A stretch of 32,000 bases of DNA, taken from positions 70,444 through 102,443 of the forward strand of contig PQXB01000001.1 in assembly GCA_003194425.1 (NCBI GenBank), written 5' to 3'. Both the position numbers and the translations under genes were made by a program. Under the pieces are notes generated by a model. The model was given only the letters and a program-made list of their open reading frames with translations. It made no database searches and was not told where the DNA came from. Of the stretch, positions 1-32,000 are shown in pieces; position 1 is the stretch's first letter, and each line of letters begins with the position of its first letter. The DNA is from Candidatus Methanophagaceae archaeon. Lineage in GTDB: Archaea > Halobacteriota > Syntropharchaeia > Alkanophagales > Methanospirareceae.

Positions 1-1687
1 GCACCAAGTTCTCAACGATTACTGGCTCCTCCTCGTATGCCTGCACCTTGTAGAAGTGGTATATCGGCTCTCCGTTCACGGTGTTGTCTGAAGTTATGTA
101 ATGCTCTGCGCGGTTCAGCCAGATACCATAGCCGTGGGTGTTCACAGTGTTATTCTTAAGTGAGTTCTCGAAGCTTTTGTCTCCGATGTGTATTCCAGTT
201 TTATCGTTGTAACTCAATTCGTTGTCCTCCACCTTGTTGTATTTGCAGTAGGATTTGTCTCCGCTACCGTATATTTTTATTCCGTTCCCAGTGTTCGAGT
301 TTATCGTGTTTGAGCGGATTTTGTTGCTGTTCTGGTAGCACCCTCTGGGATCACTGTAGCCGTGTTCATAGCCGTAGATGAGGATTCCATTACCTGTGTT
401 TGATTCTATTTCATTGCCCTCTATCCTGTTTTCATTGCAATTCGTCGTCGGACGACGATCCACACCTTCCGCGTACAGGTATATTCCTTGTCCGGTGTTC
501 ATCTTTATCTCGTTGTCGTTCATCCGGTTCTTGTTGAAGTTGCTGCTTCCTCTTTCATATTTGTATATTTTAGCGTAGATTCCTGTTCCCTTGTTCGAGT
601 TTATCGTGTTTCCTTCTATCTGGTTCTCGTTGAAACTGCTGCTGGTATCGCGTTTGTCGCTCTTGACGTGGATGTAGATTCCAATCCCTTCGTTTGAGTT
701 GATGCTGTTGTTCGTGATGCGGTTCTCGTTGCTGTTCCCCTGATAAACGTAGATGTAGATTCCTTTACCGTTTGAACTCAGTGTATTATTCTCTACCGTG
801 TTCTTGTTGCTCGTTCCTCCGCTTGTGGTATAAAAATAGAAGCCGTTGCCTTTATTTGAAGAGATTTCGTTGCCTGTTATTTCGTTAGAGGAGCTGTCCT
901 GGCTGTAAATTCCGTCCTTCTTGTTGAAGCCAATAGTATTGTTTGTGATCGTGTTTTTGTCAGACTTCAGCAGGTAAATGCCGTAGTTGTTGTATATGTC
1001 ATGGAACACATCAGAAGAGATGTCGTTGTTCGTTATGGTGCACCATTTTGCGGAAGAGAGGTAGAAACCGTGGTCGCTGTTCACCACCTTGAAGCCAGTG
1101 AAAGTGATGCTCTTGTTTGTTATCTGGACGCATTTACCCCCGTTTCCGTCAATGGTTGTGTTAGCGCTACCGTTTCCGATGATTGTAAGGTTGAACTTGT
1201 TTATTTTCAGGTTCTCCTTGTAGTAGCCCTCGAAGACAAAGATGGTGTCGCCCGAGCTTGCGTTGTCTATTGCGTCTTGAATCTTCGTGAAGTTTATCCC
1301 TGCCCCGCCGTCGTCGTCTACGTACCAGGTTTTGGAAGCGTTAGCCGTGATTTTTGATGTTTCGTTCTTCAAAGCTTCCTCTTCAATTGCTTCCGGCTCC
1401 TCAAGTTCTGACGTTTCATTCTCCGAAGGCGTTGTAATATTGGTTGCGTCAGAAGTATTTACTGTTTGATTTTTTGGAAAGACTTCCTTGTCTGTATCTT
1501 CTTCGCTGGTCGCATTTGTAACATTTTGTGTCGCGGTTGCATCTTCTTCTGTTGTATTTACCGCTGCGGTAAACTTTGCATTGGCTTCATCTAAAGTTGC
1601 AGTCATTAGCATAGGAAAAGCCGAAATCGCTAACATCGCCGTTATCACTATCGTCGCTATTTTTCGATTGCTTTTTTTTTGTATCAT
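1..1687 (-). CDS. Secreted or cell-surface protein with an N-terminal signal/anchor helix and parallel beta-helix (PbH1/NosD-like) repeats; the 3' end runs off the window
   Basis: Absent from the ORF track because there is no stop in the window. ATG at 1687 (rc of cat 1685-1687), with GGAGGT (rc of 1702-1707) 14 nt upstream. My translation starts MIQKKSNRKIATIVITAMLAISAFPMLM. A T/E/N-rich linker with many N-x-S/T sequons follows. Then come ~22-aa repeats such as NNTIxxNxxxGIYIY and NxIEGNxIxSNxGxGI. The frame stays open to position 1. The gene is visibly more AT-rich than its neighbours. Confidence 0.8.
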   Translation of the reverse strand, partial: MIQKKSNRKIATIVITAMLAISAFPMLMTATLDEANAKFTAAVNTTEEDATATQNVTNATSEEDTDKEVFPKNQTVNTSDATNITTPSENETSELEEPEAIEEEALKNETSKITANASKTWYVDDDGGAGINFTKIQDAIDNASSGDTIFVFEGYYKENLKINKFNLTIIGNGSANTTIDGNGGKCVQITNKSITFTGFKVVNSDHGFYLSSAKWCTITNNDISSDVFHDIYNNYGIYLLKSDKNTITNNTIGFNKKDGIYSQDSSSNEITGNEISSNKGNGFYFYTTSGGTSNKNTVENNTLSSNGKGIYIYVYQGNSNENRITNNSINSNEGIGIYIHVKSDKRDTSSSFNENQIEGNTINSNKGTGIYAKIYKYERGSSNFNKNRMNDNEIKMNTGQGIYLYAEGVDRRPTTNCNENRIEGNEIESNTGNGILIYGYEHGYSDPRGCYQNSNKIRSNTINSNTGNGIKIYGSGDKSYCKYNKVEDNELSYNDKTGIHIGDKSFENSLKNNTVNTHGYGIWLNRAEHYITSDNTVNGEPIYHFYKVQAYEEEPVIVENLV

Positions 1688-1926
1688 CTTTTTTTGTTTT
1701 TACCTCCTAATCTCCTTGATGATAATAGGAGCATAAGATTTGCCTTTGTTTTTAGTTTTCCCTTTTTTGTCCCCTTCCCTTTTTTGTTTTTCATTCAGAT
1801 TTATATTATAGGGACTACCCCTTTATAAACTTTTTGATTTTTTCCTCTTTACAAATTAACATTCATTCTCTTTTATTTCTAAAACCTTCTGCGTTCATTT
1901 TCAAGTCTTGAGATTTAGGAGCCTAC

Positions 1927-2550
1927 TCAAACCTCCAAAAAATTCTTTATCAACTTTAGCCCCCCCTCGGTCAAAATTGACTCAGGGTGGAACTGCACGC
2001 CAAAAACATCGTACTCTCGGTGCCGAATCGCCATTATCTCGTCGTCGTCCAAACTCCTCGCCGTCACCTCCAAACAATCTGGAAAACCCTCACCCCCTCT
2101 CTCACCCCCTTTCTCTCCCCCGCCCTCGTCCACTCCGTCCAGCACCAAAGAATGGTACCGCACCACCGAGAGCGGGTTCTTCAGCCCTTTCAGCACATTT
2201 CCGCCGTTGTGCTTCATCAAACTCACCTTGCCGTGCCGCAACACCCTCGCACGCCTTACCCTCGCGCCAAAAACATAGCCGATGCACTGATGCCCCAGAC
2301 AGACGCCCAAAATCTTCTTCCCCTCACCGCAGAACCGCCTCAGCACCTCGTTCGTAACACCCGCCTCTCGCGGCGTCTTCGGACCAGGCGAAATTATTAT
2401 GTGCTTTATTTCCCGCTCCTTTACCAGCCGCTCAATGTAGCCGAGAGTCGCAGTGTTCCGCACCACCACCGGCTCGGCACCCAGCAGCCCAACGTACTGC
2501 ACGAGGTTGTACACGAACGAGTCAATGTTGTCCACTACTAAAACATTCAT
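1927..2550 (-). CDS. trpG: Anthranilate (or aminodeoxychorismate) synthase component II, class-I glutamine amidotransferase
   Basis: Motifs NVLVVDNIDSFVYNL, GVCLGHQ (nucleophile elbow) and FGVQFHPES. ATG at 2550 follows GGGGGAGG (rc of 2560-2567); the track start at 2577 is a GTG. It lies 43 bp downstream of trpE. It contains the G/E-rich insertion DEGGGEKGGERGGEG (about 2085-2130). Confidence 0.85.
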   Translation of the reverse strand: MNVLVVDNIDSFVYNLVQYVGLLGAEPVVVRNTATLGYIERLVKEREIKHIIISPGPKTPREAGVTNEVLRRFCGEGKKILGVCLGHQCIGYVFGARVRRARVLRHGKVSLMKHNGGNVLKGLKNPLSVVRYHSLVLDGVDEGGGEKGGERGGEGFPDCLEVTARSLDDDEIMAIRHREYDVFGVQFHPESILTEGGLKLIKNFLEV

Positions 2551-2593
2551 TTTTTCTCTTGCCTCCCCCTTCTTCACTTCCTCTCTCCTTCTC

Positions 2594-4249
2594 CTACCGA
2601 CAGTCTCCTACCGACAGGCATTCTAACAACGCCCTACACTTGCTCAGCGTCTCATTGTACTCCCGCTCCGGCTCGGAATCGGCAACAATCCCCGCCCCCG
2701 CCTGCAAATAAACTTTCCCATTCTTCCCGTGCCCAGGCTCGAAGACCGCAGTCCGAATTGTTATCGCTGTGTCCATCGCGCGGTTGAAAGAGAAGTAGCC
2801 AACGCAGCCAGCGTAAATCCCGCGCCTCGTCGGCTCCAACTCCTCGATTATTTCCATCGCCCGCACCTTCGGAGCACCCGAGACCGTCCCTGCGGGAAAA
2901 GTCGCTTCCAAAGCGTCAAACTCGTCCTTGACCGCTCGCAACTCCCCCACCACCTCCGTTACAATGTGCTGCACGTGCGAATATTTTTGGGGGTACATAA
3001 ATTTGGTGGCTCTCACGCTGCCGAAGTTGGAGACTTTTCCGATGTCGTTCCTCGAGAGGTCCACGAGCATCAAATGCTCCGCCCGCTCCTTCTCATCGTT
3101 TAGCATCTCCTCCTCCAGCCGCTTGTCCTCCTCTTCCGTCCTGCCACGCGGTCTCGTCCCCGCAATCGGCCAGCTCTCCACTCTCCTCCCTCTCCCTTCC
3201 CGCTTTTTCCTACTCTCTCGCTTTTCCCTACTCTCTCGCTTTTCCCTACTCACTCCAACTCCCTCCGTTTCAACACCCTCAACCCTAACCAGCATTTCAG
3301 GACTCGCACCCACGATTTTCCGCTCGCCCGGTCCGAAATCCAGGAAATACATATAAGGCGACGGGTTCACCTCGCTCAACCGCCTGTAAAACTCGAACGC
3401 AGAACCAGAATCCGAACCCGCACCCGACCCAGAATCAAAATCCGCTTCGAGCCGCTGCGAGAGAACCACCTGCAAAATGTCGCCTGCACGAATGTATTCC
3501 TTCGCCGCCCTCACCCCGCGCTCGTACTCCGCCTGCTCCAGATTTGAAGTAAAATCCAAAGACAACGCGTTTGGTTTCCCCCCTTTTCTGCCCCCCGTCC
3601 CCGCCTTCTTTTTCCAAACGAACTTTGGCACAGGCTTTTCAACTTCAACTTCCAAAGTCCCGTCCTCGCAAAATTCGCTGCACAAAAGAAACGCTTTCTT
3701 CGCCCTGTTGTCCACCACGATATTCTTCTTCGCGAGCAGGAATTCACAATCCGGCTGCTTCAGCGTGTCCGCCGTCGCCGCACCCACGCGCCCCACACCC
3801 TCCCCCTCGCCAAAATCCAAATTCACAAAATAGCGAATAAAATCGTACGAAAGGTAGCCAACGAAACCGCCAACAAACCGCTCTCCCCTCTTCTCTCCTC
3901 CCCTCCTCTCGCCCACGACCTTTAGGTCGTCAAGGAACGCTTTAATCAGGCGTAGTGGATTTTTTTTTACATTTCCTTTCTTCTCTCCTTTACCGAAAAA
4001 CTCATCGTACGCCCTCGTCCTCAAGAGACCGTTCTTTACCGAGAATTTAAACGCCGGGTCGAAGCCGATGATAGAAAACCTCGCCAATTTATCGCTGCCT
4101 TCTCTGGACTCCAACAGGTAAGACTCCTTGCCTCTGCCCTCGCCTTCTCCTTCACTCTCGCCCGCCGTTTCAGTTTTTGCCCTTACAATCTCGTACAGCG
4201 AAGCGGGGCTTGCAAATGGGATTTCCTCGTAGCTTTGAATTATGTGCAT
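2594..4249 (-). CDS. trpE: Anthranilate synthase component I (chorismate-binding enzyme; PabB-like role not excluded)
   Basis: Motifs SYLLES, NPSPYMYF, GASPEMLV, IAGTRPRG, LMLVDLSRND, TFPAGTVSGAPK, RGIYAGCVGY and AGAGIVADS. There are several low-complexity insertions, e.g. REKRESREKRESRKKREGRGRR from an 18-bp repeat at 3211-3253. No trpD/C/F/B/A genes are in the window. Confidence 0.85.
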   Translation of the reverse strand: MHIIQSYEEIPFASPASLYEIVRAKTETAGESEGEGEGRGKESYLLESREGSDKLARFSIIGFDPAFKFSVKNGLLRTRAYDEFFGKGEKKGNVKKNPLRLIKAFLDDLKVVGERRGGEKRGERFVGGFVGYLSYDFIRYFVNLDFGEGEGVGRVGAATADTLKQPDCEFLLAKKNIVVDNRAKKAFLLCSEFCEDGTLEVEVEKPVPKFVWKKKAGTGGRKGGKPNALSLDFTSNLEQAEYERGVRAAKEYIRAGDILQVVLSQRLEADFDSGSGAGSDSGSAFEFYRRLSEVNPSPYMYFLDFGPGERKIVGASPEMLVRVEGVETEGVGVSREKRESREKRESRKKREGRGRRVESWPIAGTRPRGRTEEEDKRLEEEMLNDEKERAEHLMLVDLSRNDIGKVSNFGSVRATKFMYPQKYSHVQHIVTEVVGELRAVKDEFDALEATFPAGTVSGAPKVRAMEIIEELEPTRRGIYAGCVGYFSFNRAMDTAITIRTAVFEPGHGKNGKVYLQAGAGIVADSEPEREYNETLSKCRALLECLSVGDCR

Positions 4250-4357
4250 TGTGCATCATATTTAGGTTGTGTCGTATTTATAAATACTTTAATGTATATT
4301 TTTCTCTAAAGATTATAAAAAGTATTAAGCCTAAAAACAGTAATAAAAAGAACTGGG
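4250..4357. promoter_or_regulatory. AT-rich divergent promoter region between trpE and serA
   Basis: A 108-bp AT-rich spacer in an otherwise GC-rich window. TATA-like tttataaata at 4277-4286 lies ~30 nt upstream of the trpE ATG. attataaaaa at about 4312-4321 lies ~40 nt upstream of the serA ATG. Confidence 0.5.
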
Positions 4358-6217
4358 ATGAAGGCAGAAGCAAACGAGAGCGGGATGCGAAGGAGAGAAA
4401 GAACGAAGCGGGTGCTCGTAACAGACCACATTTCAGAGGAAGGGATAAAAAAGCTGCGGGAGTTTGCGGAAGTTGATGTTGAGTTGGGCTTGAGTGAGGC
4501 GGAGTTAAAGGAGCGTCTTGCAGGCTCAGGGGCGGGCTACGACGCGTTAATCGTGCGAAGCGGCACGCAGGTGACGAAAGAAGTAGTGGAGGCGGGGGTA
4601 GGAGCAGGAGAGACGGGTGCCGCCTCCAAATTAAAAATTATCGGCAGGGCGGGCGTCGGCGTGGACAACATTGATGTGGCGACCGCGACCGAGAAGGGGG
4701 TGCTTGTTGTGAATACGCCCGAGGCGAACAGTGTCTCTGCAGCCGAGCACACGATCGCAATGCTGCTCGCTTTAGCACGGAAAATACCGGCTGCGAACGC
4801 GTCGCTGAAATCCGGGGCGTGGGAGCGGAAAAAGCACACGGGCGTTGAGGTGCAGGGCAAGGTGCTTGGAATAATCGGGTTGGGCAGAGTCGGGAGCGAG
4901 GTAGCGAAGCGGGCGGGTGCGGGGGGGCTCGGGATGAGAATCGTTGCTTACGACCCGTTTGTCTCGTTGGAGCGGGCGAGGGAGCTTGGAATTTCTCTCT
5001 TGGGCTTTGACGAGGTTTTTCCTGTCGCTGATTTTTTGACCGTGCACACACCGCTCACGAAGGACACGAGGCACCTCGTCGGTGCGAGGGAGTTCGGGCT
5101 GATGAAAAACGGCGTTCAGGTCGTGAATTGTGCTCGTGGCGGGATAATTGACGAGGCTGCGCTGCTGGACGCGATAAAGAGCGGAAAAGTGGCAGGAGCG
5201 GCGTTGGATGTCTTCGAGAGCGAGCCTCCCGCTGCTACTGCCACTGCCGGCGACGAGGTCGAGGCAGAGCTGCTGGGGCTGGACGAAGTGGTTGCAACTC
5301 CGCACCTTGGTGCCTCCACCGAAGAGGCGCAGAGGACGGCGGCGGTTGCGATTGCGGAGGAGGTGAGGACGGCGTTGGAGGGCAAGCCTGTGCGGAACGC
5401 CGTGAATATGGTTTATGTTGAGGAGGAGTTGCTGGAGGGGCTGAAGCCGTGGTTGGTCTTGGCAGAGAAACTCGGGGGGCTCTCTGCGCAGCTCGTCCCA
5501 ATCGTCTCAAAATCGAGCAGAATTGAAATTGAAGAGTTCAAAATTTCTTACGAGGGCGAAATAGCAGCGGCAGGAAGGGGCAGGGGGACGAGATTGCTAA
5601 CCGTAGCCGTGCTGAAGAGCTTCCTCTCGTGGTTCGCAGACGGCGTTAATTTTGTGAACGCCGAGGCGGTAGCGAGGAAATTCGGGATAAAAGTTACGGA
5701 GAGCAAGACCGCTGGTGGAGGTGGAGGCGTTGAGAATTTCTCGTCGCTGGTCAGCCTTACAACGACTACGCGGACAGCACGGACAGCAACGACTACGCGG
5801 ACAGCACGGACAGCAACGACTACACGAACAGCACGGACAGCAGCGGCGAAGGGGACAGCGACGGCGACAGGGAATGGGAAAGAAAAGAAGACCGTTGCAG
5901 GCACGCTCTTCGGAAGAGGAGGGGGAGGGGGGAGAGACGAGCCGAGAGTAGTAGAAATAGACGGGTTCAGGGTGGACGCAATCCCGTCTGGCTACTTACT
6001 CGTCTGCGGTTTCCTCGACAAGCCGCGAGTCATCGGACCTGTCTGCACGGTTCTGGGCGACGAGGGAGTAAACATCGCAGGAATGCAAGTCGGCAGGGAG
6101 AACGCAGGCGGCGAGGCAGTGATGGTTCTAAATGTGGACAGCCCCGTCGGCGAGGAGACGATAAAAAAGATAAAAAAGGTGAAGAATATTTTTGATGTAA
6201 GGCTGGTAAAGCTGTGA
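4358..6217 (+). CDS. serA: D-3-phosphoglycerate dehydrogenase with C-terminal ACT-like regulatory domain
   Basis: Motifs GRAGVGVDNID, GIIGLGRVGSEVA (NAD-binding), NCARGG and ATPHLGAST. C-terminal ACT-like segment LVCGFLDKPRVIGPVCTVLGDEGVNIAGMQVGR. An alternative ATG at 4385 is possible. It contains TTTRTARTA x3 from a 27-bp repeat. Confidence 0.9.
   Translation: MKAEANESGMRRRERTKRVLVTDHISEEGIKKLREFAEVDVELGLSEAELKERLAGSGAGYDALIVRSGTQVTKEVVEAGVGAGETGAASKLKIIGRAGVGVDNIDVATATEKGVLVVNTPEANSVSAAEHTIAMLLALARKIPAANASLKSGAWERKKHTGVEVQGKVLGIIGLGRVGSEVAKRAGAGGLGMRIVAYDPFVSLERARELGISLLGFDEVFPVADFLTVHTPLTKDTRHLVGAREFGLMKNGVQVVNCARGGIIDEAALLDAIKSGKVAGAALDVFESEPPAATATAGDEVEAELLGLDEVVATPHLGASTEEAQRTAAVAIAEEVRTALEGKPVRNAVNMVYVEEELLEGLKPWLVLAEKLGGLSAQLVPIVSKSSRIEIEEFKISYEGEIAAAGRGRGTRLLTVAVLKSFLSWFADGVNFVNAEAVARKFGIKVTESKTAGGGGGVENFSSLVSLTTTTRTARTATTTRTARTATTTRTARTAAAKGTATATGNGKEKKTVAGTLFGRGGGGGRDEPRVVEIDGFRVDAIPSGYLLVCGFLDKPRVIGPVCTVLGDEGVNIAGMQVGRENAGGEAVMVLNVDSPVGEETIKKIKKVKNIFDVRLVKL
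5762..5842 (+). repeat. 27-bp tandem repeat x3 inside serA
   Basis: acgactacgcggacagcacggacagca at 5762-5788 and 5789-5815 are identical. The copy at 5816-5842 has 2 substitutions. The repeat encodes TTTRTARTA x3 between the catalytic and ACT regions. Confidence 0.9.
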
Positions 6218-6240
6218 AATGTTTAGAAGAGAGGAAGAAT

Positions 6241-6624
6241 ATGAAAAGTAGAAGAAAGCCGAAATTTGAGAGGTACGGGTGGCGTAAAAAGAAGAAGTTG
6301 AGCAAGAGTTGGAGGCGACCGCGAGGCGCGGACAACAAAATGAGGCTACACATTGCCGCGAAAGGGGCGATGGTGAAGGTGGGCTACAGGAGGAAGAAAG
6401 CGGAGCGGGGGCTGCACCCTTTGGGAGTGCGAGAGGTGCTTGTCTTTAACACTAACGACCTCGCTAGCCTTGCTAAAGCAGGGAGCGTAGGGGCAAGGAG
6501 AGGAGGAACAGTAGAGTGTGCAGCCAGAATTGCGTCAGGCGTTGGGCGGAGGAAAAGGGAGCAAATAGAGGAGGAAGCCACTGCACTCGGCATAAAAATG
6601 CTAAATCCTAAAGTGGCAACATAA
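6241..6624 (+). CDS. rpl32e: 50S ribosomal protein L32e (eL32)
   Basis: RRKPKFERYGWRKKKKLSKSWRRPRGADNKMRL...VKVGYRRKKAERGLHPLG..VLVFN matches the eL32 signature. ATG at 6241 follows GAGAGG. The track start at 6214 is a GTG overlapping the serA stop. Confidence 0.9.
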   Translation: MKSRRKPKFERYGWRKKKKLSKSWRRPRGADNKMRLHIAAKGAMVKVGYRRKKAERGLHPLGVREVLVFNTNDLASLAKAGSVGARRGGTVECAARIASGVGRRKREQIEEEATALGIKMLNPKVAT

Positions 6625-7176
6625 TTATTTTTTTATCCTACTCTCCAGCCATCCTATTCTCTCCAGCCATCCTACCCTCACTTCCTGCTCCCCCTTCTCG
6701 TCAAACGCAGGAACAAACGGCTTTAGATCCACTAACGGTGTGCCGTCAACCGCGTCAATTCCGCTGACCCTCAGCAAGTTCTCCCTCTGCTTCCCTTCCC
6801 GTCCCCGCTTCCCTTCTCGTCCCCGTCCAAGTAGCCTCACGACAGAAATCCCGATTGGGTTCGGTCTGTTCGGCGACCTCGTGGTGAACAAGCCGTGCAG
6901 CTCGCTGTCCCAAGGCGTCCTCACGAGCAGAGAGTAGCCCTTTGATTTGTGCAGCCAGTAGAGGACGAAGAGATGAGAAAATCCTTCAATGTCTTTTAAC
7001 CCGCCAGCGTACTCCTCAAAGACCTCTATTTCACAGACTACTTCAGATCCCACTTCAGACCTAGACAACGAACTCTGGTAAGGCACTTCTTTAAGCCTCT
7101 TGTAAGGCGTGTGGAGCGTCCCTATTTGCTTTATTCTTGGCTCGGCATTTTGCTCGGTAACCTCAACTTCGGACAT
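6625..7176 (-). CDS. trmO: TsaA/YaeB-family tRNA (t6A37) methyltransferase-like protein
   Basis: Motifs IGTLHTPY, FSHLFVLYWLH, RSPNRPNPIG and VDGTPLVDLKPF. I place the start at ATG 7176 (MSEVEV). The 78-codon upstream extension in the track is Ser/Ala-rich antisense of the crotonase gene. 18-bp repeats occur at 6790-6825 (GREGKR x2) and 6641-6676 (GWLExx x2). Confidence 0.8.
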   Translation of the reverse strand: MSEVEVTEQNAEPRIKQIGTLHTPYKRLKEVPYQSSLSRSEVGSEVVCEIEVFEEYAGGLKDIEGFSHLFVLYWLHKSKGYSLLVRTPWDSELHGLFTTRSPNRPNPIGISVVRLLGRGREGKRGREGKQRENLLRVSGIDAVDGTPLVDLKPFVPAFDEKGEQEVRVGWLERIGWLESRIKK

Positions 7177-7216
7177 TGTTTTTAAAAGAATATGAAATTT
7201 AACTTTAAAAAAGGAA

Positions 7217-8050
7217 ATGCCGAAGTTGCCGAAGTACGAGAACCTTTTGTATGCGAAGCACGAAAGAGCAGCGGACGAAGCAGCGGACGAAGCAGCGGAC
7301 GGAGGAGTGGCGACGGTAACGCTCAACCGCCCGAAATCGCTGAACGCACTGAACACGGCGTTGCTGACCGAGTTGCAGGAAGCGTTGCGGGACGCGGAAG
7401 CCGACACCGAGGTGCGTGCAGTAGTTGTAACAGGAGCGGGGGAGAAGGCGTTCTGTGCAGGGGCGGACGTCGGTGAGTTGCTTGAAAAAAGTCCTGCAGA
7501 GGCGAGAGAGTGGTCGAGTTGGGTTCAGGGGATAATTTCGGGGGTGGAGAAGATGAAGAAGCCGGTGGTGGCGAAAATAAACGGGTTCTGCTTGGGCGGT
7601 GGGTTGGAACTTGCGATGGCGTGCGACTTCAGGGTCGCGTCCGAGCGAGCGAGTTTCGGTCAGCCAGAGGTGAATTTAGCAATTATTCCAGGCGGTGGCG
7701 GCACGCAACGACTCCCGAGGCTCGTGGGAAAGACGAAGGCACTGGAAATGCTGACGACAGGAGAGCAAATCGGTGCCGAGCAGGCTCTTCGGCTGGGGCT
7801 GGTGAGCAGGGTCGTGCCTGTGGGGGAGGAAGGAGAGGAGGAGAGTGGTCTCGACGCTGCGGTTTCTGAACTCGTCAAGAAACTGCTCTCAAAAAGCCCT
7901 GCAGCGCTTGGAATAATTAAAAGAGCGGTGAACAGGGGCTTAGAAATGGATTTGGAGCGGGCGTTGGAGTTTGAGGCGGAGTGTTTTGGGCAGGCACTTT
8001 CGAGCGAGGAGGCGAGGCGTGGGTTAAAAGCGTTCTTGAATAAAAGATGA
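7217..8050 (+). CDS. Enoyl-CoA hydratase/isomerase (crotonase) family protein
   Basis: Motifs VTLNRPKSLNAL, GAGEKAFCAGADV, INGFCLGGGLELAMACDFR and FGQPEVNLAIIPGGGGTQRL. A 12-bp repeat x3 at 7268-7303 encodes AADEAADEAADG near the N-terminus. Confidence 0.85.
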   Translation: MPKLPKYENLLYAKHERAADEAADEAADGGVATVTLNRPKSLNALNTALLTELQEALRDAEADTEVRAVVVTGAGEKAFCAGADVGELLEKSPAEAREWSSWVQGIISGVEKMKKPVVAKINGFCLGGGLELAMACDFRVASERASFGQPEVNLAIIPGGGGTQRLPRLVGKTKALEMLTTGEQIGAEQALRLGLVSRVVPVGEEGEEESGLDAAVSELVKKLLSKSPAALGIIKRAVNRGLEMDLERALEFEAECFGQALSSEEARRGLKAFLNKR

Positions 8051-8781
8051 AAGTTGTAATTTCGTTGAGTGGTCTTTTTTTTGAGGACGCAGAGGGCGTG
8101 AAAAAAGTCGCAGCGGTCTTAGAGGAGCTTGCAAAGTCGCACGCACTGTTCGTGGTCGTCGGCGGCGGTGCGAAGGCGCGGGAGTGCATAAAAATAGCAC
8201 GCGAGTTGGGTGCGAACGAAGTCGCTTGCGACTACCTTGGAATTGCAGTAACGCGAATAAACGCGAGGCTGCTTGTCTTGGCTTTAGGTGGCGAGGCTGC
8301 GTGCCCCGAAGTTTTCTCGGACTACGAGGCAGTAGAGAAGGCAGAAGCAAAAACAGAGAGAGGCGGAGGGAAAAGTGGAGGGAAAGGTGGAGGGAAAAAT
8401 GGAGGGAAAAATGGAGGGAAAATAGCGGTGATGGGTGGCGTGAGCCCGGGCTACACGACCGACGCGGTGGCTGCGATTCTCGCCGAATACCTGAACGCCG
8501 ACCTGCTCGTTGACGCGACTTCGGTGGACGGAGTCTACGACGCCGACCCTCGCAAGAACCCGGGGGCGAAGAAATACGAGCGGCTCACTGCGAAGGAACT
8601 CGTAGCCCTGACTGGGAAAGAGGAGTTGAAAGCAGGCTCGAGGATTGTCATTGACCCCGTTGCAGCGAAGATAATCGAGAGAAGCGGGATAAAAACATTC
8701 GTGCTTGACGGACGCGAGCCGCGCAATATTTTTGACGCCGTTCAACTCGGGAAGCATCGAGGCACAGAAATAACGCAGTAA
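8047..8781 (+). CDS. pyrH: Uridylate (UMP) kinase, archaeal type
   Basis: Motifs VISLSG, VVVGGGAKAR, GIAVTRINARLL, GGVSPGYTTDAVAA and ATSVDGVYDADPRKNP. The ATG overlaps the crotonase stop (ATGA at 8047-8050). It contains the GGKSGGKGGGKNGGKNGGK insertion. Confidence 0.9.
   Translation: MKVVISLSGLFFEDAEGVKKVAAVLEELAKSHALFVVVGGGAKARECIKIARELGANEVACDYLGIAVTRINARLLVLALGGEAACPEVFSDYEAVEKAEAKTERGGGKSGGKGGGKNGGKNGGKIAVMGGVSPGYTTDAVAAILAEYLNADLLVDATSVDGVYDADPRKNPGAKKYERLTAKELVALTGKEELKAGSRIVIDPVAAKIIERSGIKTFVLDGREPRNIFDAVQLGKHRGTEITQ
8365..8423 (+). repeat. 12-bp tandem repeat x~5 inside pyrH
   Basis: Units ggagggaaaaNN start at 8365, 8377, 8389, 8401 and 8413. The units at 8389 and 8401 are identical. 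Confidence 0.9.
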
Positions 8782-8796
8782 TTATTTTTACACAAG

Positions 8797-9411
8797 ATGA
8801 AAAAAATCGTCTTCGTCACCACGAACGAGAACAAGGTGAAAGAGCTGCGAGAGTTGGCGGGTACGAAAATAAACGTTGAGCACCTCAACTACGACTACCC
8901 GGAGTTGCAGCTTGACGAAACCGAGGCAGTGGCGAGAGAGAGTGCGAATTGGGTGCGGGAGAGAGGGGTAGTAAAAGAGCCGTTCTTCTTGGAAGACTCG
9001 GGGCTGTTCGTCCGTGCTTTAAACGGCTTTCCAGGTCCTTTCTCCGCGTTCGTCGCCGAGAAAATAGGGAACGAGGGGATTTTGAAGTTGCTTGCAGGGA
9101 AGGAGGGGGAGGAGAGGAGAGCGACTTTTAAGACCGTCGTCGCGTTCTGCGAGTCTCCTTCTCCAGAAACTGCACCTCTTCTTTTCGTCGGCACTGCGGA
9201 AGGGAAAATTGCGGAGAAGCCGAGAGGGGAAGGAGGGTTTGGCTACGACCCGATTTTTGAGTTCGAGGAAGGAGCGGGAACGAGCAGGACTTTTGCAGAA
9301 ATGAGCCGAGCAGAGAAAAATGCGGTCTCGCACAGGGGCAGGGCGTTCGGGAAATTGCTGGACTACTTGGTCGATGTTGAGCCCAGCAGCCGCACCAAGA
9401 ACCGCACATAA
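8797..9411 (+). CDS. Non-canonical purine NTP pyrophosphatase (Ham1/RdgB/ITPase family)
   Basis: Motifs VFVTTNENKVKE, FLEDSGL, FPGPFSA, GGFGYDPIF and EKNAVSHRG. The last ~16 codons overlap the convergent M20 gene. Confidence 0.85.
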   Translation: MKKIVFVTTNENKVKELRELAGTKINVEHLNYDYPELQLDETEAVARESANWVRERGVVKEPFFLEDSGLFVRALNGFPGPFSAFVAEKIGNEGILKLLAGKEGEERRATFKTVVAFCESPSPETAPLLFVGTAEGKIAEKPRGEGGFGYDPIFEFEEGAGTSRTFAEMSRAEKNAVSHRGRAFGKLLDYLVDVEPSSRTKNRT

Positions 9412-10679
9412 TTCTCCAAATCCTGCAGCCTGACATTCTCGTCCGCCCCGTGAGCGTTGCTCTCCACCGAACTGCCGACGCCGAACGCACAGACCGGCTG
9501 CCCCGTCTTCTGCACGGCGTAGCCGACATCCAAACCACCCTGCACGCCTATTATTTCTTTTTGGACGCCGAAGGAGTTAGACGCCGCAGCCTGCACACGC
9601 TTTACCCAGTCTTCGTCGGGATCAGTAAACATCGGCGGGAATCCGGGCTCGCAACGCAGTTCCAACTCAAGCCCGTGCCTTCTCCTTATGTTTTCTACCG
9701 CCTCCTCAAACTCCTGCACCACCACCTCTACCCGCTCCTCTGGAATGTACCGACGGTCGCCACGCAAGGTGCAACTCGCTGGAATAATATTCTCTTTCAC
9801 TCCCCCACTAACCATCGTAACATTAAAGACCGCGGTCGTGTGCCGCCTGCCCGTCAGCTCGGACATTCGAGGACTACACGCCGCTCTCGACTCCCTGCTC
9901 TCCACCTTCTTTTTCAAGCTCGCTAACTCGCCAATCACGAGCCCCGCTGCTTCTACCGCGTTCACCCCCAAGAACGGAACCGAGCTGTGGCACGACTGCC
10001 CGCACACTTTCAACTCCCAGTTCAGCACCCCGTCGGTCGCCACGCAGACGCCCTCGTTGTCTCCGTCCATGCAGAGCAAAAAATCGCCCTGAAGCAGCCC
10101 CTCGTCCGCGAAGTAGCAGAGCCCCGAGTAAAGCCCCAACTCCTCATCCGTTGTCAACGCGACCCGAATGTTGTACCTGCTCTCCAACCCTCGCTCTTTC
10201 ATTTTGTTTAGGGCAGTCAAAAGCGCTGCAACCGCTCCCTTCGAATCCGCAACGCCTCGCCCGTAGACCCTCCCGTCTTTTACCACTGGCTCAGCGGGGA
10301 ACGGAGGCGTGCTCCAACCCTCTCCTGCGGGAACAACATCCAAGTGCGTGTAAATTACAACCGTCTCTGCCACGCCGAAATCTTTAGTAGCGAGCAGATT
10401 CACCCTCGCACCGCTCAACTCCGCGGTCTTTTGCCGCTCTTTAAAGACTGCCTCTGGCATTTCTACCCGCTCACACTCGAACCCGAAGCCCTCAAAAATC
10501 GGAACAAGCCAGTCCACAATCTCTCCGTAATTCTCACCCGGCGGCACGAAAGTCGGCACCTTTACCAACGCCTTGAGGTAGCCCAAAATCTCCTCCTCTG
10601 CTCCTCTTTCTCTTCCTCTTCCTCCTTCTCTTCCTCCTTCTCTTCCTCCTTCTCTTCCTCTCCTTCTCTCTTCCGTCAT
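9363..10679 (-). CDS. M20-family metallopeptidase (ArgE/DapE/acetylornithine deacetylase-like)
   Basis: Motifs THLDVVP, GRGVADSKG and TTDEELG. ATG at 10679 (MTEE); the track start at 10697 is a TTG. The N-terminus carries GREGGREGGREGGRG from a 12-bp repeat at 10608-10661. Confidence 0.8.
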   Translation of the reverse strand: MTEERRRGREGGREGGREGGRGRERGAEEEILGYLKALVKVPTFVPPGENYGEIVDWLVPIFEGFGFECERVEMPEAVFKERQKTAELSGARVNLLATKDFGVAETVVIYTHLDVVPAGEGWSTPPFPAEPVVKDGRVYGRGVADSKGAVAALLTALNKMKERGLESRYNIRVALTTDEELGLYSGLCYFADEGLLQGDFLLCMDGDNEGVCVATDGVLNWELKVCGQSCHSSVPFLGVNAVEAAGLVIGELASLKKKVESRESRAACSPRMSELTGRRHTTAVFNVTMVSGGVKENIIPASCTLRGDRRYIPEERVEVVVQEFEEAVENIRRRHGLELELRCEPGFPPMFTDPDEDWVKRVQAAASNSFGVQKEIIGVQGGLDVGYAVQKTGQPVCAFGVGSSVESNAHGADENVRLQDLENYVRFLVRLLGSTSTK

Positions 10680-10712
10680 TCTTTTTATAAAAAACAAGAC
10701 TTACAAAAACTT
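10680..10712. promoter_or_regulatory. 33-bp divergent intergenic spacer with TATA-like elements
   Basis: tctttttataaaaaacaagacttacaaaaactt is the whole spacer between ATG 10679 (-) and ATG 10713 (+). tttttataaaaaa is near-palindromic. No Shine-Dalgarno motif fits on either side, so short or leaderless transcripts are implied. Confidence 0.4.
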
Positions 10713-11456
10713 ATGCCAAAGAAATTCAGCTGCGTGGCGGTTGGCTGGGACTACGCCTACGACCTCTGCAGGGACGTGAGAGAGGAAATGCGGAAGGCGG
10801 GGTTCGTGCCTGAGGTCGTGGTTGGAGTAGCGAGGGGGGGGTGGTATTTGGCGCGGGTTCTCTGCGACTTCTTTCTGCTCAAGGATTTGGTCAGCCTGAA
10901 GACCGAGCACTGGGGACTTACTGCGACGGTTACAGGGGCGGCGGAGATGAAATTCGGGCTCGACGACGCAGCGAAGCAGAAAATACGCGGTCGGAGAGTG
11001 CTGGTTGCAGACGACGTGACCGACACCGGAGACAGCGTAAAACTTGTGGTTGAGTATTTGGAATCTCGGGAGGTCGGAGCAGGAGCAAAGGAGGTGAGAA
11101 CCGCGGTTCTGCACCACAAAACCTCCTCCCCGTTTGTTCCCGACTTTTACGGCGAGCTGGTGAAGGACTGGAAGTGGGTGGTTTACCCTTGGAGCGTGCA
11201 CGAGGACTTGATGGATTTGGTGGCGAAGGTGGTTTCAAAATCAACCGAGAGGATGAGTTTGTCGGAAATCCGGGCAGCTCTGAAGCAGGAATTTGACTTT
11301 TACGTGCCGTTCCACTTGTTGCGGGAGGTTCTTGAAAATATGCAGTTTCACGGAAAGATAAAAATAAAAAAGGAAAAGGAGGAAAAGGAGGAGGGGGAAG
11401 GAGAGGGAGGAGCGGGAGGAGGAGGGAGAGGTAAGGAGGTGTGGTTGCTGCGTTAA
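10713..11456 (+). CDS. Purine phosphoribosyltransferase (archaeal hypoxanthine/guanine PRT-like)
   Basis: PRPP-binding loop VLVADDVTDTGDS, VVGVARGGW and WVVYPW. I place the start at ATG 10713 (MPKKF). The 5' part of the track ORF (10344-10712) is antisense to the M20 gene. The tail is GA-rich (EKEEKEEGEGEGGAGGGGRG). Confidence 0.8.
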   Translation: MPKKFSCVAVGWDYAYDLCRDVREEMRKAGFVPEVVVGVARGGWYLARVLCDFFLLKDLVSLKTEHWGLTATVTGAAEMKFGLDDAAKQKIRGRRVLVADDVTDTGDSVKLVVEYLESREVGAGAKEVRTAVLHHKTSSPFVPDFYGELVKDWKWVVYPWSVHEDLMDLVAKVVSKSTERMSLSEIRAALKQEFDFYVPFHLLREVLENMQFHGKIKIKKEKEEKEEGEGEGGAGGGGRGKEVWLLR

Positions 11457-11475
11457 ATTCATCACGCTTTCTGAA

Positions 11476-12756
11476 CTATCCAGACCACTTTACTTCTCGC
11501 CATTCAATCTCGTGTTGACCCAAACTATCCATTATTTTCTGTGGAACGACAGGTGCGACAAGAACCGTCCTAACTTCTTCACGACCAATCTTCTTCTTTA
11601 GGTCTTCTCGGTATTTCAAAAGCTGACCTACCACATCTGAATTTGGCTTAGGATACTTCAACTCCAAAATCATCTCTCTTCCCTCCTTGTCCCTACTCAA
11701 AATATCTATTCTCCCGCTCGGCACTGCGTACTCCTCATCCACAACAATCAGTCCTTCTTCAACAACTCCAATATTTTCTCTGATGTATTTTTGATAATCT
11801 CGCTCTACCCTCTTCTTGCTGTACTCTTCCAACTGTTCCCGCAACCACTCGAGGTCCTTCGTGTACTCCAGCAACCAAAGATGCTCTGGGCTTAGGTTGT
11901 AGCAAAATATATTTTTCGTCTCCACAAAACCTCGCTCTCGTAGTCTTCCCAGGAACTTCCTGCCCTCGCCGATTGGAATTCCCTCTCTTCTCAGAGCCTC
12001 TTCCTCCACGTCTGGAGCGAGCCCACCACCGCGCATTAAAAGATGGACCAGCTTACACTGCCAAAGAAGCACTCTCGGACTGGGGTTAAAAAGAGTAGAG
12101 ATTTTTTCGATTCTCTCTTCTACATCCATTCGCCCGCCTAACTTCTCCACCGCCTCCTTCAGCCTTTTAAAATCTTTATTAGCGACAGAGTGTAATTTAA
12201 CGGTCTCTTTTGCAATCTCTTCCGCCCTCTCTTCCGCGAGTTTGACCGTTCTGCTCTCTCTGCTCTTATTCTCTTCGCTCAAATGTCTCGAAGTAGCCTG
12301 CAATTTACGATCATTTTCCTCCTCAATTTCCTTCCTCATTTTCTCCGGATCCACCCGCTCGACAATCCTCACCAAGTCGTTGATTCTGCTCTCAGTCTTC
12401 TCTTCCACGCGTTTAAGACTCTCATTTGTCGAAGTTGAAAGCACAGAAAAGTCTTCCCTGATCTTCTCCGGCTCCATTCGCTCGACAATCCTCACCAAGT
12501 CGTTGATTCTGCTCTCAGTCTTCTCTTCCACGCGTTTAAGACCCTCATTTGTCGAAGTTGAAAGCACAGAAAAGTCTTCCCTGATCTTCTCCGGCTCCAT
12601 TCGCTCGACATTTCTCATCAAGTCGTTAATCCTGCTCTCGGTTCCCTCGGTCTTCTCTTCCACGCGCTTAAGCTCCCCCCTTAGAAGAAAATAAATTACG
12701 GCGCCGACGCTTACAGAGAGGAAAACAGCGACAGCAGCAACAGCAGCGTCGCTCAT
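11476..12756 (-). CDS. Membrane-anchored coiled-coil protein with C-terminal NucS/DUF91-like PD-(D/E)xK nuclease domain
   Basis: N-terminal hydrophobic helix AAVAAVAVFLSVSVGAVIYFLL followed by basic residues. Then ~2.6 copies of a 41-aa repeat and a charged helical region. A possible wHTH follows (GRKFLGRLRERGFVE). The C-terminus reads SGRIDILSRDKEGREMILELKY...VGQLLKY...VRTVLVA, i.e. D, ExK and QxxxY. The ATG lies 11 bp after the mch stop. GC is lower than in the flanking genes. Confidence 0.75.
   Translation of the reverse strand: MSDAAVAAVAVFLSVSVGAVIYFLLRGELKRVEEKTEGTESRINDLMRNVERMEPEKIREDFSVLSTSTNEGLKRVEEKTESRINDLVRIVERMEPEKIREDFSVLSTSTNESLKRVEEKTESRINDLVRIVERVDPEKMRKEIEEENDRKLQATSRHLSEENKSRESRTVKLAEERAEEIAKETVKLHSVANKDFKRLKEAVEKLGGRMDVEERIEKISTLFNPSPRVLLWQCKLVHLLMRGGGLAPDVEEEALRREGIPIGEGRKFLGRLRERGFVETKNIFCYNLSPEHLWLLEYTKDLEWLREQLEEYSKKRVERDYQKYIRENIGVVEEGLIVVDEEYAVPSGRIDILSRDKEGREMILELKYPKPNSDVVGQLLKYREDLKKKIGREEVRTVLVAPVVPQKIMDSLGQHEIEWREVKWSG
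12340..12672 (-). repeat. 123-bp tandem repeat, ~2.6 copies, inside the nuclease-domain gene
   Basis: Units 12358-12480 and 12481-12603 differ at a single base (aagactctc versus aagaccctc). Diverged partial copies lie at 12340-12357 and 12604-12672. 123 bp equals 41 codons. Confidence 0.95.
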
Positions 12757-12767
12757 TTTACAGTTTC

Positions 12768-13748
12768 TTACACCGTCTCTACCCCGAACGACTCCAGAAG
12801 CACCTCCGGATTTATCCGACCGCTCGTGAATGTCTTCCCGCTGTTCAGCTCGTTCACCGTGATTTCCGCGGGTGCGAACATTCCTGCGTCCACTTTGAAG
12901 AAGTCGAAGCCCGCTTCCTTGAAGGTGGTGTAGAACGGTTTTCCGTAGTCCCTCGAGTTCAGCGACGGCACACTCTTCACGAACTCCTTCAACTCCGCCA
13001 AGCCCTCGTTTCCGTCTCTGTTCCCGTAGTCCACTGCGTAGTACATCCGACCGCAGTAAATGATGCAGTCATTCGTCGAGCCCATACATTTCACATCGTC
13101 GCCAACGACAGGCGAGATTGGAATTATGCCGTGCCCGTGTTTTATCGTGTTAATGTCGAAGTCCAGCGACTCGAGTTTGTGAATCCCTGTCTCGATGCCT
13201 CTCGCGGAAATCTGCACCGACCCGGCAACCGAAGCGGTCGGCACGACAACGATGTAAAGGTCTTCCGGCTCTACACGGCAGTCCGCTGCAATTTTCGCCG
13301 TTACCTCCTCGTCAGGCAGTGCGTCGCTCTCCAGCACCAAGACCGCCTCGTCCGCCTCGTCTGCGTACATTATTTTGTCGTAAAGTTCGCGTGGGTTCAG
13401 CGAAAGCGCCCTCGCAGGTCCCGAGCCCATTCCGAAATATTTCTTCACCTTCACCCGCCAGCCCGCGAACTGCGACGCCATGCACGCGAGTACAGGGTAG
13501 TCGGTGCTAAGTTCCACTGCGGGCACTACCAATTTACCGAGGTCAAAAGTAGTGAGTCTAATGTCCGCAAGGTCTGCCATGCAGATTCTCGCCACGCACA
13601 GCCCTGCCTCAAATCCGCCTTCCTCTTCCACGCCCGCGTCAATTACCGTCGTCCCGTTCTCAAACTCCGAAATCCCGACTTGCAACTCCTCCGAATTGTC
13701 CAGCATCTCCTCAAACACGCCTAATCCATATTCATTCACACTTATCAT
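12768..13748 (-). CDS. mch: Methenyltetrahydromethanopterin cyclohydrolase
   Basis: ISVNEYGL...[11 protein letters not shown]...GGFEAGL...[11 protein letters not shown]...[10 protein letters not shown]...[16 protein letters not shown] read as Mch. ATG at 13748 follows GGAAGGAGAG. The track's 27-codon extension covers a duplicated promoter motif. Confidence 0.9.
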
Positions 13749-13880
13749 TTTTTTCTCTCCTTCCCCTTCAAACACCTTTCTCTTCAAACGCACTACTCCT
13801 TTAAAAACTACTCCTTTAAAAAGATGCAAGACAAATCAAAATTGAATAAAAACTATTTAAATTATTTGGTGTTTGGCGCG
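13749..13880. promoter_or_regulatory. Divergent promoter region between mch and the Cas4-like gene, containing a duplicated TATA-like 15-mer
   Basis: ctactcctttaaaaa occurs twice in tandem (13793-13807 and 13808-13822); on the mch strand it reads tttttaaaggagtag. ctatttaaatta at about 13852-13863 lies ~25 nt upstream of ATG 13881, which suggests a leaderless transcript. Confidence 0.5.
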
Positions 13881-14810
13881 ATGACGCAAGACAAACAAGT
13901 CAGACCAGTCAAGATAAAAGTCTCCGATTTAACGCGATATTTTATCTGTCCTCGCCTGGTTTATTTCAGTGCAAGAGGAGAAGAAGAGGCGGAAAAACCA
14001 AATGCGAATGCAAATGCGAGGGGAAGAAGGAGAGAACGAAGCGTGATTGAGAATATTTTGCTGAAGGAGCTGGCGTTCAGTTTGAAAGACAAAATATGTG
14101 GGGAAGGAGAAGATGACGAAGGTGTGAAAGAGGTAATTCAAGAAGTCGTTGAGAGTGTGGAATGGTTGTACAAGGAGGAACTGCGGGGCGTGAAGAAGGA
14201 TTTTTTAGAGGAGGTGAAGAGGGATTTTGTCTGCGGGGTGGTAGGTAGCTGGGAGGGAAGTAGCTGGGAGAGAAGTAGCTGGGAGGGAAGTAGCTGGGAG
14301 GGAGGTAGCTGGGAAGAGTGGTGGAGGAGGATAAAAAATATAAGAGGCGAGAGCGAGTTGTTGGAGTTGGAGTGTGCTTTTGGCTGCGAGAGGGAGCATT
14401 TGATGGTCTCGGAGAAGCTGGGGCTGAGTGGCAGCGTGGACAAACTGATACGAGCTGGAGAGGAATTCGTGCCGTGTGTTGTGAAGACGGGCAGGTGTCC
14501 AGAGTACGGGGTCTGGCGGGGCGACAGGATGCAGTTGGCGGCGTACGCGATGCTCGTTGAGGAGGAGTTTGAGACGACGGTGAGACGCGGATTCGTGCAG
14601 TACATAAAAGCCGCGGAGTTCAGGGAGTCGCTGGTAAGAAGGAGGGACAGGGCGCTTGCTCTGCAGATTTTGAGACGAGTGAAGCGGGTAAAAGGGAAGA
14701 GGGCAGTTTTCCCCGAGAAAGGGGAGAACGCACCCTGCGAGAACTGCGTCTTTGAGGAGAAGTGCGAGACGAGAAGGACGCTTCTTTCTAAACTTTTACG
14801 AAAAGGTTAA
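13881..14810 (+). CDS. Cas4-like / DUF83 RecB-family nuclease with 4-Cys Fe-S cluster motif (stand-alone, no CRISPR locus)
   Basis: N-terminal Cys in YFICPRLVYF, GSVDKLI, QLAAYAMLVEE (QxxxY) and C-terminal CENCVFEEKC (Cx2Cx5C). The expected ExK position reads VVK (PCVVKTG). I place the start at ATG 13881. It contains SWEGS x5 from a 15-bp repeat. Confidence 0.7.
   Translation: MTQDKQVRPVKIKVSDLTRYFICPRLVYFSARGEEEAEKPNANANARGRRRERSVIENILLKELAFSLKDKICGEGEDDEGVKEVIQEVVESVEWLYKEELRGVKKDFLEEVKRDFVCGVVGSWEGSSWERSSWEGSSWEGGSWEEWWRRIKNIRGESELLELECAFGCEREHLMVSEKLGLSGSVDKLIRAGEEFVPCVVKTGRCPEYGVWRGDRMQLAAYAMLVEEEFETTVRRGFVQYIKAAEFRESLVRRRDRALALQILRRVKRVKGKRAVFPEKGENAPCENCVFEEKCETRRTLLSKLLRKG
14245..14318 (+). 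repeat. 15-bp tandem repeat x5 inside the Cas4-like gene
   Basis: Units gtagctgggagggaa start at 14245, 14260, 14275, 14290 and 14305, with 1-2 substitutions each. They encode SWEGSSWERSSWEGSSWEGGSWEE. Confidence 0.9.
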
Positions 14811-14819
14811 AGATAAAAT

Positions 14820-15374
14820 ATGAACTTAAAGACGCTCGTCTCAGAGCACCAGCAGGCGTTCAAAGAGAAGGTTCTGCGGGCGCTCGCAGCCAAAACCAAG
14901 CACTCAGCGAGCAGTACCGAGCAGGAGCAAGTGGCAGAAAAGTATGGCGAGGTGGTTGAGCGGTACGTTCAGGAAAAATACAAGGGCGTAGAGCAGGCGG
15001 TTTCAAAAATACTGGAATTCAAACGCCCTGTTGTGCTGAGCATAAGACGAGACCCGTGCAGCGAGGAGGTGTGCCGGATTTGCGAGCGAGACCAGCCCAA
15101 GATTGAGGAGCTGCGACGGCTTTACGGCAACAAAATCGGGTTTTATGAGATCTTCGACAGTTCGCCAGAAGCCGCTCTCTACCATATTTTACATCGCGGG
15201 GGAGGCAAGGGCGAAGGCGAGAAACTACTCCCTCTCACCGCAGTCATTCACAACGGAGAAGTTAAAAAATACTGGTCGGGCAGACCTGTGGAAGTAGAGG
15301 AGTACCGGAAATATCTCGACTTACCGGACTGCCAAACCATTTTATCTACTAACAATTTAATGAAAGAGAAATAA
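14820..15374 (+). CDS. Thioredoxin-fold-like protein with an atypical Cys motif and an N-terminal helical extension
   Basis: The C-terminal half follows the Trx beta-alpha-beta pattern: VVLSIRRDPCSEEVCRIC..IGFYEI..LLPLTAVIHNGEV. It has Cx4Cx2C in place of WCxxC. It starts 9 bp after the Cas4-like gene. The function call rests on pattern only. Confidence 0.5.
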   Translation: MNLKTLVSEHQQAFKEKVLRALAAKTKHSASSTEQEQVAEKYGEVVERYVQEKYKGVEQAVSKILEFKRPVVLSIRRDPCSEEVCRICERDQPKIEELRRLYGNKIGFYEIFDSSPEAALYHILHRGGGKGEGEKLLPLTAVIHNGEVKKYWSGRPVEVEEYRKYLDLPDCQTILSTNNLMKEK

Positions 15375-15401
15375 AAATGAAAAATAAAGGAGGCGAAAGA
15401 A

Positions 15402-15554
15402 ATGTGTAGCGTTGGAGGAACCGACTTTGAGTTTGACATTGAGAAGATAGAAGTAGAGCGGTACAAGTGCAGCGACTGCGGGAACAAGTTCGACGCGATG
15501 GGCGAGAAGGTCGTCTGCCCGTCGTGCCTCTCGGAAAATGTCGTGAAAGCGTGA
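15402..15554 (+). CDS. Small zinc-ribbon protein (50 aa), below the ORF-track length cutoff
   Basis: My translation is MCSVGGTDFEFDIEKIEVERYKCSDCGNKFDAMGEKVVCPSCLSENVVKA*. It has CxxC...CxxC. GGAGG at about 15389-15393 lies ~9 nt upstream of the ATG. It fits the same-strand gene series. Confidence 0.6.
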   Translation: MCSVGGTDFEFDIEKIEVERYKCSDCGNKFDAMGEKVVCPSCLSENVVKA

Positions 15555-15600
15555 GTGTGCGTGAGTGAGCGTGAGCGTGCGTGTGCGAGAGGTGCGAGAG
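15551..15600 (+). repeat. Degenerate GTGAGC/GTGCGT hexamer tract between the zinc-ribbon gene and the next ORF
   Basis: gtgagtgtgcgtgagtgagcgtgagcgtgcgtgtgcgagaggtgcgagag. It contains the TGA stop (15552-15554) and five in-frame GTG candidate starts (15565, 15571, 15577, 15583, 15592) for the downstream ORF. Confidence 0.8.
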
Positions 15601-16095
15601 AGAGCGACAGAAATTATTCCGCTGAGCAGCAGCGAGCTGCTGCTGGTGCGTGGAAAGAGCGGAACGTTGGCGGTGGTCAAAGTAGGGCAGCGGAAGCAGA
15701 GGAAGAGGCAGTTCTTCGTGGACACGCCGGAGCGTGAACTCGTGCTGGCGTTGGGACCTGAGGAACTGCTCGTAGCCTCCGGCTTCGGCACTGGCGAACG
15801 GCTGGAGAGAGGGCTGCGGTGCGTGCTCTACTTAATCAGAGAAGCGTGCTCGCCGCTGATTGTGCTGCCGAAGAACCATCCCGCGTCGGCTCGTCTTAAA
15901 ATCGTGCTCTCCGCGGGCAAGCGAATTGTCTTGAGCTGCGAAATTACGCCGGGAACGCACCCAGAGCAGCACTTGCTTTGCGGCACGCTGGAGTTCGAGG
16001 GCGCGGAGATTCTTGGCGTTGAAGGCGGTGTGGTGCTGAAGGGGCTGAGGGGGGCGAGGTGCGAGAAAAGGGGGTTTAAAAAAAGGGGATTTTAA
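15565..16095 (+). CDS. Hypothetical protein (no family recognised)
   Basis: A 176-codon ORF in the same-strand series with no internal Met. The start must be one of several GTGs in the hexamer tract. Its composition is protein-like, whereas the antisense ORFs (15357-15791, 15832-16896) are Ser/Pro/Arg-rich shadows. Confidence 0.5.
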   Translation: MSVSVRVREVRERATEIIPLSSSELLLVRGKSGTLAVVKVGQRKQRKRQFFVDTPERELVLALGPEELLVASGFGTGERLERGLRCVLYLIREACSPLIVLPKNHPASARLKIVLSAGKRIVLSCEITPGTHPEQHLLCGTLEFEGAEILGVEGGVVLKGLRGARCEKRGFKKRGF

Positions 16096-16143
16096 AAGTT
16101 TGAGGTTGTAAAAGTTTAAGCTTAAGTTTAAGAGATAAAATTT

Positions 16144-17019
16144 ATGCAGAGGAAGGGGAAGGGAAGAGGAAAGAATGAAAAAGAAAAGGACGAGATAATT
16201 TTCTTGGGAACGGCGGGTGCGAGGTTCGTGATGATAACGCAGTTCCGCTCTTCTGCGGGTGCTGTTCTCTGTTTGGGCGGCACAAACGTTCTTATCGACC
16301 CCGGTCCGGGCACGCTCGTGCGGTTTGCGAGCAGGAGCAAGCCGAGACTCAGACTCAAGCCCGCAAAGTTGCACGCGATTATTCTGACGCACAAACATTT
16401 GGACCATTCTAACGATGTGAATGTGATGATTGAGGCGATGACCGAGGGAGGTTTTAAGAGGCGGGGCGTGCTGCTGTGCCCGAACGACGCCTTGTCGGGG
16501 GAGGGCGACGCTGTTGTTTTGAACTACTACAAGGGGCTTTTGGAGCGGGTGGAAGTGATGAAAGAGGGCGGGAACTACTCGGTCGGCAGCCTCGAGGTGA
16601 GCACACCGAAAAGGCACGTGCACGGCGTTGAGACTTACGGACTGAACGTGAGGGTGCAGGGAGATGGAGAGGGCGAGGGCGAAGAGGAGGGCGAGGGTGA
16701 AGAGAGGACGAAAACGAAAATTTCTTTTATCGCGGACACGCTTTATTTTGAGGGTTTGGAGGATTTTTACGACGGGGAGGTGCTCGTGATGAATGTGGCA
16801 ATGTTCGAGCGGCGGGAGGGGGTGAACCATCTTTGCGTGGAGGATGCGAGGAAGATTGTAGAGGCGCGGAGACCGAGGGTTGCGATTCTTACGCATTTTG
16901 GGATGACGATGCTGAGAAACAAGCCTTGGGAGATTGCACGGCGGTTGAGCGAGGAGACGGGCGTGAAAGTAGTAGCGGCGAGAGACGGAATGAGATTCGG
17001 GTTGGGCGGTCGCGGTTAG
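16144..17019 (+). CDS. Metallo-beta-lactamase-fold hydrolase
   Basis: IIFLGTAG..., LIDPGPG and the HxHxDH motif (THKHLDHSND), with later His/Asp residues (HVHG, ILTHFG). It has the acidic insertion GDGEGEGEEEGEGEE. Its stop lies inside the TTAGG-like repeat. Confidence 0.75.
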   Translation: MQRKGKGRGKNEKEKDEIIFLGTAGARFVMITQFRSSAGAVLCLGGTNVLIDPGPGTLVRFASRSKPRLRLKPAKLHAIILTHKHLDHSNDVNVMIEAMTEGGFKRRGVLLCPNDALSGEGDAVVLNYYKGLLERVEVMKEGGNYSVGSLEVSTPKRHVHGVETYGLNVRVQGDGEGEGEEEGEGEERTKTKISFIADTLYFEGLEDFYDGEVLVMNVAMFERREGVNHLCVEDARKIVEARRPRVAILTHFGMTMLRNKPWEIARRLSEETGVKVVAARDGMRFGLGGRG

Positions 17020-17065
17020 GTAAGGTACGGTTAGGTTAAATTAGGTTAGGTTAAGTAAGGTTAAG
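17016..17065. repeat. Degenerate pentanucleotide array (TTAGG consensus, ~10 units) filling the convergent spacer
   Basis: ttagg taagg tacgg ttagg ttaaa ttagg ttagg ttaag taagg ttaag. It includes the TAG stop of the MBL gene (17017-17019) and the TAA stop of cofG (rc of 17061-17063). Confidence 0.85.
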
Positions 17066-18119
17066 GGGTTCTTAGCCTGAACCCTTCCTCGTCCGCGTAT
17101 TTCTCGACCAGCGGTCTTACCTCCTCGCTGAACCACCGCTGCTTGACAAATCTCGGGTGTAGCGGCAGCCGCTCCCTCAACTCAAACGGTGCAACCACCC
17201 GCCTCAACTCCTCCTCCCCCGGCCACGGCGACTCCGGATTTATGTAGTCCAGCGTCCTCTCCGAGATTCCGCCCAAGTCCGAGGCTCCGAGTTTTACCAG
17301 TTCCAGTAGTTCGCGTGGCGAGGTCAAATTCGGTGGGACTTGAATCGCAACCTCACCTGGCAAGACCTCGCTCGCTGCACGGACAACCTCCTTCAACTCC
17401 TCAAAACTCGGCGGTCTTTTTCTCTTTTTATTTTTATTCTCCCACATTTGTGTGCCTGGCTTGGGGACGAACGGCTGAATAATGACTTCTTGAATGTGCC
17501 CGTATTTCTGGTGCAGCGATTTTATCGCCTCTAAAGAGCGGACGCGGTCTTCTGGCGTCTCGCCGATGCCGACTAACAGCCCAGTAGTAAAAGGTATTTT
17601 CAGTCGTCCCGCCTCCTCGATCGTTTTCAACCGCAGCGCTGGGTCTTTTCCAGGCGAATTCCTGTGAGCCTCAAGCCCAACCTCTGTCTCCGTCTCTGCG
17701 GTGCCGGCGGGAGGAGCAGTGGTCTCGAGCATCAAACCCATCGAAGCATTCACCTCCCGCAACTCCTCCAACTCTTCTCTGCCCAGCACTCCCAAATTGC
17801 AGTGCGGAAGCAAGCCCTGTTTTATCGCGAGTTTGCAGAGCTCTTTCGTGTAGCCAACCAACGAGGACTGCCCCACCGACTCAATTTTTTTTTTGAACCA
17901 CCTCGAGAGATTTGAGTCTTCTGGTTTTTCGCCTGCCGTAAAAAGGGCTTCGGTCACTGCTCCTTTTGCTTTTACGACCGACAGAAACGCTTTTTTACTT
18001 GTTAGGTAAGCCTCCTCAACGCTGCGGGCACGGAAGACGCAGTAACCGCACGCGTTCCGGCAGACGTTCGTCACAGGAATAAAAATGTTCTTGGAGAAAG
18101 TTAGGCAGTGTTTTTTCAT
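17061..18119 (-). CDS. cofG: 7,8-didemethyl-8-hydroxy-5-deazariboflavin (FO) synthase subunit 1, radical SAM
   Basis: FSKNIFIPVTNVCRNACGYCVF carries the radical-SAM CxxxCxxC. Other CofG-like blocks are ALFTAGEKPE, LPHCNLG, GLLVGIGE and GHIQEVIIQPF. ATG at 18119; the track start at 18137 is a TTG. It lies 22 nt after the hisD stop. Confidence 0.85.
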   Translation of the reverse strand: MKKHCLTFSKNIFIPVTNVCRNACGYCVFRARSVEEAYLTSKKAFLSVVKAKGAVTEALFTAGEKPEDSNLSRWFKKKIESVGQSSLVGYTKELCKLAIKQGLLPHCNLGVLGREELEELREVNASMGLMLETTAPPAGTAETETEVGLEAHRNSPGKDPALRLKTIEEAGRLKIPFTTGLLVGIGETPEDRVRSLEAIKSLHQKYGHIQEVIIQPFVPKPGTQMWENKNKKRKRPPSFEELKEVVRAASEVLPGEVAIQVPPNLTSPRELLELVKLGASDLGGISERTLDYINPESPWPGEEELRRVVAPFELRERLPLHPRFVKQRWFSEEVRPLVEKYADEEGFRLRTP

Positions 18120-18141
18120 CCTTTTTTCAAATTTCAAATTT

Positions 18142-19503
18142 TCAAATCTGCGAGAACCTCCGCTCCACCGAGCGTGCGTGTTTTTCCATCCCTTCCGCCC
18201 TGCACAACCGCGCCACCACGTCCTTTAGTTTCTCCAACCCCGCCTTCTCCAACCACTGAACGGTCATTCGCCGCGTAAAATGCTCGACGCCGAGCCCTGA
18301 GAAGAGCCGTGCGTAGCCCGCGGTGGGAAGCACGTGGTTCGCGCCTGTTGCGTAGTCGCCCGCGGCGACAGGGGAGTAGTCGCCAACAAAGACAGACCCT
18401 GCATTTTTTATCCGCTTCAAGACCGCCACCGGCTCGCTCACCATTATTTCAAGGTGCTCGGGTGCGTACTCGTTCGCAAACGCCACGCACTCTTCTACGC
18501 TGTCCCCGATTAAAATCCAATTCTGTTCTTCTTGTCGCTCCGCTTCCGCTTTTACCGCCGCTTCCACCGCCGCCGCCAACTCTGCGGAGTCGGTAAGGAG
18601 AACTGCCTTTGACTTCGCTCCGTGCTCCGCCTGTGCGAGCATATCCGCGGCGACGAACGCGGGGTTCGCTGTCTCGTCCGCAATTATCAGAACCTCCGAC
18701 GGACCCGCAGGGAAGTCAATTTCCACGCCCTCCGCCCCCGCTTCGCCGGTCGCCTCACGAACCGCCATCTTCGCCGCGGTCACATAAACATTCCCAGGAC
18801 CCACAATTTTCTGCACCCTCGGAACAGTCTCGGTCCCAAACGCGAGAGCAGCAACCGCCTGCGCTCCGCCAGCTTTAAAAATCCTCGTCGCACCCGCGAG
18901 ATTCGCCGCAACCAAAGTCAGAGCGTCCACACTCCCGTCCTTTTTTGGCGGCGTGCACACCACTATTTCTCGCACGCCCGCAACCTTCGCAGGAATCACG
19001 CACATCAGAGCGGTGCTGAAATACGACGCCGGCACGTAAGCACCGACCACCTCCAGCGGCACGCACCTCTCGCCGATCCAAACACCAGACCCCGCTCCTC
19101 CCGCTCCTCCGCCAAATTCCTCCAGCCACGCCCCTCGCCGCTTCTGTCGGTAGTGGAAGTTTTTTATTGCCTCTGCAGCCTCTTTGACGCACCGCAGCGT
19201 CTCCCCGTCCACGCTACTCTCTGCCGCTGCAACCTCGTCCCGACTGACCTCAATTCCTTTCCCCCCCTCTCTCGCCCTCCCCCCATCTCTCGCCCTCTCT
19301 CTCCGCCCCGCTTTTTCCCCTGCTCTCTCCTCCAGCCTCACGCCGTCAAATCTCGCAGTGTAGTCCAGCAGTGCCTCGTCCCCCCGCTCCCGCACCCCTG
19401 CGATTATTTCTCGCACAACCGGCGTAACCGCCGTGAGGTCAAGCCTTCTCTCGAAACTTCTCTCGAAAAAATCCTTGCTTTTCTCTCTCAACTTTTTTAT
19501 CAT
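18142..19503 (-). CDS. hisD: Histidinol dehydrogenase
   Basis: Motifs YTARFDGV, GAYVPAS, KAGGAQAVAALAFGTE, IVGPGNVYVTAAK, AGPSEVLIIAD, AQAEHG, NEYAPEHLEI and GDYATGANHVLPT. It has the R/E/G-rich insertion ERAGEKAGRRERARDGGRAREGGKG (about 19240-19320). Confidence 0.9.
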   Translation of the reverse strand: MIKKLREKSKDFFERSFERRLDLTAVTPVVREIIAGVRERGDEALLDYTARFDGVRLEERAGEKAGRRERARDGGRAREGGKGIEVSRDEVAAAESSVDGETLRCVKEAAEAIKNFHYRQKRRGAWLEEFGGGAGGAGSGVWIGERCVPLEVVGAYVPASYFSTALMCVIPAKVAGVREIVVCTPPKKDGSVDALTLVAANLAGATRIFKAGGAQAVAALAFGTETVPRVQKIVGPGNVYVTAAKMAVREATGEAGAEGVEIDFPAGPSEVLIIADETANPAFVAADMLAQAEHGAKSKAVLLTDSAELAAAVEAAVKAEAERQEEQNWILIGDSVEECVAFANEYAPEHLEIMVSEPVAVLKRIKNAGSVFVGDYSPVAAGDYATGANHVLPTAGYARLFSGLGVEHFTRRMTVQWLEKAGLEKLKDVVARLCRAEGMEKHARSVERRFSQI

Positions 19504-19577
19504 TTTTTAATATAAAACGCCCTCCTTTTTTCTTTACTCACTCCAAGAAATAAAAAATAAAAAGAGGAGGACAAAAA

Positions 19578-20213
19578 ATGGGAAAGGAAGCGGGCATTGA
19601 GATTCGCATTCCGATACCTGACGGTGTGACTGTCAGCGTAAACGGGAGACGCGTGAAGACTGAAGGACCGAAGGGTGAAATAGAGCGGGAATTGTGGCAC
19701 CCCGGAGTGCAGATTCAAGTAGAAGAGAAGCAGACAGAAGAGAAGCAGACAGAAGAGAAGCGAGAACAGCGAGAGAACGGCAGCGACAGTACCGGCAGCA
19801 GCGAAATTGTTATAAAAACTGACTTAGGAAGGAAGAAGAAAAAGGCGATGGCTGGAACCTACGCGTCGCATCTCAAGAATATGCTCGTGAGCGTGCAGGA
19901 AGGTTTCATTTACAAATTGAAGGCTGTGCACGCTCATTTTCCGATGCAAATAACGCTAACAAAAGAGGGTAACGCCGTCTCGGTCGCAAATTTCCTGGGC
20001 GAAAGAAAGCCGAGAATAGCGAAGATCGGGGCGGGGGTGAAAGTAGAAATAAAGGGCAAAGGTGAAGAAATTGTGGTCTCGGGGCTGAATAAAGAGGAGG
20101 TAGGGCAGACCGCTGCAAATATCGAGCAAGCAACGAGGATAAAAGGCTACGACTCCAGAGTCTTTCAGGACGGCGTCTATTTGGTGGAGAAAAGTTCTGG
20201 TGCAGGCGTATAA
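19578..20213 (+). CDS. rpl6: 50S ribosomal protein L6 (uL6) with a low-complexity insertion
   Basis: IPDGVTVSVNGRRVKTEGPKGEIEREL..., KKAMAGTYASHLKNM, GFIYKLKAVHAHFP, ANFLGERKPR and GYDSRVFQDGVY. GAGGAGG precedes the ATG. The insertion KQTEEKQTEEKREQRENGSDSTGSSE comes from a 15-bp repeat at 19721-19762. Confidence 0.9.
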   Translation: MGKEAGIEIRIPIPDGVTVSVNGRRVKTEGPKGEIERELWHPGVQIQVEEKQTEEKQTEEKREQRENGSDSTGSSEIVIKTDLGRKKKKAMAGTYASHLKNMLVSVQEGFIYKLKAVHAHFPMQITLTKEGNAVSVANFLGERKPRIAKIGAGVKVEIKGKGEEIVVSGLNKEEVGQTAANIEQATRIKGYDSRVFQDGVYLVEKSSGAGV

Positions 20214-20421
20214 AATGAAATGCCTCACAAAAGAATAAGATGGTGGAGAAAAGAGGCAAAAAAGAATAATTTGGAAGGGGCTGGAGGTCTTAACCACCCT
20301 AGCGATGGTAGCAAGCAGCGCAACGGTCTTGTACTGCGGGAGCGGAACGGAAGGGGGAGAAGGGAGAAAAGGGGGAGAAAGGGGAGACGAAGGCGGAGGT
20401 GGTGGCGGTTTTGTCTCGCTA

Positions 20422-23400
20422 ATGGCAACTCCGACTGCAACCTACTACGATACATTAACAGACGGGCTGAAGAAGGAACTGCAAATAGCGAATGCAGCGA
20501 GGAGAAAGGGTCTTGACCCCTCACTTCAGTCGGAAATCAGCATAACGAGAGACCTCGCAGAGCGGGTGGAAGCACTCGTTGGAATAAAAGGTGTGGGTGC
20601 GAGGATTCGCGAATTAGAGCGGGCAGGGGGGAGCAGAGAGGAAATTGCGTTGAAAATCGGACACGACTTTGTGGACGGTAAATTCGGGCGGGGCAAGAAG
20701 AAGGTAGAGGTCGTAGAGAACGCGGTCAGAACCGCAGTCGCGATTCTCACTGAGGGTGTGGTTGCGGCGCCGTTAGACGGAATTTCGCGGGTCGAGGCGG
20801 GTAGAAATGACGACTCGAGCGAGTTCGTGAAAGTATTTTACTCGGGTCCGATAAGAAGCGCGGGCGGGACTGCACAGGCTCTCTCGGTCTTGGTCGCGGA
20901 CTACGTGCGGCGGCAGGTGGGCTTTGCGGCGTACTCGCCGCGGGAAGAAGAAGTAGGGCGGTACGTTCTTGAGGTCTCGGCGTACGCGCAGACGAGTGGC
21001 TTGCAGTACACGCCGACTGACGAGGAGGTGCGGGAGATTGTGCGGAACTGCCCGATTTGCATCGACGGCGACCCGACCGAGGAGCGGGAAGTGGGCGGCT
21101 ACAAAGACCTCGAGCGAGTTGCGACGAACAGAATTCGGGGTGGAATGGTGCTGGTTCTCACGGAGGGGCTGGCGATGAAGGCGCCAAAAATAAAACGGCA
21201 CGTTGACAAACTCGGGATCGAAGGCTGGGGCTGGGTGGCGGGGCTGGTGAAAGCGAAGGTAGAGAAGGGAGAGCGGGATTTCTTGGCGGACTTGATCGCG
21301 GGGCGCCCCGTCTTTGGCAGCCCGTCAAGGAAGGGCGGGTTCAGGCTCCGCTACGGGCGTGCTCGCAACACCGGGCTCGAGACGGTTGGAATAAACCCTG
21401 CTACGATGAATTTGCTTGAATTCACCGCGGCGGGAACGCAGATAAAACCGGAACTGCCTGGCAAGGCGGGCTGCGTCGTTCCTGTCGATTCTGTGGAAGG
21501 ACCGACGGTGAAACTGAAAAATGGTTCTGTAGTTCGGCTAAATCAAAATGCTACTTCGCCACAAACTGCAGAAATAGTGGAGATTCTGGATCTGGGCGAG
21601 ATTCTCGTTGATTTCGGCGATTTCCTGGAGACCGGGCACCGCTTACTGCCGGGTGCTTACTCGCACGAGTGGTGGCTGAAGGAGTTGGAGGCAGTAGCAG
21701 GGACTGGGCGAGAGCCGGAGAAGTGGCGGCACAAAACTCCGAGCCAGGCGGAGGCGATAAAAATCGCTGCTCGCTTTGGCGTGCCGCTGCACCCTGCCTA
21801 CACTTACTTGTGGGAAGATGTGAGCGAGGAGGACAGGGAATTTTTGGCAGACTGGGTCTGCAAGAACGGGTCTTTAGAAGAGGACGAGGAGACGCTGTTT
21901 CTTCCAAACGACGACCGCGGACGAGTAAAGGTAATTCTGGAAAATTTACTCGTCTTGCACAACTTTTTTTCTAAAGAGAAATCCTTGACTAAAAGAGAAA
22001 AGATTTCAGTAGAAGAGCCGGCTGCTTTGCTGCGGTGTTTAGGAGTGGAGGTAAACGAAAATGAAGAGTTGAGACGGGACGCGTCGGTAAAAATAAAGAC
22101 GAGACCGAGAGCGCCGACGAGAATCGGAATGCGAATGGGCAGACCCGAGAAGTCGAAGGAGCGGAAGATGAAACCTGCACCGCACTCAATTTTCCCGCTC
22201 GGCGAGCACGGCGGCAAGAGCAGGTCGCTGCGGGCGGCTTTGAAGACGGGGGGGGTTGAAGTAGAAATCCAAACACAAACCTCGGGAGGGACAAACAAAA
22301 AAAACAAAAAGAGCGTTGTTTTGCGGGCGTACTACCACGAGACGCTAAAAAAGCTGGGCGTGCCTCCGAACACAGACAAGCAGGATGTAAAATGCGTGCG
22401 AGGTCTAATTTCAAAGCAGAAAGTGGCGGAGGAGTTGGGAAAGGGGATTTTGAGGGCAAAGCACGGCGTCTTCGTCTTCAAGGACGGCACAATTCGCTAC
22501 GACTTCACGAACCTCCCTCTAACGCATTTCAAACCCGCAGAGGTCGGGTTGAGCGTCCAAAGAGCGAGGGAACTGGGCTACTTGCGGGACAAAAACGGCG
22601 AGGAACTGACGAGCGGGACGCAAATCCTCGAACTCAAGCAGCAGGATGTCGTTATTTCGGCTAACGCGGTTGCGTACCTGCTGAAAGTCTCAAATTTCTT
22701 GGACGACCTGCTACAGCGGTTCTACGGCTTGCCCGCCTACTACAAGGCTTCTCGCAAGGACGACCTCGTCGGACAACTCGTGCTCGGACTCGCACCCCAC
22801 ACCTCTGCTGCGATTTTAGGCAGAATAATCGGTTTCACCCGCGCTTCCGCCTGCTACGCTCACCCTTTTTTTCACGCCGCAAAAAGGAGGAACGCGGATG
22901 GCGACGAGGATTCAATTCTGCTTCTGCTGGACGCACTCCTCAACTTCTCGCAGTCCTTTTTACCTGAGAAAATCGGCGGCAGAATGGACGCCCCTCTCGT
23001 CCTCATCCCGTTCATCAACCCCAAAGAAGTGGACAAGGAGGCACACAACGTCTCCGTAGCGAGTGAGTACCCGCTGGAGTTCTACGAAGCCGCCTGCGCG
23101 GGTAAGAGTCCAAAAGAGGTGGTGGCAGAAGTAGAGACCGCAGCGAGCAGAATTGAGGGCGCGGAGGCGAACGGAGAGCCGACGACGCGGGACGTTTACG
23201 GCTTCGGTTACACGCACGAGACCACAGACATCGCCGCAGGACCTTTGAATTCGCTCTACAAGACGCTGGGCACGATGGTCGAGAAGTTGGAGGCGCAGCT
23301 AAGGCTGGCGAGAATGCTGCGGTCGGTGGACGAGCGCGAGGTCGCAGAGACGGTCATAAAAAACCACTTCCTCCGCGACATTAAAGGCAACCTCCGCGCC

Positions 23401-23682
23401 TTCGGCTCGCAGAAGACGAGGTGTAGTAAGTGCAACGCAAAATACAGGCGAATTCCACTGACCGGGAAGTGCGAGAGGTGCGGCAGTAAAATCGTCCCCA
23501 CTGTGCACGTGGCGAGCATAAAAAAATATCTCGCCGTCTCGCTGCGGGTAGCCGAAGAGTACCACCTCTCAAATTACACGCAGCAGCGGCTGGAACTGCT
23601 GGAGAAGGATGTGAACTCACTCTTTCCAACAGCAGCGGCGGTGGAGAAGCAGAAGCAGAGGCCGTTATCGGATTTTATGTAG
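20422..23682 (+). CDS. polC: DNA polymerase II (PolD) large subunit DP2
   Basis: Motifs YYDTL..ELQIANAARRKGLDPS, ILTEGVVAAPLDGI, YSGPIRSAGGTAQALSVLVADYVRR, GLAPHTSAAILGRIIGF, HPFFHAAKRRNADGDEDS and LLDALLNFS. C-terminal zinc ribbon CSKCNAKYRRIPLTGKCERCGSK. I place the start at ATG 20422. The 39 codons upstream to 20305 are a G/E/R-rich tract of uncertain coding status. No intein is present. Confidence 0.9.
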   Translation: MATPTATYYDTLTDGLKKELQIANAARRKGLDPSLQSEISITRDLAERVEALVGIKGVGARIRELERAGGSREEIALKIGHDFVDGKFGRGKKKVEVVENAVRTAVAILTEGVVAAPLDGISRVEAGRNDDSSEFVKVFYSGPIRSAGGTAQALSVLVADYVRRQVGFAAYSPREEEVGRYVLEVSAYAQTSGLQYTPTDEEVREIVRNCPICIDGDPTEEREVGGYKDLERVATNRIRGGMVLVLTEGLAMKAPKIKRHVDKLGIEGWGWVAGLVKAKVEKGERDFLADLIAGRPVFGSPSRKGGFRLRYGRARNTGLETVGINPATMNLLEFTAAGTQIKPELPGKAGCVVPVDSVEGPTVKLKNGSVVRLNQNATSPQTAEIVEILDLGEILVDFGDFLETGHRLLPGAYSHEWWLKELEAVAGTGREPEKWRHKTPSQAEAIKIAARFGVPLHPAYTYLWEDVSEEDREFLADWVCKNGSLEEDEETLFLPNDDRGRVKVILENLLVLHNFFSKEKSLTKREKISVEEPAALLRCLGVEVNENEELRRDASVKIKTRPRAPTRIGMRMGRPEKSKERKMKPAPHSIFPLGEHGGKSRSLRAALKTGGVEVEIQTQTSGGTNKKNKKSVVLRAYYHETLKKLGVPPNTDKQDVKCVRGLISKQKVAEELGKGILRAKHGVFVFKDGTIRYDFTNLPLTHFKPAEVGLSVQRARELGYLRDKNGEELTSGTQILELKQQDVVISANAVAYLLKVSNFLDDLLQRFYGLPAYYKASRKDDLVGQLVLGLAPHTSAAILGRIIGFTRASACYAHPFFHAAKRRNADGDEDSILLLLDALLNFSQSFLPEKIGGRMDAPLVLIPFINPKEVDKEAHNVSVASEYPLEFYEAACAGKSPKEVVAEVETAASRIEGAEANGEPTTRDVYGFGYTHETTDIAAGPLNSLYKTLGTMVEKLEAQLRLARMLRSVDEREVAETVIKNHFLRDIKGNLRAFGSQKTRCSKCNAKYRRIPLTGKCERCGSKIVPTVHVASIKKYLAVSLRVAEEYHLSNYTQQRLELLEKDVNSLFPTAAAVEKQKQRPLSDFM

Positions 23683-23708
23683 CACGACTTTCTAAATTTG
23701 GTGTTCTG

Positions 23709-24350
23709 ATGAAAGCCCTAATAAGCGTCTTCAAGAAAGAGAAAGTAGTAGAGTTCGCAGCAGCACTAAAGAGGCTCGGAGTAGAGGTAGTTGCGACAGA
23801 GGGGACAGCGAGGGTGCTCTCGGAAAACGGAGTCGCAGTGACAAAAGTCTCGGAGTTCACGGGGTTTCAAGAACTGCTCGGTCTCGGTGCAGGAGGTGGT
23901 GCAGGAGGAGGAGTTGGAGGTGGTGCAAGAGGCAGTGCAGGAGGGAGTGGCAAGGTAAAGACGCTGCACCCACGAATTCACGCTGCGATCGCGACTGCAG
24001 AGATCGGAATCGTCGCAGTGAACCTTTTACCTTTAGAATTTTCGGGTGAGGGTGTAGAGCGTGAGGGTGTAGAGCGTGAGGGTGTAGAGCCTTTGGAGGG
24101 AATGGACATTGGCGGTGTTGCCTTGCTCCGCTCTGGGATAAAGAACTTTGAGGAGGTTGCGGTCGTCGTGAATCCGGCGAGGTACGACGCGGTGGTTGAG
24201 GAGCTTGCAGCGGCAGAGGAGGGGAGGTTGTCGCGTGCCACAAAATTGGAGTTGGCAAGGGAGGCGTCAAAATATTTGTTGGCTTACGGGGCAGAAATTG
24301 ACAAAATATTAAGAAGAGAAAAGAAAGACAAGTACAGAGAAGAAAAATGA
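23709..24350 (+). CDS. Stand-alone IMP cyclohydrolase-like (PurH N-terminal, MGS-like) domain protein
   Basis: ALISVFKKEKVVEFAAAL..GVEVVATEGTA, GKVKTLHPRIHAAI, VAVNLLPL and MDIGGVALLRS resemble the PurH IMPCH domain. No AICAR transformylase domain is present. It carries two insertions, a Gly/Ala-rich one and GVERE x3. Confidence 0.7.
   Translation: MKALISVFKKEKVVEFAAALKRLGVEVVATEGTARVLSENGVAVTKVSEFTGFQELLGLGAGGGAGGGVGGGARGSAGGSGKVKTLHPRIHAAIATAEIGIVAVNLLPLEFSGEGVEREGVEREGVEPLEGMDIGGVALLRSGIKNFEEVAVVVNPARYDAVVEELAAAEEGRLSRATKLELAREASKYLLAYGAEIDKILRREKKDKYREEK
24046..24090 (+). repeat. Perfect 15-bp tandem repeat x3 inside the IMPCH-like gene
   Basis: gtgagggtgtagagc at 24046-24060, 24061-24075 and 24076-24090, all identical. 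It encodes (E)GVEREGVEREGVE. Confidence 0.95.
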
Positions 24351-24751
24351 AAATATGCATTCCGACGATGGGGGAGAGAGGATTGGACGAGTTGGTGAGC
24401 GAGCATTTTGGGCGGGCGCCGACATTTACGGTCGTAGACTTAGAAGGGTTAGAGGGAAAAGAGTTAGAGGGCAGTGCCGTAGCGAGCGAGGCGGTAAAAG
24501 TGGTGCCAAACACGAGCGAGCACTTCGGCGGCGTCGGTCACGCACCTGAAATCATTTCAGGGGAGGGCGTGGAAGTGATGCTCTGCGGCGGCTTGGGACC
24601 GCGTGCAATTCAAATGTTCGAGCAGTTTGGCGTTGAGGTCTTTGTCGGTCTCTCGGGGGCAGAGACGGTGAGGGACGCGATCCGGGCTTTCCAGGCGGGC
24701 GCGCTGCACGAAGCCACCGACGCAGACGCTTGCAGAGAGCACAGGCACTGA
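24347..24751 (+). CDS. NifX/NifB-C-terminal-like (dinitrogenase FeMo-cofactor-binding family) protein
   Basis: KICIPT...VSEHFGRAPTFTVVD....EVMLCGGLGPRAIQMFEQFGVEVF is typical of the Nitro_FeMo-Co fold family. The ATG overlaps the upstream stop (ATGA at 24347-24350). Confidence 0.7.
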   Translation: MKICIPTMGERGLDELVSEHFGRAPTFTVVDLEGLEGKELEGSAVASEAVKVVPNTSEHFGGVGHAPEIISGEGVEVMLCGGLGPRAIQMFEQFGVEVFVGLSGAETVRDAIRAFQAGALHEATDADACREHRH

Positions 24752-24788
24752 AGAAAAAGAAGCAGAGGAAGAGAAAGGAACAGAAAGG

Positions 24789-25385
24789 ATGAAGAAGGAC
24801 TGGGAGGCGTTGCTGCGGGAATTGCGGGAAATACACGAGGATTTCAGAGAAATCGCAGCAGCGGAGCTTGAGGTCGCGGAGTGGGTGCGGTGGAAGTGCA
24901 AGTTCGGGTGTAGGGCGTACGCCAAGCACCTCACCTGCCCGCCTTACGCACCGACGCCAGAGGAGACGAGAAGGCTCTTGGCAGGCTACGAGCGGGCGGT
25001 TGTCGCAAGGTTCGAGGAGGTGCAGCCGAACTCGGAGGTGCCGCCCGCACACATTCACCACTACCTCTGGGACGCGATTTTGAAGATGCACGAGACGATG
25101 TTTGAGTTGGAGCGGCACACTTTCCTCGCAGGCTACTACAAGGCGTTCGCGATGGCTGCGCTGCCCTGCTCCTACTGCAGCGACTGCCTGCCCGAGCGGG
25201 CGGGTTTTGTTCTCGAGGGTGAGGCGTCAAAGCGGTTCTGCGAGCGTCAGGAGCGGGCGAGACCCTCGATGGAAGCGTGCGGAATTGATGTTTTTAAAAC
25301 CGTGCAGAAGGTGGGTTACGAGTTAGAGGTGCGTAGGTCAGCAACCGAAGAGATAATTTTTTTTGGGCTGCTCTTGATTGAATAA
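24789..25385 (+). CDS. DUF2284-like predicted metal-binding protein
   Basis: The Cys-rich pattern CKFGCRAYAKHLTCPPYAPTPEETR...CSYCSDC...ACGIDVF matches my recollection of DUF2284. This family often neighbours NifX-like genes in anaerobes. Confidence 0.6.
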   Translation: MKKDWEALLRELREIHEDFREIAAAELEVAEWVRWKCKFGCRAYAKHLTCPPYAPTPEETRRLLAGYERAVVARFEEVQPNSEVPPAHIHHYLWDAILKMHETMFELERHTFLAGYYKAFAMAALPCSYCSDCLPERAGFVLEGEASKRFCERQERARPSMEACGIDVFKTVQKVGYELEVRRSATEEIIFFGLLLIE

Positions 25386-25427
25386 GTCGTAAAGAAAAGT
25401 AAAGTAAAATAGAGTGAAGGAGAGCAA

Positions 25428-25502
25428 GGGCTCGTGGCTTAGCTTGGATAAAGCACCGGCCTTCTAAGCCGGGGATCGCGGGTTCGAATCCCGCCGAGTC
25501 CG
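25428..25502 (+). tRNA. tRNA-Arg (anticodon UCU), 75 nt, no intron, CCA not encoded
   Basis: Hand-folded cloverleaf. Acceptor GGGCTCG/CGAGTCC with one G-U pair. D stem GCTT/AAGC. Anticodon stem CCGGC/GCCGG with loop CTTCTAA. Variable loop GGATC. T stem GCGGG/CCCGC with loop TTCGAAT. Discriminator G. Confidence 0.9.
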
Positions 25503-25507
25503 TCTCC

Positions 25508-25520
25508 TTAATTTTTTATT
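25508..25520 (+). terminator. Oligo-T tract after the tRNA (archaeal-type terminator candidate)
   Basis: ttaattttttatt with T6 at 25512-25517, 10 nt after the tRNA 3' end. Confidence 0.5.
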
Positions 25521-25628
25521 AGGTGCCCTCGCCTCGCTTTCCTTCCCTACTCAACCTAGCGAGAGGAACTTCAGAGTTTTTGGCTCCCCCTAAAATCTTA
25601 CTCACACGACAAATAAGACTTTAACTTA

Positions 25629-27791
<2,163 letters not shown>

Positions 27792-27828
27792 TTTCCTTCC
27801 TTATTTTAAAGATATTTTCGCATTGTTT

Positions 27829-27993
27829 TTACAGCAATCGCAGAAAATCCTCCCGCCTCAGACCCGCCTCCTTGATAATTCTATTCAGTGTGCCCTTCTT
27901 TAATGTCCCATGAACAGGAACTGTGATTTTGAGCGTTTTGCCGTCTTCAACCTTCTGAAGTCTAACATACGAGCCTCTTTACCGTGTTGCCAT
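27829..27993 (-). pseudogene. hicA: Decayed hicA (HicA/YcfA-type mRNA interferase toxin) remnant
   Basis: My translation is MATR*RGSYVRLQKVEDGKTLKITVPVHGTLKKGTLNRIIKEAGLRREDFLRLL*. The C-terminal two thirds match the HicA pattern (GSHxxL.., VPxH, LKxGTLxxIxKQAGL). The N-terminal ~25 aa are missing. An in-frame TAA lies at 27979-27981. The conserved GSH reads GSY. Confidence 0.65.
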
Positions 27994-28007
27994 AAATCCT
28001 GCCTTTC

Positions 28008-28208
28008 TTAGTGCTCTTCCGCGACTTTGAGCTGCGAGGACTGCAATAGTTCGCCTTCGTCCGGCTCAAGATAAAGCTCTACTGCTTCCTTGATATTTTT
28101 TAATGCCTCTTCGTCTGTCTCGCCTTGAGATATGCTCCCTGGGAGTGCGGGCACGTACACCGTGTACCCTCCCTCCTCTTGCGGTTCCAAAACTACTTTT
28201 AGTTTCAT
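28008..28208 (-). CDS. hicB: HicB-like (UPF0150 family) antitoxin
   Basis: KVVLEPQEEGGYTVYVPALPGSISQGETDEEALKNIKEAVELYLE is the classic HicB N-terminal fold signature. It sits directly upstream of the hicA remnant. Local GC is lower. Confidence 0.75.
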   Translation of the reverse strand: MKLKVVLEPQEEGGYTVYVPALPGSISQGETDEEALKNIKEAVELYLEPDEGELLQSSQLKVAEEH

Positions 28209-28304
28209 ATTTCCTCTTATGCCTCTTACTTTCCGATAGCCTGTATAAAATGTTTTCGATTTTTTTAGATGCTCTAAAAGTGAGAAGTTCTCATTTTATC
28301 CGTT

Positions 28305-28380
28305 CACCTCACTCCTCTCTTCACCTCACTCCTCTCTTCTCCTCACTCCTCTCTTCTCCTCACTCCTCTCTTCTCCTCAC
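28305..28380. repeat. 17-bp tandem repeat, ~4.5 units, straddling the mtaD stop codon
   Basis: Units cacctcactcctctctt at 28305 and 28322, ctcctcactcctctctt at 28339 and 28356, and a partial unit at 28373-28380. The mtaD stop (rc of tca at 28360-28362) lies in unit 4. The units are purine-rich on the mtaD sense strand. Confidence 0.95.
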
Positions 28381-29709
28381 GAGCTCGCGGGCGACTTCTC
28401 CCGCCTTCTCCTTCACCTCCTCTTCGCCCTCCACTTTCCCCCCCTTCATCAAAATCCTGCCGTCGCAAATCAGAGTGTCAACGCAACTCCCGTTCGCAGC
28501 GTAAACAATGTTTGAAATCAAATTGTGGCTCGGCACAAGTTCCGCCTTCTTCAAGTCCAGCAACGCAACGTCCGCCAGCCGCCCCTCTTCCACCGCCCCC
28601 GCGTTCAACCTGAACATTCTCGCCGCGTTGCGTGTCGCAAGTCCAAACGCCTCTTCTGCTGGCAGGCTCGTCGGGCTGCCAAACGCCTTCTGAAACAACG
28701 ACGCAATTTTCATCTCCTCAAAGAGGTCGAGGTTGTTGTTAGAGGCGCAGCCGTCGGTCCCGAGCGCGATATTTTCGTACAACCCCGCCCGCTTCAACTC
28801 CTCGTACGGCAGCCGCCCTGCTGACAATTTCATATTTGACGCCGGGCTGTGCACGATTTTCACCTCGTTCTTCTTCAGCAGCTCCACCTCCCGCCTGCTT
28901 AAGTGAACGCAGTGGCAGGCGACCGTTCTCGGACTCAAGAACCCAAGCCCGTCGAGGAACTCCACCGGCCGCTTCCCCCCGCGTCCTCCTTTACCCCCGC
29001 GTCCTCCTTTACCCCCGCCCCCTTCTCCACCCCCACACCGCTTCACACACTCCTCAACCTCCCCTGCGGTCTCGGACAAGTGAATGTGAACAAGGAGGTC
29101 GTGTTTCTCCGAGAAGTCCCGCACCCAGCAGAGGCTCTCCTCCGAGACCGTGTAAATCGCGTGCGGTCCGAGTGCGAAAATAATCCGTTCTGGAAATTTT
29201 TTGCTCTCTCTGTACAACGCCTCGTTCCTTTTCTGCTGCTCTCTCGCTCTGGTTTCGTCAAAGCCGTCGATAAAAACCGCGGACAACGCCGCCCGCATTC
29301 CGCTCTCGGCAACCGCCCTCGCACTCCCGCGCCAGTGCCAGTACATATCGTTGAAAAATGTCGTCCCGGATTTTATCATTTCCAAGCACGCGAGCCTCGT
29401 GCCCCAGTAAACGTCCTCCTCGGTCAGCCTCGCCTCAGCGGGCCAAATCTTCGTCTCTAACCACTCCTGAAGTGGCAGGTCGTCTGCGTAGCCGCGAAAC
29501 AAAGTCATCGCCGCGTGCGTGTGTGCGTTAAAAAGCCCCGGAATCGCGGCTTTGCCCCTGCCGTCCAGCACAAATTCCGCTTCTCTCTCTTTAAAACCGC
29601 CTGCTCCTGCCTCGCTAACCTCTTCAATTAAATTCCCCTCGATGAAAATGTCCCGCTCTCTGCCTGCTCCTCTACCGCCCAACAGCACGTTCTTTATCAA
29701 GATTGACAT
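28360..29709 (-). CDS. mtaD: Amidohydrolase: 5-methylthioadenosine/S-adenosylhomocysteine (5'-deoxyadenosine) deaminase
   Basis: Motifs ILIKNVLL, IPGLFNAHTHAAMTLFRGYADDLPLQEWL, VHIHLSET, HCVHL and GTDGCASNN. The insertion GGGEGGGGKGGRGGKGGRGGK comes from an 18-bp repeat at 28978-29031. Confidence 0.85.
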   Translation of the reverse strand: MSILIKNVLLGGRGAGRERDIFIEGNLIEEVSEAGAGGFKEREAEFVLDGRGKAAIPGLFNAHTHAAMTLFRGYADDLPLQEWLETKIWPAEARLTEEDVYWGTRLACLEMIKSGTTFFNDMYWHWRGSARAVAESGMRAALSAVFIDGFDETRAREQQKRNEALYRESKKFPERIIFALGPHAIYTVSEESLCWVRDFSEKHDLLVHIHLSETAGEVEECVKRCGGGEGGGGKGGRGGKGGRGGKRPVEFLDGLGFLSPRTVACHCVHLSRREVELLKKNEVKIVHSPASNMKLSAGRLPYEELKRAGLYENIALGTDGCASNNNLDLFEEMKIASLFQKAFGSPTSLPAEEAFGLATRNAARMFRLNAGAVEEGRLADVALLDLKKAELVPSHNLISNIVYAANGSCVDTLICDGRILMKGGKVEGEEEVKEKAGEVARELVRRREE

Positions 29710-29719
29710 TTTTTCTGCC

Positions 29720-29758
29720 CTCTACACTCTACATTCCAAAAACTCTACATTCCAAAAA
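29720..29758. repeat. 16-bp tandem repeat, ~2.4 units, straddling the DUF92 gene stop codon
   Basis: ctctacattccaaaaa at 29727-29742 and 29743-29758 are identical, preceded by partial ctctaca at 29720-29726. The stop (rc of cta at 29745-29747) and the last codons (FGM*) lie in the second unit. The duplicate sits in the 35-bp spacer before the mtaD ATG. Confidence 0.95.
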
Positions 29759-30578
29759 CCTGCCCCAAGAAAATTGCGAAGACGCCACCGAAGAGCGTGG
29801 CTAAAATGTTCACCTGATGCTTGTTCAGTTTTAGCGGGCGTCTGTCCTCAACGCTCGCTCCGAGCAGGCTGTCCACGACGCAGCCTACGAACCCCGAGAA
29901 GATGCAAAATAAAAAAAAACTGTAGTAGGGACCTCCGTCTCCGACGAACGCGAGAGCGGCGAGCGAAATCAAACCCGAGCCGAGCAGAGCAGCGCCGAGA
30001 CCTGCCAGACTGACGCCACCGTTCGTGCCAACAGGAACTTTTTTTAGCGTTGTGATTAGCCTCGGCTCTCCGCCGTCCGCCTGCCCGATTTCTGTTGAAA
30101 ATGTGTCTGCACAGGCGGTAGCGACCGCACCTGAGAAGCCGAGCAGGAAGACGGTCTTTTGAGAGAAGCCGTAAAAAACCGCGAAGACCAGCGGCGACAA
30201 GCCGTTGCCAAGCACATTATTTATGTCTCGCATTCCCTTGCTCCCTCCTCCCTTTCCTCCTCCTCCTCCTCCCTTTCCTCCTCCGCTTTCACCGCCTCCT
30301 CCTCCGCTTTCACCCCCTCCTCCGCCTTCTGCAACGCCGAGCAGTTCTTTCTTCTCGTACTTGTATTTCGTGACCAAGTTCCCAAAGACGAAGAACGCGA
30401 GTAGCAGAAGCAGACCCGCGTAGCCAAACTCGAGCCCCAACGCCAACAAAATCACCACGCCAAGCCCGAGCGTGCCGAGAAACGCGGAGGTGTTTATTTT
30501 GCGTTTTAGGTAAGCGTAAAGCACGAGCGAGAACGCTACCAAGACGGTAAGCCCGGTTAGAGTCGCAGTTTCAAACAT
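29745..30578 (-). CDS. DUF92 / TMEM19-family integral membrane protein (COG1836-like)
   Basis: Multi-pass hydrophobic profile. Conserved-looking blocks are NVLGNGL, ATACADTFSTEIGQ and PVGTNGGVSLAGL. I place the start at ATG 30578 (MFETATL), overlapping the upstream stop by 8 nt (ATGTTTGA). A Gly-rich loop comes from a 21-bp period at 30241-30330. Confidence 0.7.
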   Translation of the reverse strand: MFETATLTGLTVLVAFSLVLYAYLKRKINTSAFLGTLGLGVVILLALGLEFGYAGLLLLLAFFVFGNLVTKYKYEKKELLGVAEGGGGGESGGGGGESGGGKGGGGGGKGGGSKGMRDINNVLGNGLSPLVFAVFYGFSQKTVFLLGFSGAVATACADTFSTEIGQADGGEPRLITTLKKVPVGTNGGVSLAGLGAALLGSGLISLAALAFVGDGGPYYSFFLFCIFSGFVGCVVDSLLGASVEDRRPLKLNKHQVNILATLFGGVFAIFLGQVFGM

Positions 30579-31950
30579 TTTTACACCCCCTCGCAAAAAT
30601 CCTGTCAAAAGTCTCTCTCTCAATTTCTTCGAAAAATATCGCCCGTCCGACCTCGCCACGCAGCCGCCTGACCTCGCGTAGTCCCATCGCGCCGAGAACC
30701 TCAAGCAGCTGGTTCCGCCACGCACCGACGAGATTTATTATCCGCTGCGCCGCCCACTCGGCGTCCACTTCTTCCAACCCCACCGGACACTTCAGTCCCC
30801 GCCCCTTAGCGTTCAGTCCCCCCCCCTTAGCGTTCAGTCCCCGCCCCTTAGCGCACGCTCTGCAGTAGCGGCACTCCAGAGCCAAAAGAAGCGGCAGGTC
30901 AACCGCGGTCAAATCAGCACCGCAAATTATTGATTTCGCCACGTGCTCCGCCATTGCGATTCCTCCGCTCACTACGAGCGTTACCTCGTCCCGGATTCTA
31001 CGCTTCACCAAATGTCTGTGAACCTTCAGGGTCAGGTCATTTACAAATAAACTTTTTTCAAAAGTTTGCTGCGAGGTTTGTGCAGCGTTTTTGATCAAAC
31101 TTTTTTTGAAAGTTTGTCCGTTGAGGTCCGCACAAAGGTGAACGACTTCTACGCCTGCGTAGGTCAGTTCTTCCACGATTTCCGCTACTTCCTCGGCGAC
31201 GCTGAAAGGCACTCTCACCGCGACGAGCGTTCCAGGACTTAACCTCTTCGCCTCGCTCACTTCTCTCAAAACGCTTTCTCCACCGCCGTACTCAAATTCC
31301 ACCATTTTGCACACCTTAATCAAATCTTTCAGCGCAGCGTTTTTGGTCAAACTTTTTCTAAAACTTTGCGGCACCAAAAAATCCTTGTAGCCCGCGTTAA
31401 ACCACTCTCCTGCGTCCACAATCATAAAAGTGCCAAGACGAGAGGCAGCCCTCGCCACCGCTTCGTAGACGCTCTTAAACCTACCAAAAGGGAGTGCGTT
31501 AAAATTAAAAATTATCGGAATTGGAACGGTCAGTGTTGGTGGGACAGGAGACGCGATCTTCCCGTTACCGTGGACGTTACCGTGGGTGTTAACGTGGGTG
31601 TTAACGTGGGTGTTAAACTTGAGAGCAGGTAGCTTTCGCCCGACGTCCACTGCGGTGCTGATGTATTCGCGTCCGTGAATCCCGTCCCTCGTGGGTCGCA
31701 CGATTTCTGACATGTCCGTCCACATTGAATCGAAGCCTTCGCCTGAAAACGGTCCTGGGTAGCCCGCGCCAGAGACTGGGATCTTGCCGGTCTCCGCCTG
31801 GTACCAGTTCGTGCTGATTATTTCGGGCGTCCAGTAGGAGTCGCCGAGCAGGGAATATTCTGGGTTTTCACGGATGCTCAACGCCTCTCTCGGACACTCC
31901 TGCACGCAGCGGAAGCAGCCTTTACAGCGGTGTCCTTCGGGTTCTGCCAT
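30571..31950 (-). CDS. Glutamate-synthase domain-2-like (GltB FMN-binding domain) protein with N-terminal 4Fe-4S ferredoxin motif
   Basis: CKGCFRCVQECP near the N-terminus. GltB-domain-like blocks are MSEIVRPTRDGIHGRE and VVSGGIAMAEHVAKSIICGADL. The frame stays open upstream of ATG 31950 to the window edge (..VCVYEVHKRGEEDARK-M), so the true start may lie beyond 32000. Confidence 0.65.
   Translation of the reverse strand: MAEPEGHRCKGCFRCVQECPREALSIRENPEYSLLGDSYWTPEIISTNWYQAETGKIPVSGAGYPGPFSGEGFDSMWTDMSEIVRPTRDGIHGREYISTAVDVGRKLPALKFNTHVNTHVNTHGNVHGNGKIASPVPPTLTVPIPIIFNFNALPFGRFKSVYEAVARAASRLGTFMIVDAGEWFNAGYKDFLVPQSFRKSLTKNAALKDLIKVCKMVEFEYGGGESVLREVSEAKRLSPGTLVAVRVPFSVAEEVAEIVEELTYAGVEVVHLCADLNGQTFKKSLIKNAAQTSQQTFEKSLFVNDLTLKVHRHLVKRRIRDEVTLVVSGGIAMAEHVAKSIICGADLTAVDLPLLLALECRYCRACAKGRGLNAKGGGLNAKGRGLKCPVGLEEVDAEWAAQRIINLVGAWRNQLLEVLGAMGLREVRRLRGEVGRAIFFEEIERETFDRIFARGCKNV
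30791..30853 (-). repeat. 21-bp tandem repeat x3 inside the GltB-like gene
   Basis: ttcagtccccgccccttagcg at 30791 and 30833, and ttcagtcccccccccttagcg at 30812. They encode (A)KGRGLNAKGGGLNAKGRGL. Confidence 0.9.
31564..31611 (-). repeat. 12-bp tandem repeat x4 inside the GltB-like gene
   Basis: gttaccgtggac, gttaccgtgggt, gttaacgtgggt, gttaacgtgggt. They encode NTHVNTHVNTHGNVHGN. Confidence 0.9.
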
Positions 31951-32000
31951 TTTTCTCGCGTCTTCTTCCCCCCGTTTGTGTACCTCGTAGACGCAAACGC

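Follow-up and report, generated by a model that had tools for sequence, protein, structure and literature searches.

Dense, strain-variable tandem repeats in housekeeping genes of an ANME-1 archaeon

Housekeeping genes of a methane-oxidizing ANME-1 archaeon carry a high load of in-frame tandem repeats that differ in copy number among strains. We put the probability at roughly 0.7 that these repeats come from tandem duplication and slippage that are specific to the lineage and still under way, with selection for reading frame and tolerated hydrophilic loops acting as a filter. The window, a 32-kb stretch of an ANME-1 (Methanophagales) contig with a GC content of 54%, contains 31 merged arrays called by Tandem Repeats Finder (TRF, score of at least 50), or 0.97/kb. 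Shuffling codons within genes 200 times gave 3.5 ± 0.65 arrays, with a maximum of 6. Array density is 0.08-0.09/kb in ANME-1 relatives and 0.04-0.05/kb in other archaea (ca. 1.95 Mb), so the window exceeds the former 11- to 12-fold and the latter ca. 20-fold; given the density of the relatives, the Poisson probability of at least 31 arrays is 1.6e-22. A scan for perfect repeats gave 0.50/kb versus 0.024/kb. Gene identities agree with Pfam, and 18-19 of the 26 genes (ca. 70%) bear repeats, which is less than the near-universal presence first claimed, although every example listed in the original prediction, from trpE to the GltB-like gene, was recovered by TRF and the perfect-repeat scan at, or a few bases from, the expected position. 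Because the junctions at ca. 1926 and ca. 13835-13859 are shared with none of the other assemblies, part of the contig layout may be chimeric; despite this, all repeat loci checked were independently confirmed. Sister-strain sequence from other gene neighborhoods (ca. 30 kb) has 0.6-1.6 arrays/kb, and the predicted genome-wide extent thus holds for the ca. 60 kb of this species that was sampled, which is as far as the claim reaches.

The repeats are variable within the species and specific to the lineage. Independent assemblies of different samples (ENA megahit, SPAdes, JGI, Logan, NCBI MAGs) supply more than 20 sister contigs, 97-99.9% identical, that have matching loci and units but different copy numbers. 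Strain alignments covering 154 kb contain 106 indels, 92 of them multiples of three (3n), versus 1132 substitutions. Nearly all of these indels are whole-unit changes at repeat loci, including loci with one copy in the window and 2-4 elsewhere, and mismatches are 3.6-fold more frequent inside arrays. From the counts of polymorphic loci and the substitution density, the length-change rate per locus would be ca. 100 times the per-site substitution rate, which is modest relative to classical hypermutable repeats and tells somewhat against the favored process. The host genes have a dN/dS of 0.14 and are therefore functional and under purifying selection. The inserts were not found in orthologues at 63-79% identity or in solved homologues (PyrH, uL6, HdrA, TrpE, M20, PRTase, MBL), so the repeats appear, from these alignments, to be recent in origin.

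Coding arrays were called by TRF except where noted; coordinates are those of the window, followed by the strand. The trpG array (12 bp × 2.8, in frame, GGEKGGERGGE; 2089-2121, minus) has a +24-bp allele in L188, and that of trpE (18 bp × 3.1, SREKRESREKRES; 3201-3255, minus) sits in a 27-amino acid segment, residues 326-352, that is absent from solved homologues. In serA (27 bp × 3.9, (TTTRTARTA)n; 5760-5872, plus), L188 has an allele shorter by two units (-54 bp). Two arrays occupy trmO, one C-terminal (18 bp × 2.7, GWLERIGWLES; 6635-6679, minus) and one at 6789-6825 (18 bp × 2.1, GREGKRGREGK; minus). The perfect array of the enoyl-CoA hydratase gene (12 bp × 2.9, AADEAADEAAD; 7267-7301, plus; also in the perfect-repeat scan) has a +12-bp allele in four of five sister contigs. 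The pyrH repeat (12 bp × 4.8, (GGKx)n; 8365-8422, plus) occupies a loop of ca. 6 residues in other archaeal UMP kinases; its alleles have 4-7 units (240, 244, 248, or 252 amino acids), against 1-3 residue differences elsewhere in the protein. AlphaFold2 assigns pLDDT values below 50 only to PyrH residues 107-122, with the rest of the model confident, and the repeat is predicted to be the sole disordered loop. The N-terminal array of the M20 peptidase (12 bp × 4.8, GREGGREGGREGG; 10604-10660, minus) has -15, -12, and +36 bp alleles, and the first 33 residues of the protein have no aligned counterpart in the orthologue. A composite G/E/K tract at the C terminus of the PRTase (sub-periods of 3, 9, and 28 bp; 11370-11439, plus) corresponds to a 17-amino acid gap in the orthologue and is 30 bp longer in L187. 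The largest unit, 123 bp × 2.5 (a 41-amino acid repeat; 12311-12639, minus), lies in a membrane-anchored protein with a NucS_C domain and has a -123-bp allele in L187 and L188.

Farther along, the Cas4-like gene has 24 bp × 2.4 and then 15 bp × 4.7, (SWEGS)n (14181-14314, plus; alleles -30, -15, 0, and +30 bp), and g14820 has a 15-bp unit (SSTEQ; 14895-14930, plus; from strain alignments) that occurs once in the window and in 2-4 copies in sister strains. The 6/18-bp (GE)-type repeat of the MBL-fold gene (16669-16704, plus; alleles 0, +12, +15, and +18 bp) falls at a 14-amino acid gap in its orthologue (79% identity). The hisD array (18 bp × 2.1; 19260-19297, minus) has sequence variants within its copies, and its single-copy allele in L081 is the sole indel, against three substitutions, in 2.7 kb. 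In the uL6 gene, a perfect array (15 bp × 2.7, (EEKQT)n; 19721-19761, plus; TRF and perfect-repeat scan; alleles -15, 0, and +15 bp) lies within a pure insertion of ca. 23 amino acids between residues 50 and 51 of Pyrococcus furiosus uL6. The IMPCH/MGS-like gene has a Gly-rich array (12 bp × 4.9; 23886-23944, plus), with a -12-bp allele in 6 of 11, and a perfect one (15 bp × 3.0, (EGVER)n; 24046-24090, plus; TRF and perfect-repeat scan), with a -15-bp allele in 5 of 11. The hdrA (GE)n array (6 bp × 10; 26224-26283, minus) has six length alleles, 0 to -36 bp, across 12 genomes and makes its loop ca. 23 amino acids longer than in solved HdrA; a second array (15 bp × 1.9; 26712-26740, minus; +36-bp allele) lies in another insert, residues 307-350, where solved HdrA has 13 amino acids. 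The remaining arrays are in mtaD (18 bp × 2.4-3.3, GGKGGRGGKGGRGG; 28976-29034, minus; TRF and perfect-repeat scan), a Gly-rich loop of a DUF92 membrane protein (21-bp period; 30244-30329, minus; -27-bp allele), and the GltB-like gene, which has 21 bp × 3.0, (AKGRGLN)n (30791-30853, minus; -6-bp allele), and 12/24 bp × 4.5, (NTHV)n (31563-31616, minus; -12-bp allele), the only purine-poor coding repeat.

Outside genes and at their boundaries, TRF and the perfect-repeat scan both identified a perfect non-3n array (14 bp × 2; 2590-2617) between the trpE stop and trpG start; a perfect 15 bp × 2.1 array (13792-13822) at which contigs of other assemblies stop; a non-3n 17 bp × 4.6 array that begins in the final codons of mtaD and extends into intergenic DNA on its 3' side (28303-28380, minus), with a -34-bp (two-unit) allele; and a perfect non-3n 16 bp × 2.1 array in the mtaD-DUF92 spacer (29726-29759). 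Because the MCH domain begins at residue 30, the array at 13792-13822 is probably upstream of the true mch start codon. TRF also found intergenic arrays of 10 bp × 3.5 (non-3n; 15549-15583), 15 bp × 2.1 upstream of the MBL gene (16066-16097), and 15 bp × 3.4, with a 5-bp sub-period, between the convergent MBL and cofG genes (17013-17063), where seven length alleles include some non-3n changes. A 100% purine array in the L6-DP2 spacer (9 bp × 4.2; 20350-20387, plus; TRF) is invariant across 12 strains. Other assemblies call DP2 at 1084-1086 amino acids and relatives align from residue 33-47, so DP2 probably starts at M40, downstream of this repeat, which would then be noncoding. The expectation that repeats interrupt conserved enzymes thus stands, including for a ribosomal protein (uL6), but probably not for the polymerase.

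Periods are 3n in 22 of the 23 arrays fully within coding sequences, the one departure from the predicted rule being the PRTase composite with its 3- and 9-bp sub-periods; periods of 14, 10, 17, and 16 bp are confined to intergenic DNA or gene ends. Intergenic density is 3.2/kb versus 0.78/kb in coding sequence (ca. fourfold), with periods of 9-17 bp, half of them non-3n. Together with the low dN/dS, this agrees with the anticipated reading-frame filter. The expected purine richness of the sense strand was also found (82% in repeats versus 59% in the remaining coding sequence); coding repeats are 51% G and 31% A, versus 34.5% G in the gene background, and selection need not be the only source of this excess, which could reflect a sequence preference of the process in cis. 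Of 465 array pairs, only 4 have an 11-mer in common; the units are thus locus-unique, which argues for local origin of each array.

An explanation purely in cis, possible but in our judgment unlikely, is that purine loading and third-position G create G-rich tracts (G-quadruplexes, triplexes, direct repeats) on which ordinary machinery slips more, requiring no altered replication or repair proteins. GC3 (0.63-0.67) and G3 (0.38-0.39) are indeed above those of the nearest relatives (0.41-0.55 and 0.28-0.32), the repeats are rich in G, and ten canonical G3-type quadruplex motifs (0.31/kb versus 0.034/kb) all lie on the sense strand, mostly within repeats. However, only ca. 8 of the 31 arrays have such a motif, whose excess may follow from the repeats rather than cause them, and several arrays (serA, GltB-like NTHV, intergenic 15- and 16-mers) are not G-rich. 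The codon shuffles also leave composition identical, although that control addresses chance rather than slippage propensity. Array density is 0-0.12/kb in relatives whose GC3 matches or exceeds that of this lineage and whose purine skew is similar; since relatives with equal purine loading or GC3 of 0.61-0.74 are not repeat-rich, composition alone is insufficient.

Slightly less credible is an adaptive reading, in which selection favors new disordered, charged, or Gly-rich loops (for thermoadaptation, solubility, or condensates) and repeat density reflects positive selection rather than mutation rate. An adaptive role has also been argued for amino acid repeats of Borgs (PMC9879509). In its favor, disorder-promoting G/E/R/K are strongly overrepresented in the coding repeats, from which M, Y, and P are missing, the composition of the proteome (IVYWREL 0.437, charged-minus-polar 0.146) looks thermophilic, and the PyrH loop gained different inserts independently in other ANME-1 lineages. 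Against this, intergenic DNA is the more repeat-dense and has non-3n periods, copy number is freely polymorphic between co-occurring strains, other relatives that are thermophilic or of high GC (Alkanophaga L057/L064, Hadarchaeum L076, L092, L099) show no abundance of repeats, and genome papers on the 70 °C ANME-1c culture are silent on repeats of this kind.

The closest known case is that of Borgs, giant extrachromosomal elements of another methane-oxidizing archaeon, Methanoperedens (Schoelmerich et al. 2023, PMC9879509). Like Borgs, the window has pervasive near-perfect tandem repeats that are nearly absent from related genomes, locus-unique units with partial flanking copies, copy numbers that vary among close relatives, more substitutions in repeats, and disordered peptides; Borg units are all divisible by 3 in ORFs and mostly not in intergenic DNA (PMC9879509), and those of the window are likewise divisible by 3 in all but one of the arrays within ORFs and often not between them. 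Under the strict criteria of that study (perfect, at least 3 units, at least 50 nt), the window has two regions, or 0.33% of bases, compared with 0.62% in the average Borg genome and at most 0.01% in Methanoperedens genomes (PMC9879509). Unlike Borg repeats, those of the window are rich in G and then A rather than A (48%), encode Gly/Glu/Arg/Lys rather than Pro/Thr/Asp/Lys-type residues, and occur in cytoplasmic core enzymes and a ribosomal protein rather than mainly in extracellular or membrane proteins (PMC9879509); many arrays also have only 2-3 copies. This mostly shared syndrome, with the two unshared junctions, would suit a window derived from a Borg-like ANME-1 extrachromosomal element with captured host genes, the repeats being a property of the element. 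That origin is highly improbable: the genes form a contiguous housekeeping set typical of a chromosome (uL6, L32e, PolD DP2, HdrA, Mch, CofG, and trp/his/ser/pyr genes), share 63-79% identity and partial synteny with ANME-1 orthologues, lie on both strands, unlike Borg replichores, and show purifying selection at 54% GC; sister contigs run on into ribosomal-protein and RNA-polymerase operons, and no Borg markers (e.g., PolB9) were found in the window. Least probable of all is an artefact of assembly or sequencing, for although tandem repeats can shrink or grow in short-read assembly and several contigs of other assemblies terminate at a repeat, the same loci and units recur across assemblers and samples, arrays of 30-110 bp are below read length, alleles differ by whole units with frame kept, and one contig matches the window at 100% identity across 4.85 kb that include five arrays. 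As the inserts are not ancient, their density and 3n bias are atypical, loci are multi-allelic among near-identical strains, and the repeats are not artefacts, the original prediction of recent or ongoing expansion is supported.

In the duplication-slippage process that we favor, short local segments, mostly 12-27 bp, would be duplicated in tandem again and again, and whole units would then be gained or lost, the result expected when strands realign out of register (slipped-strand mispairing) as DNA is replicated or repaired. Within the regions sampled, any DNA would be open to duplication. Within genes, purifying selection would retain only 3n units, mostly purine-rich and coding for Gly/Glu/Arg/Lys, at termini or surface loops that tolerate a flexible disordered peptide, and point mutation would wear older arrays down to looser G/E/R/K-rich low-complexity tracts. 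The net result would be conserved housekeeping proteins ca. 5-15% longer than their orthologues. Slippage is the molecular step that we infer; its root cause might, speculatively, be a trans-acting change in replication or repair, such as the relaxed repeat suppression first suggested. At 190 near-invariant columns, the PolD catalytic subunit shows two changes only, both of them conservative (I397V, G836A), an observation that counts against a trans-acting cause.

Low-complexity inserts in housekeeping proteins of Plasmodium falciparum, reportedly described by Pizzi and Frontali in 2001 and later by others, are said to be lineage-specific, biased, fast-evolving, and non-globular, to lie between conserved blocks, and to mirror the nucleotide bias of the genome, with slippage the presumed engine. 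Here too, conserved enzymes are broken by lineage-specific, compositionally biased inserts, but the organism is an archaeon with G/purine-rich, Gly/Glu/Arg/Lys repeats rather than an AT-rich eukaryote with Asn/Lys-rich tracts, and perfect minisatellites, with units of 12-27 bp, still make up many of the arrays. Bacterial VNTRs, for which slipped-strand mispairing is the accepted mechanism, likewise have head-to-tail repeats and strain alleles differing by whole units. Contingency loci, however, are few, with units of 1-8 nt, often non-3n, that act as on-off switches for surface or virulence genes, whereas coding units here are 3n, never frame-breaking, and found in ca. 70% of ordinary genes; MIRUs all belong to a single family of dispersed elements, unlike the locus-unique units of the window. 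The dynamics resemble those of prokaryotic low-complexity regions, which arise by short-repeat proliferation and later decay (Persi et al. 2023, PMC10120016). Such regions cluster in young, fast-evolving families and are missing from 30-50% of gene families, largely housekeeping or essential (PMC10120016), whereas in the window old housekeeping families carry them. The pattern was at first not recognized as a described property of a named lineage; we found no earlier description for ANME-1 in the literature, but the closely similar Borg repeats had been described (PMC9879509), for extrachromosomal elements and not for a cellular chromosome. Strain-variable, in-frame repeats in ca. 70% of ordinary housekeeping genes are thus a pattern so far described only for Borg elements.

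TRF recovered every repeat listed in the original prediction and, at a score of at least 50, yielded 31 merged arrays in the window (0.97/kb), versus 3.5 ± 0.65 (maximum 6) in 200 within-gene codon shuffles. Across 1.95 Mb of comparison loci, array density was 0.08-0.09/kb in ANME-1-like loci and 0.04-0.05/kb in other archaeal loci (Poisson probability of at least 31 arrays, 1.6e-22), and the nearest relatives found, whose CofG is 73-74% identical and whose GC is 44-46%, carry ca. 0.05 arrays/kb. Perfect repeats of at least two copies and 24 nt occur at 0.50/kb in the window versus 0.024/kb in the comparison loci. Thus, the window is atypical of its relatives, as had been proposed. The claim that arrays are near-universal in its genes was too broad: many genes do carry them, but those with at least one array number 18-19 of 26. 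Approximately 30 kb of sister-strain sequence beyond the window, which includes operons for ribosomal proteins and RNA polymerase as well as oxidative-stress and other genes, resembles the window, with 0.6-1.6 arrays/kb except in one 5-kb stretch at 0.2 arrays/kb; the sample thus covers only ca. 60 kb of the species' genome.

After start codons were corrected (DP2 from M40, mch from M28 and M20 from M7), 23 arrays (0.78/kb) fell fully within coding sequences, and 22 of these have periods that are multiples of three, the sole exception being a composite tract; the predicted 3n rule for units within genes is therefore upheld. The 2.5 kb of intergenic and boundary DNA holds eight arrays (3.2/kb), with periods of 14, 15, 10, 15, 15, 9, 17 and 16. 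The polymerase operon, said to be among the interrupted loci, does contain an array, but the DP2 repeat is probably non-coding, as is that of mch. Also as predicted, coding repeats are purine-rich on the sense strand (G 51%, A 31%, T 8%, C 10%), compared with G 34.5%, A 25%, T 20% and C 20% in the remaining coding sequence; the peptides they encode contain Gly (33%), Glu (19%), Arg (11%) and Lys (8%) and lack Met, Tyr and Pro. The copies lie head-to-tail without spacers, which eliminates a CRISPR array. Because an 11-mer is shared by just 4 of 465 array pairs, all trivial GA tracts, the units are locus-unique, which likewise eliminates insertion of a dispersed mobile repeat of the MITE or REP type. 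The array carriers are mostly cytoplasmic enzymes, plus uL6; the only membrane proteins among them are DUF92 and g11476, a gene named by its start coordinate.

More than 20 independently assembled contigs from the same species, 97-99.9% identical, were recovered from ENA, JGI, NCBI and Logan by metagenome scans and exact-protein look-ups. The exact look-up with the window HdrA returned no match, because the window allele of its 6-bp (GE)n repeat is strain-specific; the repeat-free CofG, DUF2284 and Ham1 did match. Three substitutions and a single 18-bp deletion, which falls exactly at the hisD repeat, separate one sister-strain contig (L081) from the window. Alignments of 16 contigs (154 kb) contained 106 indels versus 1132 substitutions; 92 of the indels were 3n, and those beyond the window's own arrays were mostly duplications of units of which the window has a single copy. 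Genotyping by flanking anchors, with lengths expressed relative to the window, revealed six alleles of hdrA (GE)n (0 to -36 bp), along with variants of the Cas4-like gene (-30, -15, 0 and +30 bp), g14820 (+15, +30 and +45 bp), MBL (0, +12, +15 and +18 bp), uL6 (-15, 0 and +15 bp), M20 (-15, -12 and +36 bp), the IMPCH-like gene (-12 and -15 bp), serA (-54 bp), PRTase (+30 bp), trpG (+24 bp) and a 17-mer at the 3' end of mtaD (-34 bp). Apart from the repeat, which has 4-7 units, PyrH alleles of 240, 244, 248 and 252 aa differ at 1-3 residues.

Alleles differ by integer numbers of units, as in VNTR or minisatellite loci, and all coding alleles differ by multiples of three and keep the frame, which excludes phase-variable contingency loci, where units of 1-8 nt switch genes on and off. 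The loci recur in independent assemblies with whole-unit differences in copy number and are therefore not assembly artifacts, and their multiple alleles among such similar strains bear out the proposal of recent or ongoing expansion. Mismatch density is 3.6-fold higher within arrays, a figure that register shifts may inflate. The between-strain dN/dS of 0.14 (684 synonymous and 310 non-synonymous differences) shows that the host genes are functional and constrained.

In the seven proteins compared, the inserts are missing from orthologs 63-79% identical and from solved homologs, and thus are not ancient. Absence was judged from alignments to solved structures and one protein search; synteny at the DP2 locus reached few neighbors. 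The N-terminal 33 residues of the M20 peptidase are unaligned in a 72%-identical ortholog, the PRTase insert corresponds to a 17-aa gap in a 63%-identical ortholog, and that of the MBL-fold protein to a 14-aa gap in a 79%-identical one. PyrH residues 95-124 stand where solved archaeal UMP kinases have ca. 6 residues, in uL6, residues 51-73 form a pure insertion that falls between P. furiosus residues 50 and 51, HdrA residues 307-350 and 499-536 take the place of 13 and 15 residues, and TrpE residues 326-352 have no counterpart.

Of 120 PyrH homologs, most span 219-229 aa and have no insert. In a few other ANME-1 lineages (homologs P0003, P0004, P0010, P0014, P0016 and P0099), independent, unrelated insertions occupy the same loop (window 8329-8422), including 'HDKPLQGLR...', which is internally duplicated in P0014, and GEGDGDGSGRGEGG in P0099. 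That these lineages carry different inserts there marks the loop as a permissive site. It is a hot spot for recurrent insertion, and across ANME-1 insertions driven by repeats may arise at a lower rate. In an AlphaFold2 model of PyrH built from the 120-sequence alignment (mean pLDDT 86.7, pTM 0.86), pLDDT is below 50 only at residues 107-122, which are the repeat, modeled as coil that lies after helix 93-105 and before strand 126-130. The encoded repeats, of which that of PyrH alone was modeled, are predicted to be intrinsically disordered.

The window is a housekeeping stretch from an uncultured ANME-1 (Methanophagales) archaeon. Pfam confirmed trpG, trpE, serA, L32e, trmO, enoyl-CoA hydratase, pyrH, Ham1, M20 peptidase, PRTase, mch, a Cas4-like nuclease, an MBL-fold protein, cofG, hisD, uL6, PolD DP2, an IMPCH/MGS-like gene, DUF2284, hdrA, an amidohydrolase (mtaD-like), DUF92 and a GltB-like gene; the sole Rfam/ARAGORN match is a tRNA-Arg(TCT) at 25428-25502 on the plus strand, between DUF2284 and hdrA. 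DP2 is 63-75% identical to those of Methanophagales MAGs, PyrH is an exact match to NCBI PXF50926.1 ('Candidatus Methanophagaceae archaeon'), and MCW7071338.1 is labeled Methanophagales archaeon by NCBI. The GC content is 54%, with 58-66% purine on sense strands. G60ANME1 (locus L043), with a DP2 identity of only 63% and a GC content of 46%, and an ANME-1c MAG from 70 °C, with a GC content of 47.8%, were rejected as members of the same lineage. The amino acid composition (IVYWREL 0.437, charged-minus-polar 0.146), read with a temperature formula, suggests a thermophile; other thermophilic relatives are repeat-poor.

The contig may be rearranged or chimeric at ca. 1926 and at 13835-13859, because its left 1.9 kb and the latter junction are shared with no other assembly, both junctions being found in the window only. 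This doubt does not affect the repeat loci, as each one checked was confirmed in independent assemblies. The left end (1-1926) is a partial minus-strand gene that runs past the window's edge and encodes a right-handed β-helix, NosD-like surface protein with a signal peptide (Pfam Beta_helix, 7e-33). It has a GC content of 42.5% versus 54% elsewhere, contains no tandem repeats, and matched nothing in any sister-strain contig; in the sister strains, a 354-357-aa gene adjoins trpG instead. This segment may be an island gained by horizontal transfer, or it may reflect a chimeric join in the assembly. A breakpoint among assemblies lies in the spacer that separates mch from the Cas4-like gene (13835-13884): in seven sister assemblies, the operon upstream of the Cas4-like gene is L18e-L13-S9-RpoN; in two others, mch is followed by oxidative-stress genes or by PHP/PIN genes; and the 15-bp repeat found there is where several contigs stop. 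Either rearrangements concentrate at this site or the window is misassembled there. The Cas4-like gene probably has its true start at the second Met (13884).

Three further loci were noted. The protein encoded by g11476 (11476-12756, minus strand) has an N-terminal hydrophobic segment that is a probable membrane anchor, followed by a coiled-coil-like repeat of 41 aa (123 bp) in 2.5 copies, with one copy fewer in sister strains. Its C-terminus is a NucS_C / PD-(D/E)XK nuclease domain (Pfam, 3e-20), but it has no canonical NucS N-terminal domain and is not a canonical EndoMS. Between hdrA and mtaD (ca. 27800-28250, minus strand) lie an ORF for a 66-aa HicB-like antitoxin and a HicA-like frame that may be disrupted. 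HicB_lk_antitox is annotated at the same position in sister contigs, and hicAB loci have been reported as structural-variation hot spots in ANME-1 (2026 paper). Some strains only (L171, 10841-14569; L173, 3847-7485) have an extra 1212-1242-aa gene between DUF2284 and hdrA, with an hdrA-like segment ca. 80% identical to window 26899-27749 and long repeats of its own (18 bp x 7.6 and 24 bp x 3).

We favor an origin of the repeats by mutation followed by selection, because array density is higher in intergenic DNA, where periods are mixed, the units are locus-unique, and alleles change by whole units. A mutational process would make and resize local tandem duplications anywhere in the DNA, and selection would then remove frame-breaking and structurally disruptive products; slipped-strand mispairing is, we infer, the obvious molecular step. 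The original prediction offered the same overall interpretation, which is supported by the frame filter, the polymorphism and the low dN/dS. A minor rival holds that G-quadruplex motifs drive the repeats. Ten canonical G3-type motifs are present, a 9-fold enrichment per kb over relatives, and each lies on the sense (non-template) strand of the local gene, among them 2093-2125, 3783-3806, 4911-4933, 6798-6824, 11393-11426, 19261-19284, 20353-20384, 26239-26283 and 26770-26796; however, they fall in only ca. 8 of the 31 arrays (about a quarter), and their excess may be a by-product of the repeats. Neither high GC3 nor purine loading is a sufficient cause, as relatives with either property lack repeats. 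GC3 and G3 (DP2 and cofG codons) are 0.63-0.67 and 0.38-0.39 in this lineage versus 0.41-0.55 and 0.28-0.32 in its nearest ANME-1 relatives, but relatives with GC3 of 0.61-0.74 have 0-0.12 arrays/kb, and purine loading at third codon positions (ca. 0.6) is common to all ANME-1. Composition alone being insufficient, the evidence pushes towards a lineage-specific change in replication or repair as the candidate cause. The PolD DP2 active site provided no lead, with only two conservative changes (I397V and G836A) at 190 near-invariant columns.

Of the cases already described, the nearest is that of Borgs, the giant extrachromosomal elements of Methanoperedens, whose tandem repeats are reported to be virtually absent from the chromosomes of that genus (PMC9879509). 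When the strict criteria of that study were applied, two regions, or 0.33% of bases, qualified in the window, compared with 0.62% of an average Borg genome and at most 0.01% in the hosts (PMC9879509). As in Borgs, perfect or near-perfect repeats are far denser in the window than in related genomes, periods follow the 3n rule in ORFs and are mixed in intergenic DNA, each locus has its own unit, partial copies flank the arrays, copy number changes rapidly, SNPs are denser within the repeats, and the encoded peptides are predicted to be disordered. In contrast, its units are G-rich (Borg repeats are 48% A), its repeat peptides are of Gly/Glu/Arg/Lys rather than Pro/Thr/Asp/Lys, and its carriers are cytoplasmic core enzymes rather than extracellular or membrane surface proteins. 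Moreover, it is a chromosome-typical ANME-1 housekeeping neighborhood, whereas a Borg is a giant linear element; housekeeping genes on both strands and synteny with ANME-1 MAG contigs argue against carriage on a Borg. Functionally, the inserts resemble the low-complexity inserts that Plasmodium housekeeping proteins carry. Prokaryotic housekeeping families are, as a rule, without low-complexity regions (PMC10120016), yet those of the window do carry repeats.

Literature searches on ANME-1 tandem repeats, archaeal amino-acid tandem repeats and thermophile in-frame repeats found no prior description of such repeats in ANME-1. This is a repeat syndrome like that of Borgs, but in the context of a cellular chromosome; the Borg case was already known, and the setting is new. 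We assign a probability of about one-half to the full reading, namely that a cellular archaeal chromosome, not a Borg, has the complete syndrome at equal or higher density and in core housekeeping enzymes. On the practical side, short-read assemblies of such genomes fragment, gene-call lengths differ among strains, and the repeat loci could serve as strain-typing markers for this ANME-1 population. Borg repeats have been presented as a Borg peculiarity, and a chromosomal case would mean that the phenomenon is not tied to Borg biology. If this is true, the repeat-forming activity would be a cellular replication or repair state, able to switch on in a single ANME lineage, and this uncultured, widely sampled species would be a natural system for finding its cause, as dozens of repeat-poor ANME-1 relatives are there to be set against this one repeat-rich species in looking for the replication or repair difference responsible. 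The same species would also let the birth of disordered regions in ancient proteins be watched, through many dated, polymorphic disordered-loop insertions under purifying selection in the essential HdrA, uL6, PyrH, TrpE and SerA, which bear on the evolution of protein length and disorder.

Follow-up and report, generated by a model that had tools for sequence, protein, structure and literature searches.

SNIPE is a bacterial membrane-bound anti-phage nuclease that has been characterised experimentally (bioRxiv 10.1101/2025.11.03.685801). Its N-terminal region is the part most variable in sequence and length, and removal of its transmembrane (TM) helix renders the nuclease toxic, host DNA being cleaved (bioRxiv 10.1101/2025.11.03.685801). 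Shedu consists of a single protein in which variable N-terminal sensor domains, among them winged helix domains in type 1G, regulate an oligomerising PD-(D/E)xK nuclease at the C-terminus; the nearest structural homologue of this nuclease is EndoMS. Two further families combine a membrane helix with a nuclease of this fold. RmuC (PF02646) was predicted in 2005 to contain a TM helix (residues 1-25), a coiled coil (residues 25-200) and a McrC-like PD-(D/E)xK domain, while COG4741 proteins, in which a TM helix is joined to a minimal cytosolic PD-(D/E)xK domain, were proposed to guard against foreign DNA being taken up (PMC1189080). NucS/EndoMS is an archaeal/actinobacterial mismatch endonuclease, characterised by PCNA-stimulated double-strand cleavage at mismatches. 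In NucS, the N-terminal half-closed β-barrel dimerises the enzyme and binds flipped mismatched bases (PMC8228993).

The gene described here lies in the window, the term used for the whole 32,000-nt stretch of DNA analysed, from a methane-oxidising ANME-1 archaeon (Table 1). Its product is 100% identical to the representative of its sequence cluster (P0001). The protein resembles SNIPE in its predicted topology and layout: a short N-out tail and a single N-terminal TM helix lead into an elongated cytoplasmic part with a middle domain, and the nuclease lies at the C-terminus. In SNIPE as in the window family, the nuclease is the best conserved part and the N-terminal region the most variable in sequence and length. 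However, SNIPE is built from DUF4041 and GIY-YIG and the window protein from a winged helix and a PD-(D/E)xK domain of the NucS_C type. The two are not homologous, and a Pfam scan at E ≤ 10 gave no match to DUF4041 or GIY-YIG in the window protein. The middle domain of SNIPE binds DNA, whereas the winged helix is a putative binder only. Further, SNIPE is bacterial and its mechanism has been shown experimentally, whereas the window family was found only in archaeal contigs and its proposed mechanism is a prediction.

With Shedu (SduA) the protein shares a C-terminal PD-(D/E)xK nuclease, and its domain order is analogous. Membership of Shedu was rejected on the profile results: SduA_C/DUF4263 (PF14082) did not match the window protein at E ≤ 10 and matched only one of 20 relatives (E 0.007), and the PADLOC Shedu models gave no match. 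The words 'membrane' and 'coiled-coil' are absent from the text of the Shedu survey that was searched. RmuC shares only the order of TM helix, helical region and nuclease; its PD-(D/E)xK subfamily differs, its profile was not matched at E ≤ 10, and neither RmuC nor COG4741 has the winged helix or the NucS_C domain, both of which are present here. The first-pass annotation, made from the sequence, named no described membrane-anchored version of NucS with a repeat-built spacer. A literature search turned up no membrane-anchored protein with a NucS_C domain, but membrane-anchored nucleases as a concept have precedents in RmuC, COG4741 and SNIPE.

Table 1. Features of the nuclease gene and its immediate neighbours (window coordinates)
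Feature	Position	Strand	Details
TM–helical–wHTH–NucS_C gene, whole	11476..12756	(-)	426 aa; ATG start; stop codon 11476-11478; ORF list, Pfam and NCBIfam scans, AF2 model
N-terminal TM helix, residues 4-25, AAVAAVAVFLSVSVGAVIYFLL	12682..12747	(-)	predicted N-out, C-in
Tandem repeat of 123 bp (41 aa), present in 2.5 copies, residues ~40-141	12334..12639	(-)	part of helical spacer
Non-repeated helical region, residues 142-220	12097..12333	(-)	AF2 helices H137-188, H193-220
Winged-helix (wHTH-like) domain, residues 227-288	11893..12078	(-)	AF2 topology, Foldseek; no Pfam family
NucS_C (PF01939) PD-(D/E)xK nuclease domain, residues 318-422	11491..11805	(-)	Pfam, PDB sequence and fold matches
Predicted catalytic residues	11611..11706	(-)	D351 11704-11706; E365 11662-11664; K367 11656-11658; Q378 11623-11625; Y382 11611-11613
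mch (methenyl-H4MPT cyclohydrolase)	12768..13748	(-)	directly upstream; PF02289, E 8e-127; left edge of insertion
Phosphoribosyltransferase (PRTase)	10713..11456	(+)	convergent; PF00156; right edge of insertion
Cas4-like ORF	13824-14810		transcribed divergently from mch; PF01930 4e-10; PADLOC Cas4 1.6e-20

The nuclease domain and its relation to NucS/EndoMS

A C-terminal NucS-type PD-(D/E)xK domain with D, ExK and QxxxY motifs had been read from the sequence, with a match to PF01939 expected. Pfam returned NucS_C with an E-value of 3.1e-20 (72.8 bits, cutoff 24). A phmmer search of PDB sequences matched NucS 2vld (1.9e-10) and EndoMS 5gke (8.8e-08) at 31-33% identity, and Foldseek superimposed the predicted domain on NucS 2vld over 106 columns (E 5e-9, rmsd 1.7 Å). 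The motifs GRIDIL (D351), ILELK (E365 and K367) and QLLKY (Q378 and Y382) align with the catalytic motifs of NucS; the codon coordinates given for these residues in Table 1 were verified. All five were invariant in 20 aligned sequences. They are kept in 54 of 56 relatives at an overall identity of 20-54%, a retention that reads as the signature of selection for catalysis. The same figures argue against a non-catalytic membrane tether or regulator that would do no more than bind DNA, through the winged helix and a degenerate nuclease fold, and so anchor, for example, chromosome or plasmid DNA to the membrane. The presence of a winged helix and the loss of the catalytic residues in two divergent relatives would agree with such a tether, which we nevertheless consider very unlikely. 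The two relatives without catalytic residues also lack the membrane helix, which suggests that membrane anchor and nuclease activity are coupled.

The homology to NucS/EndoMS, with identical D, ExK and QxxxY motifs, is confined to the catalytic domain. Canonical NucS had been contrasted with this protein in having a DNA-binding domain at its N-terminus and a PCNA-binding tail, and the absence of both was borne out by NCBIfam, the PDB alignments and the AlphaFold2 (AF2) model. The NCBIfam NucS equivalog scored 88 bits against a cutoff of 216, with only model positions 120-235 of 250 aligned, and the PDB alignments with NucS/EndoMS begin at chain residue ~111-120. The protein ends in ...EIEWREVKWSG, four residues past the last strand of the domain, whereas NucS goes on for ~20 residues; many relatives end in -EI(P/A/D)F directly after the last strand. 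Unlike NucS/EndoMS, the protein thus lacks the N-terminal β-barrel and the C-terminal PIP clamp-binding tail, and has instead a TM helix, a helical spacer of ~190 aa and a winged helix. In addition, NucS/EndoMS is a conserved repair gene and the window family a rare accessory gene.

NCBI names a 99%-identical member of the cluster 'endonuclease NucS [Methanophagales archaeon]', and another cluster of the family 'RecB family endonuclease NucS'. These names and the good match of the C-terminal domain to NucS_C are what a genuine NucS/EndoMS mismatch-repair endonuclease would give. We find this identity scarcely credible in view of the sub-threshold and partial equivalog match, the TM helix and α-helices in place of the β-barrel, and the missing PIP tail. 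Since the mismatch-binding and dimerisation domain and the clamp-binding tail are missing, the protein, as judged from its sequence and predicted structure, is not a NucS/EndoMS despite its NCBI name.

Membrane helix, helical spacer and winged helix

The Kyte-Doolittle 19-residue mean peaks at 2.46 over residues ~4-25, the sole part of the profile above 1.6. Before the helix stand the residues MSD, with no K/R; after it come R26, K30 and R31, and the 15 residues past the helix contain four K/R in all. The membrane anchor is present in 48 of 56 family sequences, and in all 48 there are more K/R after the helix than before (mean 3.6 versus 0.13). From these positive-inside charges, the anchored proteins are predicted to be single-pass N-out/C-in with a cytoplasmic nuclease, in agreement with the single helix and cytoplasmic C-terminus originally proposed. 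A hydrophobic segment at the extreme N-terminus might also belong to a secreted or surface nuclease, carrying a signal peptide or an N-in anchor and acting on environmental DNA for nutrient scavenging or uptake; TM-nucleases of the COG4741 type were at one time viewed as possible toxins for export (PMC1189080). We give this alternative very little credence. The n-region (MSD-) has no positive charge, and relatives have an acidic residue just before the helix; the K/R bias in 48/48 is the opposite of that of a Sec signal peptide and predicts C-in. Further, the helix is 20-25 residues long and no AxA-type cleavage motif was seen.

The near-identical 123-bp repeats described in the first-pass annotation, and the spacer built from them, were confirmed by Tandem Repeats Finder (period 123 bp, 2.5 copies, 93% matches, score 535) and by a comparison of registers, two units being identical at 122 of 123 positions in the best register. 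The first unit carries a 3-aa insertion (GTE). A plus-strand ORF at 12242-12694 (150 aa) was disregarded as a shadow of the repeat. Within the non-repeated region that follows, the helix at residues 193-220 is conserved (EFxRLK...GG.EE..ER), with conserved columns in the region at A182, E195, F196, L199, G208, E210, E214, R215 and L219. In the AF2 model, built with a 20-sequence alignment, residues 1-220 are all-α; residues 2-220 form helices interrupted at each 'EPEK' proline, with a pLDDT of about 50-75. On the strength of these modelled helices, 'coiled coil' is reasonable as a tentative label for the spacer. Weak PADLOC matches of residues 36-201 to ZorA, CARF_HEPN and similar models were taken as artefacts of coiled-coil composition.

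The spacer was said to have changed in length very recently. A second assembly of the same species (L026) has an exact deletion of one 123-bp unit, and the cluster, 99-100% identical, contains alleles of 426/427 aa and of 385/386/382 aa; five of 14 near-identical sequences have one repeat unit fewer. Since near-identical sequences differ by exactly one unit, the change is recent, and stalk length is polymorphic by one unit among near-identical strains. Internal repeats were found in only two of 59 relatives; the repeat is therefore not a family trait. Short in-frame tandem repeats are abundant across the genome, so the 123-bp repeat may partly reflect a genome-wide tendency.

The possible winged-helix segment was supported by AF2 topology, comprising helices 227-239, 252-257 and 262-274 and strands 278-281 and 285-288, and by Foldseek matches of the MarR type (E ~3e-3, probability 0.99-1.0). 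The pLDDT over residues 210-426 is mostly 88-97, with two 10-residue blocks near 80; for the winged helix it is mostly 88-94, with one such block near 80. No Pfam HTH family matched the domain in the 20 family members scanned. It carries the family-specific motifs WQCK and GGLAP(E/D)AEED, and W232, G245, W294 and Y298 are near-invariant in 56 sequences. Its binding to DNA is uncertain, since the domain is not markedly basic across the family and its acidic loop is invariant.

Insertion site, family distribution and gene neighbourhoods

The gene was described as starting 11 bp after mch and as more AT-rich than its neighbours, and both statements hold. The mch stop codon lies at 12768-12770 and the ATG of the nuclease gene at 12754-12756; at the other end, the stop of the nuclease gene is 19 bp from that of the PRTase gene. 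The GC content of the gene is 47.1%, versus 55-56% in the flanking genes and 53.7% in the window, and its GC3 is 53% versus 66-70%. The gene may be co-transcribed with mch, probably as one operon. The mch–PRTase junction is conserved, and in nine sister-lineage contigs, whose mch is 80-84% identical, the PRTase gene comes straight after mch, with no insert; homology to these empty sites stops at the mch stop (window position 12768). The ANME-1 gene is a recently inserted single-gene accessory of low GC. The insertion comes with neither a transposase or integrase nor repeats on its flanks, and the sequence is 99-100% conserved in at least 14 assemblies. Two contigs, L032 and L037, have a different cassette in the mch–PRTase slot, L037 ending inside its first gene. 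The 365-aa ATPase encoded in the L032 cassette gives a full-length match to PADLOC NsnB (8.9e-20) and further matches AriA, PD-T4-4_A, AbiLi, PtuA and GajA. The slot seems to be a small hotspot for cargo of the accessory or defence type. The Cas4-like gene pointed out next to mch is indeed present, but it is not a conserved partner: in the same-species contigs L026 and L028 a Cas4-like gene is missing from the 4-5 kb retrieved upstream of mch, a stretch that contains oxidative-stress genes in L026. Linkage to Cas4 was therefore rejected.

The family was defined by an N-terminal TM helix, a divergent helical spacer, a winged helix with the motifs named above and NucS_C, residues ~190-426 being alignable. 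A search with the full-length protein found just the query and a single homologue; its word index had probably been swamped by the charged helical region. Residues 190-426 were used instead and recovered 19 homologues with 34-47% identity and 98-100% coverage of this segment, the closest being 44-47% identical to the window protein. Measured against the window protein, identity drops from 41% in the nuclease to 39% in the middle region and 16% in the spacer. Among 1.84 billion representatives, clustering at 50% identity gives about 22 clusters, whose representatives likewise align over residues 190-426; the family is rare and patchy, and it occurs mostly in Nitrosopumilaceae. In GTDB genomes a scan with the single protein gave 0 loci and an alignment-based scan 19, among which the genome of the window itself is not included although it fits one search pattern, presumably because it is masked or not a species representative. 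A pattern-limited search found no relatives in viral contigs, which leaves the family with no direct link to mobile elements; among viral structures, Foldseek returned generic PD-(D/E)xK matches only.

The first-pass annotation had proposed an inspection of homologue neighbourhoods, which showed no fixed partner and, among the nearest neighbours, restriction-modification (R-M) and mobile-element genes. Clustering of the neighbours across about 20-24 loci identified no conserved neighbour, and a fixed multi-gene system was rejected because no operon partner is conserved; nor is any methyltransferase or other self-protection partner. In Nitrosopumilaceae, type I R-M subunits, transposases, integrases, HNH and helicase-REase genes occur among the 150 nearest neighbours, and in three loci the nuclease gene lies directly 3' of hsdS. 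The Nitrosopumilaceae loci are phylogenetically related, so this adjacency to R-M genes may represent one or two events.

Other neighbours would fit a role in DNA repair. Two thaumarchaeal loci have the gene next to the NurA-HerA-Mre11-Rad50 repair operon: in L020 it sits immediately downstream of these genes and shares their strand, whereas in L023 it and rad50 converge; a Rad50-like AAA_23 fragment lies downstream in L002-L004, and L006 has a Metallophos gene. A membrane nuclease for DNA repair or recombination, RmuC-like or accessory to Mre11-Rad50/HerA-NurA end processing, would have aberrant DNA structures, not foreign DNA, as its target. It would also fit the layout shared with RmuC (PMC1189080), the housekeeping region and probable mch operon of the ANME-1 gene, and the use of NucS_C as a repair nuclease domain in NucS. 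We judge this explanation unlikely, although not negligible. A housekeeping factor would be expected to be widespread and syntenic, whereas the family is rare, has no conserved neighbour and is missing at the same locus in sister ANME-1 lineages; moreover, the base composition is foreign, Rad50 adjacency is seen in only two of ~20 loci and, as noted above, even a permissive Pfam threshold gave no RmuC match.

Among the PADLOC candidate single-gene systems, PDC-S11 matched the nuclease domain in 20/20 members (best 5e-9) and PDC-S02 in 16/20. These matches are not full-length: residues ~313-387 align with positions ~20-94 of 314-379 in PDC-S11 and with ~205-277 of 308 in PDC-S02. What is shared is a NucS_C-like core of about 70 residues in models of 310-380 positions, the rest being unrelated; further, the nuclease is N-terminal in PDC-S11, in contrast to its C-terminal position in the window protein.

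A putative membrane-confined nuclease and its implications

The role we consider most likely is that of a guard against incoming foreign DNA. In its specific form, the proposal is that the protein is a candidate DNA endonuclease, confined to the membrane, that would attack DNA on its way in, and so an archaeal counterpart of SNIPE in function but not in descent; we put this forward tentatively, as a realistic possibility. The cytoplasmic part is predicted to consist of a long helical stalk leading to the winged helix and then to an intact NucS_C-type PD-(D/E)xK endonuclease. The stalk, the winged helix or both would oligomerise the protein, making up for the dimerisation lost with the NucS N-terminal domain and allowing two active sites to cut both strands; the winged helix would bind DNA or a trigger. 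The anchor would confine the nuclease to a shell beneath the membrane, where it would cut the DNA of entering viruses, plasmids or other foreign DNA, with the chromosome largely out of reach. Stalk length would set the reach of the nuclease, and every 41-aa unit, if helical throughout, would add at most about 6 nm. A more far-reaching version appears improbable to us. It would make the protein a counterpart of SNIPE that evolved independently, is constitutive and tells foreign from self DNA by location and not by sequence or modification, with the stalk as a ruler whose length is tuned as 41-aa units are gained and lost, as between co-existing ANME-1 strains, in an arms race with viruses or other invading DNA.

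A defence role is supported by the architecture, the predicted topology, the catalytic conservation, the related nuclease domains of the PADLOC defence candidates and of Shedu, the accessory status of the gene, the defence-type cassette in the same slot, the R-M and mobile-element neighbours, the rare and patchy distribution and the SNIPE-like conservation pattern. Against it stand the location of the ANME-1 gene among housekeeping genes, just past mch, the lack of a conserved self-protection partner, the two thaumarchaeal loci adjoining NurA-HerA-Mre11-Rad50 genes, PADLOC matches that span only the nuclease core, the relatedness of the Nitrosopumilaceae loci with R-M neighbours, the uncertain DNA binding of the winged helix, and the absence of relatives from the viral contigs searched.

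Some of these observations could also be accounted for by a toxic effector of abortive infection or addiction. The anchor would then hold a non-specific nuclease inactive or sequestered until infection or stress set it free or activated it, leading to degradation of the cell's own DNA, or the gene would stabilise the element carrying it. The single-gene accessory insertion with foreign GC, the lack of a partner for self/non-self discrimination, the neighbourhoods rich in mobile elements and defence genes, and the toxicity of SNIPE without its TM helix through cleavage of host DNA are all compatible with this. We nonetheless think it a minor possibility: a protease site, antitoxin or sensor partner was not identified, the ANME-1 insertion has no transposase, integrase or flanking repeats, and the conservation over at least 14 assemblies argues for stable maintenance.

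The automatic annotation 'endonuclease NucS' is misleading for this family, because its members are without the parts that make NucS a mismatch-repair enzyme; the family should therefore not be counted in genome-based inferences of mismatch repair in these lineages. The mch–PRTase slot, for its part, is useful for mining further systems. Bacterial SNIPE is so far the one system in which a membrane nuclease has been shown to discriminate self from non-self by location. If the role as a guard against incoming DNA is correct, this strategy would have arisen more than once, here in an unrelated archaeal protein with another nuclease fold and another middle domain. It would also provide a candidate single-gene defence for the uncultured ANME-1 and the ammonia-oxidising Nitrosopumilaceae, environmentally important archaea whose immunity is known mostly from CRISPR and R-M.

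Architecture of the predicted nuclease

The first-pass annotation had described a membrane-tethered, repeat-bearing nuclease of NucS type, and every element of that description was recovered by ORF analysis, hydrophobicity, Tandem Repeats Finder (TRF), Pfam, phmmer, AlphaFold2 and Foldseek. The gene is a single ORF with an ATG start. The sole hydrophobic segment of its product (residues ~4-25, Kyte-Doolittle score 2.46) has MSD on its N-terminal side and R26, K30 and R31 on the other, matching the single N-terminal transmembrane (TM) helix with basic residues behind it read from the sequence. An AlphaFold2 model from an alignment of 20 sequences (mean pLDDT 78) showed helices over residues 2-220, interrupted at every 'EPEK' proline. 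The pLDDT values for residues 210-426 were mostly 88-97, with two 10-residue blocks near 80. Residues 227-288, earlier considered a possible winged helix, adopt a helix-helix-helix-strand-strand topology, and this middle domain resembles MarR-type winged helix proteins in the PDB (Foldseek); a linker helix and the α/β fold of the nuclease follow. No Pfam family matched the winged helix in any family member scanned; motifs specific to the family are WQCK, the invariant acidic loop GGLAP(E/D)AEED, W294 and Y298. The recognition helix of the window protein is very basic (GEGRKFLGRLRERG), that of the family is on average just mildly basic, and the adjoining loop is acidic.

The NucS-type assignment of the C-terminal domain was borne out by Pfam (NucS_C, PF01939, residues 318-422, E 3.1e-20, far over the gathering score), by phmmer matches in the PDB to Pyrococcus abyssi NucS (2vld, 1.9e-10) and Thermococcus kodakarensis EndoMS (5gke, 8.8e-08), in whose alignments GRIDIL, ILELK and QLLKY line up with the NucS catalytic motifs, and by Foldseek, whose top PDB match was NucS/EndoMS (E 5e-9, rmsd 1.7 Å over 106 columns). 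NucS/EndoMS, however, is made up of an N-terminal β-barrel, responsible for dimerisation and for recognising flipped mismatched bases, a C-terminal catalytic domain and a C-terminal PIP peptide (PMC8228993), and only the catalytic domain is found here. The N-terminal half is all-α, with a TM helix in place of the barrel, the chain ends four residues beyond the last strand, and the NCBIfam NucS equivalog scored 88 bits against a cutoff of 216, aligning at model positions 120-235 of 250 only. The departure from canonical NucS thus held: the protein is not NucS, and a true NucS/EndoMS is extremely improbable. Since the catalytic domain alone is present, the name 'endonuclease NucS' is an over-annotation; it is carried by one member of the 90%-identity cluster of the window protein ('MAG: endonuclease NucS [Methanophagales archaeon]'), and the family is currently mis-named in databases.

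The component domains are already known. The NucS C-terminal domain is also known from other architectures (PMC5290159), and nucleases anchored in the membrane had been conceived before. In the literature searched, no membrane-anchored protein with this domain was found described, and a TM helix, a helical spacer and a family-specific winged helix joined to NucS_C are, as far as the tools and literature searched show, an undescribed combination.

Coordinates of the features discussed, in the window and in related loci
Feature	Contig or locus	Positions	Strand	Remarks
Target gene	window	11476-12756	minus	426 aa
Start of TM helix (codons 1-9)	window	12730-12756		length polymorphism
Start of TM helix	L026	6001-6020		length polymorphism
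Tandem repeat	window	12334-12639		TRF; 123-bp period, 2.5 copies, score 535
Cas4-like gene	window	13824-14810	plus	PADLOC Cas4 1.6e-20; SSWEG repeat insert
Short array	window	5760-5864		TRF
Short array	window	8365-8422		TRF
Short array	window	10604-10660		TRF
Short array	window	11370-11439		TRF
Short array	window	14245-14314		TRF
Short array	window	26224-26283		TRF
Short array	window	28303-28380		TRF
Short array	window	30244-30329		TRF
Spacer duplication	L017	9653-9844		105 bp x 1.8, 91% matches
Slot cargo	L032	1055-2776		two genes
Slot cargo	L037	3435-3815		contig end
Family gene and repair operon	L020	3343-9697		Nitrosopumilaceae
Family gene and repair operon	L023	3861-10205		Nitrosopumilaceae
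Split family gene	L024	9710-10854		frameshift
Split family gene	L025	9617-10376		frameshift

Conservation of the family and variability of the spacer

A search with residues 190-426 identified 19 homologues with 34-47% identity over the entire query. In an exhaustive HMMER search of 1.84 billion cluster representatives, ~22 spanned the winged helix and the nuclease, and roughly 1000 more matched the NucS_C core alone. The GTDB species genomes contained 19 loci, all in Nitrosopumilaceae or other Nitrososphaerota MAGs, and no relatives were found in IMG/VR viral contigs; in the collections searched the family occurs in archaeal contigs only. The window itself comes from an ANME-1 archaeon, as the name of the Methanophagales cluster member indicates; mch, PolD and HdrA-like genes elsewhere in the window are in keeping with this.

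An N-terminal hydrophobic helix was present in 48 of 56 sequences. Of the eight lacking it, two (P0036 and P0041) are divergent and six appear to be truncated. The 15 residues before the helix contain on average 0.13 K+R and the 15 after it 3.6, the C-side being the richer in all 48 anchored relatives. This positive-inside bias is a strong signal for an N-out/C-in anchor, as the predicted cytoplasmic C-terminus requires, and disfavours a signal peptide; an exported nuclease is very unlikely. The putative catalytic residues proved to be kept among homologues: D351 is invariant, and E365, K367, Q378 and Y382 are retained in 54 of the 56 sequences, the exceptions being the anchorless P0036 and P0041. 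A tether devoid of catalysis is, likewise, highly improbable. The computed architecture starts with an N-out anchor and a helical stalk on the cytoplasmic side and continues through a winged helix into a nuclease whose active site is conserved and intact. Identity to the window protein was 41% in the nuclease, 39% in residues 190-309 and 16% in the spacer.

In P0036 and P0041 ELK is replaced by CVV/VIA and the Q and Y are lost; they are apparently soluble, catalytically dead derivatives. Two MAG loci (L024 and L025) have the family gene broken by a frameshift into two ORFs, representing either pseudogenes or long-read assembly errors. Many relatives show a conserved (F/L)LQxE motif just ahead of the membrane helix, absent from the window protein, and many terminate in -E(Y/W)(R/K)EI(P/A/D)F directly behind the last strand; a few have C-terminal extensions ending in -GTLPKGF. 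A short clamp- or partner-binding peptide is conceivable here.

The near-identical 123-bp units were also detected by TRF, two of them matching at 122 of 123 positions in the best register. (An opposite-strand ORF at 12242-12694 was discounted as a shadow of the repeat.) In a second assembly of the same species (L026, GCA_026133975.1) the DNA is identical save for an exact in-frame 123-bp deletion removing one unit, a 9-bp indel in the GCTGCTGTT run encoding the start of the TM helix, and four substitutions. Outside the repeat, the 14 members of the 90%-identity cluster share 99-100% identity; their length is 426/427 aa in six and, exactly one unit shorter, 385/386/382 aa in five. One short allele, P0179, has a different repeat junction, and a G/S difference switches between units. 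The length differences agree with the recent change in spacer length that had been proposed, and reflect either real inter-unit recombination or, in part, collapse of the near-identical repeat in short-read assemblies. A second, small length polymorphism lies in the GCTGCTGTTGCTGCTGTC run at the start of the TM helix, seen as the 9-bp indel in L026 and as 426- and 427-aa alleles one Val apart.

The repeat is not a family trait: only 2 of 59 relatives bear internal repeats. The sole other case, in a Nitrosopumilaceae MAG (L017, CBDBCR010000001.1), is an independent duplication in the same helical spacer (module LQPLRGIDPKIQYDVSRID...). TRF detected ~25 short tandem arrays in the 32-kb window, with periods mostly multiples of three (6-27 bp; for example 9, 12, 15, 18, 21 and 27 bp), the 123-bp array being by far the longest. 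All those placed on ORFs lie inside housekeeping genes, giving low-complexity inserts such as GGREGGREGGR in an M20 peptidase, GSSWEGSSWE in the Cas4-like protein and a KEKEEKEEGEGEGG tail on the phosphoribosyltransferase (PRTase). This suggests a genome unusually prone to coding repeat expansion.

Genomic setting

As first read, 11 bp lie between the end of mch (PF02289, E 8e-127) and the start of the target gene, whose own stop is 19 bp from that of the convergent PRTase gene. The target is indeed more AT-rich than its flanking genes (GC 47% vs 55-56%; GC3 53% vs 66-70%). Housekeeping genes make up the rest of the window, among them anthranilate synthase, PGDH, TrmO, Ham1, M20 peptidase, HisD, ribosomal protein L6 and PolD. 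Scanning metagenomes with mch as the query revealed three states of this junction. In the window's species (mch 99% identical; L026-L028) the target gene lies between mch and the PRTase gene. Nine contigs from sister ANME-1 lineages (mch 80-84%) have the PRTase gene directly behind mch, across a gap of ~55-170 bp; their homology to the window is lost from the mch stop codon onwards and picks up again within the 3′ end of the PRTase gene. As the junction is empty in these lineages, the target gene is a lineage-specific single-gene insertion. Two further contigs, L032 and L037 (mch 81-82%), carry other cargo opening with a protein of no assigned function (196 aa; 126 aa in L037, whose contig stops within this gene). 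The 196-aa L032 protein had no PADLOC match. It is followed by a 365-aa ABC-type ATPase with a full-length PADLOC match to NsnB (8.9e-20), as well as matches to AriA, PD-T4-4_A, AbiLi, PtuA and GajA. Judged by these matches, the slot carries a defence-type cassette elsewhere, and in ANME-1 it has the appearance of a small hotspot where defence genes are inserted.

The Cas4-like gene near mch was confirmed in the window, with no CRISPR array or other cas genes seen among the annotated genes, but it is not a conserved partner of the target. No Cas4 homologue occurs in the 4-5 kb retrieved upstream of mch in L026 and L028 (in L026, the 5 kb hold oxidative-stress genes), which points to a rearrangement breakpoint on the 5′ side of mch.

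Across the thaumarchaeal and other loci, neighbour families were shared at most by small sets of related genomes. The commonest Pfam families among the 150 nearest neighbours were type I restriction-modification (R-M) S and M subunits, Metallophos, AAA_23, DDE transposases, integrases, HNH, EVE, HerA and NurA. In L011, L012 and L013 the family gene lies directly downstream of hsdS within type I R-M loci; in L015 it follows a DUF4011-helicase-REase_MTES_1575 gene, in L022 it precedes a DDE transposase, and in L005 Mrr_cat-TPR and PLD genes are close by. In two Nitrosopumilaceae loci it adjoins a NurA-HerA-Mre11-Rad50 operon, on the same strand 150 bp downstream of rad50 in L020 and convergent with rad50 in L023. 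The Nitrosopumilaceae loci are mutually related and hence not independent events. On the whole this is a variable-region gene that often neighbours R-M systems and mobile elements and, in some loci, repair genes.

Possible function

It is unlikely that the protein is a repair or recombination nuclease at the membrane like RmuC, in which a TM helix, a coiled coil and a PD-(D/E)xK domain follow one another, a layout known from 2005 onwards (PMC1189080). SNIPE is a bacterial anti-phage nuclease that combines an N-out TM helix with a DNA-binding domain in the middle, a C-terminal nuclease and N-terminal regions variable in sequence and length; it cuts phage DNA during injection and, deprived of its TM helix, is toxic through cleavage of host DNA (bioRxiv 10.1101/2025.11.03.685801). 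An abortive-infection or addiction toxin seems improbable. By analogy with SNIPE, a membrane-confined nuclease acting on incoming DNA is tentatively proposed, at somewhat less than an even chance. By the mechanism demonstrated for SNIPE, the anchor would restrict cutting to the vicinity of the membrane and so to DNA on its way into the cell. Because NucS cuts both strands as a dimer formed through a domain missing here, the stalk and/or winged helix would have to provide oligomerisation. The winged helix might also bind DNA or a trigger, an uncertain step given the mildly basic family average and adjoining acidic loop. The nuclease fold is shared with Shedu, whose nuclease has EndoMS as its nearest structural homologue, and, at the domain level only, with the PADLOC candidates PDC-S11 and PDC-S02.

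The architecture of this small family is well supported and the support for its putative function is circumstantial; the family offers a testable and timely hypothesis on a predicted membrane-anchored archaeal nuclease.
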